The notes beneath the pieces are model-generated. The model had not been told where the DNA came from, did not search any database, and saw only the letters and a list, made by a program, of their open reading frames with translations. Shown one piece after another: positions 1-64,000 of a stretch of 64,000 nt of DNA. Position numbers and translations under genes: made by a program. Each line of letters opens with the position of its first letter. Position 1 is the first letter of the stretch. Source of the stretch: an uncultured virus (IMG/VR IMGVR_UViG_2902076858_000006) (lineage: Duplodnaviria > Heunggongvirae > Uroviricota > Caudoviricetes); IMG/VR virus record IMGVR_UViG_2902076858_000006; one strand, written 5' to 3'.

Positions 1-462
1 TTAATATAAACACTCTGCTTCAATATAGCTCTGCAACCCTTTAATCATTTGCTCTGACTCTGCAATTCGTTCTCTGAGTAACCAATAATTTCTGATAACG
101 GTGTCCGTAGGTCGGGCGGTGGTTGCATAAGCCAAGCTGGTGGCGGGAGTGGTTTTGCTTTTGGGGCACTCGGCTTTGATATACACCCGCTCAGGATGAC
201 GCTCGCTAATATCACGCAACCGACTAATTTCATTCTTAGCATTCGCTAGCTCCTGCGTATATTGAATATCCAACTAATTTAATCGCATTATGCGTGCTTG
301 ATAATTAGTGTTAATAGACTTCTGTTCTTCGAGTGCAATCGTTAGTTCTTTGTTTTTTTCTATCAACAGATTAATCCTGTTAGCTTGCCTGTTAATCACC
401 CAATAGCCACCCACAATGATGCCTACCATCGCGATGATGGCATAGAGTTTCCCGTATCTCAT
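1..462 (-). pseudogene. Rz: Rz-like i-spanin with in-frame TAG at 274-276
   Basis: ORFs 274-462 and 1-273 are in one frame and together align with intact Rz at 41199-41660 (RLN*LDIQ vs LLNQLDIK). Confidence 0.85.
45..242 (-). CDS. Rz1: Rz1-like o-spanin lipoprotein nested in Rz
   Basis: Lipobox LSGC, Pro-rich, embedded out of frame in Rz. Confidence 0.8.
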   Translation of the reverse strand: MLRMKLVGCVILASVILSGCISKPSAPKAKPLPPPAWLMQPPPDLRTPLSEIIGYSENELQSQSK

Positions 463-464
463 AA

Positions 465-593
465 TTAATACCGATGATGTGAGAATGCAATCTGACAACG
501 TTTTTCTAAACTAACTTGGTCTTTAGTACATGAGTTATCAATCAAGAGATAAATACCACCAGCGATGATGATGATTAAAGGTTTCCATAACAT
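465..593 (-). CDS. 42-aa membrane protein of the lysis cassette (below ORF-track cutoff)
   Basis: MLWKPLIIIIAGGIYLLIDNSCTKDQVSLEKRCQIAFSHHRY; homologue at 41667-41825 in the same position. Confidence 0.7.
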   Translation of the reverse strand: MLWKPLIIIIAGGIYLLIDNSCTKDQVSLEKRCQIAFSHHRY

Positions 594-760
594 AGTGCTG
601 ACTCCGCTTCTCGACGAGTCATAAAATAAGTAGCTAAACCAAGAACCATGCTAAACGCCATCCCAATAACAAATCCCCATTCATATAAAGAGAGACTGGC
701 AAAAAAGGCCGTTAGGCCTGCTGTTCCGTAGGTAACATTGGTTAATTTATCCATACGCAT
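575..760 (-). pseudogene. Phage holin whose C-terminus is replaced by the last codons of a deleted endolysin
   Basis: M-R-M dual-start motif after GGGGGTG SD, hydrophobic helices; ends RREAESALCYGNL, matching endolysin end RREMEYTLCHGNL at 41807. Confidence 0.75.
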
Positions 761-905
761 AGTCACCCCCAGAGGAGTGTCCATTAATGATTAATATAAA
801 GAGAAATTATTAAGAGATTTTCGAGATGATTTATAAAAATATAGTAATTCTTATTTATTACTGTACATATTTATAAATTTATTCATAAAATAATAAATAA
901 TATTT

Positions 906-1133
906 ATGAAACGGAGTAATCAAGTGCGATATATTATTTTATTTCTTATTTCTTTATTTTTTATAATTACTTTCATTATAATAACTAATGATGATAAAAA
1001 TCAGTCAGTTAAACAAACAACTAAAATCGAGAACGATATAAATAAAAAATCAGAAAAATGCACATTTTATTCACCAATAAAAACAAAACAACTGGCCTGG
1101 ATAACACTAACTCATAAATCCCCATGCTCTTAG
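906..1133 (+). CDS. Small membrane-anchored hypothetical protein
   Basis: N-terminal hydrophobic stretch; very AT-rich. Confidence 0.4.
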   Translation: MKRSNQVRYIILFLISLFFIITFIIITNDDKNQSVKQTTKIENDINKKSEKCTFYSPIKTKQLAWITLTHKSPCS

Positions 1134-1248
1134 GTGTAAATAATCATTACCAGTGTTATTATAATGGATAATACGAATAGGCATTTTCAAATCATAATTA
1201 AATACCATCAAATTAGATAGTATTTAAATTCAGTTATATACCTTTTTA

Positions 1249-1758
1249 TTAAAATATTATGATCCTGTTACTATCAAATCCATATGATGTTGCAAAATTA
1301 ATATATTCATTCAACAAATTTGATGGCATGGTCGGTGTACGTGATAATATCCATAAATAATCTTTATCTGGCCCTACAACCAAAGAATATTGATAATTTT
1401 TATCCAATTTGATGATATTATATCCACCATAGAATGGACCAAAAAATGATACTTTTAATGCACCCTTATTAGATGAACCAACAAAATAAGCCTTACCGAT
1501 GCTTTCTTTCCAGCGATGTTTATTTTGACTCCAACCTCGATTAATAACCTTAACACCACCATCATCTCGTAATGAATAATTTGCGGTAACTTTCGTTAAG
1601 CCTTTTTCAAAACGATTATCTATTCTAGCGACCTCATACCACTGCCCAAGATAACGTGATAGATCAAAATTATTAACAGGCTCAATGTCACTCGGAGGAA
1701 TAACATTGCATCCAGTAAGAATAAATGAACTTAAAAAAATGACAAAAGAACGTATCAT
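1249..1758 (-). CDS. blc: Outer membrane lipocalin lipoprotein Blc
   Basis: Lipobox LTGC, GQWYEVAR lipocalin motif, LKVSFFGPFYG, LWILSR. Confidence 0.95.
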   Translation of the reverse strand: MIRSFVIFLSSFILTGCNVIPPSDIEPVNNFDLSRYLGQWYEVARIDNRFEKGLTKVTANYSLRDDGGVKVINRGWSQNKHRWKESIGKAYFVGSSNKGALKVSFFGPFYGGYNIIKLDKNYQYSLVVGPDKDYLWILSRTPTMPSNLLNEYINFATSYGFDSNRIIIF

Positions 1759-1782
1759 GTTTTCCTCCTATCAATAAGTTTA

Positions 1783-2805
1783 TTATAATCCATAACGTAA
1801 TCTTAAGGATTGAGGATAAGGATGAAAATATCGCTGTTTACTCAAATAATTATCAGGATACTCTGATAGATAATGATTAATTAATGTTAAAGGTGCTAAT
1901 AAAGGCTGTATTCCTTGACGGTATTCTAAAATCAATTGACTTAATGCTTGTCGCTGATTTGGTGTTAAATAGCGCTTAAAATACCCCTGTATATGCATAA
2001 GAACATTGGTATGATTACGTCGTGTTGCTTGGTACTGTAATAATGTCATAAATCTATTTCGATATTCATCAAAAAAAGCTTCCAATGAATGCCATTCTTT
2101 ATTATTAGCAATAAAGCGACCTAACTCTCTATAAAGAGGTTGTGAATGAGCCAATAAGAGCAGTTTATATCTTGTATGAAAATCGATTAAAGACTGACGA
2201 GTAAATGCGTTCATTCTCAATTCATTCAACTCATCCTGTGCAAATACACGTATAACAAAATTTTCTCTTATATGAGGATCATTCAATCGTCCATCTTCCT
2301 CTATTGGTAACCAAGGCATCATTTTTTTCAGATTTTCTGTAAAAATACCCGTCCCTGCCTTCCTGTTACCATTACCAATAGGATCATATACACGAACACG
2401 CTCTAATCCACAACTTGGTGATTTTGCACAAACAATATACCCACTAAACTGATTAAATTTCTCTAAATACTCAACAGAATACCGATTCATCTTTTCAGTT
2501 AAATCACCTTCACTCCCGTTACTAAATTTTAATGCAATTTCTCCTGAATTTGATTTAACTAATCTTAGTGCGGGTCTTGGTGTAGGTAAACCAATAGCCA
2601 TCTCAGGACAAGCCGATTGATATTCAAAATAATCAGATAGTTCATCTACGGCAAGATGAAAGCGCTTATGACCACCATCAAATCTAACATTATTCCCTAA
2701 TAAACAAGTGCTAATCCCTACAATAATTTTTTTACCAACAAAATTATTTTTGTGAATATCTGTAACAGAGTTAAACATTCTTACTACCTCATATGAAACA
2801 TTCAT
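1783..2805 (-). CDS. ybgA: YbgA family protein (DUF523 + DUF1722)
   Basis: GISTCLLG..VRFDGGHK, CPEMAIGLPTPR, KSPSCG, NVLMHIQGYF motifs. Confidence 0.9.
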   Translation of the reverse strand: MNVSYEVVRMFNSVTDIHKNNFVGKKIIVGISTCLLGNNVRFDGGHKRFHLAVDELSDYFEYQSACPEMAIGLPTPRPALRLVKSNSGEIALKFSNGSEGDLTEKMNRYSVEYLEKFNQFSGYIVCAKSPSCGLERVRVYDPIGNGNRKAGTGIFTENLKKMMPWLPIEEDGRLNDPHIRENFVIRVFAQDELNELRMNAFTRQSLIDFHTRYKLLLLAHSQPLYRELGRFIANNKEWHSLEAFFDEYRNRFMTLLQYQATRRNHTNVLMHIQGYFKRYLTPNQRQALSQLILEYRQGIQPLLAPLTLINHYLSEYPDNYLSKQRYFHPYPQSLRLRYGL

Positions 2806-2878
2806 ATAATCTGATTATAGTGGATCATAACTGTATTCATATTAGTAAGATTATGCTTTTTTTACTACTTTTATAAAT

Positions 2879-3285
2879 TTAATTAGGTTTCAATCTTTCA
2901 GCACTAGATATATATAATGCAATAACAAGTAGCAGTATCGTTCCTGAGTAAACAATAAGTAACTGAGGATTTTTATGTTCAACAATAATTAACCTAATTA
3001 CCGCAATTATTGAAATATAAATAAAATATTGCAATGGAAAGTGATAATTTGATTGAAAATATTTAATAATTAATGCAATAAATTCAAAATAAAGAAAGTA
3101 AATGATAAGTCCATCAACTAATAAATAAATTGAAACTGGATCACTAACTGTAAACAATAAATTAGCAAGGATAATAGTTTCTTTAACTAAAAAATTATTA
3201 AAATAATTGCAAGTAATATCAGGCCAACACTACTAATCCATTGTAAAACTCGACTAATTACTTTTTTTTGATTTAGTCCTGTCAT
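2879..3285 (-). pseudogene. psiE: PsiE family membrane protein, frameshifted at a T6 run (3189-3194)
   Basis: [29 protein letters not shown] motif; ATG at 3285; one extra T restores a 135-aa ORF. Confidence 0.8.
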
Positions 3286-3370
3286 AATAACTCATAAGAG
3301 TTTATGCTCCTAATATCAAGTTTTCTATAGATTAAAATAAAAAATAGATGAGAAGCTTTATATTTAATTA

Positions 3371-3397
3371 GGCCGCCATCAAGGTATCGAACCTCGA
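3371..3397 (-). other. Possible tRNA 3'-half remnant (T-arm and acceptor strand)
   Basis: CGAGG-TTCGATA-CCTTG T-arm-like stem-loop followed by ATGGCGGCC; no 5' half visible. Confidence 0.35.
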
Positions 3398-3419
3398 CTT
3401 TTAGTTTAAATAAAACTAG

Positions 3420-3788
3420 TTGGCCATCCCTCTCTCGCTAAAATGTGAGGCTATCAATCTCTCCTTAAGAGATGTTGTTGCTCAATGTCGTGACGCAGTT
3501 TTGAGTAAATATCTCGTGCATTATCGACATACTACCGCACAAGCAAAACGAGGCGAACAAGTCACGCCAAATACGTTAACCACAACGTTTAAAAAAGCGC
3601 GAGATAAATGTGGGTTAACTTGGGAAAAAGGTACGGCACCAACTTTCCATGAGCAACGATCTTTATCCGAGCGACTTTATAGAGAACAAGGAATTAATAC
3701 ACAAAAATTATTGGGGCATAAAACACAAAATATGACTGATAAATACCACGATGATAGAGGCAAAGAATGGCAAATTATTGCTGTTTAA
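3420..3788 (+). pseudogene. int: C-terminal fragment of a lambda-type tyrosine integrase
   Basis: AIPLSL..FHEQRSL..LLGH..KY aligns with the C-terminal third of 50794-51921; N-terminus absent. Confidence 0.9.
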
Positions 3789-3796
3789 TTGAACAG

Positions 3797-3829
3797 TTTT
3801 GGGGAAAAGTTTTGGGGATATTTTGGGGA
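3797..3829 (+). repeat. Three direct TTTTGGGGA repeats, putative integrase arm-type sites
   Basis: Copies at 3797, 3810 and 3821, between int stop and icd copy. Confidence 0.6.
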
Positions 3830-3851
3830 AGAATTTTATAGTACAAAAAAT

Positions 3852-3876
3852 AAACGGGAACTAATAAGCTCCCGTT
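3852..3876. terminator. Intrinsic terminator downstream of icd 3' copy
   Basis: AACGGGA..TCCCGTT hairpin followed by a T-run on the minus strand. Confidence 0.7.
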
Positions 3877-3897
3877 AGCTATTTATCAAATCAACAA

Positions 3898-4062
3898 TTA
3901 CATATGTTTGATAATCGCGTCACCAAACTCGCTACATTTCAGCAGTTTAGCGCCTTCTAACTGACGTTCGAAATCATAAGTTACAGTCTTAGCGGCAATC
4001 GCGCCTTCCATACCTTTAATGATTAAGTCAGCTGCTTCTGTCCAACCCATGTGGCGTAACAA
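3898..4062 (-). pseudogene. icd: Duplicated 3' end of isocitrate dehydrogenase (att-site duplication)
   Basis: Translates [54 protein letters not shown]; near-identical to 52225-52389. Confidence 0.95.
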
Positions 4063-4226
4063 TAACACCTAAATTATCACTTACCTTATTAATTTGTAGG
4101 GTATATTTCATTCATTATTTTCTTATTTTTAGTTTTGTAGGGTTAATTAAACAATTTATATTAATCACACTTGTAACTTAACTTTGCTACCTTAAGTACA
4201 AAATTAACTTGTAAAGACTGAGTACA

Positions 4227-4694
4227 ATGGATAAAAAATATATTGAGGTCGCTAAGTTATTACACACTATTTTTCAACAATATCATGAGCGGATGGATTT
4301 GCCATTTTTCTGTACCTATCCATTAAATTGTTGCCAAGGTACTTCAATTCTATTAGGGCAACTTATCCTAGATTTACACCCCAATGCTAAAGTTACTATT
4401 GTTAAAGGTAGCTCTCGCAAAGATGATAATCATCATTACTGGCTTGAAGTTGATAAAAAGATTTTTGATTTAACTGTTGAGCAGTTTGTATCTTGGATGG
4501 ATAAAAAATATCACTGCCCTGCTTCACCAATATATGGTGATAAAAAATACCCTCTAGCAGGCTATTTTTTCTATAAGCAACAATTTTCGTTTGATGAAGC
4601 ATATCAGATATTTATTACTAAACATGCAAATGAAGAGGATGTTGTAGAAGCTTATGGTGTGGTGCTGTTGAAGTATTTTGAATTAGTACAATAA
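4227..4694 (+). CDS. Hypothetical protein, probable papain/transglutaminase-like Cys-His-Asp fold
   Basis: NCCQGTS...HYWLEV...FDLTVEQF spacing typical of a catalytic triad. Confidence 0.55.
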   Translation: MDKKYIEVAKLLHTIFQQYHERMDLPFFCTYPLNCCQGTSILLGQLILDLHPNAKVTIVKGSSRKDDNHHYWLEVDKKIFDLTVEQFVSWMDKKYHCPASPIYGDKKYPLAGYFFYKQQFSFDEAYQIFITKHANEEDVVEAYGVVLLKYFELVQ

Positions 4695-4798
4695 TATTCT
4701 AAATCTGTTTCTGTAATATAAACGTTTTATACATAAATCCAATATTAATTGAATATTAGATTTATATATGATTATTATTTTTTTACATTTTTTGAATA

Positions 4799-4823
4799 GG
4801 CTGTTTTGTGCCAGGAGCGGACG
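4799..4823 (-). repeat. Cargo-end palindrome, GGCAC type
   Basis: Minus strand CGTCCGCTCCTGGCACAAAACAGCC. Confidence 0.75.
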
Positions 4824-4967
4824 CTCAACTGTTAACTTTTTAGCATTAAACTGCGTGCTCGTGGACGCCTCAGGAATTCTGCCCTGAGGTGTATATGGCT
4901 ATTCACGATGTTTCCATTCAATCTCAGATAACTACAGCACACATGAAACCAAGTTAAGGAAATACGT

Positions 4968-5432
4968 ATGGAAAATGATACGCTGGGCGGTAAGGAACCT
5001 CAGGAAAAGATTTTAACCTGACTCGAAATCTATGAGGGGAAACCCTTTATTGAGCGGTATGGTCTATTTATGAGTAAGGCGCAATAGCTAAAGTTTGCCC
5101 TAAAAAAAATCATCGAATCGCTCCTTGGCTTTAACCTTTCCAAAGGGAAATTAGAAATATTGACGCTAGGCCAGACTCGCGTTGTTTTTGAAAAACTGGG
5201 GTTACGTGCAGGCTATAATGCCTACCTCAAATCATTTAAAAATCAGCGCAACACTATGGTGCATGAGTTCCTGGCTAATTATGCGATCACCCAGCGTTTT
5301 CTAGAAGGAGCCGCACTTATTCGCCCATTTGAACGTGAATTAGCTAATGCTTGCATGGGACTGGAACAGTTGATCATCCTTTGTGACTTTATCAACGGTG
5401 CCGGTGACATTAGCAGCTTGGCTAGAGCCTAA
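4968..5432 (+). pseudogene. HEPN-like protein pseudogene with two in-frame stops
   Basis: AAGGA SD, ATG 4968, TGA 5019 and TAG 5085 in frame with ORF 5160-5432; RNTMVH (RX4H) motif. Confidence 0.65.
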
Positions 5433-5740
5433 AGTCCCTTAAAATAATGAAGCATATCAGTTTTCATTTTTCCTAACTGGGCTGAACCGTAACTATGTTT
5501 AGTCTTTTCTGAGACAGACTAACTTCATGAGATATAACGTTTCATACAGACTTATATGTCTGAATGAATGATGGTTAATATATGATACTAAGTCGTAAAG
5601 AAAACATAGTAAGTAGAGGTTCAGATGTGTTGCATCATTCTTATACGCAGTGTATCACTTTATATTCTATTTAATCTTTTCATTTTCTATATGTTGGCCT
5701 TATAATATCAAAACAATTTCAATAAAAGTGAGGGGAGAGT

Positions 5741-7099
5741 ATGAGATTTATTGAATCAATAAATGAAAGAATTAAAAAATCAAATGATTTAATTAAGGCA
5801 GATGTAATAATGACAAATGAAATATTAGGCCCAGACAAAAACCTGCCTTATATTTTAAAGGACTTCATATACTCAAATGAAAAATTCAACTTTTCTTTAA
5901 TTAATAATGTGGAAAATTCTTTTTTTGAAATTGAACTTTTTAAATTCATCAAAGAGGAACGTGGTATTGAAAAAGATTTATTCGGGCGATGGGATTTCAG
6001 GACATCATTATATCATAACTTCAATTATCACCTTATGGGTTTAGACTATCGCATTGAGGTTTCCAGAAAAGAAGCAGTAATACAAAATGATAGTATCTTA
6101 AACGATTTAAGACAATTAGGCCTTAAGGATGCTGAAGTTATTGATTTAGAGTTTTTCGAGTTCCCTCAATGGGATAAGCAATTTGATATTTCAAGAAAAA
6201 TAAGCCAAATTGACTTTGGTGAAATAACTAATACAGAGTTGCGTGACTACTTTAAAGATAACTTTCTACATGTAGAAAAAGAAAAAATACATCTAAAAAT
6301 AATAAAATGCAACGACACAACTGGTAAGAAAATTTATTTGCCATTATATGTGGGTATAGGAACCAATGAGCCTTTTGGGTTGGCAATTAAAAAAGAAGGG
6401 GATAAGTCACGTTGGTATAAATTATCTCTCGATTCTGATGCCCCGTATATTGAAGAAGGTAAAGTAAAAACATTAAGTCACAATAATAACACAATAGCCA
6501 ATATCCTTGTAGATTCAAGTTTGATAGATAATGACAATTCATGGAATCAAAAATCAAAAACCATGATTATGACAGCAATAAATAAAAACCACCAAAATAC
6601 TGAAAATGGTAATAACAACTTACTAAAGGGCTATGTTAAGTTCAACTATAAATCTACAAGTAATGAAATTGTCATTGAAAAACCGGTTTCAAGTTTAGAA
6701 CCATACTATGATAAAAAAAATGTTGTACGCATGGATATATGGAAAGAATACATTAATGGGAAAGACTTTTTTTCAGAAATAAATGGATTGCTAGAAAGGT
6801 CTCAAGAAGAATATGAGGTTTTTTTTGAGCTTTTTAATTGTCCATACAAGATAATATCTGAGATTGGGACTAAAAAGGTTGTTGAATTAATCGGGCGAAA
6901 ATATAATAAAATACTAAAAACTCAGGATTTTAAAATGCTTCCCAATTGCGTTGAGCATGGTAATATAAATACAGTCGCTGGTGACTTATATATGTTGGGT
7001 ATCGATTCCAATAGAAATAGAGTATCCTCCCTTTTAATCCAGTTATTGATATTGACAGAACGATTTGAGCAACATATAGATGGCAATTTCACAGTTTAA
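5741..7099 (+). CDS. 452-aa hypothetical cargo protein
   Basis: Long AT-rich ORF with GAGGGGAG SD and downstream hairpin at ~7181-7197; no family recognised. Confidence 0.8.
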   Translation: MRFIESINERIKKSNDLIKADVIMTNEILGPDKNLPYILKDFIYSNEKFNFSLINNVENSFFEIELFKFIKEERGIEKDLFGRWDFRTSLYHNFNYHLMGLDYRIEVSRKEAVIQNDSILNDLRQLGLKDAEVIDLEFFEFPQWDKQFDISRKISQIDFGEITNTELRDYFKDNFLHVEKEKIHLKIIKCNDTTGKKIYLPLYVGIGTNEPFGLAIKKEGDKSRWYKLSLDSDAPYIEEGKVKTLSHNNNTIANILVDSSLIDNDNSWNQKSKTMIMTAINKNHQNTENGNNNLLKGYVKFNYKSTSNEIVIEKPVSSLEPYYDKKNVVRMDIWKEYINGKDFFSEINGLLERSQEEYEVFFELFNCPYKIISEIGTKKVVELIGRKYNKILKTQDFKMLPNCVEHGNINTVAGDLYMLGIDSNRNRVSSLLIQLLILTERFEQHIDGNFTV

Positions 7100-7383
7100 C
7101 CAATATAAGAAATATTTGATAATTAAATACAAACTCACTTCAAGTAGAAATTCAATGCAAAAAAGATTGCTTTAAATTTTCCCCCTTGTAAGGGGGGCTA
7201 TCCTACACCATTAAACACAATCTGGTACCAGAGCAATGATGGTTGATACAAGAAAATTAGAATATTTGCACGTAAGCTACTCAAGTTCGTTCGGTATGAA
7301 TATTGAGGTAAATATCCATAGTGTGGGAGGAGTGGTATAGCGAGGTTGGTAAAGCTTTTATCAGAAATTTGAACAACTACGAA

Positions 7384-7408
7384 CTTCCGCTCTTCGCTCA
7401 AGCCAGAC
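7384..7408 (+). repeat. Cargo-end palindrome, CGCTC type
   Basis: CTTCCGCTCTTCGCTCAAGCCAGAC. Confidence 0.75.
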
Positions 7409-7473
7409 TGTCAGGCGTAGTTGTGTTCTATCCACAAAACCTGTCAGTTCAAGCCTGAGCTAGTACACATTAA

Positions 7474-7839
7474 TCAACCAAAAATATTGCTTATCCCTGA
7501 ATATTGAGTGCTGACGTAATCATATAAGTTATTCATAGGAGATGAATCGCGTTGACTTTGCCATGCAATTTGGTTGTACCTAAGTAGAGACAATCTGATT
7601 CTCTCAACATTATAAAATGTATCGTGATCTCCATAGTATTGAGGAACTCTATATGAGAATAAGTAGAAATTAGCTCCATTTGGCAATGTAGATGATTGAT
7701 AGCACGAGGTAATAGTAAATTCACTTCTTGAGTGAAGAATGCTCGGTATCTCATAGGATAGAGACCAGATTATTTTATTTTCTATAGTCTCTCTGAAAAG
7801 CTGGTTTATGAATGTTACTTCATCAAAATCATTATTCAT
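7474..7839 (-). CDS. 121-aa hypothetical protein with start codon inside a heptamer repeat
   Basis: ORF directly downstream of 7872-8347. Confidence 0.65.
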   Translation of the reverse strand: MNNDFDEVTFINQLFRETIENKIIWSLSYEIPSILHSRSEFTITSCYQSSTLPNGANFYLFSYRVPQYYGDHDTFYNVERIRLSLLRYNQIAWQSQRDSSPMNNLYDYVSTQYSGISNIFG

Positions 7840-7864
7840 TATTCATTATTCATTATTCATTATT
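7830..7864. repeat. (CATTATT)5 tandem repeat
   Basis: Five exact heptamer copies. Confidence 0.95.
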
Positions 7865-7871
7865 ATCCCCT

Positions 7872-8347
7872 TTATACCTTACGTGTGCTCATATCATGTT
7901 CGTTTTTTATAGCTTCATGAAACTTAGTTAAAATTTGATAATAAGACCATGTTGCTTCATAAGTTAAGTTATCTTTGCTTTCTATATTTTTTCCGATCTT
8001 TTTTATCTCAGATCTAAATAACTCGATATGTGCATATATGTATGGTTCATGCTCTTTTTTTTGCAGACAGCTACATACCCATTACATTCTTGTATGAGTT
8101 TCCAAAACTTATATTTTATGTCAGGAGAATTAACCTTGAATTTATCTGGAGATGCTGACTTGATTTCATCACTAAATATTTTATATGTATTTGTGATATT
8201 GCCCACTATATAGCCGCTACCCGCTTTTTTATTGTAAACCTTTGAAAAATTATAAGTTTGGTATAATATAACTAATGTTATTAAAATTCCCGCAAAGGTA
8301 ACCAGTAAACCTAAGTTTGTAACCCACAAAGGCCAAATTTCATTCAT
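7872..8347 (-). pseudogene. N-terminal TM hypothetical protein frameshifted at an A8 run (8055-8062)
   Basis: One extra A extends the 114-aa ORF to 158 aa, ending at 7872 where its stop abuts the next SD. Confidence 0.7.
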
Positions 8348-8627
8348 CCTATTTACTCCTATTTTAGCAAAAAAAGCCTAAGGCCCCAATGTGGTACTAA
8401 TCATAACGGAGAGAAGCGAAAGCGTCTTCCTATCTTTGTTTTTATCCATGATGGTGTGTTTTGACTTAAAGAACGTCTTGTCCGCGGATTACATTTAAAT
8501 TATTATAATTCAATTGGTTAAGAGGGTGTATTGATTTCATATTGCGATACACATCTTATTTGATTCCGCGCCGGAATTTCCGAAAATCTAAAACGTGGAA
8601 TTTCACATTGGGACATAGAGTAATTTT

Positions 8628-8822
8628 TTAACTAAAATATAAAATTACCCATAACAAAAGGCACAACAAAAGACCAAGAGGCAGACCCAACAATATAGAG
8701 TAAACCCTACTACGAGGCTCTACATTACGCAGGCAATATCTACAAACTTTAGCCTCATTAGGTATCTCACTTAAACAGTGTGGGCAGTCAATGAATTCAT
8801 CATCATACTCATCATTAGAATA
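8628..8822 (-). pseudogene. Zinc-ribbon plus C-terminal TM small protein lacking a start codon
   Basis: SNDEYDDEFIDCPHCLSEIPNEAKVCRYCLRNVE...LLGLPLGLLLCLLLWVILYFS*; GAGG SD then AT-TCT. Confidence 0.65.
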
Positions 8823-8955
8823 TGGACCTCTTTAGCGTATTTATGAATAAGGTGTCTGAAGCTTAACTGTAAGAAAACTTATGCTAAGTACTTTTTTAAA
8901 CAATTTTAATCAGAGGAAAGTTTACTAACAGTTAATTTTACTGAACAGCGATATA

Positions 8956-8970
8956 TTCAGCGAGTATCGG
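8956..8970 (-). repeat. Degenerate cargo-end palindrome, CGCTC type
   Basis: Plus TTCAGCGAGTATCGG vs TTGAGCGAGTAGCGG at 54519 (13/15). Confidence 0.5.
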
Positions 8971-9017
8971 TTACCAATTCAGCATTGAGGAAAGACTATA
9001 TTGCCCTTACTAACTCT

Positions 9018-9839
9018 TCAGTCATCTTTATCTGCATGGTATTTCCCTGAACAATAGTAACACCGAGCTTCGACAATGCCATCTTCTATTAGCCAATAAT
9101 CCAGCTCCCCTCGAATTGCAGTAGTACCACATATATCACAGTAACCAGGTAATTCGTCACTTTCTTCGTTATCACAAAACGTGCAACAATAACCGGTAGA
9201 TGATTCATTATTAATTACTAATGTATAATGACCGCATTCAGGGCAATCGAAACGAATGGATTCTGCATCAAATGCCATGCAATCTACAGGATTTTCACGC
9301 TCTATTTTATCTGCTTTTTTTATTGCTGTCTGAACTGAAAATGCATATTCATCTGATAATATTTCAAAAGATTTCTTCATTTGTAACGGTATATGTCTTT
9401 CTACATCTAGTTCAGTGTGTTCATTCAGGAATTCCATTACAGATCTAAATAAGCGCCCTAAAGTAAATCTAACTTCAGCTACATCCATAGTAAACTTGTG
9501 ATGTTCTATATTATTTCTAAGTTTTTTAATCCACTCTAGATCTTTTTTTAAATCAGAAGATATCGTGTTGGAGTTCTCATTGTTAATAAAATTAATACAC
9601 TCCCATAGCCCAATTGTTTTGTCTTCATTTAATTTTTGTGAAAATGGATCTTTATAAATTAATAACTTATGTTTGGATGCAACATGATATTTAAAAATAA
9701 GTTCTAAGAAATGAGCCATATGAAGTACAGCGAATTTATACGATTTTGACTCGCCACACTCACCATCTTCAAATTTCGAAAGTGCTTCAGATAAACTATC
9801 TAAAGCGTTCTCTAATAAATCTAGTTCATGAGTCGACAT
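9018..9839 (-). CDS. HEPN-domain protein with C-terminal zinc ribbons
   Basis: ELIFK and RNNIEH (RX4H) motifs; CPEC, CTFC, CDIC, CYYC. Confidence 0.75.
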   Translation of the reverse strand: MSTHELDLLENALDSLSEALSKFEDGECGESKSYKFAVLHMAHFLELIFKYHVASKHKLLIYKDPFSQKLNEDKTIGLWECINFINNENSNTISSDLKKDLEWIKKLRNNIEHHKFTMDVAEVRFTLGRLFRSVMEFLNEHTELDVERHIPLQMKKSFEILSDEYAFSVQTAIKKADKIERENPVDCMAFDAESIRFDCPECGHYTLVINNESSTGYCCTFCDNEESDELPGYCDICGTTAIRGELDYWLIEDGIVEARCYYCSGKYHADKDD

Positions 9840-9895
9840 ATATTTTCCTATAGTTATCCTAGATGATATTTTGCTTCAATAGTATTCTATGAAGT

Positions 9896-9911
9896 GTCCG
9901 ATTAAAGCACA
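9896..9911 (+). repeat. Degenerate cargo-end palindrome, GGCAC type
   Basis: GTCCGATTAAAGCACA vs GTCCGCTTCTGGCACA. Confidence 0.4.
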
Positions 9912-9972
9912 TCATGTTTCTGTTACCTAATACCGAGGAATTTAGAAAAGTATTGGTTTATGTGTAAGTGAT

Positions 9973-10617
9973 TTATTTTGCTGTTTTCATCGATTTTGAT
10001 ACTTTCGAAATAGTATGCCGTGAACAACCTAACAGGTTTTCTATCTGGCTATAGCTTTTTTTCTCTATCAGAAGACCTTCAATTTTTTGGTGTAATATCT
10101 TATTGATCGGACGGCCTTTATATTTCCCTTCTTGTTTTGCTTTTTGTACACCTTGTGCTTGACGGCGACGTCTATCTTCGTAATCCTTTCTCGCAACGGC
10201 TGCGAGCATGTCTAACATCATATTGTTAAGGGCAGCAAGCATTCGTTCTGTAAACTCATCAGTACGATTCATGAATTGATAGCTCGTTGGGAGATCTAAA
10301 GAAACAATCTTTAATCCTTTGTGTCCAATGAGATATTTTAATTTTTCCCAGTCATCTGTATTCAAGCGACTAATTCTATCCACCTGCTCAACTAAGATAA
10401 TATCACCTGGCATGGCCACATTGAGTAAGCGAAAGAGTTCAGGCCGATGAAGTTGTACTCCCGACTCGTTCTCTTCAAACCAGCAGGCAATTTGCAAGCC
10501 CATTCCTTCGACAAACTTCAACAGTTCATTTTTTGCTCTTGACGCATCCTGTTCATGAGATGATGCTCGAAGATACCCATAAATTCGCGTAGTTGTATTC
10601 ATTGATGCACTATACAT
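9973..10617 (-). CDS. Serine recombinase (resolvase family)
   Basis: YGYLRAS catalytic Ser, RPEL, DRISR, GRP and C-terminal HTH. Confidence 0.92.
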   Translation of the reverse strand: MYSASMNTTTRIYGYLRASSHEQDASRAKNELLKFVEGMGLQIACWFEENESGVQLHRPELFRLLNVAMPGDIILVEQVDRISRLNTDDWEKLKYLIGHKGLKIVSLDLPTSYQFMNRTDEFTERMLAALNNMMLDMLAAVARKDYEDRRRRQAQGVQKAKQEGKYKGRPINKILHQKIEGLLIEKKSYSQIENLLGCSRHTISKVSKSMKTAK

Positions 10618-10709
10618 TGGTGTTGTTATATCGGTGCATTATACATCTGTTTTTTATACTTACTACACTAGATTTTATTTAGTGTAGTTAAGGTATACCT
10701 AAATTGCAC
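10604..10709. promoter_or_regulatory. Putative res site upstream of resolvase
   Basis: Inverted repeat GTGTAGTTAAGGTA/TACCTAAATTGCAC centred on AT (10682-10709) plus TGCAYTATACAT repeats. Confidence 0.65.
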
Positions 10710-10764
10710 CAATGAATTATTATAGTTTGATATCTATTATGGAAGATTTATAAAATAGTTTGTA

Positions 10765-10788
10765 GTCAGGTTTGTGCCAAAAGCAGAC
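10765..10788 (-). repeat. Cargo-end palindrome, GGCAC type
   Basis: Minus strand GTCTGCTTTTGGCACAAACCTGAC. Confidence 0.7.
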
Positions 10789-10954
10789 TTTAAGTTGTCC
10801 AAGAACAGCTCTCATATCTTGGCCTATTTATGTCGACCACCACTTCAGTGCCTGCAGGATTTAAGGGGACAACGAGCCTGCATGTGGACACAGGTATATC
10901 GGTGAGTTAATATCTTTAAGAGGTATCATTTGACAGTATCTTGAGGGACTTAGA

Positions 10955-12613
10955 GTGCGGGTTAAATCGATTAAGCTTACCAATTTCAAGAAATTCAAAG
11001 ATGAACATTTTGAATTCAACGATGACGTAAATATCTTTGTAGGTGATAACAACGCCGGTAAAAGTACTATTTTGGAAGCCCTGGAAATCGTATTGAATTA
11101 CAGCTATCGGGGCCGTCCCTTCAACAGCGAGTTTACGCCAGACATTTTTAATAAGGATGCAGTGCAGCTTTTTTTGGCTTCTGATAAATCGGCCATGCAC
11201 TTGCCTGTCTTGGCAATAGAGGCATTCATTGAGGGAGTGCCTGAATACCGGGGTACAAATAATTTCCTTAAAGCCGATGCTCAAGGTATCACTGTACTGG
11301 TGCGTTTTGATGACACGCTAAAGGATGTTTACGCCGAACACTTACTGACAAACCCGCACATTACGAGTATCCCGATCGAATTCTACAAGCTGGAATGGCT
11401 GGATTTCGGGTGGAATCCTGTTAAAGCCGTAGCGAAGAAATTCAGGGCGTTATACATCGACCCAACTCGTATCCACCCCACTCTAGGTAAGAATCAGTAT
11501 ATCTCTACCATACTTAATACCGCTTTAAAGAAAGAGGAGCTGGTTAAGCTGACCCTCAATTATCGTGAGAATCAGCAGGTTTTTAACAACTCAGGTGAGG
11601 TCAGGACAGTCAACACCGGTTTGGATACGGACCACTTGATCACAGAAAAAAAGCTGTCCATTGCCGCAAGCACTTTACCAGCGGGATCTATTCAGACCAG
11701 CCTTCAACTTGAAGTAGATGATGTCCCTTTCCAGTTCATTGGCAAGGGTGAGCAGAGTAATGTGCAGATTAAGCTCGCGATTCAGAACAAATCGAAGGAT
11801 ATCGATTTGGTGATGATGGAGGAGCCCGAAAATCACCTTTCTCACACTAACCTCAATAAGCTGATTCACTACATTGAAAATCAGCGGGGTGACAAACAAC
11901 TCTTCCTTACCACTCACAGCTCGTATGTGCTCAACAAGCTGAGCATTGATAAAATCTGCCTGGTTCAGTCGGGATACAAACGTCTGCATAAGCTTGCCCC
12001 TGCAGTGGTCAAAACCTTAAAGCGCTTACCGGGCTATGACACATTGCGCGTAGCACTGTCGCACAAAGTCATCCTTGTCGAGGGACCGTCAGACGAGTTA
12101 GTACTCAAGAAGATTTACCACCGCAAGCACAACCGCCTGCCCGAGCAGGATGGTATTGATATCATCGTCGTGCGCGGAGTCGGGTTTGATACGTTCATCT
12201 CCGTAGGTATGGAAATTGGTACCCGGATAAACGTCCTCAGAGATAACGATGGCGACTATGAAGAAAACGTCGTGAAAGTGCGTACCGATTATGCAGCCTA
12301 TCCCAATATCAAACTTATCTCCTCTGCCAAAAATGAGGAGTTTTCGCTTGAACCCGCGATGATATATGCCAATGCAACCGACTTGGTTACGCTGGACGCT
12401 TTCGCCAAAGTGGTGTTATCGACACAGACGTTTAACCTCTACGATAAAGTAGTCGACTTAGATAAGCGACGCGACTTTCTGATCGACTGGTTTCGAAGCG
12501 TCCAGGGAAACGGTAAGGGCGCTCGCAAGGTCGATTCAGCTATCAAGCTGTTCGATTGCACTCTGAATTTCAGGTATCCACCTTTCCTCGATGAGGTGTT
12601 CGACTTTGCCTAA
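10955..12613 (+). CDS. gajA: OLD-family ABC ATPase/TOPRIM nuclease, Gabija GajA-like
   Basis: GDNNAGKST, MMEEPENHL, TTHS, LVEGPSDE, DND motifs; coupled to a UvrD-like gene. Confidence 0.85.
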   Translation: MRVKSIKLTNFKKFKDEHFEFNDDVNIFVGDNNAGKSTILEALEIVLNYSYRGRPFNSEFTPDIFNKDAVQLFLASDKSAMHLPVLAIEAFIEGVPEYRGTNNFLKADAQGITVLVRFDDTLKDVYAEHLLTNPHITSIPIEFYKLEWLDFGWNPVKAVAKKFRALYIDPTRIHPTLGKNQYISTILNTALKKEELVKLTLNYRENQQVFNNSGEVRTVNTGLDTDHLITEKKLSIAASTLPAGSIQTSLQLEVDDVPFQFIGKGEQSNVQIKLAIQNKSKDIDLVMMEEPENHLSHTNLNKLIHYIENQRGDKQLFLTTHSSYVLNKLSIDKICLVQSGYKRLHKLAPAVVKTLKRLPGYDTLRVALSHKVILVEGPSDELVLKKIYHRKHNRLPEQDGIDIIVVRGVGFDTFISVGMEIGTRINVLRDNDGDYEENVVKVRTDYAAYPNIKLISSAKNEEFSLEPAMIYANATDLVTLDAFAKVVLSTQTFNLYDKVVDLDKRRDFLIDWFRSVQGNGKGARKVDSAIKLFDCTLNFRYPPFLDEVFDFA

Positions 12614-13760
12614 TGAATTCTGGATTGCCGGTGCAGGATCAGGAAAAACCCAAAAAGTCATTGAGGATGCCATTGAAGTCATAAAGGCGGGCGGACGCGT
12701 ATTGGTCGTCACCTACACCATGAACAACCAGGCAGAGCTCCGTTCTCGCTTTGTGGAATTGTACGGCAAACACAGCGATGATTTTGTTGTGAAAGGCCTG
12801 TTTTCATTTTACCTAGAAGACTTAGTGAGACCTTATCAAACGGCCATGTTTCCAGATCGAATCACTTCTACAATGTTCACCGAGCATAACCCTCACCTGA
12901 TACCTGGTACGAGGAAATGGCATCCCAAAAGAGGGGAAAAAATTAATGGGGTGCTGAATCCTCTTCATTATCTGACGCCGTGCAAAACCAAAGCTTACAC
13001 AGGACTGCTGGCGAAGCTGGCAACAAGAATCTCCGCTTCAACAAAGAATGCCCCCGCTAGCAGATTGAAAGAGATTTATCAGAGGATCTTTTTTGATGAG
13101 GTTCAGGATTTGGTTGGATGGGATTTTGACGTTATCAAAGCACTCAGTAAGGCAATGCATAACTCTATTTGCTGTGTAGGCGATTTTCGTCAAACTATTT
13201 ACACGACCACGTTCGGCCACAAGGCACCGGAAACACCTGAGCAAAAGATTCAATACTTCAAAGACCTCAATTTTAGTCTGTTCTCGCTGGCGAAGAATCG
13301 CAGATGTATTCAGGAAATCTGCGATCTCGCGGATACCATTCATCCCGGTATTTATGAACAAACGCAATCAGAGGTGGGAGAAGTTCCTGCAGAAATGGCC
13401 CATCACTACGGCTGTTTTCTCATAAAACCATCTCAGGTGAACGATTATCTCGATATATTCAAACCTCAAGTTTTGCGATGGTCATCGCTCATGGGAAAAG
13501 GCTATTTGCCACCAAGTCTCACCTGTCACACCTTCGGCTCCTGTAAAGGTCTCGGTTTTGACCGCATACTAATTATTTCACCGGAGAAACATCTCAAGTA
13601 TCTGGGGGGCGACCTTGGCGTGTTCGATAGAGATAAAACGGAGGAATCTAGAAACAAGCTGTACGTGGCCATTACCCGAGCTCGTTACAGCCTGGCGTTT
13701 GTCGTTGAGGAAGAGCATCTTACAAATATAAAGCTGCCGCATTGGGTTAGACCTCTGTAA
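12606..13760 (+). CDS. gajB: UvrD-like helicase, Gabija GajB-like
   Basis: AGAGSGKT, DEVQD, VGDFRQTIY, LYVAITRAR; TTG start after GAGGTG overlaps gajA stop. Confidence 0.85.
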   Translation: MPNEFWIAGAGSGKTQKVIEDAIEVIKAGGRVLVVTYTMNNQAELRSRFVELYGKHSDDFVVKGLFSFYLEDLVRPYQTAMFPDRITSTMFTEHNPHLIPGTRKWHPKRGEKINGVLNPLHYLTPCKTKAYTGLLAKLATRISASTKNAPASRLKEIYQRIFFDEVQDLVGWDFDVIKALSKAMHNSICCVGDFRQTIYTTTFGHKAPETPEQKIQYFKDLNFSLFSLAKNRRCIQEICDLADTIHPGIYEQTQSEVGEVPAEMAHHYGCFLIKPSQVNDYLDIFKPQVLRWSSLMGKGYLPPSLTCHTFGSCKGLGFDRILIISPEKHLKYLGGDLGVFDRDKTEESRNKLYVAITRARYSLAFVVEEEHLTNIKLPHWVRPL

Positions 13761-13786
13761 GTCGATGCTAACGTCTAACCATTTAA

Positions 13787-13811
13787 CTTCCGCTTTTCGC
13801 TCAAAACAGCC
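13787..13811 (+). repeat. Cargo-end palindrome, CGCTC type
   Basis: CTTCCGCTTTTCGCTCAAAACAGCC. Confidence 0.78.
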
Positions 13812-13829
13812 CTTCGAATTCTGTATACG

Positions 13830-13854
13830 GACTGTTTAGTACCAGAAGCGATCG
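13830..13854 (-). repeat. Cargo-end palindrome, GGCAC-type variant
   Basis: Minus strand CGATCGCTTCTGGTACTAAACAGTC. Confidence 0.6.
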
Positions 13855-13905
13855 TTGTTGGAACGAAAAACTATAAGTATCATCAATTAATTCTCCAATA
13901 TTTCA

Positions 13906-14820
13906 CTAGTGTTTTTCAAGTATTTCATAAGAGAACTCCACATGAGGATGAACATACTCTGCTGAATTAATTTCACACTGCACATTATCAATTGTTATAA
14001 CGCAGAGAACCCCATTGGTGTTTAGTAGAACAGTCTTTTGCCCTACACTCGGCGTAACAGCCCTACCAGGAGTTAAAAAAGAATCGACAGTCAGAGGATC
14101 AAAATTTGGAACTGTAATCAGTCCAACAGCTTTGAGTCCTTCATCTGTATAGAGGTAAACACTACTATATGAACATCCACTAAATGCTATTTTAAACTGG
14201 TACTCACCGTAACCAACTGTATAACATGCATGATCTCTGAATCGAAAAATCACGCTTCCCTTAAGCGCTGGATTGGCATAATGGGCAGGATCACGAAGAA
14301 TATCAATATTTTCAAGCCTTATGGCACGTTGGCGAACAACTGATAGTGGAATTGCATGCTTTTTATTTGCTGGCAGTCCTTCAATCCAACGCCAAATAGC
14401 ATCTATCTGTATAGAACCAGGAAACTCATTTCTATCGGGACTTGAGTTAAAATCAAAGCCCTTTGGATTATACTCCTCAAGCCAATTAGGTAATTTTCGC
14501 TCAGGATTTCGAACAAAGATAACAGACAACCATGTGGCTGGCTTGGTTGTAAAAGCGTCTTTTATCCATTTATTCTCGATACCAACACCTGAGTTCGGTT
14601 TATTATTAGCTCGTTCGACATAGTTTTCGTCAACAATCAACAGTACATGATTCGTTGCCACAACCTCTTGCATGAAACCATTTAAACTTGAACCATAATT
14701 AACAGATTCATCGATTTTAACCGTATAACCAATAAGGTCGAGATGACTTGCGATTGTTCTAACCCATTCCCTATGGATATCAGAAGTCCAAGCATACGAA
14801 ATAAACAGATCGGTTTTCAT
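13906..14820 (-). CDS. TIR/SEFIR-domain protein with beta-rich C-terminal domain
   Basis: LFISYAW..H.EWV..L....G..V..D; GVGIE candidate catalytic Glu. Confidence 0.8.
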   Translation of the reverse strand: MKTDLFISYAWTSDIHREWVRTIASHLDLIGYTVKIDESVNYGSSLNGFMQEVVATNHVLLIVDENYVERANNKPNSGVGIENKWIKDAFTTKPATWLSVIFVRNPERKLPNWLEEYNPKGFDFNSSPDRNEFPGSIQIDAIWRWIEGLPANKKHAIPLSVVRQRAIRLENIDILRDPAHYANPALKGSVIFRFRDHACYTVGYGEYQFKIAFSGCSYSSVYLYTDEGLKAVGLITVPNFDPLTVDSFLTPGRAVTPSVGQKTVLLNTNGVLCVITIDNVQCEINSAEYVHPHVEFSYEILEKH

Positions 14821-14972
14821 TTATTAAGTCCCAGCTTATACAAGGCGATAAAAAAGATTTTCTATTCTTAATTGTTGATTAATAAATTCTATTATATAAA
14901 TCCAATTATGAGATAGATACTACCCTTACCTGTGTTACGGTATAAAAATAGGGCAGGCGTTCCCAATTTATT

Positions 14973-14996
14973 ATTTGCTCCTCGTTCAAAACCATC
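14973..14996 (+). repeat. Degenerate cargo-end palindrome, CGCTC type
   Basis: ATTTGCTCCTCGTTCAAAACCATC. Confidence 0.5.
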
Positions 14997-15076
14997 TATA
15001 GCTAGTATTAACGATGACTATTGTAAATAACACTCACTCTAAAAGTTAGAGCAATAGCAGCACAATTTAGAATCAT

Positions 15077-16441
15077 TTAATAACTAATTTTGATTCCATG
15101 ACGCTTAAATAAAGCATTGAAGAAAACCTTTACTTTAGAGGAAACATCATCCCTCTGAAGTTCAATGCCTGCAAAACGATAAACTTCATAACCTGCTAAT
15201 TTTAAGCTACGATCACCAGCAACCAAATCGGCATATTTGCTTCTACTTGCTCTATGCATATCATCTGCATAATGCTGAATTCCATCGATTTCTATCACAA
15301 CCCTGCCACCAGCGGGGAATAACATAAGAAAATCCATACGATGATTGAGCAATGCTTGAGCTCCTCGCTCAGAAATAGTTTTTGGATCCCAGTGCAACCA
15401 AACCTCAGGTAGTAATGCAGGTAGGTCATAAACTAATTGACCAAATTGACAGAAAAATTCTCTAAAAAATATTTGTTGTGGTGGTGATGTGTGAGGCAAA
15501 CTTTGTGACAAACGACGGTAAAGCGTTTTTTTTGCCTGTTCGCTATCCTTTTCATCAGTTAAATCAGCCCACCATATTTGTAGGTCTCGCCAACTTAATC
15601 CTTCAGGGCCTAATGGCCTATCATAGATTAGTACCTCATTTAGATCTGAAAGAATTTCAATTTCATTATCAAGAGAGTTACTCAAACGAATATCAGGTTT
15701 AGCAAGGGAGGCGAAAATAATATTCTTGGGACGTGTACGTAATCCCCGCAAGGAGATCAAGTTAAAAACTGGATAGCCGTCGACATCTGATACATGACTT
15801 AGCTCAGCTCCACATGTTCTCAAAACAGTGTTAATAGCTGTGACAATAGCCAATTGTGTTTCAATATCAATTTGCACGTCTGCAGATACTAAGCCTTCTA
15901 ACCATCGGCGAAAACGTGAATGGGATAATTCAACCACACCCAATTCATCAAATAGCCATTCTACATCAGCATGTTCAGGGCATTTAACAAAACGTCGTTC
16001 AATTTCTGCCAAAATACCTGTTTCAGGCATTAAGAACATTGAACTTAAATCAACAGGAATAATAAAGATATCGTTAATTAGCTGCTTAAAATTTTCCCAG
16101 TGATGAAAAAGTTTTAGTGGTTGTAAAACTACCGCCAATTCTCGACGATGTCTTTTCGAGATCTCGATGCTTAACTCATCCTCCCACAACAAATCTTGGA
16201 TTTGGTTACGAACTCTTTCATTTAGAATTTGTTGTGCTAACAGTTTTTCTGCAAATCTCGGTAATTCTACGTCATCAAGTAAGTCAAAAGCTGAATATAA
16301 TCGTTCACGCTTACTTCCACTATCCTCTGGTATCGGCAATCCCAATTGACGGCAAAATTCAGGAAGCTCCTGGTGAGTGCAATAACCATTTAAACTTCCA
16401 ACTTCTGAACGAAGCAATTCTTTCAAAGCCAAAATATCCAT
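15077..16441 (-). CDS. AbiJ-related protein with C-terminal Vsr/DUF559-like PD-(D/E)XK nuclease
   Basis: RMDFL..VVIEIDGIQHY..DRSLKLAGYEVYRF; N-terminal region resembling AbiJ NTD3. Confidence 0.75.
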   Translation of the reverse strand: MDILALKELLRSEVGSLNGYCTHQELPEFCRQLGLPIPEDSGSKRERLYSAFDLLDDVELPRFAEKLLAQQILNERVRNQIQDLLWEDELSIEISKRHRRELAVVLQPLKLFHHWENFKQLINDIFIIPVDLSSMFLMPETGILAEIERRFVKCPEHADVEWLFDELGVVELSHSRFRRWLEGLVSADVQIDIETQLAIVTAINTVLRTCGAELSHVSDVDGYPVFNLISLRGLRTRPKNIIFASLAKPDIRLSNSLDNEIEILSDLNEVLIYDRPLGPEGLSWRDLQIWWADLTDEKDSEQAKKTLYRRLSQSLPHTSPPQQIFFREFFCQFGQLVYDLPALLPEVWLHWDPKTISERGAQALLNHRMDFLMLFPAGGRVVIEIDGIQHYADDMHRASRSKYADLVAGDRSLKLAGYEVYRFAGIELQRDDVSSKVKVFFNALFKRHGIKISY

Positions 16442-16859
16442 TAGTTCATATGTCCTTATTTCTGACCTAGCTTCCTATTATTAATACACATTTTAGCTAA
16501 AAATATCATAATAATAGTTATGTTCGATTATGAGGTCAGTTTTTTTACCTTTTCTTCAACTTGCTTATAGATTATTTGATGTAAAAAATAGACATAAATT
16601 GTAAGTATTGCAATGCATTAAGCGAATAGCCACCAATCCGTAGACACTAACTAACCTTTTTTATTCTGGTTTTCATATTATCCACTCACTTAAAATTATA
16701 ATATTTATATGACACTGAAAAAATCAGAATAAATGCTTGTACAATTACTAAAGCATGTATAATGCAAAATATACTAATACTTTAGATTGACAATTTGAAC
16801 GAGAACAAACCGATAGCTAGATTAACCTCTAACCAAATAAAACATAGAATATTAGATCA

Positions 16860-17207
16860 ATGAAGAAAATCATCTTTTTAATTTTATTAACCCTATCTCC
16901 ATCCGCATTCTCCTCAGCATATACAGCAGGAGAAATAAAAAGATTCGCAATTGCTTCAAATAAGGCTTATACAAAAGGAGAGTTATCCAACAAAGAGCTT
17001 ATGGAAGCATCTATCTTCCAAGGATATGTTGCTGGTATATATGATTCTGGTGAAGGGATTTATTACTGTCCTCCTATTGATGCTACCCTAGTAACTCTAA
17101 ATAAAGGAGTTATTAAATACATATTAAATAACAGAGTACCTGACTCTTCTTCAGGTATGTCCTTAGTTGTTAAATCATTAATGTCTGCATTTCCTTGTGG
17201 AAGATAA
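16860..17207 (+). CDS. Secreted Rap1a/Tai-like T6SS immunity protein
   Basis: Signal peptide; GYVAGIYD..YCPP..L...FPC pattern. Confidence 0.65.
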   Translation: MKKIIFLILLTLSPSAFSSAYTAGEIKRFAIASNKAYTKGELSNKELMEASIFQGYVAGIYDSGEGIYYCPPIDATLVTLNKGVIKYILNNRVPDSSSGMSLVVKSLMSAFPCGR

Positions 17208-17235
17208 ATAACAAGGATACTAGTCCAAGGATGGG

Positions 17236-17592
17236 TTAGATGATTAATAAACCTTCTCTAAATAACGAATATACAACAGAAGCTCGTGATTGCGCGCCAC
17301 TCTTTTGTTTTCTTAATTCTGATAAAGATACTGTTGGATTAGTTTTCATCAAATAAATTAGGTTATTAGCATGCTTTTTTGATTCATTCACATTTCTCTT
17401 TGAATATTTATTCTTGGGAATATGTTTTATATACCCTAATTCGCATAATGCTATAAAAACACTTAGAGGGCAGCTTTTAATCTTTTTATCACTTTGTTTA
17501 CCATGCTCTTTCTCCCATATAGCATAAATATCATCACCTTTGCTATACAATTTAATTACTTGTATTGATATTTTTCCATAATCAATCGCCAT
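17236..17592 (-). CDS. DUF6979-like protein
   Basis: YG..., KSCPLSVFIALCELGYIKHIP; paralogue of 38681-39082. Confidence 0.6.
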   Translation of the reverse strand: MAIDYGKISIQVIKLYSKGDDIYAIWEKEHGKQSDKKIKSCPLSVFIALCELGYIKHIPKNKYSKRNVNESKKHANNLIYLMKTNPTVSLSELRKQKSGAQSRASVVYSLFREGLLII

Positions 17593-17672
17593 ACTTAATC
17601 TCCTCTAAAAACCTAATTTTCATTAAGGTATTATGATGTTAGACCAGATAAAAATAAACAATTTAAAGCAAA

Positions 17673-18362
17673 CTACAAAACCCTATTTATATTCCCCACA
17701 TCGATCACCAAACATGTTGCAGGAAATCTCGATATCTCTTCTCTTGCAACGTTTGTTGCCCATTTAATAATTTCTTTATATCGAATTTGAAGTACATTTC
17801 CTTCTCTTCGAATAAAAGTTCCCATCAAAGCACCTTCAAAACCATCTTCGCAAATTCCAGCCATACCGCCACCAAGAACAAAGGCTAAATCCTTTATGTT
17901 CGGTAGCGGATAATTCATATTTTCTTTTTGTGGAACAATAAAATAATCAACTATTTTTAGTATTCCCCAGTTTGAATTATAAACCGTCTTTTTTGTTTTG
18001 CTGTTTTTTACAACTAATCCATATTTTTCATTAAAAATATTATTTGGCTGATCACCAAACTCATAAATATCAACAATACCCTCTGAATCATAGCAAGGTT
18101 GTGATATATAAACTGCTTTCATCTCGTTATTTACAATTCTTGAAGTGATCTTAATAAATGCATATTTAGGTGATATTGCCAATAACTTTGTGTTGGGATG
18201 CGGTGGAATTTTAAATTCTTGGCTATAACCTTCATTATTTGATGTTATTCCACCAGTCATTCTTATGACTCTTTTGCCAAGACAGCACATCACTTGATTA
18301 TGGCTATCGATCTGAACTTGCCTATTTTCACCGCGGATGACTATTCCATATTTATTTTTCAT
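17673..18362 (-). CDS. Tail-tip accessory / receptor-binding protein
   Basis: Coupled downstream of J; repeated YGI/YGL motif. Confidence 0.6.
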   Translation of the reverse strand: MKNKYGIVIRGENRQVQIDSHNQVMCCLGKRVIRMTGGITSNNEGYSQEFKIPPHPNTKLLAISPKYAFIKITSRIVNNEMKAVYISQPCYDSEGIVDIYEFGDQPNNIFNEKYGLVVKNSKTKKTVYNSNWGILKIVDYFIVPQKENMNYPLPNIKDLAFVLGGGMAGICEDGFEGALMGTFIRREGNVLQIRYKEIIKWATNVAREEISRFPATCLVIDVGNINRVL

Positions 18363-18694
18363 TAATAAACACCATAGTAGAGTTTTATAATATCTTCATA
18401 TTCACCATCAAATCCATTGGTATACATATTTTTTAATTCAAGTTTTATGATCCCATTATTTATCTCTAATTTAATATCACCTGCCAATCCCATCAAAAAT
18501 GCCGAGCCAAACCAAGCGAAAACCTTGCCATACTTATTTAAATCTTGATGATCAAAAATATATTCTTTTTGAATATGTCGTGGGATGGGTGTTATATCAT
18601 GATAACCGACTATTCTTCCTACTCTGTCGATAGTATTTAATAAATCCATATCATAGATTGCTGATCTAACCAATATACCGTATTTATTCTTCAT
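18362..18694 (-). CDS. Small tail-tip accessory protein
   Basis: Starts MKNKYGI overlapping J end. Confidence 0.6.
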   Translation of the reverse strand: MKNKYGILVRSAIYDMDLLNTIDRVGRIVGYHDITPIPRHIQKEYIFDHQDLNKYGKVFAWFGSAFLMGLAGDIKLEINNGIIKLELKNMYTNGFDGEYEDIIKLYYGVY

Positions 18695-21600
18695 TGCTGA
18701 TATCACCAATAATAACAACGTTATTTCCAAACTCATCTTTGACATATAAATTTTGTTCTGTGAGGGAAGTACCACCATTACCGCCATAAAATTCTAATTT
18801 ATTATTTTTTACGTCAATAATAAAACCGGACTCCTCGGGATAATAATTATTGGAAGTAATGGCTTCTGATAAGACTAATCTTCTGATCATAGCTTTATCA
18901 ATTAGCGCATCTCGAATAAAAAACTGTCCATTTTTTGCTGACATAAACAGTTCCATTTGGTTATTTTTAGGATTATAAAAGGCAAAGTTATTCGCATTAA
19001 ATCCAATATAAGAAGTGATCTTCTTATTTTTAATTTCTGCGCTTACCACAAGGCCACCAGCATTATATTTAATATTATCTTGCATAATGGTAATGTTCAT
19101 TGAATGCCTCGCATATCCACCTGATTGCGTAAATTGTGCATTCATCTTTTGATTAACAATGCCTGACTGCTGATTAAACTTGGCTTGAACCTGTTGTTGA
19201 TAAGTTGATTGAGCTTGTGTTATTGAGGAAATAGCTTCCTTTTGGGTAATAATATCCGCTTCCGTGTTTTCTATTTGAGTTCGGATCTCTTTAATGTCCG
19301 TTTCTGTCTGTTCGCTGTATTTTTCAAACTTCCGAGATAAACGGTACTCATTATAACGTAGTCTTTTAACGGTGGTTTCATTCCAATCGACTGTTTCACT
19401 CAGTGTTTTCCATGCTTGGGTGTCTTGTAATTCTTTATCTAAATTCTCTAATATTTCTCGGGTGTGGCTCTCCGGTTGCCCTCTTCCTTCCACAAATTTT
19501 GAATACCCTACGGCATTCACACTACGAACATAAATATAATAGGTATACCCTGCTTTTAGGTTTCTGCCTTGAATAACCCACATAGAGCTAACACCTAAAT
19601 ATTCCGCACGACTTTCCACTTCGCGAATATCCGTGATCTGTTTTTCTGAAAACCAAAACTCATACTGCGCACGTAGGCTATTTTGACCACCAGAACGCGG
19701 AATAACACCCAAGCTAAAATAACCCGACTCCACTTCAATATAACTCGGTGGTAATGGTGGATTAATCGCAAATGAAGTTGTGGCCACATCGCCTTTTTGT
19801 TTCCGATCATTTTGAGGTACAACGGATAAAACATAATTGTCCTGAGGTAAACCACCAAAACGATACATCGTGTCCGTAGTTGATGCAGTACCGACAATGC
19901 GATCACCCGTAGTGAGTTTTAATAAAAAATCGACTCCTCGACTGGAATAAGGCGTATTCCAACTGGCTTCCACTTGCCACGCGCTCGCATCCGATTCGAT
20001 ATCCACAGAAAGATTTTCAACTGGTGGGATAAATCCACCTAATGGTGTATCGGGTTTTGGCTCAAACTTAGCGCCTTTATCAACAATTGCCTCTTTTTCT
20101 GGGGTATGTTGCACTGCGATAACCGTAAAACTGCCATCACCGTTATCTGCCAAACTGATGGCACGAAATAATCGACGACGTAAAGACGGGAGCGTTAACG
20201 TCCAAACTCCACCTTCTTTTAATCCTAATGGTAAGGTACCTAGCTTTATTTGATTGGATGCGGGATAACCCAGCACTTCATACGATTGCGGTTCACCGCG
20301 AGCATTAATGAGTGTGACGCTTGATTTACCACTTTTTGGCGTGTCGATATTGCGATCTAAGGTTAATGTTTGAGAGGTATAATCAATGTGTGTTAGCCGT
20401 CCACCAATTTGATTGTCCGCGTAATAGTTATCGGCAATTTCGATAATATCACCCGGCATATGGCGTAAACCTTCACTACCGACAGTAAACTCAACTGTCT
20501 GCGTCTCTAATTTCTCAGTCGTTAATAACCAAAGACCATGACGATGAGCCTGCCCTCTGCTAGTGCAACCAAAGGCATCGACGCGCATCACATTACGCCC
20601 AAAGCGGGCAATGCTGGCATCATCCTCAACCAACTCAACACTGGTTTTCCAGCCATTATCGGAATCGATAAAACGAACCTCGACAGCAGTATGGCGCGAT
20701 TTTAATGCACTAAAACTATACTGAAAATTACCATCAATCACGTTGGCGTTAGTATATGGCCACACCACATCAGACGGTCTGTCTTGAATAAAGGTTAATG
20801 TTCGTCCATTCCAGACTGGCATAATGCGCATCATGGCGCACATATCACCCATGACATCATAGGCTTTGCGCATATCCGTAATGTAGGCATTGCACGTCAT
20901 GCGAGGCTCTTTCCCACCGAACCCATCATCAACCTGCTCATCACAATAACGGCCAATCGCATATAGGGCGAATTTATCGACCTCGCTGATATTGAGCCGT
21001 TTCCCCATGCCATAACGTGGATGGGTTAACAAATCCCATAATATCCATGCAGGATTATTGGTAAATGCAGGTTTAAAGGTGCCATCCCAAATACCAGAGT
21101 AAATCCGTTTATCCGGATCATAATTATTCGGCACCTGAATAATACGGCCTTTAATTAAATAATTACGGCGAGGAAATTTATTACCAAACTGTTCACTATC
21201 AAACATTAATCCCGCAACCGCAGAACCCGGATAAGTTTGTGAAATATCGACTAACTCAGAATAGCTCGACCAAACGGTATTATTTTGAATTTTGTCAGAG
21301 GTGCTATCTTGAGTGATACGGATCATGCGTACACTAAACGGAACGGGCGGTAAATCATTCAACACAACCGCCATCAAATAAGGTGAGTTAGAGCGTTTAC
21401 CATTAATTGTGACGTTTTTCTCAGTTATCCATGCCCCGTTGCGTTGTATTTGGATCTGTAATTGAACAGAGGTTGGTATGCGGTCACCATTATCTTTTGT
21501 TTCAACCAGCGCCTGCGTACCAAAAGTCAGGCGTAAACGGTCAATGTTAGGCGAGGTAATGGTACGAGTAACCGGTGAATTATATTTAACCTCAATCCCT

Positions 21601-21887
21601 ACCGGCACTTCATTCGCAGATGCCGTGAAGCCACTCATTGCCGGTTGCTCTAATGTTCCCGCTCGCCATTGTGCATACATCCCATTAATGGTGCTATTGC
21701 CAGAACCATCTATCACCGGTGTATCATCTAAATAAATACATCCTAAATCATCCATCGAGCCTTGAACGTGGATCGGCCCTTCGATTGGGCCTTCACTGAT
21801 TAAATCAATTAATGAGGCTTTTTGGCGTGATGTTAAATCGTTTGGTGCCTCATACGGTGTTTTTTGACCGCCACCACCTTTACCCAT
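18684..21887 (-). CDS. J: Lambda-like tail tip/host specificity protein J
   Basis: MGKGGG..PYEAPNDL, DLISEGPIEG, YSGIWDGTFKPA.TNNPAW, FN3 repeats, coiled-coil C-terminus. Confidence 0.95.
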   Translation of the reverse strand: MGKGGGGQKTPYEAPNDLTSRQKASLIDLISEGPIEGPIHVQGSMDDLGCIYLDDTPVIDGSGNSTINGMYAQWRAGTLEQPAMSGFTASANEVPVGIEVKYNSPVTRTITSPNIDRLRLTFGTQALVETKDNGDRIPTSVQLQIQIQRNGAWITEKNVTINGKRSNSPYLMAVVLNDLPPVPFSVRMIRITQDSTSDKIQNNTVWSSYSELVDISQTYPGSAVAGLMFDSEQFGNKFPRRNYLIKGRIIQVPNNYDPDKRIYSGIWDGTFKPAFTNNPAWILWDLLTHPRYGMGKRLNISEVDKFALYAIGRYCDEQVDDGFGGKEPRMTCNAYITDMRKAYDVMGDMCAMMRIMPVWNGRTLTFIQDRPSDVVWPYTNANVIDGNFQYSFSALKSRHTAVEVRFIDSDNGWKTSVELVEDDASIARFGRNVMRVDAFGCTSRGQAHRHGLWLLTTEKLETQTVEFTVGSEGLRHMPGDIIEIADNYYADNQIGGRLTHIDYTSQTLTLDRNIDTPKSGKSSVTLINARGEPQSYEVLGYPASNQIKLGTLPLGLKEGGVWTLTLPSLRRRLFRAISLADNGDGSFTVIAVQHTPEKEAIVDKGAKFEPKPDTPLGGFIPPVENLSVDIESDASAWQVEASWNTPYSSRGVDFLLKLTTGDRIVGTASTTDTMYRFGGLPQDNYVLSVVPQNDRKQKGDVATTSFAINPPLPPSYIEVESGYFSLGVIPRSGGQNSLRAQYEFWFSEKQITDIREVESRAEYLGVSSMWVIQGRNLKAGYTYYIYVRSVNAVGYSKFVEGRGQPESHTREILENLDKELQDTQAWKTLSETVDWNETTVKRLRYNEYRLSRKFEKYSEQTETDIKEIRTQIENTEADIITQKEAISSITQAQSTYQQQVQAKFNQQSGIVNQKMNAQFTQSGGYARHSMNITIMQDNIKYNAGGLVVSAEIKNKKITSYIGFNANNFAFYNPKNNQMELFMSAKNGQFFIRDALIDKAMIRRLVLSEAITSNNYYPEESGFIIDVKNNKLEFYGGNGGTSLTEQNLYVKDEFGNNVVIIGDISNEE

Positions 21888-21901
21888 AATACAAACTCCT
21901 C

Positions 21902-22552
21902 TTATCCGCCGTGTTTACCTGCATCGATATCTTCACCGTCACTGTCATCCATAATTTCAACAGATTGTGAAATGACCCGTGAACCACACATGATTTCACC
22001 GTAGGCAATAGGAACCGGCATTCCTTGAGCAACCGCGTTATCAAGATTGCTAAAATAGGTGTTACCTTTTTCTTCATCACTACGAGATAAATTAGGTGGC
22101 TTAGGAGATGGGATCAGCATTTGAGCGACACCACCAATCATCATGGCTGCACCCCCCGCCATTAAGGAAGTGGCAACTGTTGCGGAGATCCACGCAGGCC
22201 CCCACCATCCCAAAGAAAATAAGGCAGCACCCGCAACAAACTGAAAAACGCCGACGTTTTTAGCGCCTGATAATTTAGGCACAATATGAACGACCGCGTT
22301 ATCTGGTAAGGTTTCATTGAATTTTTGGTTAATTTCTTGCGGGGAAATATCGGTACCGGCAATTCGCACTTGATACCAACCATCACGAATCGCTAAACGT
22401 AAGGCGGGAATTTGAATAAAAAGCGCGTGAAGCCCTTCAGATGCGGTACTGACATTCAAATCAAAGCGACGTCCAAATCGTTGCAAATTCCCGTAAAGTC
22501 GGAAGGTTGCCAATCGCGGTAACGCCAGATTGAGTGCGTCATTCGTTGCCAT
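21902..22552 (-). CDS. I: Tail assembly protein I
   Basis: LYGNLQRFGRRFDL, QGMPVPIAYGEIMCGSRVIS. Confidence 0.92.
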   Translation of the reverse strand: MATNDALNLALPRLATFRLYGNLQRFGRRFDLNVSTASEGLHALFIQIPALRLAIRDGWYQVRIAGTDISPQEINQKFNETLPDNAVVHIVPKLSGAKNVGVFQFVAGAALFSLGWWGPAWISATVATSLMAGGAAMMIGGVAQMLIPSPKPPNLSRSDEEKGNTYFSNLDNAVAQGMPVPIAYGEIMCGSRVISQSVEIMDDSDGEDIDAGKHGG

Positions 22553-23184
22553 CGTTCGTTATACTCCTCACGTTTGCTCAGTTGGTTTGGAATGTGATGC
22601 AAAATCATTTGGTTGCCTAGATAGATCCCTGCGTGATTAGCGCGAGAGCTGGCATAACAACACAAAATAATATCGCCCGGCTGGACTTCTCTTTTTACCT
22701 GCCGAAAACCACTGCTCACCATGTTATCGAGATACAATTCTTTGCCTTGGCGCCACCAATTATCGTGACGCTCAAAATCTGGTAGTTCATGCCCTGCTAA
22801 ATGGTAAGCATCTCGAAACAACCCATAACAGTCTGTTGAACCATGAATAAATTGACGACCTAATAGATGAGGTACTGGTTGATAGCAGTGAATTTTTTCA
22901 TCACAAACCACCCACCACGGTAACGCACTGTTCACCTGCAGTTGTCGGTCTAATGTACTGAGGTACTGTTTACCGTCAGGATGACTATGCACAACAGCAA
23001 TCACTTCACCCTGCTGTTCGGAGCGAATAAAATCATCAAAAGAAATCGTGAAGTGGTTTTTCGGATTAGCGTGCTGATTAACACAAGGCAAATACTGTTC
23101 ACCCTGTGCGGTACTTATCAATAAGCCACACGCCTCCAATGACGCTTGCTCTTTTGCATGCGCCAAAATTGCTTGTTCAATCAT
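22456..23184 (-). CDS. K: Tail assembly protein K (JAB + NlpC/P60)
   Basis: VHSHP, TDCYGL, NHAGIY. Confidence 0.92.
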   Translation of the reverse strand: MIEQAILAHAKEQASLEACGLLISTAQGEQYLPCVNQHANPKNHFTISFDDFIRSEQQGEVIAVVHSHPDGKQYLSTLDRQLQVNSALPWWVVCDEKIHCYQPVPHLLGRQFIHGSTDCYGLFRDAYHLAGHELPDFERHDNWWRQGKELYLDNMVSSGFRQVKREVQPGDIILCCYASSRANHAGIYLGNQMILHHIPNQLSKREEYNERWQRMTHSIWRYRDWQPSDFTGICNDLDVALI

Positions 23185-23205
23185 AAGAAACACCTTAGGA
23201 GGGAA

Positions 23206-23910
23206 TTAATTATTACCAATGCGGGAGGTGGAAACAAATGCCCCTATACGTGATTCGTTTTTTCGTAACTTACAATCACTAAGACGTTTACCGCATTTGT
23301 CCTTTAATGGATCGCTGGTTGGCTTTCCCCATTCATCGGCAACAGGAAGGCCTTTATATCCGCACTCTTCAGAGCGATAGCCCCAAGGGCAGATATCCGA
23401 CAAAATCACGCGACCAGGAAGCATTAATCCATCGGTTTCACTGGGTGTCGCCAACATAAAAGTGGCAGTCACTGAATTTAAACTGGTCATCTGCTCAATG
23501 ATCCAGCGTGTCACAATTTCTTGTGATGGATCAGCATTAGGATTGCCTTGAGGAAAATTGACCGCATCCAAAAATTGGGTGCTGACAATGCGACGTACCA
23601 CCAGCCCACCAATTGCACTATCTAACTGACTGGCAATCCCTGTAATCAGCCTGAATAAATTCGACAATGTAATAGTGGGACGCCCTGAGGGACCTTTGCC
23701 ATTAAAGGTAAATCCTTCGCCTTTCACGGGGTAAGGCTCATAGGTGTTTCCTTGCCAGATTAACGGTTCTTTACGCTGATTGAGTCCATCAAAAAAGCGG
23801 TACCGAATACCGCCTATTTTAGTTAAATCAAATTCGTAAAGTTCAAGTAAAGCATCAGTGGAGGAGAGTTCGGTAACACTAATTCGCATTTCAGGAGGAA
23901 TATGTTGCAT
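23206..23910 (-). CDS. L: Minor tail protein L
   Basis: WQGNTYEPYP, C-terminal Cys cluster. Confidence 0.92.
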   Translation of the reverse strand: MQHIPPEMRISVTELSSTDALLELYEFDLTKIGGIRYRFFDGLNQRKEPLIWQGNTYEPYPVKGEGFTFNGKGPSGRPTITLSNLFRLITGIASQLDSAIGGLVVRRIVSTQFLDAVNFPQGNPNADPSQEIVTRWIIEQMTSLNSVTATFMLATPSETDGLMLPGRVILSDICPWGYRSEECGYKGLPVADEWGKPTSDPLKDKCGKRLSDCKLRKNESRIGAFVSTSRIGNN

Positions 23911-23922
23911 ATTAGCTCCAAT

Positions 23923-23943
23923 AAAAAACCCGCCAAAGCGGGT
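23923..23943 (-). terminator. Moron terminator upstream of L
   Basis: ACCCGC-TTTG-GCGGGT then T-run. Confidence 0.75.
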
Positions 23944-24369
23944 CAAAACCACAATACTTTTTTATATTATGAGCAATAGTTAGGTATGATGAAGATAATT
24001 TTTATATTTAAATAAATTATAAATGAATGTCTTTCATATAATGAGATAAATAAATGCAGATTAAAGCATTAAAAATTAAATTATATTTTTATTGAATAAC
24101 TAGGATTATAATTATTTTATTCTTCGTCTATCTACAGATTGTAATACACTAAATTTTCTTGCCACAATAATATCTTGCGGTTTATTATTTTTTCTTCACT
24201 ACTCTCATTGGGTTTTAGCTTTGATTTATATGAAGTTCCCATCATAGCCCAAAATGTAATTCTATCCATAAACGCCTTCGATTATTTTATAAATTATATC
24301 TGTAGATAATTATTTGATTACTAGCTTAAACTAATAAAATAATGAGCATTTAAATACAATAATTATTTA

Positions 24370-24903
24370 TCAATGAGAGTTAAGAAATGAATTATACTTT
24401 TTATCAATATCATTTATAAAATCTTCAACAACTCTCATACAATTTACTAGTTTATCTTCTGTGATTTGCGTTTCTTGACCATCCATATTAAATCCATTCC
24501 TATGAATAAGATCATGTCTCGTTTCTAATAAAGAAAGTAATTCTCTACTGATGTTAAACTTGATATTAAAAACATGTTTAAAGTATCCTTCTATATCATT
24601 TAAGCGATGCCAAACTAAATTTTTCATCTTATCAATAAGAATATTATCAATATCATTCATTGATAGATTTATTGCTTTAACTAACGGTAGGTTATCGGCA
24701 TTAAATTTCCCATGAGAAGATAACTTAATCAGATATTTTCTATTTTTTGTAATCTCATTGATAAATAAGCCTGATAAATACTGTTCCATTAAGCTGATCA
24801 CATTAGAATAATATAATTTATTATGGAAAGGATCTTTGCTTTGATTTCTTATATTTTCAATCCCTGATCGAAATATATTATAAAATGGATTATTAGTAGT
24901 CAT
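24370..24903 (-). CDS. HEPN-domain protein (moron)
   Basis: MEQYLS and RHDLIHRNG (RX4H); AT-rich insert in tail operon. Confidence 0.75.
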   Translation of the reverse strand: MTTNNPFYNIFRSGIENIRNQSKDPFHNKLYYSNVISLMEQYLSGLFINEITKNRKYLIKLSSHGKFNADNLPLVKAINLSMNDIDNILIDKMKNLVWHRLNDIEGYFKHVFNIKFNISRELLSLLETRHDLIHRNGFNMDGQETQITEDKLVNCMRVVEDFINDIDKKYNSFLNSH

Positions 24904-25195
24904 TGGGTTGATACTCCACTTTTATATGGTTCAATATCTCCTCATTCTGTGATCCAATTTCTAAATTCCAATCGATACCTGTATTTGAAGAATAAATATT
25001 TATCATATATTCGTTACCCTCATCATCTTCAAATGAATCATCATTTTCAATGACACTATCTCTATATCTATCAGCAAGTAAATTGAATGAAGGTACACTC
25101 ACAACCGCAAGCTCTTTATTGTCTTTTAAAATCACTAAATAGCCACCAAACACAGCAGGTAAATCTTCATTACCCTCTAAAGTGAATTTCGACAT
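24893..25195 (-). CDS. Acidic small protein overlapping the HEPN gene
   Basis: GGAG SD, D/E-rich, 11-bp overlap with the next gene. Confidence 0.65.
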   Translation of the reverse strand: MSKFTLEGNEDLPAVFGGYLVILKDNKELAVVSVPSFNLLADRYRDSVIENDDSFEDDEGNEYMINIYSSNTGIDWNLEIGSQNEEILNHIKVEYQPNDY

Positions 25196-25330
25196 TATTA
25201 ATTCTCCCACACTAATCTCGCTATAAAAGAAAAATGTAAGCATACTCTATACATGTATCAGAGACAAAAAAATCATTTTCCTCTTCTATCCTTTATTTTC
25301 AGACTGATTACACATTAATAATTAATTTTT

Positions 25331-25660
25331 TTAATTAACCACTTGCTCAAATTCGGCTTCAATTTCACTGCGCATTAGTTTGACTTGTTCTGACCATTTA
25401 CGGCAAATCACTTTGATATAGTCAGCTTGGTATGGAGGTTGCCAAAGAAAGGCTTTAACACCTTGATGTTTTGCTAAAAAACGATCGATTTCTTGTGATT
25501 CAGCGTGTGTCGATAGAAATGTAACATTATATTTGGCTGTATTAGAATTTAATCCGTCAGGTCGTCGTTGTTCATAACCCTCCCCCAGTTTTACCGATTT
25601 CACTCTAGGTTCAGATACTTTGGTCATATCGGGCTTCACTTTCCATTTAAAAACGTCCAT
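25331..25660 (-). CDS. M: Minor tail protein M
   Basis: GEGYEQRRPDGLN, GVKAFLWQPP, FEQVVN. Confidence 0.92.
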   Translation of the reverse strand: MDVFKWKVKPDMTKVSEPRVKSVKLGEGYEQRRPDGLNSNTAKYNVTFLSTHAESQEIDRFLAKHQGVKAFLWQPPYQADYIKVICRKWSEQVKLMRSEIEAEFEQVVN

Positions 25661-25667
25661 ATACCTC

Positions 25668-28664
25668 CTATATTCCACCACCGTCACGACGCTGATTTAA
25701 AATGTAATCTTGAGCACCTCGCTTGCTGATTTCATAGATTTTTTTCAACACTTGAGGCCCTATTTGCCCATGACTGCTTTCATTTTGAATAGTGACATTA
25801 TTGATTTGAGTGAATCCTGCACCTTGATTCGGTATTTTAGCAACAACACCTAATTTGCCATCAATCCCTCGGCGAAGAGGAAAAATACCTTCTGGCCCAG
25901 CTTCACCCATCACTCCTGCACCTTTAGCAAAAGCAAATAATGTAGGGCGATTAACAATATGCCCACTATAACGGCTAAGGCTTGATGAGGAATAAACACC
26001 ACCTTTTGCATTAGCGACAGGTGCACTAAAACTACCAAAACCGAAGGCTTCTAGACCTTTTATTAAAGCCATTTTAACTAAGATATTCGTGATCATTTTA
26101 AATATCGATTTAGTGAATGCTTTAAAATCGGCTTCTCTTTCTACTAATACATCTGTTAACTGGCCACTAAATCCGTCTAATGCCATTGATGTGGCATTTT
26201 TAACTTGCGTGTTAACATCTAATGCTGTCTCACGATAATCAGCCCACGCACTTTTCGCCCCTGCTAACCAGTTGCTTCGTTGATCGTCCTCCGCTTCAAA
26301 TATTTTTTGTTGCTCTGCGACCATCATGGATAATTGGGGATTATCTTTATTGTCTGTTAATAGTTGTTCTCGCTGATTATTTCGTTGAATTTCTTGGCGA
26401 GAAAGTCCTGCATTTGCCTCTATTGCTTGACGTTTTTTAATTTGTTGAGTGAGATATTTTTCAGCTTGTGCTTGCATCTTGTTTAAGCATTGCTGTAATG
26501 CGATTTCATCGCCAATTAATGCTAATTTTTCTTTTTGTGAGAGGATATTATCTTTGTGAACTAATAACGATTTTTCAGTTACCGTTAATTGTCGAGACTG
26601 AGAGGCTTGTTCTAAGAGGGTAAATTGCGCTTGTTGTTTTTGAAAGTCTTTACGTTGTTGGCTAATTTGTTGATGCGTATTGTGATGTTTTCTGAGTACA
26701 TCAAGCTGGGCTTGTAATGCGAATAAATCACGCGAGGCGTTCTCCTCTTCGCGCTTTCCAGCAGAGACGCGATTATCACTTCCTCGTCCCCTTCCTGGTA
26801 TTTGACGATCTCTTAATCGATAATTGATCATCGCTTTAGCTTCTTCATACTGATCTTTGGTTAAGGCATATTTCTCTTTTTCTAATTCAGCTAATTTTTT
26901 TAGCCGTTGTGTTTCCCAACTATAAAAACTTCGCCATTTCTCTTGTAATCTGATTTGGTTCACTTCTAATTGATTTGCCACCACTTCTGCTTGTTTTTGT
27001 GCATTCTTAAGATCAATATCGCTCACTTGCTCTTTTAAAGTGGCGATTTTTGCTCTGATTTCATCAAGACGATATTGAGGAGTGATCACAATATTACTGA
27101 GGCTCTTTAATAATGACTCTTGCTCTCTAATTTGATCGTTTAATGTCTCTGTACGCCCAATATTGAGCATGGCGTCCCAGCTTTTTTTCACTGTATTTTT
27201 TATACTTACCCATGCTGACTCTAAATACCCAAGATTTTCAACAATATCATTAGCACCATCATTGATAGATTGCGCATAAGCATCAATCGCTAGTTTAGCA
27301 GCTTGCGTTTTATGCCCTTGTAATTCGAGAGTTCGGATTTGCTCTAGTTGGGATGCTGTAAGGTGGTGATTCGCTTTTTCTAGTTCAAGCGACATTTGAA
27401 GCGGTTCATCTTGCAAGCGTTTAAACTGATCAATTGTGGTATCGATCGCCTGCCCTGTGATGTAATTCATCTGTGCAGCCGCTTTTGAAACACGAGAAAT
27501 CTCATTATTTGAAAATACACCTGTACCGATGACACTCGAAATTGATGATGCCATTTCACCGCGAGTGATACCGCCACCAGCAAGGGTTCGTGCCATTTCA
27601 TTTAATTGGCTCGCAGATTTATTGGCGTAGTTACCCGTTAATATTAGTTGTTTATTAAACTGAGAAAACTCTCTTTCTGCATCATAAGCTAATTTTGCAA
27701 CGCCAGTTAAACCTACAGTGATCCCTCCCCAAATACCACCACGAACCAGCGAGCCCATATTAAAGGAGTTAGCAATACCTTGAAGGCGACCAGATAATGA
27801 TTTGCTATTTTTATCAAACTCTTTGGTTTCTTTGCTTGATTCAGATAATCGACAAATATAGATCTCGGCTGAAGAGCTCACACCAAGTTGAGAGGCCTGA
27901 TAGCGCAACATCTGTTCACGGCTTAAATTTTGAGTAGCAACTTGCTCCTTTAACCGCTGAATAAATCGTGTTTTTTGTTGTGTGAGAGTCTCTTCTTCTC
28001 GGCGTAACTTCATTGACTCTGAAGTAATGGCAGAAATAAGCACTTGGTAATCGCGTTGATGAATGGTGCCTTTTTTAACTTCTTGGTTTAGTTGAGCCTG
28101 AATGACTCTTAAGGCTGATTCACTACCTGATAATCCTTTAACGGCTTCAATTTGCTTGAAATATTTTTCAGTGTTCGCATCTTGTTGGTCTTGTATTGCC
28201 CTTATTCTTGATTTAGTGACATTCTGTACTTCAGCGAATTGCTCACCTGTAATTTTTAGTTTGTCATAAGCCTTCATTGATTTATTCAAAACATCAGTGA
28301 GTTGTTCGAGTGCATTCCTCGTTTGAACAACACTTTGAGCTTGCTCTATAAAAGCATCTGCTTGTTTGCGTGATTCAATAGCTGCACGCGCCTCTTCTTG
28401 AGCAATCCGTTGATAATAATCTGCACGTTGTTGCTGAGAAATTTCTTGTTGATTGTTAAGTTCTTGAAGAGACTGCGCGGTACTCTCTGCTGAACTACGA
28501 GCTGATTGTACCTGTTGTTCGACCAATTGAGTCATGCGCCGTTGGCTGGCTTCAGCTTTTTCTGCTGTTTCTTGCAGTTGACGTTCAACCCGCCCCATTT
28601 GTTGACCAAACTCTACTGTATCCACACTTAAATTAATCGTTAGATCGGCAATTTGTTGGCTCAT
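25668..28664 (-). CDS. H: Tail tape measure protein H
   Basis: Long helical protein; FAKGAGVMGEAGPE near C-terminus; position. Confidence 0.93.
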   Translation of the reverse strand: MSQQIADLTINLSVDTVEFGQQMGRVERQLQETAEKAEASQRRMTQLVEQQVQSARSSAESTAQSLQELNNQQEISQQQRADYYQRIAQEEARAAIESRKQADAFIEQAQSVVQTRNALEQLTDVLNKSMKAYDKLKITGEQFAEVQNVTKSRIRAIQDQQDANTEKYFKQIEAVKGLSGSESALRVIQAQLNQEVKKGTIHQRDYQVLISAITSESMKLRREEETLTQQKTRFIQRLKEQVATQNLSREQMLRYQASQLGVSSSAEIYICRLSESSKETKEFDKNSKSLSGRLQGIANSFNMGSLVRGGIWGGITVGLTGVAKLAYDAEREFSQFNKQLILTGNYANKSASQLNEMARTLAGGGITRGEMASSISSVIGTGVFSNNEISRVSKAAAQMNYITGQAIDTTIDQFKRLQDEPLQMSLELEKANHHLTASQLEQIRTLELQGHKTQAAKLAIDAYAQSINDGANDIVENLGYLESAWVSIKNTVKKSWDAMLNIGRTETLNDQIREQESLLKSLSNIVITPQYRLDEIRAKIATLKEQVSDIDLKNAQKQAEVVANQLEVNQIRLQEKWRSFYSWETQRLKKLAELEKEKYALTKDQYEEAKAMINYRLRDRQIPGRGRGSDNRVSAGKREEENASRDLFALQAQLDVLRKHHNTHQQISQQRKDFQKQQAQFTLLEQASQSRQLTVTEKSLLVHKDNILSQKEKLALIGDEIALQQCLNKMQAQAEKYLTQQIKKRQAIEANAGLSRQEIQRNNQREQLLTDNKDNPQLSMMVAEQQKIFEAEDDQRSNWLAGAKSAWADYRETALDVNTQVKNATSMALDGFSGQLTDVLVEREADFKAFTKSIFKMITNILVKMALIKGLEAFGFGSFSAPVANAKGGVYSSSSLSRYSGHIVNRPTLFAFAKGAGVMGEAGPEGIFPLRRGIDGKLGVVAKIPNQGAGFTQINNVTIQNESSHGQIGPQVLKKIYEISKRGAQDYILNQRRDGGGI

Positions 28665-28976
28665 ATCGCACTCCGCCCGCCATTCCTTCGCTAATTGTCA
28701 TCATTGTTTCAGCCTTCATTTCATCAGTATCTTCCTTATTTAATAAGGTGAAGTCGGCTAATGAGCAATTTTCCTTCCCTGTTAATGCCATCATTATGGT
28801 GCAATTTAATCCCGCAAACACCCAATCATAAAAAGGGAGCGTAAACGGCACTTCACCGAAATAGCGCCCCCAGTCCGCAAGTTCACTAGACGACATTTCA
28901 CTCAGCATTTTATGCCAATCTAATCGCCTGAATTCATGAGCTAAACGTAAAATAAATTGATATTCGCGGGTTCTTA
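28633..28976 (-). CDS. T: Tail assembly chaperone T segment, expressed as GT by -1 frameshift
   Basis: Open -1 frame reads ..FILRLAHEFRRLDWHKMLSEMSSSELADW.., like lambda gpT. Confidence 0.85.
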
Positions 28977-29375
28977 CTTTTCCAATGACTCATAAGATGT
29001 GGGTTCTCCATTTTCTTCTGGAGGAGAAGATTCTGATGAAGGGTTACTGGGTAACATATCACTCAGTAATAACACTTCTTTTGCCACACTCTCTAACATG
29101 CTAGGAGGCCATGTATTAATAACCTCTTTGTAAACATCATTTACCTCTTGAGGTTCTCGTTGTAGTAATGCACAAGAAACTAACCAAGCATTTGCTTCTA
29201 CGGATAAACGTAAATAAAAAGCCGTGCGTTTAATGTCATCATTGTTTTTCTCTGGCGCTTTGTGTTCCGATTGTTCAACAAGAAAATCGAAATATTCAAC
29301 TCGTTGTAGTGCTGATAATTCATGTATCACAATATTATTTTCACCATAACTAAGTGTTTTTTGTTTTAAAAACAT
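28974..29375 (-). CDS. G: Tail assembly chaperone G
   Basis: MFLK..ELSALQRVEY; slippery GGAAAAG at 28977-28983. Confidence 0.9.
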   Translation of the reverse strand: MFLKQKTLSYGENNIVIHELSALQRVEYFDFLVEQSEHKAPEKNNDDIKRTAFYLRLSVEANAWLVSCALLQREPQEVNDVYKEVINTWPPSMLESVAKEVLLLSDMLPSNPSSESSPPEENGEPTSYESLEK

Positions 29376-29404
29376 AATTTATTCCTCTTCTTCAGTAAGT
29401 TGAG

Positions 29405-29896
29405 TTACTTTTTTATTATTACAGGTGAGTTAGGCAAAGTTTCAGCCAATGTAGGACGGCCATTGTTGGTAATTTTAATTGTGCGAGTGATCATTTCTTT
29501 GGCGGTAACCGTTTTACCTAATGCACTTATCCAACCTTGGTAAATATCGACAGCACCATTAGGAAAACGAATGCGATAGTAACAAACACTTCCTTTATCA
29601 AACCAACGAATGATCTCTTTTTGCCCTAGTTCATTAGGCAACCATGCCAGTGTAATGCTCGCTTCACCCGCTGATTTCTCACCTTGCGTGGTTATTTTCC
29701 AATCCGCATTTTCATCATCAAGATAAGTGTCGTCTTGACTTTCAGCGGTAATTTCTCCGGGTTGAAGTTCTTTAACTTTGGCTATTTTTATCCAATCTGT
29801 ATCTGAAAAAGGGGCTTCCAATGGGTTATTTTCACCGAGATAAAGCCATAATGTGGTACCTGTACCTTTAATCGGCGTCAGTGGGGTTGTAGTCAT
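29405..29896 (-). CDS. V: Tail tube protein V
   Basis: [30 protein letters not shown]. Confidence 0.92.
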
Positions 29897-29903
29897 AATC
29901 GCC

Positions 29904-30302
29904 TTATAATACATACTGTATATGGTAGGTAAGATCAGCAGAACACCATAAGCCAACATCATCATCACGTTGATAGTCATAACCATGAGGTGTCATAACA
30001 TCAATTAAAGAGATGAGCGAAGGTAGCGTATTCAAAGCCGGATAAATTATTGTTTCTATCCATTGATCTAATTCGGTATCTGGGTTTTTCGCTTCAAGAA
30101 AAAGAGTAATATGGATAATCGCTTGCCAACTATCCGTATCAAGCGTGTCGCTAATCGAGATCGCATCTGTTAAATAAATCGCAATGGCGGGTAATTCTTG
30201 TGCATCAATAAAAAAGGGGCGTCCATCAAAAAATGTCACCCCTGTTACATAAGGTATTATCGCGTCTTTCACTTTCTGTCGTATTTGAGCATGTTTACTC
30301 AT
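29904..30302 (-). CDS. U: Tail terminator U
   Basis: [21 protein letters not shown]. Confidence 0.9.
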
Positions 30303-30862
30303 CTCACCCTCTCGTTAATATAGAGTCTCAATTGTTGTTTCAAGGCATACCCCATTTCTTTCGGCATTTCTGAATGCATTAATCGTTGAGTTTTTTCTTG
30401 AAAGGCTTGGGTTAGAGGTATAACGAGTGGGATTTTTACAACATCAATGGGATATTGATCCTTTGTAACACGCTGAAGCACATGCCAACGCCCATTATTA
30501 AGTTGCTGAATAAACGCATCAGGGAAAGAAAACTTCCCCACTTTAAGAACGCTCCCCTGATTTTTTTGGTATCGTTGTTTTCGAGACAGTTGAAGTCGAG
30601 CTTTACCTAATGCTATGGCTGGTAAGTTGCCTCGGTTTATCACCATCCTTGCACGGGGCTTTGTATAATTACTTTTGGCTTTATTGAGTTTGACACGCTG
30701 TCGGATTAATCGCTGTGGTACGCCTGTTTTTTTCGCTACTCGCTTTACACTATGGCTGATCACCCGTGTTGCAACACGATTAATCGCTTGCGCCGTCGCT
30801 TTAGGAACCATTTGACCATTGATACTGTTAAGGTTTTTTATTGCCTGCTCGAGTCCTTTCAT
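30299..30862 (-). CDS. Z: Minor tail protein Z
   Basis: KGLEQAIKNL, AQAINRVA, YPIDVVKIPL. Confidence 0.9.
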   Translation of the reverse strand: MKGLEQAIKNLNSINGQMVPKATAQAINRVATRVISHSVKRVAKKTGVPQRLIRQRVKLNKAKSNYTKPRARMVINRGNLPAIALGKARLQLSRKQRYQKNQGSVLKVGKFSFPDAFIQQLNNGRWHVLQRVTKDQYPIDVVKIPLVIPLTQAFQEKTQRLMHSEMPKEMGYALKQQLRLYINERVR

Positions 30863-30871
30863 ATTTGTTCC

Positions 30872-31144
30872 TTATATTATCCATATATGTGGTTTCCCAT
30901 TAAATTGTTGATAGCGAGTCACTTTGTAAATGTGATTATCCACTTCAACCTCATCACCACGTTGAGGATGATAATTTTGGGAAAACACGATATAACTCAC
31001 GCTATTACCCTGAATCGGGCCTAATTCAGCCATAAAGTAAGCGTCAATAGCTTGATAAGCGATCCCATTTATTCTGATGTTTTTTCCAATCCGTTTTGCA
31101 GTAAGGCTATCCATTTGATGACGCAGATATTCAAATACGCTCAT
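30872..31144 (-). CDS. Head-tail joining protein (FII-like)
   Basis: Size, position, QFNGKPHIWI end. Confidence 0.7.
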   Translation of the reverse strand: MSVFEYLRHQMDSLTAKRIGKNIRINGIAYQAIDAYFMAELGPIQGNSVSYIVFSQNYHPQRGDEVEVDNHIYKVTRYQQFNGKPHIWII

Positions 31145-31152
31145 TGTTCCTT

Positions 31153-31491
31153 CTATTCGTGTTTAGGTATTCCAACATTTAATTTCACGGCAATGGTACT
31201 GTCAGAAACTTCAACATCCTGCCATACCATCCCTGCGGGCATTCCTTCTGCATCAACAACTTCATTGTTTTTAATTAATGCTACCGAGCCTGCTTTTAGT
31301 GTGATCCCTGTTTTTTTGTTAAGCAAAAAAACGCCTTCCGTGATCCCATCCCCCACACTTTTTATCGCAATATCGGTCAATGCAACCGTGGCAATTTTCC
31401 CCACAAAAACTAGCTGACCACTTTTGATCACATGTTGGGTCGTATTATGTATGGCAATGGTGTTTCCTGCTTGTACATAATTTTTAGCCAT
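31153..31491 (-). CDS. DUF2190 family head-associated protein
   Basis: MAKNYVQAG.., VALTDI, EGVFLL.K. Confidence 0.8.
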   Translation of the reverse strand: MAKNYVQAGNTIAIHNTTQHVIKSGQLVFVGKIATVALTDIAIKSVGDGITEGVFLLNKKTGITLKAGSVALIKNNEVVDAEGMPAGMVWQDVEVSDSTIAVKLNVGIPKHE

Positions 31492-31579
31492 AAAAACTCC
31501 TTCCAATACCGAAGTACCAGATTTTAGATATAAAAAAAGCCCATAAGGGCATCAGGATAAAACGAAGAAAAAAGAAGTC

Positions 31580-33571
31580 TTATTTACCGGAGACTTTCAG
31601 CAGACCACAATAATCAACTGGCGCCACACCTGCATCAATACGCACTTTTGTCGTGACACCATCAGAAGTGAAACCATCAAGCTGATCAATATACGGTAAA
31701 TCAATCCCGTTTAAGTACGCTACCTCAATGGTGTCGCTACCTTGACGTGAAGCCATATACCAATCTTTCCCGCTCGCATCATCTAAACGAGGTTCAGCGA
31801 TAATTTCCGCTAAATCACGGATTGGGTTAATAATATTAGAATTAACATCCGCACCTTTCACGCTACCTGATTTAACCACTTGGGTTGCTTGTGTTTCCAG
31901 TGTGGTCGGTACCAACATAAATGCCGGTCGAATATTGAGTGTACGTTCACCTTCTTTCTGTTGACGCATCGCGGTGCGACCTGCACTGATGGTTTCTACA
32001 TCCATCCCGCCGGTAATCATGTTTTTATGATCGGCACTAAACAGCGCTTTTTTATCGCTCATTTTTTCATTGTCGACAAGCACCGCATACACCAAATCAC
32101 CGATGGTGGCTTTCGCTGCTTCACCTAATTTCTTTGGTACATCCGTCAACATATTCATGTCATCATTGATAATAGCTTGACGGCTAATACTGAATAATTC
32201 ACCGTAAGTTGCCAGCGCGATGGTTTCGCCTTTATCGTTCAACGTAACGTATTTATACTCAGCGCCTTCACGCACTTTACGTAATGAAGGGAACGCACCT
32301 AAACCAACACGATGCGCGGTTTTAAAGTCACTAAGTTGTCCTTTTTTTGTCCATTTCCCAAAGGTTTCTTCGTTTTCTTCCCAGCCAAGCAAAATCGCTT
32401 TATTCGCGACATCCAGCAGGATATTACCGAAGTCAGACGTGCTATGCGTAAAGGCCATACCAATCATTTGCATCGGATTATACATAGCCACACCAACACC
32501 ACGTTCTGTCAATGATGCGCGCGCTAATTCACGCAGTGTCATGCTATTAAAGGCGTTATCTTTTTCATAATCTTGATAACCCGCACGCGCCATCACAGAG
32601 GCACGCACACTGTCACCCACGATATTGCCGTTTCCAGCGTAAATATGCGCATTACCTTTATTTGATGGTTCAGGATTTTGTTGTTGTGCAACCGTGTTAA
32701 GTAATTGCTCACGCGCTTTCTCAATAGAACAGCTCGCATCCGCTAAACAAGTGATCATCAAATCATTGTGACGCCCACCGAACATGGCAAATAAATCTTT
32801 AATCCCATTTAATCGCGCTTGCTCGTCAGCATAGGTGGCGCTAGGTTGTGGCTCCGGTGCTGGCACTGGAGTTGGATGAGGTTGTGTAGGACTCGTGGTG
32901 TTTTTAGGGGTAATTTGATTTTTAATTGCACTTGGCATAGATGAAAATTCCTCAATTCGTTTAGATGTAAGACTCGCCATTGCTTTTACTGGCTCAATCA
33001 CTTTATCGGCGAAACCGTGTTCAACACACTCGTCACCATCCAGCCATGTTTCCTGCTCTAACATGGCAGTAATTTCTTCTGTTGTTTTTCCTGTTTTAGC
33101 CACATAAGCAGGAATGAGTACGTTTTCTAACTTGTCGAGCAAGTCAGCATATTCACGCATATCATTCGCGTCACCCCATGAAACGCCCCACGGTTTGTGG
33201 ATCATCATCATGGCATTTTTCGGCATAATGACCGTATCACCCACCATAGCAATGACCGACGCCATTGATGCGGCCAAACCATCGATATAAACCGTGATCG
33301 TCGCGGAATGGTTCTTAAGTTGGTTATAAATGGCGATACCATCAAACACCTCACCACCCGGTGAGTGAATATGCAGATTGATATGGCTGAGATTACCCAG
33401 CGAGATTAAATCTTCCGTAAAACGTCTTGCGCTAATTCCCCAACCGCCGATTTCATCATAAATATAGATATCCGCCGTTTGGTCTTCTTTAGCCTGCATG
33501 CGAAACCAGCTTTTTTGATTTACTGGCCACGACATTTTAGGCATCGTCATCAAGTTCTTGTTGCTTAGCAT
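31580..33571 (-). CDS. ClpP-like prohead protease / major capsid fusion
   Basis: IHSPGGEV, GLAASMAS, MIHKPW followed by capsid domain STSDF..LATYG. Confidence 0.92.
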   Translation of the reverse strand: MLSNKNLMTMPKMSWPVNQKSWFRMQAKEDQTADIYIYDEIGGWGISARRFTEDLISLGNLSHINLHIHSPGGEVFDGIAIYNQLKNHSATITVYIDGLAASMASVIAMVGDTVIMPKNAMMMIHKPWGVSWGDANDMREYADLLDKLENVLIPAYVAKTGKTTEEITAMLEQETWLDGDECVEHGFADKVIEPVKAMASLTSKRIEEFSSMPSAIKNQITPKNTTSPTQPHPTPVPAPEPQPSATYADEQARLNGIKDLFAMFGGRHNDLMITCLADASCSIEKAREQLLNTVAQQQNPEPSNKGNAHIYAGNGNIVGDSVRASVMARAGYQDYEKDNAFNSMTLRELARASLTERGVGVAMYNPMQMIGMAFTHSTSDFGNILLDVANKAILLGWEENEETFGKWTKKGQLSDFKTAHRVGLGAFPSLRKVREGAEYKYVTLNDKGETIALATYGELFSISRQAIINDDMNMLTDVPKKLGEAAKATIGDLVYAVLVDNEKMSDKKALFSADHKNMITGGMDVETISAGRTAMRQQKEGERTLNIRPAFMLVPTTLETQATQVVKSGSVKGADVNSNIINPIRDLAEIIAEPRLDDASGKDWYMASRQGSDTIEVAYLNGIDLPYIDQLDGFTSDGVTTKVRIDAGVAPVDYCGLLKVSGK

Positions 33572-35027
33572 CTTGTGCCCCTTTGTCATTAGAAGGATCA
33601 GTATCAAATACCAGTCCTAATCGTTTATTTTCGTCAATTTCGGTTTTACGACGACGTTTCACATCTGCAGGGTTTCCCCCTTTAGCACGTATCCAGTCAC
33701 TTTCTGTTGTCGCACCACCACGTAACTGTGTTTTCCACGCCTCAGACTCTTTTTTCGGATCAATCCACGGCATCACAGGGCCACTATAAACCGCATTAAA
33801 CAGTGATTTAGCGTCAACATCAGGAGGCACTGCGATCACACCACTGGCTATTGCCATTTTTAACCAATTTCGATACATCGGGCGGCTAATACCTGCCACA
33901 AAAGTGTCTTGAAAAATGTTATAACCTTCAAACGACTCCACCAGCTCTTGTCGCTGAGCACTATAAGTACCGTTATAGTCACGGGCGATGCTGGAATAAC
34001 TGCCACGACTGCCCGCAGAAACCGCACGTAATTGTCCATTGCGAAAGGTTTGTAGATTGGGATTGGGGCGGTCTGATTTGATCATGCCCACCTCTTCACC
34101 CGGTTTTAATCCGTCGTAAATCATACCCGGTTGAATATCGATGTTACGTTGCTCATCTTCATCGTATTCACCTTCAGGAAAAGAGCTGGCATCCCCTTTC
34201 TTGATGTACATACCCAATGAAGCTGCAATACGTGCAGAAGTTAATTCCGCATCTTCGTAATCTTTTAACGCACTTAAGCGCATTAAGATCCCCGAAAACA
34301 AACTGACACCTCGCGCTTGATGAAGCCGGCGAGTGAATTTCAGGTGCAACATATTTTCGGCATCAATGGTTTTGATATCACCCAAATTGGCACTAAATTG
34401 GGGGAGGTTTTTATACACCTGATACCCTGTGGGTCGCCCCCATTCATTAAATTTAATGCCTTGGATAATTTTACTTTCAGGCATATTCATGTGGATAGGC
34501 ACAAAGTCAGGCTCTAAGGCTTCGAGCCAAAAGTAGATATTGGCTTGAGGATCTAATCCCTTGGCTTTGCCTTTGACAAGTTGAGCAAATACCTCACCAT
34601 CCCGTAACCACGTTCTGACCAGTAAGCGCTCTAGCACAGGACGACTGAATTGCCCAGTCACTTCGGGTAACACTGACCATTCAGCCCAAGCCTGACGAAT
34701 TTGCGAGGCTAAATCCTCATGAATTTGTCCAGCGCCATCTAAGGGCTGAGGCTCAACGATAATGCCCTTTGCCCCGACAATGCGCTCTTCCATCTTGTCG
34801 AGAATACCGATAGAAATATCGTGATTGTTATCTAGCCACCGGGCTTGCTCCCGTAATGATGTACCACCAAATTGAGTCAGCTGGTTACCATTACGATTTT
34901 CACGTTTAGCGAGATGAGTACGAGTGGGTAAAACGGCTTCATAGGCTTTAATTTGTAATCGGGAGCGGAGGCGCGAGGCTTGCCAGTTTGGAGCAAAATA
35001 ACCAATGGCGTTGTCTAATAATGTCAT
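33537..35027 (-). CDS. Lambda-family portal protein
   Basis: RDGEVF, RGVS, WIDPKKE; position. Confidence 0.92.
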   Translation of the reverse strand: MTLLDNAIGYFAPNWQASRLRSRLQIKAYEAVLPTRTHLAKRENRNGNQLTQFGGTSLREQARWLDNNHDISIGILDKMEERIVGAKGIIVEPQPLDGAGQIHEDLASQIRQAWAEWSVLPEVTGQFSRPVLERLLVRTWLRDGEVFAQLVKGKAKGLDPQANIYFWLEALEPDFVPIHMNMPESKIIQGIKFNEWGRPTGYQVYKNLPQFSANLGDIKTIDAENMLHLKFTRRLHQARGVSLFSGILMRLSALKDYEDAELTSARIAASLGMYIKKGDASSFPEGEYDEDEQRNIDIQPGMIYDGLKPGEEVGMIKSDRPNPNLQTFRNGQLRAVSAGSRGSYSSIARDYNGTYSAQRQELVESFEGYNIFQDTFVAGISRPMYRNWLKMAIASGVIAVPPDVDAKSLFNAVYSGPVMPWIDPKKESEAWKTQLRGGATTESDWIRAKGGNPADVKRRRKTEIDENKRLGLVFDTDPSNDKGAQDAKQQELDDDA

Positions 35028-35239
35028 CCAAACCTCGCTAATTTATACATTGGATTACCTCGTTTTCTCGATATCAATGCCAATAAACGTGACTCCCAAC
35101 GCTCACGACCTTTAATGATCTCGTTGAGATTTTCCATTGTCATGGCTTGTCCATTAAAGGTGATGGATTTGCCTTTTAATACCGCCTCTTCTGCTAAACG
35201 GTATTGCTCAATCATGTGTTCAATTTCTTCTTTCGTCAT
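35024..35239 (-). CDS. gpW-like head completion protein
   Basis: AEEAVLKGKSITFNGQ; between terminase and portal. Confidence 0.75.
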   Translation of the reverse strand: MTKEEIEHMIEQYRLAEEAVLKGKSITFNGQAMTMENLNEIIKGRERWESRLLALISRKRGNPMYKLARFG

Positions 35240-37338
35240 ATCCAGCCTCCGCTGTTTGATACCGGTGCCCATGCAGATACCGCAGGCGTTTCCTGTTGTT
35301 GAGTTTCGGGTGAGGATTTTATTTCAGGCTCTTGGGTGATATCGGTAATTGGAGGAGAGGAGGAAAGCGTTACGTCTGGCAACCTCGCCCATTTAGGCGG
35401 TTTCTCCCAATTAATACCTTCATACCCTTTTAATATCACTAAAGCTTGGGCGTAAACCATCAAGTCAAACGCCTCATTAGCGCCTCGACCCGGTTTTTCC
35501 CAATGCCCTTTTTCATCACGCTCTTCATACGTCAACTCGTCATAGAACGATTCATCCAGCCAATCAGGGAAATGAATATAATTAGGCCCCACGGTATCTC
35601 GCGATAACGCAGAGCTGATCCGGTCTTTAAGTTGGTCAGTTTGCAGTAAATAAAGAGGCACATCCCCTTTGGCTTGGGCTCGCCGTTCTGAACGACTGGT
35701 GTTATCAGGGAATGATTTAGTGATTAACTTACTGCGTTTATGCCCATCCCCTTTAAAGAGATAGACCTTACGGTGTAATCCCTCTTTTCGACAGCGACGC
35801 CAAAATTTATAGGCATTATCAGTAACGCCATCTTCACCACCGGAGTCCACCCCAAGCATCATGATCCCCATTTCATGATGAGAATAGTGCTGTAATGGAT
35901 AGGTTTTCTCTAGTACATCTGTGATTAATACCTGCCAATCTTCGGGATACGAACCCGGATCAATTCGACGGCATTCACCGTTGTTGTCATAACGTAGAGA
36001 TTGTGTGATTTCAAAGCGGTCAATCACCCAGCGTTCGCCTTTTTCACCGTAACCCACCACTTGCACCACAAAGCGACGTTTTTTACCACCCTGCACGTCA
36101 ACCGTGGCAACCAAGAATCGCACACCATCTGGCACAACTGACTCTTCCCAGCTTTCTACACGATTTATAAGTTCATCACTTCGGCGCTGTTCTTGTGCTG
36201 TGCGAGGTAAATAAGGTAAACCCCAGTCTGTATTCGTGACCGCTTTTAAGGTTTCTTCACTACCTGTTAATTCATATTCTTGTTCTGCAGTCAGTAATTT
36301 ATAGATTAACTGAGACAGCGTTTGATAAGCGGCAGCAGGCCCTTCCATCCAAAAAGAGGCAACACGCGAACGACGCCCTGTGCCTGAAATCTTCCCTTGC
36401 TTATCAATGGACTGCCCTTCAATCAACCACACCCCTTTATTGTTGAGATCCCGTTTTTGATGGGGTTCAATGCGACCTAAACAGTGCTGACATTCCACAT
36501 ACGCAGATTCACTCGCTTCTACAGGGTCGGGATTATCACGATATCCCTTCACCGCATCATAAATAGGTTGAAAATATTCGTGACAGTGAGGGCATTGCCA
36601 GTACCAGCGACGGCGATCACCCCGATTATAAAGCGATAAAATTCCGGTTGTTGGCGGGGCTTCATGAGGTGATAATCGACTCCATTTAGTATCAGTGATA
36701 TCACGCCCCGGAGAGCTTTCCACCAGCGTCATACCCGCTGACATAAAAGTGGTTGTCCGTTTTGAGGCTAAAGAAAAGCCATCCCCCTCACCGTCAATAT
36801 CTTCGGGAAAACGGTCATAATCGGTAAGTGCCACACATTTAAAGTCAGATGAGGACATCACATTAATTGATGGCCAACCCATTTTTAGAAAACTGCCGGA
36901 TAAAAAGTATTTATCAAATACGTTATTGTCATTACGACGAGGACTGAGTTGTTTGCTGACTTCAGGACTGCAACGAAAGGTGCGAGAAAGCCGTTTTTTG
37001 CTGTGCTCTTGTGCTTTATCTTGCGTCATTTGCACCAGTAACATATCAGACGGATCACATACAATATTGTAAATTACCCATCCATCAATTAACCCAACCG
37101 TCTTTCCTGTTCTCGCAGGCCCGACAAATATCACTGCATCATAGAGCCGTGACGATAAACAATTCATAGGTTCAACAATGTAAGGGGATACGGCGGGCTC
37201 CCAAGGAACAGAGTTACCCGCGCCTACTGGTACTCGCATATATTTTGCCACAGCATCTGCAACTGGCATTCGCCTTGGTGCTTTAATGAGTTGGGCCACA
37301 TTTTTACGTAACAAAGAGGCAGATATTGGTTTAACCAT
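35236..37338 (-). CDS. Terminase large subunit (GpA family)
   Basis: GPARTGKT, TDYDRFP, ESSP, CPHC, VDVQ, NEAFDL. Confidence 0.95.
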   Translation of the reverse strand: MVKPISASLLRKNVAQLIKAPRRMPVADAVAKYMRVPVGAGNSVPWEPAVSPYIVEPMNCLSSRLYDAVIFVGPARTGKTVGLIDGWVIYNIVCDPSDMLLVQMTQDKAQEHSKKRLSRTFRCSPEVSKQLSPRRNDNNVFDKYFLSGSFLKMGWPSINVMSSSDFKCVALTDYDRFPEDIDGEGDGFSLASKRTTTFMSAGMTLVESSPGRDITDTKWSRLSPHEAPPTTGILSLYNRGDRRRWYWQCPHCHEYFQPIYDAVKGYRDNPDPVEASESAYVECQHCLGRIEPHQKRDLNNKGVWLIEGQSIDKQGKISGTGRRSRVASFWMEGPAAAYQTLSQLIYKLLTAEQEYELTGSEETLKAVTNTDWGLPYLPRTAQEQRRSDELINRVESWEESVVPDGVRFLVATVDVQGGKKRRFVVQVVGYGEKGERWVIDRFEITQSLRYDNNGECRRIDPGSYPEDWQVLITDVLEKTYPLQHYSHHEMGIMMLGVDSGGEDGVTDNAYKFWRRCRKEGLHRKVYLFKGDGHKRSKLITKSFPDNTSRSERRAQAKGDVPLYLLQTDQLKDRISSALSRDTVGPNYIHFPDWLDESFYDELTYEERDEKGHWEKPGRGANEAFDLMVYAQALVILKGYEGINWEKPPKWARLPDVTLSSSPPITDITQEPEIKSSPETQQQETPAVSAWAPVSNSGGWI

Positions 37339-37349
37339 TTCCCCTCCTT

Positions 37350-37829
37350 TTAATCCTCCTTAAGCTCATCGTCTGCTAGCACTTTTATCGCAATTTGATC
37401 ACGTAGATCATCAATCACCGCTTGTATTTGAAAAACCGCCGAAGGTGTTAATGCACAATCACGCTCTAATATATCTGGTAACGTCTCCAACACTTGTATC
37501 ATGGCTTTCGCTAAAGCAGCATATTCACGTGCAACATCGGATGCAGGTAATAATTCACCTATTTCTTGCTCAAATTTCAATCGTTCTCGTTCTGATTGAT
37601 ACCACGCTTTACGATCTTGAGGTTGCATTTCTTGGCTATCAATAGATGCAGGAGCTTTCATTGTTTCAGCTAAAATATCGCTAAGTGCATAAAGTTTGAG
37701 ATTTGAGTTATTGGTATTAACGGGTGTGAGGTTTTTAAGGCGTGATGAAACGGTCTGTCGATGTATTCCTGATAATGCAGCTATCTGGCTAATATTAAGT
37801 GTTAGCTGTTTGAGTTTTTGATCCATCAT
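37350..37829 (-). CDS. Terminase small subunit (DUF1441-like)
   Basis: LNISQIA..HRQTV..DRKAWYQSERER. Confidence 0.85.
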   Translation of the reverse strand: MMDQKLKQLTLNISQIAALSGIHRQTVSSRLKNLTPVNTNNSNLKLYALSDILAETMKAPASIDSQEMQPQDRKAWYQSERERLKFEQEIGELLPASDVAREYAALAKAMIQVLETLPDILERDCALTPSAVFQIQAVIDDLRDQIAIKVLADDELKED

Positions 37830-37847
37830 TGCATGTAAATAGTGAAT

Positions 37848-37869
37848 AAAAAACCCGCGTTGAGCGGGT
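37848..37869 (-). terminator. Moron terminator upstream of terS
   Basis: ACCCGC..GCGGGT followed by T-run. Confidence 0.7.
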
Positions 37870-37889
37870 GTTCACAGTGGTATTTAACA

Positions 37890-38390
37890 TTATTGTGTTA
37901 GGGAATCAATATAGTCAAAAAGAAATTGAGCGTCTATCTCGTTTAATTTTTTAAAATATTCATCTTTTCTATCTTTAAAATCTTCACCTCTATGAGGCCA
38001 TTTATTACACCAATAATCTATATTGGTATTTTTCTTGAACCATTGCTTTTGGTATTCATGTTCGTTGACCAATTTATAAAGTTCTTTTTTTGTCTGGCCT
38101 CTAGTTCTTGTTGCAGAAATTATGAAATTACAATTTTCTCCAATTAACTCTTCTACTGCTTTTTTTATAATTTTTTCGTTGTCACCACCTGTGGATATCC
38201 CTATTTTTAAACCTTTTTTCTCAAAAATAGCTATTTTATCATTTTTAGCAAAGGGGTTTTCTTTTGGTTCTAAACGAACAGAATAGCTTTTATCTGATCC
38301 TAATTTTCTAATCAATTGAATAAGTGTTTGTGTTTTACCACGCTTACTTGCACCAAAAACACGTAACATTAATTTCTTTTCAAGTTTCAT
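37890..38390 (-). CDS. Small P-loop NTPase-like moron protein
   Basis: GASKRGKT Walker A near N-terminus; AT-rich. Confidence 0.65.
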   Translation of the reverse strand: MKLEKKLMLRVFGASKRGKTQTLIQLIRKLGSDKSYSVRLEPKENPFAKNDKIAIFEKKGLKIGISTGGDNEKIIKKAVEELIGENCNFIISATRTRGQTKKELYKLVNEHEYQKQWFKKNTNIDYWCNKWPHRGEDFKDRKDEYFKKLNEIDAQFLFDYIDSLTQ

Positions 38391-38637
38391 TATGAAAATT
38401 CCATTGTGAATAATAAATTATGATATACGTGCTGAATGTAATAAATACAAGTTACTACACCACATTCTTATGAATATTAAGAGAAATTCCTGTGGAAAAT
38501 AATGAAACGTAAAACATGTTGATGAACAAAAAACGTTCAAAACCATCAACACTTATTATTTATATATTTAAAAATCAATAGGTTGATTATGTAGTGATGA
38601 TGCTGAAATAAAATGCAAAAATTTGGCGTTTTCCGCG

Positions 38638-38678
38638 AAGCCCCCGCCCCGCGGGAAAGGAGACTATTGGAAGTACCT
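38638..38678 (-). other. Lambda-like cos site (cosQ + cosN)
   Basis: AGGTACT-22nt-GGGCGGGGGCTT CGCG resembles lambda GGGTCCT...GGGCGGCGACCT CGCG; upstream of terS. Confidence 0.75.
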
Positions 38679-38680
38679 TT

Positions 38681-39082
38681 TTAACTGTTCTTCAATCTAA
38701 TAAGGTTTGCTTCTAAAAGGCTCATAACTACATCGGCTTGCCCATTATGATTTTTAGGTAAATCATTATTGCTTTTTTGATATAGTCGAAAACACTCGGT
38801 GGCTGTTATGTTTGGGTTCTCTATTGCTAATGCTAAAAGTTCTTTCGCATGGCGTTTATTATCAGCACCCGCGTTATAATCATTTGATGGGATGTTCTTC
38901 ACTAAACCAAGCTCACATAAACCCAAAAAGGCACCTTTAGGGCATCCTTTATTAATTGATGATTTACTAGTTGTTTCTTTTGATATCGCATTAGTCCATT
39001 GTTCACGTAAATTTACTTTATCATCATAATTCAATGCAGTCTGTACTGCTGCTTTACCATAAGTTCCCATATATAACCTCAT
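38681..39082 (-). CDS. DUF6979-like protein
   Basis: KGCPKGAFLGLCELGLVKNIP, HNGQADVV. Confidence 0.7.
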   Translation of the reverse strand: MRLYMGTYGKAAVQTALNYDDKVNLREQWTNAISKETTSKSSINKGCPKGAFLGLCELGLVKNIPSNDYNAGADNKRHAKELLALAIENPNITATECFRLYQKSNNDLPKNHNGQADVVMSLLEANLIRLKNS

Positions 39083-39284
39083 GCCTGATTATTTATAAAT
39101 AATACTAACACTTATTTAATTTTAGTTATATTTTGTGAGGTTATTCGTTTTTAATACCTGTAAAATAGGAAAGTGCTAGAAAGGTTCCTTAAAATATTTA
39201 TACCATATATTATCCATAACATTAATTATGTAACTAATAACAGTAATCATATGTATAACCATACTATTAGTCAAAAACTTTACT

Positions 39285-39329
39285 TAACCAACTAAATGAG
39301 TATCCTAAGAATACTCGCTTAGTTGGTTA
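39285..39329. terminator. Long hairpin, probable terminator
   Basis: TAACCAACTAA..GAGTAT/ATACTC..TTAGTTGGTTA. Confidence 0.5.
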
Positions 39330-39404
39330 TCTAATTTTTAATAAATAAAGAAAATGGTAATAAACTACTACAGATTTAATTTAATCAATTAATTTATCAG
39401 ACAG

Positions 39405-39962
39405 TTAAAGATGTTCTGGTGGTTCAAAACCATTCAAAATAGAAACAGCATAAACATTCGCTTTGTCACGACTAACTGGGGTGTAGCTCTCATCTACTTT
39501 TCTGTCAGTAATTCGGCTGAAAACAACATCATCTTTATTATCTATTTGAATAATCCATGTAACAAGGTATTTATCCGTACCTAATAATCGATAAATTGTA
39601 TCATCTATTGATTTTTCTTCTTTACTAAAATGTTCTAATTTACCAAACACAACTGTTCCTGCATTTATTATTACAAAAACAGTTATAATACCTACTGCCG
39701 CAACAATCCAGCCACCTCCAGGTTTGTACATAAATTCAAGTAAAATAAGTCCGATGCTAATTAACCCTAAGATTAAAAATAAAATAATGTAGAACCAAAA
39801 TATTTTGTGCGTTAACCAGCTTGTCTTTATTTTCTTTTTTTTTCTATCATTCATCGCTCTAAACATTGCAAAACATGCAATAAATGAAAATATAGCTAAC
39901 GTAAGAAAATTCATGGAATTTTTTAGTGCTTCAATAAGTTGTTGCTCCATAATACCCACCAA
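39405..39962 (-). CDS. Three-TM membrane protein (moron)
   Basis: Three hydrophobic segments. Confidence 0.7.
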   Translation of the reverse strand: MVGIMEQQLIEALKNSMNFLTLAIFSFIACFAMFRAMNDRKKKKIKTSWLTHKIFWFYIILFLILGLISIGLILLEFMYKPGGGWIVAAVGIITVFVIINAGTVVFGKLEHFSKEEKSIDDTIYRLLGTDKYLVTWIIQIDNKDDVVFSRITDRKVDESYTPVSRDKANVYAVSILNGFEPPEHL

Positions 39963-40031
39963 TTATTTAATAAGAGAATATTATATTATGGACAAATTTC
40001 CACATTATTCCAATTATGAAGTACTATTTTT

Positions 40032-40675
40032 TTATTTAGCTATATTTATAACTTCTTCAAGTAATCGACTTATTTCCTGTGGTAATAAAACCTTTGCCAT
40101 TCGCAGTGCTCTATCTTGATAACAAAGTACAGGCTGAACAGGTAATGCATCACCAAAACGAATAAGTAATCTAGGGCTAGTTGGTTCTACCTATCTCGAC
40201 AAGTACCACTAAGTAAGCGTTTTAATCGTTTTTTATTTTTACGACCTTTCCTCGCTTTTTTGCGTTGGAATATGCCATAAACATCCTTTAACTCACCAAT
40301 AAATATATTATTTTTAGCTTTCAAGCTATTCAGCTTATTTCTTGATAATTTACCGTGTTTGTTTAATTTTATATTTTTAGGTTTAAGCAATGATACGCCA
40401 TTCAATTTATGGACACCTCTGTTCTCAAATGGCATTAAATATCCAATGGCGATATTCATCACAAATACTTTCGCCTTTAAATTATTTTTACGAGCCCCTC
40501 GGCTTTTAATACTTTTAATCGTAAATAGGAGTAAGCTTTCTAAATTACATTGTAATGCAACCTTTTGTACATTTTCTATTTTACGGGTAGCAATCGTAAG
40601 AGCGAGTGCTGTTGTAAATAGGATTTGCTTTCGAATAGTGCTAAGTTGATTTGTTAGATCCGTTAAATTAGCCAT
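40032..40675 (-). pseudogene. Basic lambdoid pre-cos protein, disrupted near 40187
   Basis: ORF stops at 40187 but protein-like sequence continues in another frame (PRLLIRFGDALPVQP..IAK*). Confidence 0.6.
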
Positions 40676-40896
40676 AATTTCCCAAAAAACTAGCAACCAA
40701 TAAAAACTCTATCAACGCCACTCAATGAATGACTTTTATTGAATCAACTAATCATAGCTAACATATTATATGGATATGGCGACAATACGGCTCCAAATTT
40801 TCTAGACAATTTAAATCGAGACTATTATGCTTAATCTGCTATTGATAAATGGCAATTATAACTATTTGGAAATACTCATTTTAAAAGGAATTAAAT

Positions 40897-41136
40897 ATGA
40901 TTTATTATTTAGAAATTAGAGATCCTTATGATAAGGATTGTAACCTTGAACATCTAAAGAGTAGTGAGCCTTTTATGTCATTTAATCTTGGTGACACTAT
41001 AAATGGGCAATCAATTCCTGTAGAGGGTGATATGGCGTATCCTCATAACCTTGTTATTACAGATATTGAACACTTTATTTTTACTATTAAAGATATTATC
41101 CATCATAAAGTGATGCTGTATACGAAAGTAAAATAA
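40897..41136 (+). CDS. Small hypothetical moron protein
   Basis: AAGGA SD; convergent hairpin at ~41177-41194. Confidence 0.6.
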   Translation: MIYYLEIRDPYDKDCNLEHLKSSEPFMSFNLGDTINGQSIPVEGDMAYPHNLVITDIEHFIFTIKDIIHHKVMLYTKVK

Positions 41137-41198
41137 CTCTTTAGTTTAATGTAAAATAACTTTGTTATTTTATCTTGCGCTCCTATTGGGGCGCTTTC

Positions 41199-41660
41199 TT
41201 AGTTCATACACTCTGTATTTACATATTCCTGTAACCCCTTAATCATTCTTTCCGACTCTGCAATTCGTTCTCTAAGTAACCAATAATTTCGGAGAGCGGT
41301 GTCAGTAGGTCTGGTGGGGATTGCATCATCCATGCTGGAGGCGGAATTTGTAGTGATACGGGAGGAGCACTCGGCTCTGATATACACCCGCTTAGGGTTA
41401 TGCTCAGCCAGAATGCGCAACCTATCAATTTCCTTTTTCGCATTAACTAATTCCTTAGTGTGTTTAATATCTAGCTGATTTAATAGAGTTACCCGTTTTT
41501 GATAATTGTAATTTATATTCACTAGCTCTTTTAAACGACTGGCTAGCTCCTTATTAGCATCATTTAATCTATTCATTTTTTTTGATTGCTCATTTACCAC
41601 CATATAACCACCCGCAATAATAACTATCGCCATAATCGCGATATAAAACTTCCAATTCAT
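41199..41660 (-). CDS. Rz: Rz i-spanin
   Basis: N-terminal TM, coiled coil, LQEYV..EC end. Confidence 0.9.
   Translation of the reverse strand: MNWKFYIAIMAIVIIAGGYMVVNEQSKKMNRLNDANKELASRLKELVNINYNYQKRVTLLNQLDIKHTKELVNAKKEIDRLRILAEHNPKRVYIRAECSSRITTNSASSMDDAIPTRPTDTALRNYWLLRERIAESERMIKGLQEYVNTECMN
41243..41443 (-). CDS. Rz1: Rz1 o-spanin
   Basis: LSGC lipobox, PPPAWMM, nested in Rz. Confidence 0.85.
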   Translation of the reverse strand: MRKRKLIGCAFWLSITLSGCISEPSAPPVSLQIPPPAWMMQSPPDLLTPLSEIIGYLENELQSRKE

Positions 41661-41666
41661 TATTGA

Positions 41667-41825
41667 TTAATACCTATGATGAGAAATAGCGCGTTGACAG
41701 CGTTTAGCTAAACTCGCTTTATCATTAGAACAAGAAGGATCAATGGAAAGATAAAAGCTGAAGATAACAATAAGAAAAAGAGTAATAATAAAGCACAAGA
41801 CAATAATTAAAGATTTCCATGACAT
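41667..41825 (-). CDS. 52-aa membrane protein between endolysin and Rz
   Basis: MSWKSLIIV...IDPSCSNDKASLAKRCQRAISHHRY; homologue at 465-593. Confidence 0.7.
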   Translation of the reverse strand: MSWKSLIIVLCFIITLFLIVIFSFYLSIDPSCSNDKASLAKRCQRAISHHRY

Positions 41826-42277
41826 AAAGTATATTCCATTTCACGACGATTAATTAAGCCTTTCCATACTTTTCCACCAGCATAAATCCAGTGTTTCATT
41901 TCTTCACAGGCACCATGTTGATCGCCTGCATTTAATTTCTTGAGCAAAGTAGAACGTGCAAATGCTGTTATTCCAACATTATAAGCAAAAGAATATAAAG
42001 AAGCTTTAGTGTGATTATCAAGAGATACCTTGATTAAAGCATCGACTTGTCGTTGTATTTTAATAAAATCTTTTTGTAATAAAGCATCACACTCTTGCTG
42101 TGTGTATATTCTATTTTGAATAATGTCATTGCCAGTATGGCCATAGCAAACCGTCAAAACCCCCGTGACATCATAATAGGATTTGTATTTTATTCCTTCA
42201 AAATAACTAATAATACTTAAGGCTATAGTAATGGCACTCCTGCTACTTAATACAACTGATTTTCGTTTTAATTGCAC
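41807..42277 (-). CDS. Phage lysozyme (GH24, SAR-type)
   Basis: FEG..Y.D..GVLTVCYGHT, FAYNVG, STLLKKLN. Confidence 0.92.
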   Translation of the reverse strand: MQLKRKSVVLSSRSAITIALSIISYFEGIKYKSYYDVTGVLTVCYGHTGNDIIQNRIYTQQECDALLQKDFIKIQRQVDALIKVSLDNHTKASLYSFAYNVGITAFARSTLLKKLNAGDQHGACEEMKHWIYAGGKVWKGLINRREMEYTLCHGNL

Positions 42278-42396
42278 TTAAAATCCTTTTTATTAAAAAG
42301 TATCACTTCATAAATATAATTAAATCTTATAATTCAACTTTATATTTAATTATGTTATTATTGAATATAAAGATATAATTTAGAGATAAAAACATA

Positions 42397-42762
42397 ATGA
42401 AAAAATTCGATATAGATAAAATAATGAGCAACTTATCAGACAAAGATATAAAAAAAATAAATCAAACTTATAACAACCAAACCAATAAAGAAGAAAGTTT
42501 TAAAAAATGGTTTTTTGACACATTTATCTTTGATCGTATCTTATTTGAAGGATTATTTATTTCACTTACTATAGTTTTTATTTGCATAATTACATCAGGA
42601 TCCACACCTCATCTATTCTATTCATTCTTAGTTTTAGTTTTTATTTACTTCACCATGAGTTTAGTAATTACTATCTATGATTGTATTAAGAATAAAATAT
42701 CACTAATTTTATTCTTTAGAGTAAAGAAAATTGCAGTAACGACCTATATAATGAAAAAATGA
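42397..42762 (+). CDS. Two-TM protein, candidate immunity for the adjacent effector
   Basis: Two hydrophobic helices; convergent with 42792-43760. Confidence 0.55.
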   Translation: MKKFDIDKIMSNLSDKDIKKINQTYNNQTNKEESFKKWFFDTFIFDRILFEGLFISLTIVFICIITSGSTPHLFYSFLVLVFIYFTMSLVITIYDCIKNKISLILFFRVKKIAVTTYIMKK

Positions 42763-42791
42763 TCTATTTTTAATTAGAGCATTAATCTAAT

Positions 42792-43760
42792 TTATTGAAT
42801 ATTTTCAATAGCTGATTCTTCGTTATTATATTTTTTCAATATTAGGATAAGTTTTCCCATATTATAGCCTAAAGTAGTGAGTAATATAGGATTGCTATGA
42901 ACACTAAATTTTCGCTTAAAATCTAATGAACTCCAACGAAATAAGCGAGTACCTTTGCTGGTAAACAACCGATCAAAATGTGTTGCTCTATAAGTTCTCC
43001 CGCCCATCGTGACAGGTAAATGAATAATACGATTAGGTGAATCATATTTAGCAAAAGCAGCGAATCCATTATATACGCTAACAGTCATATCAATAACATC
43101 ATAACCTATCTCACCATGACTCTCATTCAAGCCTAAAAATTCAAATCCTTTCTGAATTCTCTCTTTAACGGGATCTCCACCAAAATTAATATCGCCATCA
43201 GTAAATTCATACACTATATCTGATACACCGTCAAAAACCTTGCCTCCACCGAGAGATAAACCAATAATCCCAGCACCTTGCATTTCTTTATTTTTAATTT
43301 TACGGCCTGTTTTAAAACTTAAATATCCAAAAGCACTTTGTATTCCTCCTCCTATAATAGTTTGACTACCTTTAAGATAAAAATACCATCCCGTTCCAGA
43401 AAAAGTTTTAGTTAGTTCATAAACCTCTTTGCTCCGTTTTCTTAATTGAGAATAAGCAGACATTTCAGTTTCATACTCAGTTTCTATTTCATCGAGATAC
43501 TGCATTATTTCTGGCAGATAACCCACACCAAATGCCTCTTTTGCTTTTTCTCTAAAGCTGTTAGCACGATTATGTCTTTCTCTATGCTGATATATAGCAC
43601 GACAAAAATCAGCTCGTATTAACCTTACAACTTCTGCTATTTCACTCCTATATCCTTGTTTACAGTAATCATCTGTAAGTAGGTATCTTGCGGATACTTC
43701 GGATAATCTTTTAATATCATTAGCATATCTTTCAAATTTTTCTTCAAAACTAAAAAACAT
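42792..43760 (-). CDS. Hcp-linked putative effector (DUF4225-like)
   Basis: Start overlaps hcp stop; Gly-rich amphipathic hairpin region. Confidence 0.6.
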   Translation of the reverse strand: MFFSFEEKFERYANDIKRLSEVSARYLLTDDYCKQGYRSEIAEVVRLIRADFCRAIYQHRERHNRANSFREKAKEAFGVGYLPEIMQYLDEIETEYETEMSAYSQLRKRSKEVYELTKTFSGTGWYFYLKGSQTIIGGGIQSAFGYLSFKTGRKIKNKEMQGAGIIGLSLGGGKVFDGVSDIVYEFTDGDINFGGDPVKERIQKGFEFLGLNESHGEIGYDVIDMTVSVYNGFAAFAKYDSPNRIIHLPVTMGGRTYRATHFDRLFTSKGTRLFRWSSLDFKRKFSVHSNPILLTTLGYNMGKLILILKKYNNEESAIENIQ

Positions 43761-44254
43761 TAAAATACCCTTTCATCCCAAATACTATAAGAACTTGTTC
43801 CTGCGGTTACATGTTCCCATGTTATTGACTTAAACCGTATTGATAATGACTCTTCGGGTTGAACTTCATTATGTGTTATAGAATTAGGATAGAAACAACT
43901 AATATTTACTATTGAAGCATCCGTTAATTTTATTTTGTAATATAACTCCAATCCACTATTACCGGATGTTCTATAAAAGAAAAATTCACATGTTAATAAC
44001 TCATTAGAGACCAATGATTGAGATAATAATGGGGATGCCTTATCAATTGTCTTACGTATATCTATTGGTTGAAAACTTACATTTTGATGCATTGAAAGAT
44101 TTGATGAAAATTCATAAACTAAAATTTCATCTTCATGACCAGATTGATATTTATTACCAATGGAATCAAATGTAGAACACCCTTTTGAAATTAAACCCTG
44201 ATTATTTCCATTTAATTTTAAATAAATAATATTTGCCAATTTATATATCTCCAT
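43760..44254 (-). CDS. hcp: Hcp/TssD family T6SS tube protein
   Basis: IYL.L.G..QGLIS.GCS..SIGNKYQ.GHEDEI, DKASPLL, ITWEHVTAGTS. Confidence 0.9.
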   Translation of the reverse strand: MEIYKLANIIYLKLNGNNQGLISKGCSTFDSIGNKYQSGHEDEILVYEFSSNLSMHQNVSFQPIDIRKTIDKASPLLSQSLVSNELLTCEFFFYRTSGNSGLELYYKIKLTDASIVNISCFYPNSITHNEVQPEESLSIRFKSITWEHVTAGTSSYSIWDERVF

Positions 44255-44458
44255 TTATAGAAAATGATAATCCATCATTTAATAGACATCTAATAAAGAA
44301 AATCTAAAGCCCATTTAATTAAGAATTATTTAACAATAAAATATTACTTACTATATAAATAACTGGATAATATTCAATTGTTTTATTGCGTTATTAAAAT
44401 TAAAAACATTTAAATTATACTTAGGGAAAATAACTCTTATTAAGAAGTTATTTATATT

Positions 44459-45484
44459 TTATATATTTTTTAAATAATTATTTATCTCCTCTTTCGTCAT
44501 ATCAAATCTCTCCTTCTCTAACTCCACGCCCAGCACTTTTCTATTCAACTTTAATCCCGCTTTTATCGTTGCCCCTGATCCCATAAAGAAATCAGCCACT
44601 AAATCACCTTCACGACTGCTAGAGCGAATAATATGTTCCATCATATCTGATGGTTTCTCGCAAGGGTGCTTGCCGGGGTAATATTGCACGGGAGGATATG
44701 TCCATACGTCAGTGTAAGGTACATCAGCCGTAACAAAAAAAGGACGCTTCAATAATCCGTATTCTTCAACCAATGCTTGATAACGTATCTGAGAAACTTT
44801 ATGTTCTGACAACAAATCATCATAGGTGCACGATAACGGAGATAACTGATCAATACGCGTAGCTCGTTGTGAAAATAATATTTGTAACTTTTGATAGTCA
44901 TCCCTTAATGGTAATTGCCACTGACTGCGACCAAACCAGTGATTTGCCATTTTCTTTCCTGTTACTTTATTTATTTGTTTAACGCTAACCTGTAATGCTG
45001 ATCGTGCATCGATAAAATAATCCATAAGAGGTTTAAATACTTGTTGTTTGAGTTCACGACACTTTATAACAAACTCAGCCCCTTTCGCTTGTACAGGCCT
45101 TTGATAATGCTCTGCAAACAGTATTCGCTCTGTCGAAGGAAAAAATGCACGTAGGCTTTCTTTATTCTGGCGTCGCCAAGGGCCTGAAGGTTTAGCCCAA
45201 ATAATATGGCTTAGCATACTAAATCGCCCTTTTACTAATAATTCAGTATCAGAGGCAAGCTTAGAACCACAAAATAAATACAAGCTTCCATTCGGTTTCA
45301 ATACTCGCCAAAACTCAGTTAATACGTCATCTAGCCATGCTAAATATTCAGCTTCATTTACCCACTGATTATCCCATGCACAAGATTTAACCCGAAAATA
45401 AGGGGGATCAGTCACTATCAAATCAATACAATTCTCTGGTAACGCTTTCAGCACAACCAATGCGTCATTATTATATAATTGCAT
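44459..45484 (-). CDS. Phage N6/N4 DNA methyltransferase (beta class)
   Basis: TDPPY, HPCEKP, DFFMGSG. Confidence 0.92.
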   Translation of the reverse strand: MQLYNNDALVVLKALPENCIDLIVTDPPYFRVKSCAWDNQWVNEAEYLAWLDDVLTEFWRVLKPNGSLYLFCGSKLASDTELLVKGRFSMLSHIIWAKPSGPWRRQNKESLRAFFPSTERILFAEHYQRPVQAKGAEFVIKCRELKQQVFKPLMDYFIDARSALQVSVKQINKVTGKKMANHWFGRSQWQLPLRDDYQKLQILFSQRATRIDQLSPLSCTYDDLLSEHKVSQIRYQALVEEYGLLKRPFFVTADVPYTDVWTYPPVQYYPGKHPCEKPSDMMEHIIRSSSREGDLVADFFMGSGATIKAGLKLNRKVLGVELEKERFDMTKEEINNYLKNI

Positions 45485-45580
45485 CTACATCCTTTATTGA
45501 GGCAAAAAAAAGCCAGAAATTATCAAACTTCTGACTTGTATTTATATTTAACATGAAAGAGTGCAAAAACAGGTGATAAT

Positions 45581-46009
45581 TTATAGCTCTTTTATTGGAT
45601 ATGTTTTTTCTGTTTTAGAACCATCACTATAAATTTCAGAAATCGTGATATCTCCATTATTTACAGAATATTTCACAATACTATCTAAAGGATCGTCTCT
45701 CCATCGCCCCGAACTATCAGCATTGTTTGATGCCCAAATGACCTTTTCACCGTTTAGTTTACATTTAATAGCCCAGCGACTGTTATCGACTGAACGAATG
45801 TAATGAACATAAGCAATGCCGTTTTCAATAGTATCTAATTGCATAATCTTATGATCTCGACCAAACATGGTTGCCGCAGACGCTTTACAGACTTGCCCTA
45901 CATCGACATTTTGTGCAAACACAGAAGAACTAAACAGTAGTGATAATAGTAATATTTTTTTCACAAGCCCAATCTCCAATTTAAGATAAGTAATTATGCA
46001 TATCGTCAA
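45581..46009 (-). CDS. Secreted hypothetical protein
   Basis: KKILLLSLLFSSSVFA signal peptide (true start probably ~45964), two Cys. Confidence 0.65.
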   Translation of the reverse strand: MTICIITYLKLEIGLVKKILLLSLLFSSSVFAQNVDVGQVCKASAATMFGRDHKIMQLDTIENGIAYVHYIRSVDNSRWAIKCKLNGEKVIWASNNADSSGRWRDDPLDSIVKYSVNNGDITISEIYSDGSKTEKTYPIKEL

Positions 46010-46149
46010 TTAATCGAAAAACTTTATCTTAAATTTTAATTTATAAAATAATCATTCAATCTTATCTTTATCTACGGCTCATCAAATATAAATTCATCTT
46101 TTATGCAAGAAAAATTAAAAATGATATTTTTTATTATAATATGAAACAT

Positions 46150-46356
46150 TTATTCAATCCTCTTATTTGTTCGTTTATAAAAATTATCTTGTTTTAAAAT
46201 TAATCCTGCCATTTTCAATTGAGTTAATAAAAATTCGCAACTTTCATAACTGAGTTTGGATTCACTTACGATTTCTATTATATTCTTACCTGTGCTTTGT
46301 GATATCATTTCTAATATATCACATGCCTGAATAGTCATATCAGTCTGTTTTATCAT
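46150..46356 (-). CDS. Small winged-helix-like phage protein
   Basis: HTH-like pattern, FLLTQL..AGL. Confidence 0.55.
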   Translation of the reverse strand: MIKQTDMTIQACDILEMISQSTGKNIIEIVSESKLSYESCEFLLTQLKMAGLILKQDNFYKRTNKRIE

Positions 46357-46660
46357 GATATTTCACACCTTTACTTTAGAAAATAATATATCTAAAGGTG
46401 TAACTCTTCATCCTATAAACAGCAAGTTCTTTTATCAGATTATTTTTAAACAAATAACTCTATTGATAATTGTAAAAACAAAAATATTAATTTATATATT
46501 TAATTTATTTTTATAAATAGAAATACTAATCTGCTACATTTAAAAATAGGAGTTACTTCAATTGAAAAAACTTAATAATTATTTAAAATAAAAAATGTTA
46601 ACCGATGTATTAACAAATTATTTATAAACTATCGTTTTATTAAAACCATATGGATATATT

Positions 46661-46932
46661 ATGATTAATAAAAATTGGCATGCAGCAGATATTATTGCAT
46701 CATTAAAGAAAAAAGGACAACATTAGCAGAGATTTCCAGAGGTGCAGGTTTAAGCTCCTCTACTCTAGCTAATGCGTTGTCCCGTCCATGGCCTAAAGGC
46801 GAACAAATTATAGCTCAAAAACTTGATTTACCACCTTCAGCAATATGGCCCGAAAGATATTTTGATGAAAACGGAAATCAAATCATACGTAAAACAAGAG
46901 AACAAAAGTTTAATGATAGAAATAAAGAATAA
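46661..46932 (+). pseudogene. Ner/Nlp-family DNA-binding protein, frameshifted near 46716
   Basis: MINKNWHAADIIASLKKKG in one frame, TTLAEISRGAGLSSSTLANALSRPWPKGE in the next. Confidence 0.8.
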
Positions 46933-46940
46933 ATTCATCA

Positions 46941-47195
46941 TTAGCAATATTTATTATAATATATTTTAATGATATCTTCTGCCAGATCATCATTAACAGT
47001 ATAAAAATAACATTCAGGCAAATTAAGTACTTTGGCTAGCTTACATACCATATCAAAGCTTGGTTTATGTAACCCAGACTCATATTGCGAAATTCTAGAA
47101 CGAGAACTAGCTATTTCCATTCCAACTAAAGCACCTAATCTTGCCTGAGTCAACTTTGCCCTTTTACGGGCATATCTCAATCTAATAGGAACCAT
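46941..47195 (-). CDS. XRE-family HTH regulator
   Basis: RLRYAR..LTQARLG..ISQYESG.H.P. Confidence 0.85.
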   Translation of the reverse strand: MVPIRLRYARKRAKLTQARLGALVGMEIASSRSRISQYESGLHKPSFDMVCKLAKVLNLPECYFYTVNDDLAEDIIKIYYNKYC

Positions 47196-47371
47196 AATTA
47201 AAAACTAATCAGTATATTAAATTTATAATGTTTTTGTAATTTTTATGTTTATTATCCTCCTTATAATAAAAACTTGGTAAACTCTATAAATGTGGCATTG
47301 TTATTGTAGTAATATATTTATTTTATATAATAAAGTAAAAAAACGTGTATAGCACTTTTTTAAAACAAACA

Positions 47372-47632
47372 TCATAGTATATTATATTTTTCATTATAAA
47401 TAAGAATTAGCTCTTCTGCGAATTCATCATTTAATGTGTAAAAATAATTTTCTGGTACTTTTAATATTTTGGAAAACCGACAAATAGTTTCAAAATTAGG
47501 ACGATGTGTGCCAGATTCATATTGACAAACTCTTATCTTAGCAGACTCTTGATCTATCCTAGCTAAAATACCCAACTCTTCCTGAGTTAATTCAGCTCTT
47601 GCCCTCGCCGTTTTTAGTCTTTTAGGGATCAT
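47372..47632 (-). CDS. XRE-family HTH regulator (paralogue)
   Basis: RLKTAR..LTQEELG..VCQYESG.H.P. Confidence 0.85.
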   Translation of the reverse strand: MIPKRLKTARARAELTQEELGILARIDQESAKIRVCQYESGTHRPNFETICRFSKILKVPENYFYTLNDEFAEELILIYNEKYNIL

Positions 47633-47858
47633 AATAACTCTAACGCTTTAAATGAAGATGTAAATTTATATCATAAGAGTTCAAATATTAAAAATTAAGC
47701 ATTACTTAACAAATTTAGGCTACATAAATATTAATTTAAATAGTATTTGATGTTTCATTATTTAATATTAATATTTTTAATTAAATATAATCTAAGTAAA
47801 TATCTTTATTTTTATTAGATTAACAGCTAATTTGCGTAGCGCGGTAATACTTTTTTAT

Positions 47859-48254
47859 TTAATTTGTTTTCTTATAGTTATGGACCTCATGATCCATCTC
47901 TAAGTGTGTTTCTAACATGGCCAATCCTCCTTCAACAAAACCTTCCGCCACTTGTATTAGCTGACGTACTCGACTTTCACTCATTTTCCAACGCCTTGCG
48001 ATACTTCTTTTAGGGTGCTGATAGATATAATGTAAGATAAGTGCGTTCACTTCTTCTTCTTTTCTCATTTGTTTTAAGCGCGCTATGGTGGAATCAATAA
48101 TCAATCCATCATCATCACAACAACTTATACGTGATGAGGATTGATAAGGTAGTCTTCCTTTAAAACCAGCTGCAATGTGAGAATAATCCACACCACTTTG
48201 CACATCAGATGCCCAAGCTCCCCATCGTTCTAATACTTGCTGTATATCTCTCAT
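47859..48254 (-). CDS. Q: Late antiterminator Q
   Basis: MRDIQQVLERWGAWA..IAAGFKG..CCDDDG..AEGFVEG. Confidence 0.92.
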   Translation of the reverse strand: MRDIQQVLERWGAWASDVQSGVDYSHIAAGFKGRLPYQSSSRISCCDDDGLIIDSTIARLKQMRKEEEVNALILHYIYQHPKRSIARRWKMSESRVRQLIQVAEGFVEGGLAMLETHLEMDHEVHNYKKTN

Positions 48255-48267
48255 TTCGCAAAGACCT

Positions 48268-49338
48268 TTACGCAATACTATCTTGATATGTTGAACGAGC
48301 AATTAACTGTGCTGATTGATACCAAATTTCTTTCCAAAGCGTTTTTGCATTATGAATATGCATTCGCCCTAAACCACGTTGTAAGGCACATTTTTTAGCT
48401 AGAATTTGAAGAGCTGTCTTGGGTTTCCATCCTGAGCTAAATAACAAACTAAATGTGTTATCTCTTTCAACACAATCGATTTCAATGGGGATATCGCCAT
48501 CCTTTAAGCACCGTCCATTTTGGTAAGCGGGGCGGCCCTTTAATTGCCATTTTTTCGCTTTATCAAGATACTCTGCACAATTGTTTTTATGGAACAGGGT
48601 TTTAGGTCTTAAATAATCCTGCATTTTATTATCGTTGAGCCATTTTGCTGTTAGATAATCAGTAATTAAAATTAATTCATCAACTTGAAAACCATCAGCC
48701 AGCCTAGCTCGAATATAACCCAATGTGGTTTGACATTCTCGATAATGAGAGTGGGTTGTTTTATTAAAATAGCGAATAACTTCTATTTCAGGCCGTTCAC
48801 GATTTAACAATGAGCAATCTGAACAAGATCTTTTAAGGTTACTCTTTGTAGTAATCTTTGTTGTACTCTCTGTAAGATGAGCCCTATTTGAACCACTCTG
48901 TGCCTGGCTTTTGCATCCCTTCCATTGTTCCTGTTTGCTCTCATCGAATGTACTAATTTTGGTTTTACTCTTTTCACCCTCTCCAGCCACATTTTTACCT
49001 TCATCTTCTGCTTTTAAGATCTTATGTTGATAATTAATGCTATAGAAATTAGTGCGATCATGAAGATGTTTATTAAGCTGTTTTACTTCTATCAACCCTG
49101 CAGTTCTAAGATGAGTAAATACGCGTTTTAACGTTGAAAGCGATAAGTAGGGAAACTGTAAATGCCAATTAGATAATGTATTGTAGATCCACCGTCGCCC
49201 TTCATATTCAATACCTGATGTGGTTTCGGTGATCCAGTAATGTAATTGTTGTAAAACAACCGCCTCATATAATCCAATTTGAACAGCTAATTCGGGTATC
49301 ACCATCTGAGGGTGTGTTTTTTCCATTAATAACTTCAT
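48268..49338 (-). CDS. Phage replication initiator-like protein with conserved phage C-terminal domain
   Basis: IGL.EA.VLQQLHYW, WIYNT, YLRPKTLF. Confidence 0.85.
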   Translation of the reverse strand: MKLLMEKTHPQMVIPELAVQIGLYEAVVLQQLHYWITETTSGIEYEGRRWIYNTLSNWHLQFPYLSLSTLKRVFTHLRTAGLIEVKQLNKHLHDRTNFYSINYQHKILKAEDEGKNVAGEGEKSKTKISTFDESKQEQWKGCKSQAQSGSNRAHLTESTTKITTKSNLKRSCSDCSLLNRERPEIEVIRYFNKTTHSHYRECQTTLGYIRARLADGFQVDELILITDYLTAKWLNDNKMQDYLRPKTLFHKNNCAEYLDKAKKWQLKGRPAYQNGRCLKDGDIPIEIDCVERDNTFSLLFSSGWKPKTALQILAKKCALQRGLGRMHIHNAKTLWKEIWYQSAQLIARSTYQDSIA

Positions 49339-49654
49339 ATAAATTCCTTTTTCACTCTTTTTAAACTAAGTAGGCATTAAATTAAAAATAATTTAATAGA
49401 AGAAATAACAAAAGATGGTAATCCGAACTTTGTTTTGTAAAATATTCCGTTACGTTAATTTTAACTCATTCATTTAAAAAAATAGAAAACAAATTATTAG
49501 CTTTGAAACCATCATTAAGCTAATTAATAGAATTAATTTAAATTATAGCCACATATATTAAATTAATCCGTTATCTATTTATGCCATTAAAATTAACAAA
49601 TCGAGAATGGACACGCAAATCATTTTTACTTAAATAAAAGGAAATGGGAATTAC

Positions 49655-50314
49655 ATGAGAAACAAAATGCATACCCGAATTAGAGAGCGTCGATTACAAT
49701 TAGCCTTAACGCAAGAATCATTAGCAAAGATGTTAAGTGTCAGCCGAGTTTCTATTACAAAATGGGAAACTCAAGTCACAGAGCCCGACGGTGAAAACTT
49801 ACAAATGCTGGCTAAAGTGCTTGAAGTTTCACCCGAATGGTTACTTTATGGTGGAACATCATCCGATGCTGATGCGTTAATAATCACACGTAAGACAATG
49901 AATATTCGTCAAATTCCCGTTATCACCCTAGAGCAAACCCTTGATTGGAAAACACGTTATGAGACATTAAGATTGAGTGATATTCAAACTTGGTGTTATG
50001 CGACAGTACCTGTTTCTGAACAAGCTTATGGGCTTGTGTATCAAGGTGAATCAATGACTAACCCTTACTCACTCCCCTCTATACCAAAAGGTTCAACCAT
50101 TATTATCGAGCCAGAATTTAAAAATAATATTGAATTATATGGAAAGATAATCATCGCGAAAAATAACATCACCCATGATGTGGTAATTAAGAAATTAATA
50201 TCAGAACCACCTCATCTTTATTTGGTTTCATTAAACTCCGCCTTTACACCTATATTATTAACTCATGATTATCAAATTATTGGTTATGTGATACAAATTA
50301 TTCAAACACTTTAA
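49655..50314 (+). CDS. cI: CI-like repressor (HTH + S24 peptidase)
   Basis: N-terminal XRE HTH; GESM and KKL catalytic motifs. Confidence 0.9.
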   Translation: MRNKMHTRIRERRLQLALTQESLAKMLSVSRVSITKWETQVTEPDGENLQMLAKVLEVSPEWLLYGGTSSDADALIITRKTMNIRQIPVITLEQTLDWKTRYETLRLSDIQTWCYATVPVSEQAYGLVYQGESMTNPYSLPSIPKGSTIIIEPEFKNNIELYGKIIIAKNNITHDVVIKKLISEPPHLYLVSLNSAFTPILLTHDYQIIGYVIQIIQTL

Positions 50315-50570
50315 CTTATTTCGTTTAATTTATTGAGCTGGATCACTTCAGCTCAATATGTACTTCCCCTCACAGTGTTATTGCCTATAAAGAAACATAG
50401 AGTACAATTAATCGCAAGCAACAAACACTCACTCATTTAAACCATAAGGAAATAAAAGATGAAAAATATAATTACGTATTAATTAGCCATCAAATAAATA
50501 CAGCATTCATTTATTTGAAATAAGGGAGTAATCATTATTAATTCATTTTTAATAATACAAGGAAAGAATA

Positions 50571-50813
50571 ATGCAAGTATTAACATTAAAAGAATGGGCT
50601 GAGAAACGATACAAAAGTCGTCCGCCGTCTCTCACCACGTTAAGTCGCTATGCACGACTAGGTTTTTTCTGTCCACCTGCAAGGAAAGAAGGTGGTATGT
50701 GGCGAGTAAGAGAAGATGCTGATTTAGTCGGCATGTTAGCTACCCCTTCAATCAATACCTTTGATGATCCAATATTAAGGAAGATACTAAAAGATGACCG
50801 GACGACCTCGTGA
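50571..50813 (+). CDS. xis: Excisionase
   Basis: LTLKEWA..PS..TL..PPARKEG..WRVREDA; overlaps int. Confidence 0.88.
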   Translation: MQVLTLKEWAEKRYKSRPPSLTTLSRYARLGFFCPPARKEGGMWRVREDADLVGMLATPSINTFDDPILRKILKDDRTTS

Positions 50814-51921
50814 GAAAAACATTGATATCCCAAATTTATATACAACGTATCATCCAAGAATGCGAAAAATGTATTGGCGATATCGCCACCCTATAACGGG
50901 TAAATTTCATTCCTTGGGCGCTGATGAAACTCAAGCGCGATTAATTGCCATCGAAGCCAATAGCCGTATTGCAGAACAAAGAACGCGCCAAATTTTAGCC
51001 ATTAGTGATCGTATTGCAACTGACAAAGATGAGTCAATTACAGTTGCCACATGGTTAGATCGTTATTGGAATATCCAAAAGGAACGTTTAGATCAAGGAG
51101 AGATACAACTTGCCACCTATCGGCAAAAGAAAAAGCCCATCGCCCTCATGCGCCAAAAACTGGCTTTACTTCCACTAGCAAAAGTGGGCACTCGAGATTT
51201 GGTTAGTATTCTCGATGAGTATAAAGCCGTAGGACAATCGCGTATGGCACAAGTTGTTAGATCAGTTTTTAGTGATATTTTTAAAGAGGCGCAACATGCA
51301 GGTGAAGTTCCACCAGGTTATAACCCCGCATTGGCAACCAAAAGGCCAAAAACTCGGATTAAGCGCCAAAGATTAACTTTAGATGAGTGGCATCAAATTT
51401 ATGATTTAGCTGACAAGCAACATCGTTATATGGGCAATGCGATGCTCCTTGCACTCGTAACAGGTCAACGTATTAGCGATATCTCACGGATGCGCTTTCA
51501 AGATATCTGGGATGATCATTTGCATGTTGTTCAAGGTAAAACGGGCGCTAAAGTGGCCATTCCCCTTTCTTTACGCAATCAGGCAATTAATGTTTCACTT
51601 AAAGAAATCATTGAGCGCTGTCGTGATCGAGTGGTGAGCCACTACTTAATTCACTATTTTCGAACCACATCGCAAGGACAACGAGGAGGCTCTGTCACAG
51701 CAAATACGATGACAACGAATTTTACCAAAGCGAGAAATAAAACCGATATTGATTGGGGGGAAGGAATGCCAGCCTCCTTTCATGAACAACGTTCATTATC
51801 AGAACGTTTGTATCGAAAGCAGGGTATCGATACACAAGCTTTATTGGGGCATGCGACTCGTGCACAAACTGATCGTTATAACAATGTTAGAGGCAAGGAA
51901 TGGATAACCATCGCGTGTTAA
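50794..51921 (+). CDS. int: Lambda-type tyrosine integrase
   Basis: TGQR, QGKTG, FHEQRSL, LLGH, RY. Confidence 0.95.
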   Translation: MTGRPREKNIDIPNLYTTYHPRMRKMYWRYRHPITGKFHSLGADETQARLIAIEANSRIAEQRTRQILAISDRIATDKDESITVATWLDRYWNIQKERLDQGEIQLATYRQKKKPIALMRQKLALLPLAKVGTRDLVSILDEYKAVGQSRMAQVVRSVFSDIFKEAQHAGEVPPGYNPALATKRPKTRIKRQRLTLDEWHQIYDLADKQHRYMGNAMLLALVTGQRISDISRMRFQDIWDDHLHVVQGKTGAKVAIPLSLRNQAINVSLKEIIERCRDRVVSHYLIHYFRTTSQGQRGGSVTANTMTTNFTKARNKTDIDWGEGMPASFHEQRSLSERLYRKQGIDTQALLGHATRAQTDRYNNVRGKEWITIAC

Positions 51922-52174
51922 CCTTATTTCTGACCTTATTTTAATCCATCAGATAATCTGCAAATGATAATTTTCACCACTTTTATCATGTAGTTTGCAG
52001 ATTATTTTTCTTCTTTTCCATTTCACCGTAAATAAAACCTTATCGCCTATTTCTATTGCTTGATTTTAACGCTGACATTTTATTCATTGTTTGTTTGCTT
52101 TTGCTACATCTGGTTATTTTTAACACAAAAACACGCATCAACACGTTACACAAACTCATAAGAAAGCCTGTAAC

Positions 52175-52200
52175 AAAAACGGGAACCCTTAAGTTCCCGT
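52175..52200. terminator. Intrinsic terminator downstream of icd 3' copy
   Basis: ACGGGAAC..GTTCCCGT hairpin, T-run on the minus strand. Confidence 0.75.
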
Positions 52201-52224
52201 AATCAATTCGCAACGCTAATTATA

Positions 52225-52389
52225 TTACATATGTTTGATAATCGCGTCACCAAACTCGCTACATTTCAGCAGTTTAGCGCCTTCTAACTGACGTTCGAAA
52301 TCATAAGTTACGGTCTTAGCGGCAATCGCGCCTTCCATACCTTTAATGATTAAGTCAGCCGCTTCTGTCCAACCCATGTGGCGTAACAT
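52225..52389 (-). pseudogene. icd: Duplicated 3' end of icd (att-site duplication)
   Basis: [34 protein letters not shown]...IIKHM*. Confidence 0.95.
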
Positions 52390-52574
52390 TATACCCATAA
52401 TAATTAAGTAACTTATTAAATAAATTATAATTATTGAGGGGATAATTTATTTTTTATGTGATCTTGGTTTGTATGTAACTGGTTGATTTTTAGTTTGGGT
52501 TGGGGTGGTTTTGGGGAAATATTTGAAGTGGTCGAGAGCTTATCAAACTTGCTATCAACCATTCGAACTTAATT

Positions 52575-52600
52575 ATCAGCTTTGAGCGAAGAGCGAACAT
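52575..52600 (-). repeat. Cargo-end palindrome, CGCTC type
   Basis: Minus strand ATGTTCGCTCTTCGCTCAAAGCTGAT. Confidence 0.7.
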
Positions 52601-53056
52601 TCACAGTCGGGGAATGAGGACCTTGTTTATCGAGAAGGTTAATCTGATTAACCCAACATAGGCATAAATGATGAAGTTGACCAAAAAACAGGTTATCAAT
52701 ACACTGTCGCTGCCACTTATATTACCCAGCCCCCCACCTGATGTTCTCGCTGTTGATAGAGGATTACGAATAATTCTAAGCACCAATAAATGGGGGCTGG
52801 CTAAGCTGTTTGACCGTGAATTACTTCCGATCCTCTTCAAGTACGATAGATTTTAGCAGAAACGGATTCGATGAATAATACCGCAGTGAGTACTGCGACA
52901 TTATGAGGTTGCCAGTTCTGCCCGTCATTTAAAACAGGGGGGAGGAAAGGAGGCTCATGGGATGTATACTCAAACAAGCTGCTCCTTGCGTCATTCCAAG
53001 CCTGAATTATTTCCTCCGAGCAATGCATCTTCCTTAATGTGTTTATAATGTGATCA

Positions 53057-53120
53057 TATACCCTTATTCATTCAAACTGCAGGTTGCACTCAGCCTACAG
53101 CTTGAATTACGTTGGGTATA
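53057..53120. repeat. Short ERIC/IRU-like element
   Basis: TATACCC...TTCAAACTGCAG...CAGCTTGAA...GGGTATA termini. Confidence 0.75.
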
Positions 53121-53290
53121 TATACCGGATTAAAATATCAACTAAGTAAGGTAACTATTGTATTTTGAATAAATAACTTTTTTAAGATTTGTAGTATTGG
53201 AAGGCATATTGAGAATAACGCAACATGCAGAAATTGAAAGGGAAATACGAAGTTTTATCGGTGCCGGTTAAATAACTGGCACCAGGGAAA

Positions 53291-54256
53291 TTAACGCCAG
53301 CGTTCTGTCGCCCAGGCGACCTGCTGTTGTGCGTCGTGAAAAGTCCAAGCCACGAAGCGACTGATTTTTTGCCCCTGCGCCATTTCAATGGTACGGACTT
53401 CGGCCGCACCCACCAGCTTCAAGGCGTGATAAATCGAAGGCAAGGTAGTGCTTTTAGAAATCAACGAGGTGAACCACAGGCAGTTTTGCGCCAGGCTAAC
53501 GCTCTCCTCTACCATTTTACGCACAAAGGCTTCTTCACCGCCTTCACACCATAGCTCTTTATTTTTGCCGCCAAAGTTATGTACCGGCGTGTCGGCTACT
53601 TCGCCTTTACCCAGTTTGTGCAGTTTGCGGCGGGTGCTGGCTTGCGCTTCCTGTTCAGAGCTGTGGAACGGTGGATTACACAGTATGGCATCAAATTTCT
53701 CCGCCACGCCGATGATGCCGTTCAAAATACATTCGGGGTGTTTTTGTAAACGCAGGCGCACGCCGTTTCTCAGTGTCGGATTCATCTCCACGATCATTTT
53801 GGCCGAATTGAGCGATATCGGATTAATCTCCGAACCGGTAAAACGCCAGCCGTATTCACGCAGGCCAATAATCGGATAAATACAGTTGGCACCAACACCC
53901 ACATCAAGGATCGCCACGCCTTTACCGCGAGGGAACTCACCGCCGTTGCTGGTCGCCAGCAGGTCGGCCAGATGGTGTAAATAGTCGGCACGCCCGGGGA
54001 TCGGCGGGCACAGATAATCGGCGGGAATGTCCCAGTGTTCAATGCCATAAAAATGTTGCAGTAATGCACGGTTGAGCATTTTAACCGCCGCAGGATCGGC
54101 AAAATCTATCGAGATGTCGCCCCAAGCGTTCGGCTTGATGAACGGCTCCAGTGCGGGGCAACTAGCGATCAGCGCCGGGAAATCATAGCGTGAACGATGA
54201 CGGTTACGCGGGTGCAAGCCGCTTTTCTGCTGCAGGAAGGTTTTCTTTTTTTCCAC
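53291..54256 (-). CDS. rlmF: 23S rRNA m6A1618 methyltransferase RlmF
   Basis: LHPRNRH..YDF, LCPPIPGRADY, DVGVGANCIYP, CNPPFH, MAQGQKISRF; GTG start at 54256. Confidence 0.93.
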   Translation of the reverse strand: MEKKKTFLQQKSGLHPRNRHRSRYDFPALIASCPALEPFIKPNAWGDISIDFADPAAVKMLNRALLQHFYGIEHWDIPADYLCPPIPGRADYLHHLADLLATSNGGEFPRGKGVAILDVGVGANCIYPIIGLREYGWRFTGSEINPISLNSAKMIVEMNPTLRNGVRLRLQKHPECILNGIIGVAEKFDAILCNPPFHSSEQEAQASTRRKLHKLGKGEVADTPVHNFGGKNKELWCEGGEEAFVRKMVEESVSLAQNCLWFTSLISKSTTLPSIYHALKLVGAAEVRTIEMAQGQKISRFVAWTFHDAQQQVAWATERWR

Positions 54257-54300
54257 CGTGAAAGGTTCTCTTAAAGGTATTTCTGACGCGTACGATACCA

Positions 54301-54495
54301 TATACCCTATAGCTTTCAAGTTGCAGCTAACAGCTCGGGATGAAACCGTATTAAGCCTGCATTCAGAGCTTATGCCGGAATGTCCTGCTCTTTATACATA
54401 ACGCAATTCAAGATGCAGGAAGGCGGCAAGGGAAGATAGACAGGGAACATACATCAGTTTGTGACCTGGCTGAGTGCGGCCAACGAACCTGCCCA
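54301..54495 (+). repeat. ERIC/IRU-like fragments (54301-54330 and 54393-54495)
   Basis: TATACCC..TTCAAGTTGCAG and TTCAAGATGCAGGAAGGCGGCAAG..GTGAC..GGCCAACG. Confidence 0.7.
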
Positions 54496-54511
54496 CATGT
54501 AAAATTCAAAT

Positions 54512-54536
54512 GGCTGTTTTGAGCGAGTAGCGGACG
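54512..54536 (-). repeat. Cargo-end palindrome, CGCTC type
   Basis: Minus strand CGTCCGCTACTCGCTCAAAACAGCC. Confidence 0.78.
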
Positions 54537-54679
54537 CTCGTATCTGTCCCAACACACTGAGGGCTTCACGAACACCTAGGTGTATTCGTCTACTAGGAAA
54601 AAGTCAGATTAGCTACGTAAGTTTCAGCGTAAAAATTGGGCGCTATAAAAGTGCCCAAACTGTAGAATAATATATGATG

Positions 54680-57600
54680 CTATGTATCTGAGCCAAACAT
54701 AGAGCCCCGCCTTGTTATTTTATAATAAGTGGGATTTTCTTCATCCACCTCAAAAGCAGAGAAGAAGTGGTTATCTCTTAATGCTGTTAATAAACTTTGA
54801 TTAGTTGAATCAACTTCAATTTTAGGTTTGCCTCGCCCCAAAATTTTACTGAACTCCGATAAACCAAGCAGATCAAGATACTCTTTGCAAGTCGTCTTAC
54901 TCAAATCCTTACCCGGCAACAAAGCGATTAGCAGTGCTATTTTATTCTGTATATTCAGTCCCTCTGCGACAAACAGGTTTTTTAGTAACGGTTCAGAAAC
55001 ATCATTAGGGCTTGCTATCAATGCTGATATATCCTGTATTGCTCGACTCAAGATGAGCGACTGAGTAGAGGTTCCCCAAGTTTTATAAGATGACGTTAAG
55101 ATTAGAAGTTCATCTGGTTTAAAATTATTTTCTAAAATATAGTCATTAACGACCTGATGGTAATTCTTACCATGAATAGCCAACGGTGTTTTAACAAACT
55201 CGAGTAGCTTAAATTTCAAATCATCATCAACTTCCCAAGAAAGTATTGATATAGCCTCATCCAAAATAAAGTTATCAATCGTCATTAATTCAACGTATGC
55301 CCTGATATTCTTATCAATATAATAGGAAAGGTGCTCCGAATAGTTATCTCGTATGAAATTAAGTGGAGAAATACTCATACGAATAATATTTTTATCCACT
55401 AATATTTTGAACTTATCACCTGCAATATTACTAGCGCTAAAAGAGGTCTTATAAATAAGGTTTAGTGAACAAATTAATTTTTCATATTTATCATTTGATA
55501 AATCATTACAGATAACAATCGACTTAAATAATTTATCTTTAAGCTCATTATCAATGTTAATATTTTGAAAATTCAGCTCTGCATCAGTTCTATTGATAAA
55601 TTCGATAAGTGAGTCATCCAGTCCATCAACATGTTCAAAATAAGAGACAATATTTTCCTCGGAGCAAACGGCTCTATCTTTATCCAACAAAGATGACCAT
55701 AAGGATTCGCTCTCAACCTCACTCAGAGAAGTCACTAAAATTTGCAAAGAGTTTATATACTGGCCTTTTTGTTCATCAGATATTTTCTCATTATTAAGAA
55801 CGGATAAAACAATGGCTTCATCATCCAAGATTGAACCATCACAACTAGATAAAACCATATCCAGATAGTCACTAATATGGTTATTAACATAACTAGCCAA
55901 GGGAGAATCAGGCTGTGACATCACTAGTGTATAGTTCTTATGGCGAATATCATCTTCACTGTTAAGCGTGTAAACCTTACTCAGCATTAAGCTCAGGTTG
56001 GCAAAATTAATATCATAAAGTGAATGCTGATAAACCGCATCAAAGAGTACTTTATTTGCGTTTTCAAATTTAATACTGACAAAAGAGACGTTAAGCAACT
56101 TAAAACCACTAATTAACTTGTCAACCTTCGGCTCTGATATTGCTAAATAATCCGCCGAATTCGAGAGGTAATCAGTCAAACAATTATCAATGTTAATCGC
56201 CTCAATGTCGTTACTGGCAGAATAATAAAATGTGCCTATAGAGTAGCGTCTAACCCAATCAGCAGAAAATTCACTCTCTGTCAGCGCATAAGAAAAGAAC
56301 TCAGGCCACTGTGTATTTAATCGATTAATGAAGCCTGGCTGAGCCCTCTCAGTTTCAAAGTAGCCGCGAATAAACTCAACTCTTCTATCTTTTCTTAGTT
56401 GTTTGAATAAACGTTTTATTAAGTTTACTTGGGCTGGCGTTTGAAGCAGATAAGCTAATAGATCAAAATTAAGCGCCTCTTCCTGTTCAAAATCAACTTC
56501 TCGAAGGCGGGCAACCACCAGCTTAGGGTTCTTGAGTTGATAAGTGAACTCTTTGCCTTTTTGATCGGTAATGCTGCGTAAAAACATTTTATCAATTCGA
56601 CTCAGGCTATTTTCATAAAAATAGGTCATATAGTCGGCATAGGTTTCATCAATATAGCCATCACGTATAAGGTATTTAAGCAAGTCAAAATACTCACTAC
56701 TTTTTATTTCATTAAAATCTCTTTTTTCTCCAATTTCATTGATATAGGTGAGCTTAAATATTTCATCAATGTTTTCTCTTGTTATTATTTCTTTAAGTTT
56801 TTTATTCCTAGAATAAACCAAACGTTCTCTTGACCTTGATATAATCTCATTGATTTCTTCTATTTTCCCATTAATTTTATTTTCAACGCTTTCTTTTCTC
56901 GCCGCCCTTCTCTTTTCTATATCAGCTTTCTCAGCCTGATGATAGTAAGAGTTATTATATTTAGACAGTTCCTTTTCATATATAGTATCAACCTCCTGAC
57001 TAGAATTGAGTATTTCATCATTGATTACCTCAATCTCTTTTTTTCTATCACTAATATCTTTTTCTATTTCTTTTATTTCTCTTATAATAAGATTGTCCTT
57101 TTCACTAAATAAGGCAAAAACCATACCTTGATTAAGTTGCAACTCACTAAAATCTCGTGGAAAGATATTTTTATAGGCAATAATGGCCAACATTTTATTA
57201 CAGTCAAGTTCTGTCGTATTTAATTTATTATAATAAATTTGAAATTCATTATAAATATTCTTCAATATTCTCATGTCATCAATATATAGCGACATCCCTT
57301 GTAGAAATCGTTCATTGAACAACTTGAGAATACCCCCATCATCAAAATGTGAGATAAACTGATCATAAGAGTTAGAACTATCAACAACAGGAATAACTGG
57401 AATGATATAATCAAAGAATTTCGTTCTATCCTTCGAAATGAAGATATCATCACGAAGCAAGTAAATAAAACGTAACGTCGATTTCTTGTGCCCTGCTAGG
57501 GTCCGTTGAATATTAACTAGCCTATTCACCTCATGAAGACGTTCAAAGATATGATTACTATTAAAACGGTCCATATCTTCAAAAATAATAGCATCAGCAT

Positions 57601-58309
57601 CAACGTTCTCAAAAAGGTATAATACTTCATTTAAATACCGATCAAAATAAGACTCTTCACTCTCTTCAAAAATCTCTATTTCATTACCCTGTACATTTAT
57701 CTTTTTAAAGACATTACGATTCTTTTGGGTTTTTATTAGTTTATAAACAAAGATAAAAGACAGGATAGTAGCTATAAAACCGCTAATTAAAAGCGTATCG
57801 TGTCTTGTCGATAATGTTAGTAGTGTCTTTAAAAAACCATCAGATAAAAGTGAAACAAACTCACCCCACTTATTAAATAGAGTGATATGCAGTACCGTTG
57901 CGATAAATAACACCGTGAAGATAGTATTTATCACAATGTTGCTCATTTTTATTTTTTTCTTTACTTTAAAATGCGTCTGGGGAATATCATCAGCATTAAT
58001 TTGGTGAATTAACTGGTTAAGAATTTTACCTTCTAACGCTGTTTCGCTTATGGCTTTACTAGGTTCATTAGTTTCAGCTTCCTCCGTCGCTCTGAAATGG
58101 GCAAGTGAAATATGAACAAACTTTATATTCGAATGACTTTTCTTATATGATTCGACAAGGCTACTTTTTCCTGCGCTATATTGCCCTGATATTGCAATAT
58201 TTTTTAGATCGTCATTGGCAAAAACAAAATCTATCGCATTTTTATATATACCCAGCTCAACATCACTGAACGGCGTTAGCTTTTGAAATTTATAGCTGTC
58301 ATCACTCAT
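54680..58309 (-). CDS. YobI/KAP-like P-loop NTPase with two TM helices, 1209 aa
   Basis: NIAISGQYSAGKSS, two TMs inside the NTPase domain, IIFEDMDRF, RTKFFDYIIPVIP. Confidence 0.85.
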   Translation of the reverse strand: MSDDSYKFQKLTPFSDVELGIYKNAIDFVFANDDLKNIAISGQYSAGKSSLVESYKKSHSNIKFVHISLAHFRATEEAETNEPSKAISETALEGKILNQLIHQINADDIPQTHFKVKKKIKMSNIVINTIFTVLFIATVLHITLFNKWGEFVSLLSDGFLKTLLTLSTRHDTLLISGFIATILSFIFVYKLIKTQKNRNVFKKINVQGNEIEIFEESEESYFDRYLNEVLYLFENVDADAIIFEDMDRFNSNHIFERLHEVNRLVNIQRTLAGHKKSTLRFIYLLRDDIFISKDRTKFFDYIIPVIPVVDSSNSYDQFISHFDDGGILKLFNERFLQGMSLYIDDMRILKNIYNEFQIYYNKLNTTELDCNKMLAIIAYKNIFPRDFSELQLNQGMVFALFSEKDNLIIREIKEIEKDISDRKKEIEVINDEILNSSQEVDTIYEKELSKYNNSYYHQAEKADIEKRRAARKESVENKINGKIEEINEIISRSRERLVYSRNKKLKEIITRENIDEIFKLTYINEIGEKRDFNEIKSSEYFDLLKYLIRDGYIDETYADYMTYFYENSLSRIDKMFLRSITDQKGKEFTYQLKNPKLVVARLREVDFEQEEALNFDLLAYLLQTPAQVNLIKRLFKQLRKDRRVEFIRGYFETERAQPGFINRLNTQWPEFFSYALTESEFSADWVRRYSIGTFYYSASNDIEAINIDNCLTDYLSNSADYLAISEPKVDKLISGFKLLNVSFVSIKFENANKVLFDAVYQHSLYDINFANLSLMLSKVYTLNSEDDIRHKNYTLVMSQPDSPLASYVNNHISDYLDMVLSSCDGSILDDEAIVLSVLNNEKISDEQKGQYINSLQILVTSLSEVESESLWSSLLDKDRAVCSEENIVSYFEHVDGLDDSLIEFINRTDAELNFQNINIDNELKDKLFKSIVICNDLSNDKYEKLICSLNLIYKTSFSASNIAGDKFKILVDKNIIRMSISPLNFIRDNYSEHLSYYIDKNIRAYVELMTIDNFILDEAISILSWEVDDDLKFKLLEFVKTPLAIHGKNYHQVVNDYILENNFKPDELLILTSSYKTWGTSTQSLILSRAIQDISALIASPNDVSEPLLKNLFVAEGLNIQNKIALLIALLPGKDLSKTTCKEYLDLLGLSEFSKILGRGKPKIEVDSTNQSLLTALRDNHFFSAFEVDEENPTYYKITRRGSMFGSDT

Positions 58310-58565
58310 TGATATCCCTTCCCCATATTCACCGAGAGCTACTTCTCAGAGTTAATTAAACAAAATCATACAGATAAATGTTCGCCCTATTATAGCAGAA
58401 ACAATGCTAAAGATTAGTCAAAGCCTCGTTGTTTTTCTTCCCCTATCCATCTGATTTTACGTTAAATATTGCCTCTGCAACGTGTCCAATACTTTTGCCT
58501 TGGGCTTGTATTCCTTGATATTTACCAATAAAGCCATATGGATCAAGACATTTACGAAGTAGCAA

Positions 58566-58590
58566 CATCCGCTTCTGGCACAAAACCGAC
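58566..58590 (+). repeat. Cargo-end palindrome, GGCAC type
   Basis: CATCCGCTTCTGGCACAAAACCGAC. Confidence 0.78.
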
Positions 58591-58662
58591 CACCAACGAA
58601 TATATCCTTTTTTAGCGATCTCTCGTACTCAATAACTAAACTAATCATCTAAACTCTTTCTA

Positions 58663-59304
58663 TCACCCACCATACTCCCTCACATCAATATAAAAATACT
58701 GCTTACCTAATGAGGTTGTTGACATCTGTCCTGAAACTATCATGGAATGAGGAATAATACGGTTACCTCGTCCACAAAGAGTTACTCTAATCGTTTTTCC
58801 TCCCATCGAATCCATCATCCCAATCTGCCCTATTGTTGTGATTAATACCGCACAAGGGAATCCGACATCCACACCATTCCAATTATTTCCTGTGAGTACA
58901 AAGTTATTTCCCTCTAATAAATTAAGCGGTCTTTGGCTTGAAGCGTGTGTAATAACACCTTTATGATAGATTTGAATTCCCCATTTTTGAGGATGAAGTG
59001 AAATATGATAAGAAGACTTCACAAATACATAGAGCTCATATTCTGCTGAATTACCTTGAATAGTATCGATTAAATTCACACACCACGCATTGTTCTCATA
59101 AATCACTTCAGATAATCCACTTAATGATGGATTAGAGGCATTAAGAACTCGAATAAAAATAAGTGGCACTGCGTTATTATTACCTTCGATAACTTTAATT
59201 AGTCCTGGATTAGTTTTTATCTTTTTTAAAAATACGGCTGATTCATAAGGTGTTAATTCTTCGGTAATACCCTGATTAAAAAATAATGCACCATATTTAC
59301 TCAT
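58663..59304 (-). CDS. Tail-tip accessory / receptor-binding protein
   Basis: YGA and WGIQIY motifs; position after tail tip. Confidence 0.6.
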   Translation of the reverse strand: MSKYGALFFNQGITEELTPYESAVFLKKIKTNPGLIKVIEGNNNAVPLIFIRVLNASNPSLSGLSEVIYENNAWCVNLIDTIQGNSAEYELYVFVKSSYHISLHPQKWGIQIYHKGVITHASSQRPLNLLEGNNFVLTGNNWNGVDVGFPCAVLITTIGQIGMMDSMGGKTIRVTLCGRGNRIIPHSMIVSGQMSTTSLGKQYFYIDVREYGG

Positions 59305-59564
59305 TTAATTAGTACCATAATAATTCCATTAATCGATTGGCTACCGCGTAGAGAATTCCACGAGATTTTATTATTCTCGACTCTAACAGTGAAATAAGAT
59401 CCTCGATTTCTAGCGACAATATAGGCGGCCAATGACCGCCCTTTAGGAATATTATTATAAGTTTTACTGCCATTTTGAGTAACCGCTATTTGGTCAAAAA
59501 TAAACGAACGCCCTGTGATTTTTATTGGCTTTCCTTTTTCATATATCTCTATTCCCCACGACAT
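59301..59564 (-). CDS. Small tail-tip accessory protein
   Basis: MSWGIEIY start; overlapping operon. Confidence 0.6.
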   Translation of the reverse strand: MSWGIEIYEKGKPIKITGRSFIFDQIAVTQNGSKTYNNIPKGRSLAAYIVARNRGSYFTVRVENNKISWNSLRGSQSINGIIMVLIK

Positions 59565-59800
59565 GAGAAATCCTCTACGGCATCAGGAGATACCCATCCT
59601 CCCAAGAATTTAAATCCTAATTGAGGTACAGCATGATAAAGAGGCCCTTTAATGGTTTCTCGTTTTTTATCAAACTTCACCAATACAGGTTGTTGATAGT
59701 GAAAAGTTTTTATTTGGTAAACACCTTGGCAATCGACTTTTTTATATCCAGAGGTACACCCTGACAATAATAATGCTGTAATTAAAACAATAAACTTCAT
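59549..59800 (-). CDS. Cor-like superinfection exclusion lipoprotein
   Basis: LLSGC lipobox, two further Cys, directly after tail tip gene. Confidence 0.6.
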   Translation of the reverse strand: MKFIVLITALLLSGCTSGYKKVDCQGVYQIKTFHYQQPVLVKFDKKRETIKGPLYHAVPQLGFKFLGGWVSPDAVEDFSCRGE

Positions 59801-59803
59801 ACG

Positions 59804-62800
59804 CTACCCTAAATAACCTATTTTTGCCGCTAACTGATTGTTTTCATCGTAAACATAAATAGTATTATTCGTGATCACTAACCGCCCTTTTGTTCCTCCT
59901 GAGTTTATATCTAACCGTCCACGAAATACCGCATCATTTAATTCCACATTCCCTGTTGTGGCATCAATATTAAATCCTTTCTTGCCAGCTGAATAATTAG
60001 TGGATGTGATTTTTTTACCTACCGATAATTTATCAATAGTTGCCTTGCTAAATAACGCATCATTGAAAAAAGCTTGTCCATTTTGGATCACAAAAGGCGT
60101 CACCACTTTACCGTTTAATGACGATATCACTGCAAAGTTTTGGGCATTAACCAGAAATTGACTATTTCCTTGTGCATTAAACCCTAAGCCAATGCCAGTA
60201 ATGACTTTATTCCCTTTGCTATCTTGCTGAACTTTCATTGTCCATGATGCCGAAATGTTGCCATTTATGTCTGTGACCACTTTCGAAGTTTGTTCGATTT
60301 TGGCTGAACTTGTACCCACTTGGCTTTCTAAGCGAGTGACCTGCAGGGCGGTCGAGATCACTTTACCTGAAACCTCAGTCACCTTAGTTTCAAGTTGGTT
60401 TACCGCATTCGCCGTTGCATTGGCTTTCTGTTCGCTGGATTTAGGTACTTCATTCGCCACAAATCCTTTCGGTACCACCGATTGTTTGTTATTGGTGTAA
60501 GTGCTGGTGATGATTTGATGATTAACACTTTTATGCTTAGTGAGTTGGTATTTAGCGCCTCCTCGCAAATAGATATATTCCACAGAGCCATTCGTTAATT
60601 GAGCTGGTCCCATCACAGGGGATTGATTTGTCCATTTCCAATCAAAATTATCAATGATACGGTTTTCAGACTGTGTTCCCCATCCAGAACCACTGACTAG
60701 CCATTCCACAATCATGGCAAAGCCTTTGGTGCTGTGAGTTGCATAGCTGGGTTTATTGTCTGAATATTGCCCTAAGGTTCTAAAGACCTTAAAGGCATAA
60801 CGTCGAGAGGTTACTAATGGCAAAATCACCGGATAATAGGTGTTTTCATTGAGTTTAGATAAATCTAAATCCACCACCACAGACTCCGTTAAATCGGCTT
60901 TCACTTTATCTAATTTGCTGGATAACGTTTGTACCTGAGAGGTTGCGGATGTCACTTTGCCATCAATATTAGATACTCGCGTATTTAATGCATTTACTGC
61001 ACTACTATCAGCTTTCCCCTTAAGATTTGAATTGAGCGTTGAAATCTCTTGCGTTTGTGCTTGCTGTTTCGAGGTGAGGGTTTCTAGTGATTTATTAATC
61101 GCGGAAACATTCCCATTCATCCGTGTTTCCAGTGATTGTCTGGCTTTGGCTTCCGCTTGGTCACCTGTAACTCGCGCTTGCTTCTCGGCGAAGATAAGTC
61201 CTGCGGTGACTTTCGATAAATCATTGCCGGTATAATCACCACGAAGTTGAGTGGCTAAGGATTGCCGTTGTTGTGCTTCGGTTTGATCACCCTCAATACG
61301 TGCTTGTTGCTCTTGTTTGATTGCAGCGGCCTGTGCTTCTGTTGCCGTTGAAACTTTATTCATCCGCTCAGCCAGTAATTTTTCTGATTCCTCCCGTTTT
61401 TTTTCACTTTCTTCAATCGTCGCGCCTTGCCTCATTGACTCTTCTAAAAGCTTGTCGTGATTTATCCTCATTAACTCATGTAATTCAGTAATATCGATTT
61501 GGTTAGCTTTACTGTTAATTTCACCCAATAGGTCTTGCGCGAGTTGATCTCGACTAATTTGCCCCGCTAATTCCTCAAGAATTAAATCCGTTTGAGAAGA
61601 GCAAGTCCCCGAAGCTTCCACAAAAGGTGATTTACCATAGCTGTTGATTGTTCGAACATAAAAATAATACGTATGCCCTGCTTGTAAATTCTCTTGCGTC
61701 CAGAAATTCCCTTGGCCAACTTTGTTTGTTTTGGTGATCACTTCATTTTCAGAAAGATCAGCAAGTTTTTCCTCACTAAACCAAAACTCAAAGGTATAAC
61801 CAAAGACAGCGCTATCGCCTTGTTTCGGTGCAACGGTCAGATTAAATAAGCCAGAGGTAACATCAATATGCTCTGGAGGCGGTGGTGCTTGAATAGCAAA
61901 ACCACTGATAGCAGGTGCCGACATCGCGCCAGCCACATTTGTCGCCCTAACTTCAACACGATAAGTGCCTCGCGCTAATCCGTTAATATCAACACGCTCA
62001 GCCGGCACCTGAATAGATTGAATAACATTGCCTTCTTGGAGAATAGTAACGGTGTTATAGCGCACATCAGACGCCACATTCTGCCAAGAAAGCGTACCTT
62101 GCACGATGTCACTGACAGCAAGTGGAACAAAGGTAAGATTAATGGGTGAAGCAACACTACCAGTGGGTAAACTCACAAACGGCGGACGCTCAAACGGTTT
62201 GCCAATCACATCTTCATATAAATAGGCACCATCCTCTTCCAACGTTAAAGCCACACCCTCTAAAGCATGAAAAGACCATTCGGCAATACGGAATTCCAGC
62301 CCACTAATCCCCAAAGCCGGTAATTCTAAAAGCACAACTTCACCAGGACGATAAGCATAGCCGTCTAAGTTCATGGTCAATTGAACCCGTCTTCCGGCTT
62401 TCTTTTTACGAAGATATTGGCGGGCTAATCGTTGGGCTTGATAAGGGCTAGTAACAAAACGATAATCGATGTTCTCCCGAATTTCTAAGCCATCCTCTTT
62501 CACCCACTCGTCCACAATCACAGGCGTGAAATCCGTTTTTGTGTATAACTGTTCGGCATCAATAAACGTGCCATACACCGCATTGGTCGCGTCTTTTAAA
62601 CCTGTTTCAGGGGTACACGTGACAGTGCCAATCAATTGTGATTCAGTGATGGTTTTTATTGCAGGCCCATAATAAGCACCAATTTGGATACCGTGTTTTC
62701 CTGCGGTGAATGTCGGTTCCGCGTTGATGCATTTGTGCATCGCCTCCAAAACACTGGATGGACTCTCATTTAAGTCATAGGCGCCATTAAGGGTATATCG

Positions 62801-63562
62801 CGACTCAAATCCGCTTTCTGGTAGACTCACTTTTTCATCACATAAATCGGCCGCCTGTTTAAAGCTGTCAAAATCAATATCCGTATCAGGCACTTTTAAA
62901 TAATGGCGGTAATAATCCAAAATGACTAAAGCCCCATTATTACTCCATGCAGTTTGCCCAGTGCGAGGATCAAACAGATGTTTTCCCCAGACTTCACATT
63001 TCACATTGGGTAATCCATAAGGGAATTTTTCTTGGTCAAACGTGAGTGTCACACGTAACCACGCTAGACCTCGACCAATCATATCCTCTTTCCATGACGA
63101 GCAATTTTTAAGCATAAAGGGATCGGCGTCTTTCCTATCGTTATGTAATTCCCATGAGGCTTTATCACCAAACGTCTCAATGAGATCATCCCCCAACCAA
63201 ATCTTCCCTATTTTCTCTATGGGGTGTCCTGCTAACGCTAATGCCAGTGTGATTTTTTCGTTTTCATCTTGTTCGCCTGCTTCTTCTTCGGCGAAGAAAA
63301 GCAAACCCGATATCACTGTTTTTCCGACGATCACGGTTTCAGGCGCAGACGATGAACGTAACATTTGTTTGCGTTCACTGGTATCTCGATAATTCATGGA
63401 AGGCAGTTTTGGCTTAAAGATAAGCGAACCCGCAACTTGAACCGCAACGCCTGCTGCCATCAGCGCCATCCCCATCGCCGAGGTCACGCCTCCGGTAAAT
63501 AGCCCCGCAATCATTAAGCCTGCGCCCACGACTTTTGAAATTAATCCACCACTCCCACCCAT
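59804..63562 (-). CDS. Tail tip / host specificity protein
   Basis: FN3 repeats, coiled coil, ITGIGLG..SQFLVNA..PFVIQNGQ C-terminus. Confidence 0.9.
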   Translation of the reverse strand: MGGSGGLISKVVGAGLMIAGLFTGGVTSAMGMALMAAGVAVQVAGSLIFKPKLPSMNYRDTSERKQMLRSSSAPETVIVGKTVISGLLFFAEEEAGEQDENEKITLALALAGHPIEKIGKIWLGDDLIETFGDKASWELHNDRKDADPFMLKNCSSWKEDMIGRGLAWLRVTLTFDQEKFPYGLPNVKCEVWGKHLFDPRTGQTAWSNNGALVILDYYRHYLKVPDTDIDFDSFKQAADLCDEKVSLPESGFESRYTLNGAYDLNESPSSVLEAMHKCINAEPTFTAGKHGIQIGAYYGPAIKTITESQLIGTVTCTPETGLKDATNAVYGTFIDAEQLYTKTDFTPVIVDEWVKEDGLEIRENIDYRFVTSPYQAQRLARQYLRKKKAGRRVQLTMNLDGYAYRPGEVVLLELPALGISGLEFRIAEWSFHALEGVALTLEEDGAYLYEDVIGKPFERPPFVSLPTGSVASPINLTFVPLAVSDIVQGTLSWQNVASDVRYNTVTILQEGNVIQSIQVPAERVDINGLARGTYRVEVRATNVAGAMSAPAISGFAIQAPPPPEHIDVTSGLFNLTVAPKQGDSAVFGYTFEFWFSEEKLADLSENEVITKTNKVGQGNFWTQENLQAGHTYYFYVRTINSYGKSPFVEASGTCSSQTDLILEELAGQISRDQLAQDLLGEINSKANQIDITELHELMRINHDKLLEESMRQGATIEESEKKREESEKLLAERMNKVSTATEAQAAAIKQEQQARIEGDQTEAQQRQSLATQLRGDYTGNDLSKVTAGLIFAEKQARVTGDQAEAKARQSLETRMNGNVSAINKSLETLTSKQQAQTQEISTLNSNLKGKADSSAVNALNTRVSNIDGKVTSATSQVQTLSSKLDKVKADLTESVVVDLDLSKLNENTYYPVILPLVTSRRYAFKVFRTLGQYSDNKPSYATHSTKGFAMIVEWLVSGSGWGTQSENRIIDNFDWKWTNQSPVMGPAQLTNGSVEYIYLRGGAKYQLTKHKSVNHQIITSTYTNNKQSVVPKGFVANEVPKSSEQKANATANAVNQLETKVTEVSGKVISTALQVTRLESQVGTSSAKIEQTSKVVTDINGNISASWTMKVQQDSKGNKVITGIGLGFNAQGNSQFLVNAQNFAVISSLNGKVVTPFVIQNGQAFFNDALFSKATIDKLSVGKKITSTNYSAGKKGFNIDATTGNVELNDAVFRGRLDINSGGTKGRLVITNNTIYVYDENNQLAAKIGYLG

Positions 63563-63960
63563 TATTCCACTCTCCACGCTTTGATTGGGTTAATCTGCAC
63601 TGGCTTCACGCCTTGTGGGGTTACGCCCCAATAATGCCCCGCCCAAACCACGGCTAAACTGTCACCGTCCTCACCTTTAAACAGTACAAGGTCGCCACGC
63701 TGAACGTGCTCAATCTCAATAGATTTGAAATAGCGTGATACGGCTTTCTCTAAGGAGCCAAATTTGGATTTGAGCAGATTGAAGGCTTCAGCTTTGGTTT
63801 TATAGTGATTGAGATAAGGCTTTATTGGCGAGAAACCACATTGTGCGTAAATACATTCAGAGGCAAAAATACAACAATCAAATTTGCCCCATGAAAAAGG
63901 GCGACTCATCGCCGCCCTTATGGTTTCAGGTAATTTAAGTGTCCAGTTAGGTTGTTTCAT
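63562..63960 (-). CDS. NlpC/P60-like tail protein (DUF6950-like)
   Basis: PFSWGKFDCCIFA, QRGDLV, KAWRVE. Confidence 0.75.
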   Translation of the reverse strand: MKQPNWTLKLPETIRAAMSRPFSWGKFDCCIFASECIYAQCGFSPIKPYLNHYKTKAEAFNLLKSKFGSLEKAVSRYFKSIEIEHVQRGDLVLFKGEDGDSLAVVWAGHYWGVTPQGVKPVQINPIKAWRVE

Positions 63961-64000
63961 GTACTGACCTTAAATAGCAAAAAACCCACAAAAGTGGGTT

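Follow-up and report, generated by a model that had tools for sequence, protein, structure and literature searches.

In P2-like phages, the interval between G and FI, known as the Z/fun hotspot, carries variable cargo, and the title of Nilsson, Karlsson and Haggard-Ljungquist (2004, Mol Biol Evol 21:1) proposes site-specific recombination. This G-to-FI cargo is bounded by the same site family as the cassettes described here, and the Z/fun inverted repeats appear to be the precedent, the idea itself being not wholly new. The present sites extend further, to lambdoid prophages, a CP4-like island, plasmids, and chromosomes, and they show the two-centre rule, junction doublets with linkers, and cargo unrelated to defence. 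The pdif modules of Acinetobacter plasmids (XerC/XerD) are likewise recombinase-less, carry short two-armed inverted sites, and are shuffled between replicons. However, the arms of the present sites do not resemble the XerC/XerD arms of the dif consensus, each cassette has two centre types, and neighbors are separated by two sites and a linker instead of one shared site. Integron cassettes (IntI, attC, attI, and CALIN arrays) are also promoter-poor, non-autonomous, and arrayed, and the layout of the 59-base element, in which a variable middle is flanked by two simple sites, resembles the junction doublets found here. Unlike in integrons, neither IntI nor RYYYAAC/GTTRRRY cores were found, each cassette has a site at both ends, no folding signal was detected, and exchange appears to map to the middle of a double-stranded site instead of one end of a folded strand. 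The sites thus fail the integron tests, in agreement with a preliminary description of this DNA that had set them apart from attC arrays. Heterospecific lox/FRT pairs also place two incompatible sites around a cassette, and two mutually incompatible flanking sites allow exchange in a fixed orientation without inversion or loss. These pairs are engineered and their enzyme is known, whereas the cassettes here are natural, such that the two are alike solely in working principle. Finally, REP/BIME elements with their RAYT share with the present sites an imperfect palindromic structure, at least two types, alternating orientation, fixed linkers, and tens of copies in some genomes.

We analyzed a window of 64,000 nt, i.e., the whole stretch of DNA presented here. 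The site is ~23 bp long and consists of a cargo-side arm (TCCGCT), a centre of 6–7 bp (TGGCAC in G-type or TCGCTC in C-type sites), and a backbone-side arm (AAAGCAGAC); the first N of the inner arm follows the cargo. In this host, the outer arm takes the variant form AAAACAGCC, which in the window poorly mirrors the inner arm and would thus be ill suited to a simple homodimer. The motif as first described had 8 matches at ≤2 mismatches against 0.75 expected, a count reached by none of 100 shuffled sequences, which places it well away from background frequency. With the 23-nt consensus TCCGCTNNTSGCWCAAARCAGNC, 8 sites were detected at ≤4 mismatches and none in the reversed window. All 8 lie in cargo DNA and none in the phage core at 17–50 kb, consistent with the recurrence in cargo regions noted previously. 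The two fixed mismatches between the centres of paired ends were also borne out by the sequence, although single-strand folding of the window sites and of the doublet was no better than that of shuffles (z from −0.5 to +0.6). The relevant features of the window are as follows:

4799..4821, minus strand: G-type site, centre TGGCAC, outer arm AAAACAGCC, left end of cassette 1; 0 mismatches to the consensus
4822..7385, plus strand: cargo of cassette 1, a 90-aa ORF and a 452-aa gene (5741–7099); copy in an E. coli island
7386..7408, plus strand: C-type site, centre TCGCTC, right end of cassette 1; 2 mismatches
9973..10617, minus strand: small serine recombinase of the resolvase type (Pfam Resolvase, 1.1e-21)
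10765..10787, minus strand: G-type site (GGCAC), left end of the Gabija cassette; 3 mismatches
10788..13788, plus strand: Gabija cargo, gajA (10955–12613) and gajB (12591–13760) (PADLOC GajA, 2.5e-204; GajB, 3.1e-122)
13789..13811, plus strand: C-type site (CGCTC), right end of the Gabija cassette; 0 mismatches
13812..13829, no strand: 18-bp linker joining the Gabija and TIR cassettes, starting with CTTC as most enterobacterial linkers do
13830..13852, minus strand: G-type variant site, centre GGTAC, on the 3' side of the TIR gene; 4 mismatches
13906..14820, minus strand: TIR/bSEFIR defence gene (Pfam TIR_2, 1e-7; PADLOC bSEFIR, 1.4e-40)
14974..14996, plus strand: degenerate C-type site, probably the worn right end of the TIR cassette; 5 mismatches
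52575..52597, minus strand: C-type site (CGCTC) beside chromosomal rlmF; 3 mismatches
54512..54534, minus strand: C-type site (CGCTC), 3'-side end of the Tmn/YobI cassette; 0 mismatches
54680..58309, minus strand: 1209-aa YobI-like P-loop NTPase (Pfam YobI-ATPase, 2.1e-123; PADLOC Tmn, 1.3e-69)
58568..58590, plus strand: G-type site (GGCAC), 5'-side end of the Tmn/YobI cassette, adjoining the end of prophage 2; 1 mismatch

Five inverted pairs had been proposed in this window. Three of these (4799/7386, 10765/13789, and 54512/58568) are confirmed, each combining the two subtypes in inverted orientation with TCCGCT on the cargo side. The pair around the TIR gene (13830/14974) is weak, its right member having 5 mismatches, a level at which the window yields 9 matches and the control 3; sites are found at both corresponding places around the E. 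coli copy of this gene, namely a variant site 53 bp 3' of the gene and a similarly worn copy upstream. The fifth pair was not retained, since neither 8956 nor 9896 was detected as a site even at 6 mismatches. The coordinates do place 18 bp between the ends of the Gabija and TIR cassettes, as reported. Site 52575, previously considered unpaired before rlmF, is not stray: along with 54512 it flanks the chromosomal rlmF, and a Providencia MAG carries the same two minus-strand C-type sites around this gene (L194, 5184 and 6999).

The cargoes of the confirmed cassettes were also found in unrelated backbones, with homology ending inside the sites or at their edge, as expected for the non-autonomous units initially suggested. 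The cargo of cassette 1, for which Pfam provided only a sub-threshold methyltransferase match and PADLOC none, is 92.7% identical to a unit of an E. coli CP4-like island (L001, 5935–8458) bounded by the same two site types; at the right end, identity with this copy stops within the outer arm. A metagenome contig carrying the same cassette matches from 4801 to 7400, ending between consensus positions 15 and 16. The Gabija cassette differs from contigs of three public runs at 8 positions in 3036 bp (99.7% identity); the match spans 10774 to 13809 in runs X5, X8, and X9, and starts at 10764 in run X1 and at 10765 on three E. coli plasmids. An Enterobacter MAG has a site-bounded unit (L203, 6999–11127) with 91.7% identity to the Tmn/YobI cargo, next to a different outer arm and flank. 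Conversely, the outer flank of site 54512 is shared with the Providencia MAG, and that of site 58568 with a viral contig (L085), next to different cargo or cargo-side DNA. Another metagenome contig joins 4784 directly to 10764, the outcome that would be expected from a deletion between the same-type sites 4799 and 10765.

The pairing of one subtype per end extends well beyond this window. Across phages, plasmids, and chromosomes, 74 of 77 unique site-bounded cargoes had one site of each type, as did 58 of 61 cargo clusters (binomial p = 3e-14), and among the viral loci listed all 60 neighboring inward-facing pairs were heterotypic. Centres are themselves bimodal, with TGGCAC or TCGCTC in 124 of 127 sites recovered by an arms-only search. 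The proposed placement of GGCAC on the 5' side of the gene was reduced to a weak bias (45 vs 26 of 74 cassettes, 3 being without an ORF). Arrays with abutting ends do recur, as 29 doublets with a linker of 4–25 bp, mostly 15–18 bp. Two earlier restrictions were not supported. Cargo is not specific to defence, as it extends to metabolic genes and includes transporters, regulators, reductases, and acetyltransferases, and sites are confined neither to prophage cargo nor to Enterobacterales. Carriers are mainly lambdoid and P2-like phages, along with the CP4-like island, plasmids, and chromosomes, and the same site is conserved across three classes of Proteobacteria. The 122 viral loci listed (802 kb) contained 213 sites against 0 in the control, and in one enterobacterial family sites were detected in 47 of 101 genomes (control, 0 of 101). 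Slots are reused, with different cargoes in the G-FI slot of P2 and in the rlmF-side slot of Providencia.

Comparisons between loci suggest where exchange occurs. When the backbone was shared and the cargo differed (656 pairs), the outer arm was 90–99% alike and similarity dropped to 39% and 48% at consensus positions 7 and 8. When the cargo was shared between different backbones (20 pairs, 10 of them enterobacterial), the inner arm and centre were 95–100% alike and differences started at positions 16–22. Judging from these alignments, the exchange point maps to the site centre, and the inner arm travels with the cargo while the outer arm usually stays with the backbone. The explanation we favor, with roughly even confidence, is that these are site-specific recombination sites with two incompatible centres, mediating an oriented cassette exchange by a putative recombinase. 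This enzyme, supplied in trans, would bind both arms and swap strands in the centre. Because the two centres differ at two positions, the ends of one cassette would be unable to recombine together. A like-with-like crossover between two DNA molecules would replace cargo or add to it, always in the same orientation, and between neighboring cassettes of an array it would delete or excise units. The 8-7-8 geometry would suit a tyrosine recombinase, although the central GC flanked by 12-bp half-sites would fit a small serine recombinase just as well. Cassettes would then be swappable packages, many of them carrying anti-phage defences, and the spread of the sites over phages, plasmids, and chromosomes suggests that this way of swapping genes is widespread.

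However, of the breakpoints derived from reads, half fall at the site's outer edge (4801, 13809, and 10764) and not at its centre, and consensus position 8 varies whichever kind of comparison is made. The breakpoint data are thus also compatible with ordinary recombination through the conserved 15-bp block. Under this alternative, the sites would be standard connectors, i.e., short homology arms for general or phage Rad52/Red-type recombination with no dedicated enzyme, and two different connectors would hold the orientation fixed. The relaxed recombination of Rad52-like phage proteins is established, the main carriers are lambdoid and P2-like phages, no recombinase for the sites was identified among the candidates checked, and the longest invariant block (positions 9–23) is where exchange maps. 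We nevertheless regard connectors as a minor possibility: 15–23 bp barely reaches, or falls short of, the length that efficient homologous exchange usually needs, cassettes are also found in plasmids and chromosomes without phage recombinases, and the dyad symmetry, the strict two-centre rule, and the conservation of the site over three classes of Proteobacteria would be left unexplained.

Two other models invoke mobile elements. If the paired sites were attL/attR hybrids of small integrative elements, with an outer|outer empty target and an inner|inner free element, the one-of-each rule and the inverted order would follow automatically. IMG/VR yielded no empty or hybrid sites, nor the predicted empty P2 slot (0 matches), and outer|outer and inner|inner arrangements had 0 matches and 2 loci, respectively, against more than 122 loci for the observed types. 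This model is thus largely refuted and hardly credible. Non-autonomous transposons, either MITE-like or IS-derived, whose terminal inverted repeats are recognized by a DDE or HUH transposase with its gene at another place, would account for inverted and similar ends with no movement gene inside, and for some copies having arrived in a new context with the complete site, outer arm included. Yet no target-site duplication was found in 77 cassettes (0–1 of 77 at any offset), the outer arm usually remains with the backbone, the ends differ by rule instead of matching, slots are reused with conserved flanks, and no HUH or RAYT gene was found in two site-rich genomes, all of which makes a transposon very improbable.

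Turning to the enzyme required for site-specific exchange, Pfam and cargo gene annotation support the earlier observation that no unit encodes a transposase: across cassettes, the cargo contained neither a recombinase nor a transposase, the sole exception being IS insertions in one unit. Action in trans had been proposed, but no such recombinase was identified among the candidates checked, and no protein family recurred beside the sites across 70 genome loci. The resolvase of the window lies 148 bp from site 10765, outside any confirmed cassette. A tblastn search over all fetched loci returned only 4 weak partial matches to it (31–36% identity), so that it is not recurrently linked to sites and was rejected as the enzyme. 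A large serine recombinase beside two Pantoea arrays was also rejected, as it occurs in only 6 of 101 genomes and is absent from five site-rich genomes. Integron integrase was set aside because no IntI was found, as were RAYT and HUH proteins given the result from the two site-rich genomes.

The dispersed-palindrome comparison becomes most relevant in some Alpha-, Beta-, and Gammaproteobacteria, in which 36–57 copies of the same palindrome per genome lie between housekeeping genes (four MAGs; control, 0–1). There, palindromes include further centre types, form either direct arrays or clusters of 2–3 in a 45–46 bp phase with conserved linkers, and flank petABC and other core genes, a pattern that resembles a dispersed repeat more than a set of cassettes. 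REP elements are bound by gyrase and also located at rearrangement junctions. By analogy, REP/BIME-like palindromes could serve for protein docking (e.g., of a topoisomerase or nucleoid protein) or mark transcript ends, and cassette borders would coincide with them since they focus illegitimate recombination. This appears unlikely: RAYT was not found in two of the site-rich genomes, Rfam had no match to the site, and one-of-each pairing is unexpected for a passive hotspot. The sites are also tied to the borders of acquired cassettes and, unlike REP/BIME elements, their copy number is very low in E. coli, whose chromosomes carry only 1–2 copies, with those examined bounding acquired cargo.

The motif that the preliminary description had placed at the ends of cargo and defence units is real and above chance, with eight matches in the window at ≤2 mismatches against 0.75 expected, and none of 100 shuffles reaching eight. 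With the 23-nt consensus TCCGCTNNTSGCWCAAARCAGNC, five, seven, and eight sites were found in the window at ≤2, ≤3, and ≤4 mismatches, respectively, and none in the reversed window. Looser thresholds swamped this signal, the window and its reversed control yielding 9 vs 3 matches at five mismatches and 17 vs 12 at six. The eight sites are:

4799, minus strand, site with centre GGCAC
7386, plus strand, site with centre CGCTC
10765, minus strand, site with centre GGCAC
13789, plus strand, site with centre CGCTC
13830, minus strand, site with centre GGTAC
52575, minus strand, site with centre CGCTC
54512, minus strand, site with centre CGCTC
58568, plus strand, site with centre GGCAC

As had been described, sites avoid the core phage genes: all eight lie in cargo DNA and none within the phage core (17–50 kb). 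The right end proposed for the TIR unit, at 14973, is detectable solely at five mismatches (9 in the window vs 3 in the control), and a further pair proposed at 8956 and 9896 could not be recovered at up to six mismatches. The sites are set among the following features:

1.2–2.8 kb, chromosomal genes lipocalin and DUF1722
3420, integrase fragment, after the lipocalin and DUF1722 genes
4.2–16.4 kb, cargo block at the tail-fibre end of a lambdoid prophage
9018–9839, 273-aa protein, PADLOC candidate PDC-S64 (4.5e-26) and Pfam DUF3644, between confirmed cassettes
10955–13760, GajA and GajB (PADLOC)
13906–14820, bSEFIR/TIR protein (PADLOC)
49655, repressor of the lambdoid prophage
50794, integrase of the lambdoid prophage
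53291–54319, rlmF, with the 1209-aa NTPase next and a second prophage's tail end after it
54680–58309, Tmn (PADLOC)

The same rlmF-side flank is also present in a Providencia MAG, and the window therefore probably derives from Providencia or a close relative.

The structure of a site was read from an alignment of 88 distinct exact copies (viral contigs, the window, and one E. coli locus). On the 5′ side of TCCGCT, the sequence is unlike in almost every copy, while on the 3′ side of CAG it is often conserved backbone; the DNA upstream of the P2 tail-sheath gene FI, for instance, was always found after a CGCTC-type site. Both N positions of the motif differ between copies with a common backbone. 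From this variability on the cargo side and conservation on the backbone side, we infer that a site consists of an inner arm facing the cargo, a centre, and an outer arm facing the backbone, the two arms being imperfect mirror images (GTCCGCT ... AGCAGAC). Searching these loci with the arms only returned 127 distinct sites vs none in the control, with centres TCGCTC (C-type) in 71, TGGCAC (G-type) in 53, and three single variants; the loci were retrieved with a pattern containing the centre, and partner sites alone provide the unbiased sample for these counts. At the window sites 4799, 13789, and 54512, and in a Providencia MAG locus, the usual outer arm AAAGCAGAC is replaced by AAAACAGCC, a backbone arm particular to this lineage and a poor mirror of the inner arm.

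The preliminary claim of one subtype at each end of a unit extends well beyond the window. In the 122 viral loci listed (802 kb, some overlapping on one contig), 213 sites were found at ≤3 mismatches and none in the control, and all 60 neighbouring pairs with facing inner arms were heterotypic, i.e., paired a G-type with a C-type site when the near variants GGTAC and CGCAC are counted. Across all loci and the window, 83 inward-facing pairs enclose 77 distinct cargoes of 0.3–6.6 kb, of which 74 are heterotypic; the other three all come from alphaproteobacterial MAGs. After similarity clustering, 58 of 61 cargo families are heterotypic (p = 3e-14 vs even chance). Cassettes also abut: the contact between the Gabija and TIR units noted in the preliminary description (13789/13830) is one of 29 doublets, in which a linker of 4–25 bp, mostly 15–18 bp, separates a C-type site from a G-type site lying next on the opposite strand; the linkers of enterobacterial doublets have a loose common consensus, CTTYAGC.CAGTTA. 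The proposed tie between gene polarity and site type holds as a bias and not as a rule: in 45 cassettes the longest ORF starts on the G-type side and points to the C-type end, and 26 show the opposite orientation. In single-strand folding, the window doublet reached −6.2 kcal/mol (z −0.52) and the window's sites did no better than shuffles, whereas one E. coli doublet folded better than shuffles (−14.4 kcal/mol, z −2.9); we accordingly read the sites as duplex DNA targets of a protein and not as hairpins. In several otherwise unlike cassettes (loci L038, L083, L012, L046, and L180), a conserved element of ~40 bp ending in GTTAGCAAYG adjoins the inner arm, and its reverse complement was found after the G-type site in several doublets.

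Copies of the window's cassettes in other contexts bear on where exchange may take place. A CP4-like island in an E. coli strain carries a copy of unit 1 (4799–7408) at 92.7% identity, bounded on one side by a G-type and on the other by a C-type site, and at its right end identity extends across the centre and ends in the outer arm; between this island and a relative, backbone homology stops 47 bp short of the site and is uninformative on an empty site. An Enterobacter MAG has the Tmn cassette at 91.7% identity, with both site types at its ends and a different outer arm and flank. The Gabija cassette was found in contigs of three public runs with three organism labels (8 differences over 3036 bp), the match extending from 10774 to 13809 with unlike DNA beyond both ends; these alternative flanks are common to all three runs, which accordingly represent one further context and not three. 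Three E. coli plasmids match the Gabija cassette starting at 10765, pieces of unit 1 in a metagenome run start at 4801 and end at 7400, and a contig of that run joins 4784 to 10764 with 15 other letters in between, i.e., an array variant without everything between the same-type sites 4799 and 10765. In consensus numbering, these breakpoints fall at positions 14–16 (7400 and 10774) or at the outer edge, positions 21–24 (4801, 13809, 10764, and 10765), and none falls inside cargo. All four runs examined consist of contigs, a form in which rare circles or junctions would not show; the highest share of the window's sampled words in any run is 0.43, and parts without cover carry no meaning.

Sites were also compared pairwise, position by position. 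Where two sites have like backbone flanks and unlike cargo (656 pairs), likeness is 90–99% at outer-arm positions and drops to 39% at position 7 and 48% at position 8. Among 20 pairs with like cargo and unlike backbone (10 enterobacterial, the other 10 MAG repeats with a conserved linker as their "cargo side"), likeness is 95–100% in the inner arm and centre and 80% at position 7, and differences begin from positions 16–22. Position 8 is variable in both sets. On these alignments, exchange maps to positions 8–15, the resolution being limited by identity within the site. The best account, which we consider about an even call, is that these are site-specific recombination sites with two incompatible centres, served in trans by an enzyme. 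The two centres would impose oriented cassette exchange between molecules, and the same sites would allow cassettes to be deleted or inserted within arrays, the recombining enzyme being supplied in trans. The main rival is ordinary recombination through the conserved block, which we regard as unlikely. Two E. coli chromosomes match 13732–13809 alone (78 bp at 94.9% identity, comprising the last 57 bp of the Gabija unit and the site) without any annotated feature, and this stretch may be the remnant of a lost Gabija cassette.

Beyond the window, a scan of one genome per species returned at least 127 matching stretches, where a rough estimate predicts ~35 by chance; hosts among the matches listed include Enterobacterales, Pseudoalteromonas, Nitrosomonadaceae, and many Hyphomicrobiales MAGs. 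In the GTDB family containing Pantoea, sites were found in 47 of 101 genomes, at up to 32 per genome, and the control gave none in all 101. The genome of Pantoea sp. C3 carries 49 sites at ≤1 mismatch, all on plasmid contigs C3 and C4 and none in the rest of the genome; its 391-kb plasmid, with ~1 site per 9.5 kb, looks as if it were built largely of these cassettes. Outside Enterobacterales, sites behave differently. On a Nitrosomonadaceae chromosome (G002), sites of one type, repeated in direct order, enclose single genes or small groups of genes (ankyrin, Sel1, and hypothetical proteins, but also petABC with a GST gene, PhoX, and DegP), and these runs are concentrated in a few chromosome regions. 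In alphaproteobacterial-type MAGs, palindromes occur between housekeeping genes in clusters of two or three with a 45–46 bp phase, with centres GGCAC, GGGGG, and GACCC and a linker common to different MAGs. This composite repeat, present at loci L133, L126, L154, and L159 and at many Hyphomicrobiales/Xanthobacteraceae MAG loci, has no Rfam match, and its sequence was found in no paper; a search of the window and six loci likewise gave no Rfam family. Among 401 random Pseudomonadota, arms-only counts were barely above control except in G002 (36 vs 1) and a handful of genomes (5–6 vs 0–2), and high palindrome counts are rare in this sample, the arms-only pattern being too loose for a phyletic test.

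This behaviour outside Enterobacterales keeps alive another rival reading, ranking next and a little less likely than ordinary recombination, in which a dispersed REP-like palindrome family merely focuses rearrangements. REP/BIME repeats occur in tens to hundreds of intergenic copies per genome; copies here number 36–57 in each of four MAGs (arm-matching palindromes, control 0–1), 1–2 in two E. coli chromosomes, and 0–32 in the 101 enterobacterial genomes. A RAYT gene flanked by repeats is also a REP feature, whereas no RAYT (PF01797, Y1 transposase) was found in genomes G002, G004, and G005, and it was not detected in two site-rich genomes; genome G003 has one clear PF01797 match, whose 3.4-kb locus is without sites.

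The sites were also compared with other known systems. In integrons, IntI lies beside the array and a single attC at the cassette 3′ end, whereas here each cassette has a site at both ends and no IntI was found among 82 cargo proteins, the flanks of four arrays, and five tyrosine recombinases near sites, all five far under the NCBIfam integron-integrase cut-offs. The attC core consensus is RYYYAAC ... GTTRRRY, and by inspection these cores were not seen in the aligned sites, which supports the distinction from integron attC arrays drawn in the preliminary description. An attC also folds as a single strand, a property on which the window doublet and the E. coli doublet gave the differing values above. 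The likeness to pdif modules lies in their inversely oriented bounding sites, here 77 inward-facing pairs, but pdif sites have an 11-6-11 structure with XerC and XerD arms, whereas TCCGCT and AGCAGA are separated by a 10-bp gap and are unlike dif arms as commonly given. TIR transposons and MITEs have target-site duplications and matching, co-moving terminal repeats, whereas duplications were found at 0–1 of 77 cassettes (five offsets, k = 3–8), ends differ in 74 of 77, and the outer arm follows the backbone. The inverted-repeat inserts of the P2 Z/fun region do show a likeness: in P2-like phages, the variable DNA between G and FI has these sites at its ends, the FI-side flank always having a C-type site, homology to 82 P2-like phage records stops at the site, and Wphi and L-413C carry sites at the G–FI slot. 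The window's own cassettes sit in other backbones. We also considered the sites as attL/attR hybrids, a reading that fails because the predicted empty attB (outer/outer, 0 loci) and free attP (inner/inner, 2 loci) are essentially absent from IMG/VR, where an empty P2 slot was likewise found at 0 loci.

Among the candidates examined in cargo, site neighbourhoods, and site-rich genomes, we found no recombinase acting on the sites. None of the 82 cargo proteins is a site-specific recombinase, and clustering of 830 ORFs from 70 genome loci returned just common families as recurrent neighbours (substrate-binding proteins, LysR, and MFS). The window's own resolvase (9973–10617) gave only four weak partial tblastn matches across all retrieved loci and was set aside as not recurrent. 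Xer-like recombinases near sites in two MAGs share only 30% identity, are unrelated beyond the family fold, and fall below all curated cut-offs. The flanks of four arrays contain one phage-type integrase, two large serine recombinases, and IS genes. In Pantoea dispersa (locus L202, 2687–4679), a 571-aa large serine recombinase lies exactly between the outer arms of two cassettes, in the usual position of the linker. Plasmid contigs in two further genomes from this family have homologues (46–57% identity) within 1.4–2.5 kb of sites; on a Pantoea plasmid the distance to an array is 1.4 kb, and an Ewingella homologue has no site within 1.5 kb. As the general enzyme, this recombinase was rejected: it is present in 6 of 101 genomes, one of them with 0 sites, does not track site counts, and was not found in five genomes with 10–15 sites.

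A 23-bp address at cassette edges makes testable the question of how defence systems are transferred between unrelated mobile elements. This address recurs in phages (P2-like and lambdoid), in islands, and in plasmids, and offers exact junctions to seek and a bait for the protein. Nilsson, Karlsson and Haggard-Ljungquist (2004), going by the title and a citing sentence in Rousset et al. (2022), proposed a site-specific mechanism for variable P2 loci; the Nilsson 2011 paper does not mention the repeats. On the movement of defence systems, Rousset et al. (2022) only speculate about cos ends. A 2026 NAR survey, covering P2 and P4 elements by the thousand, describes their hotspots as almost without transposable elements, considers homologous recombination between unrelated elements unlikely, and leaves the exchange mechanism open; the terms motif, palindrome, and inverted repeat do not occur in it. 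A literature word search found no description of the sites, and the literal site strings were found in no relevant paper searched. We tentatively suggest, at somewhat less than even confidence, a natural cassette-exchange system common to proteobacterial mobile elements and undescribed beyond P2, in which packages of any function carry two incompatible sites and a recombinase would swap, stack, or delete them in trans among phages, plasmids, islands, and chromosomes. Such a system would provide a mechanism for the rapid defence-system turnover that the 2026 survey calls unexplained, and its natural incompatible site pair could become a cassette-exchange tool if the enzyme is found. The present analysis contributes counts for the two-centre rule, a mapped interval of exchange, breakpoints of the window's cassettes at read level, non-defence cargo, a spread beyond Enterobacterales, and several failed enzyme candidates.

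Finally, site pairs delimit cargo genes as candidate defence or accessory systems. Many of the 82 cargo proteins surveyed are of defence type, including a CBASS synthase with a 4TM effector, TIR, Mrr, HEPN, Schlafen/AlbA, RelA/SpoT, a pAgo-associated nuclease, AAA_13, RES, and a DUF4011 helicase-nuclease. Accessory cargo includes MFS with LysR and ChaC, old yellow enzyme with a hydrolase and LysR, aldo-keto reductase with AraC, GNAT acetyltransferases, a short-chain dehydrogenase, and an LD-carboxypeptidase; IS insertions are present in one cargo unit. In the window, the 273-aa protein at 9018–9839 is probably a defence protein not yet characterised. The interval from the TIR unit to the tail genes of the prophage contains a 454-aa protein bearing AbiJ N-terminal domain 3 (15077–16441) and a Rap1a-like immunity protein (16860–17207), both without bounding sites.
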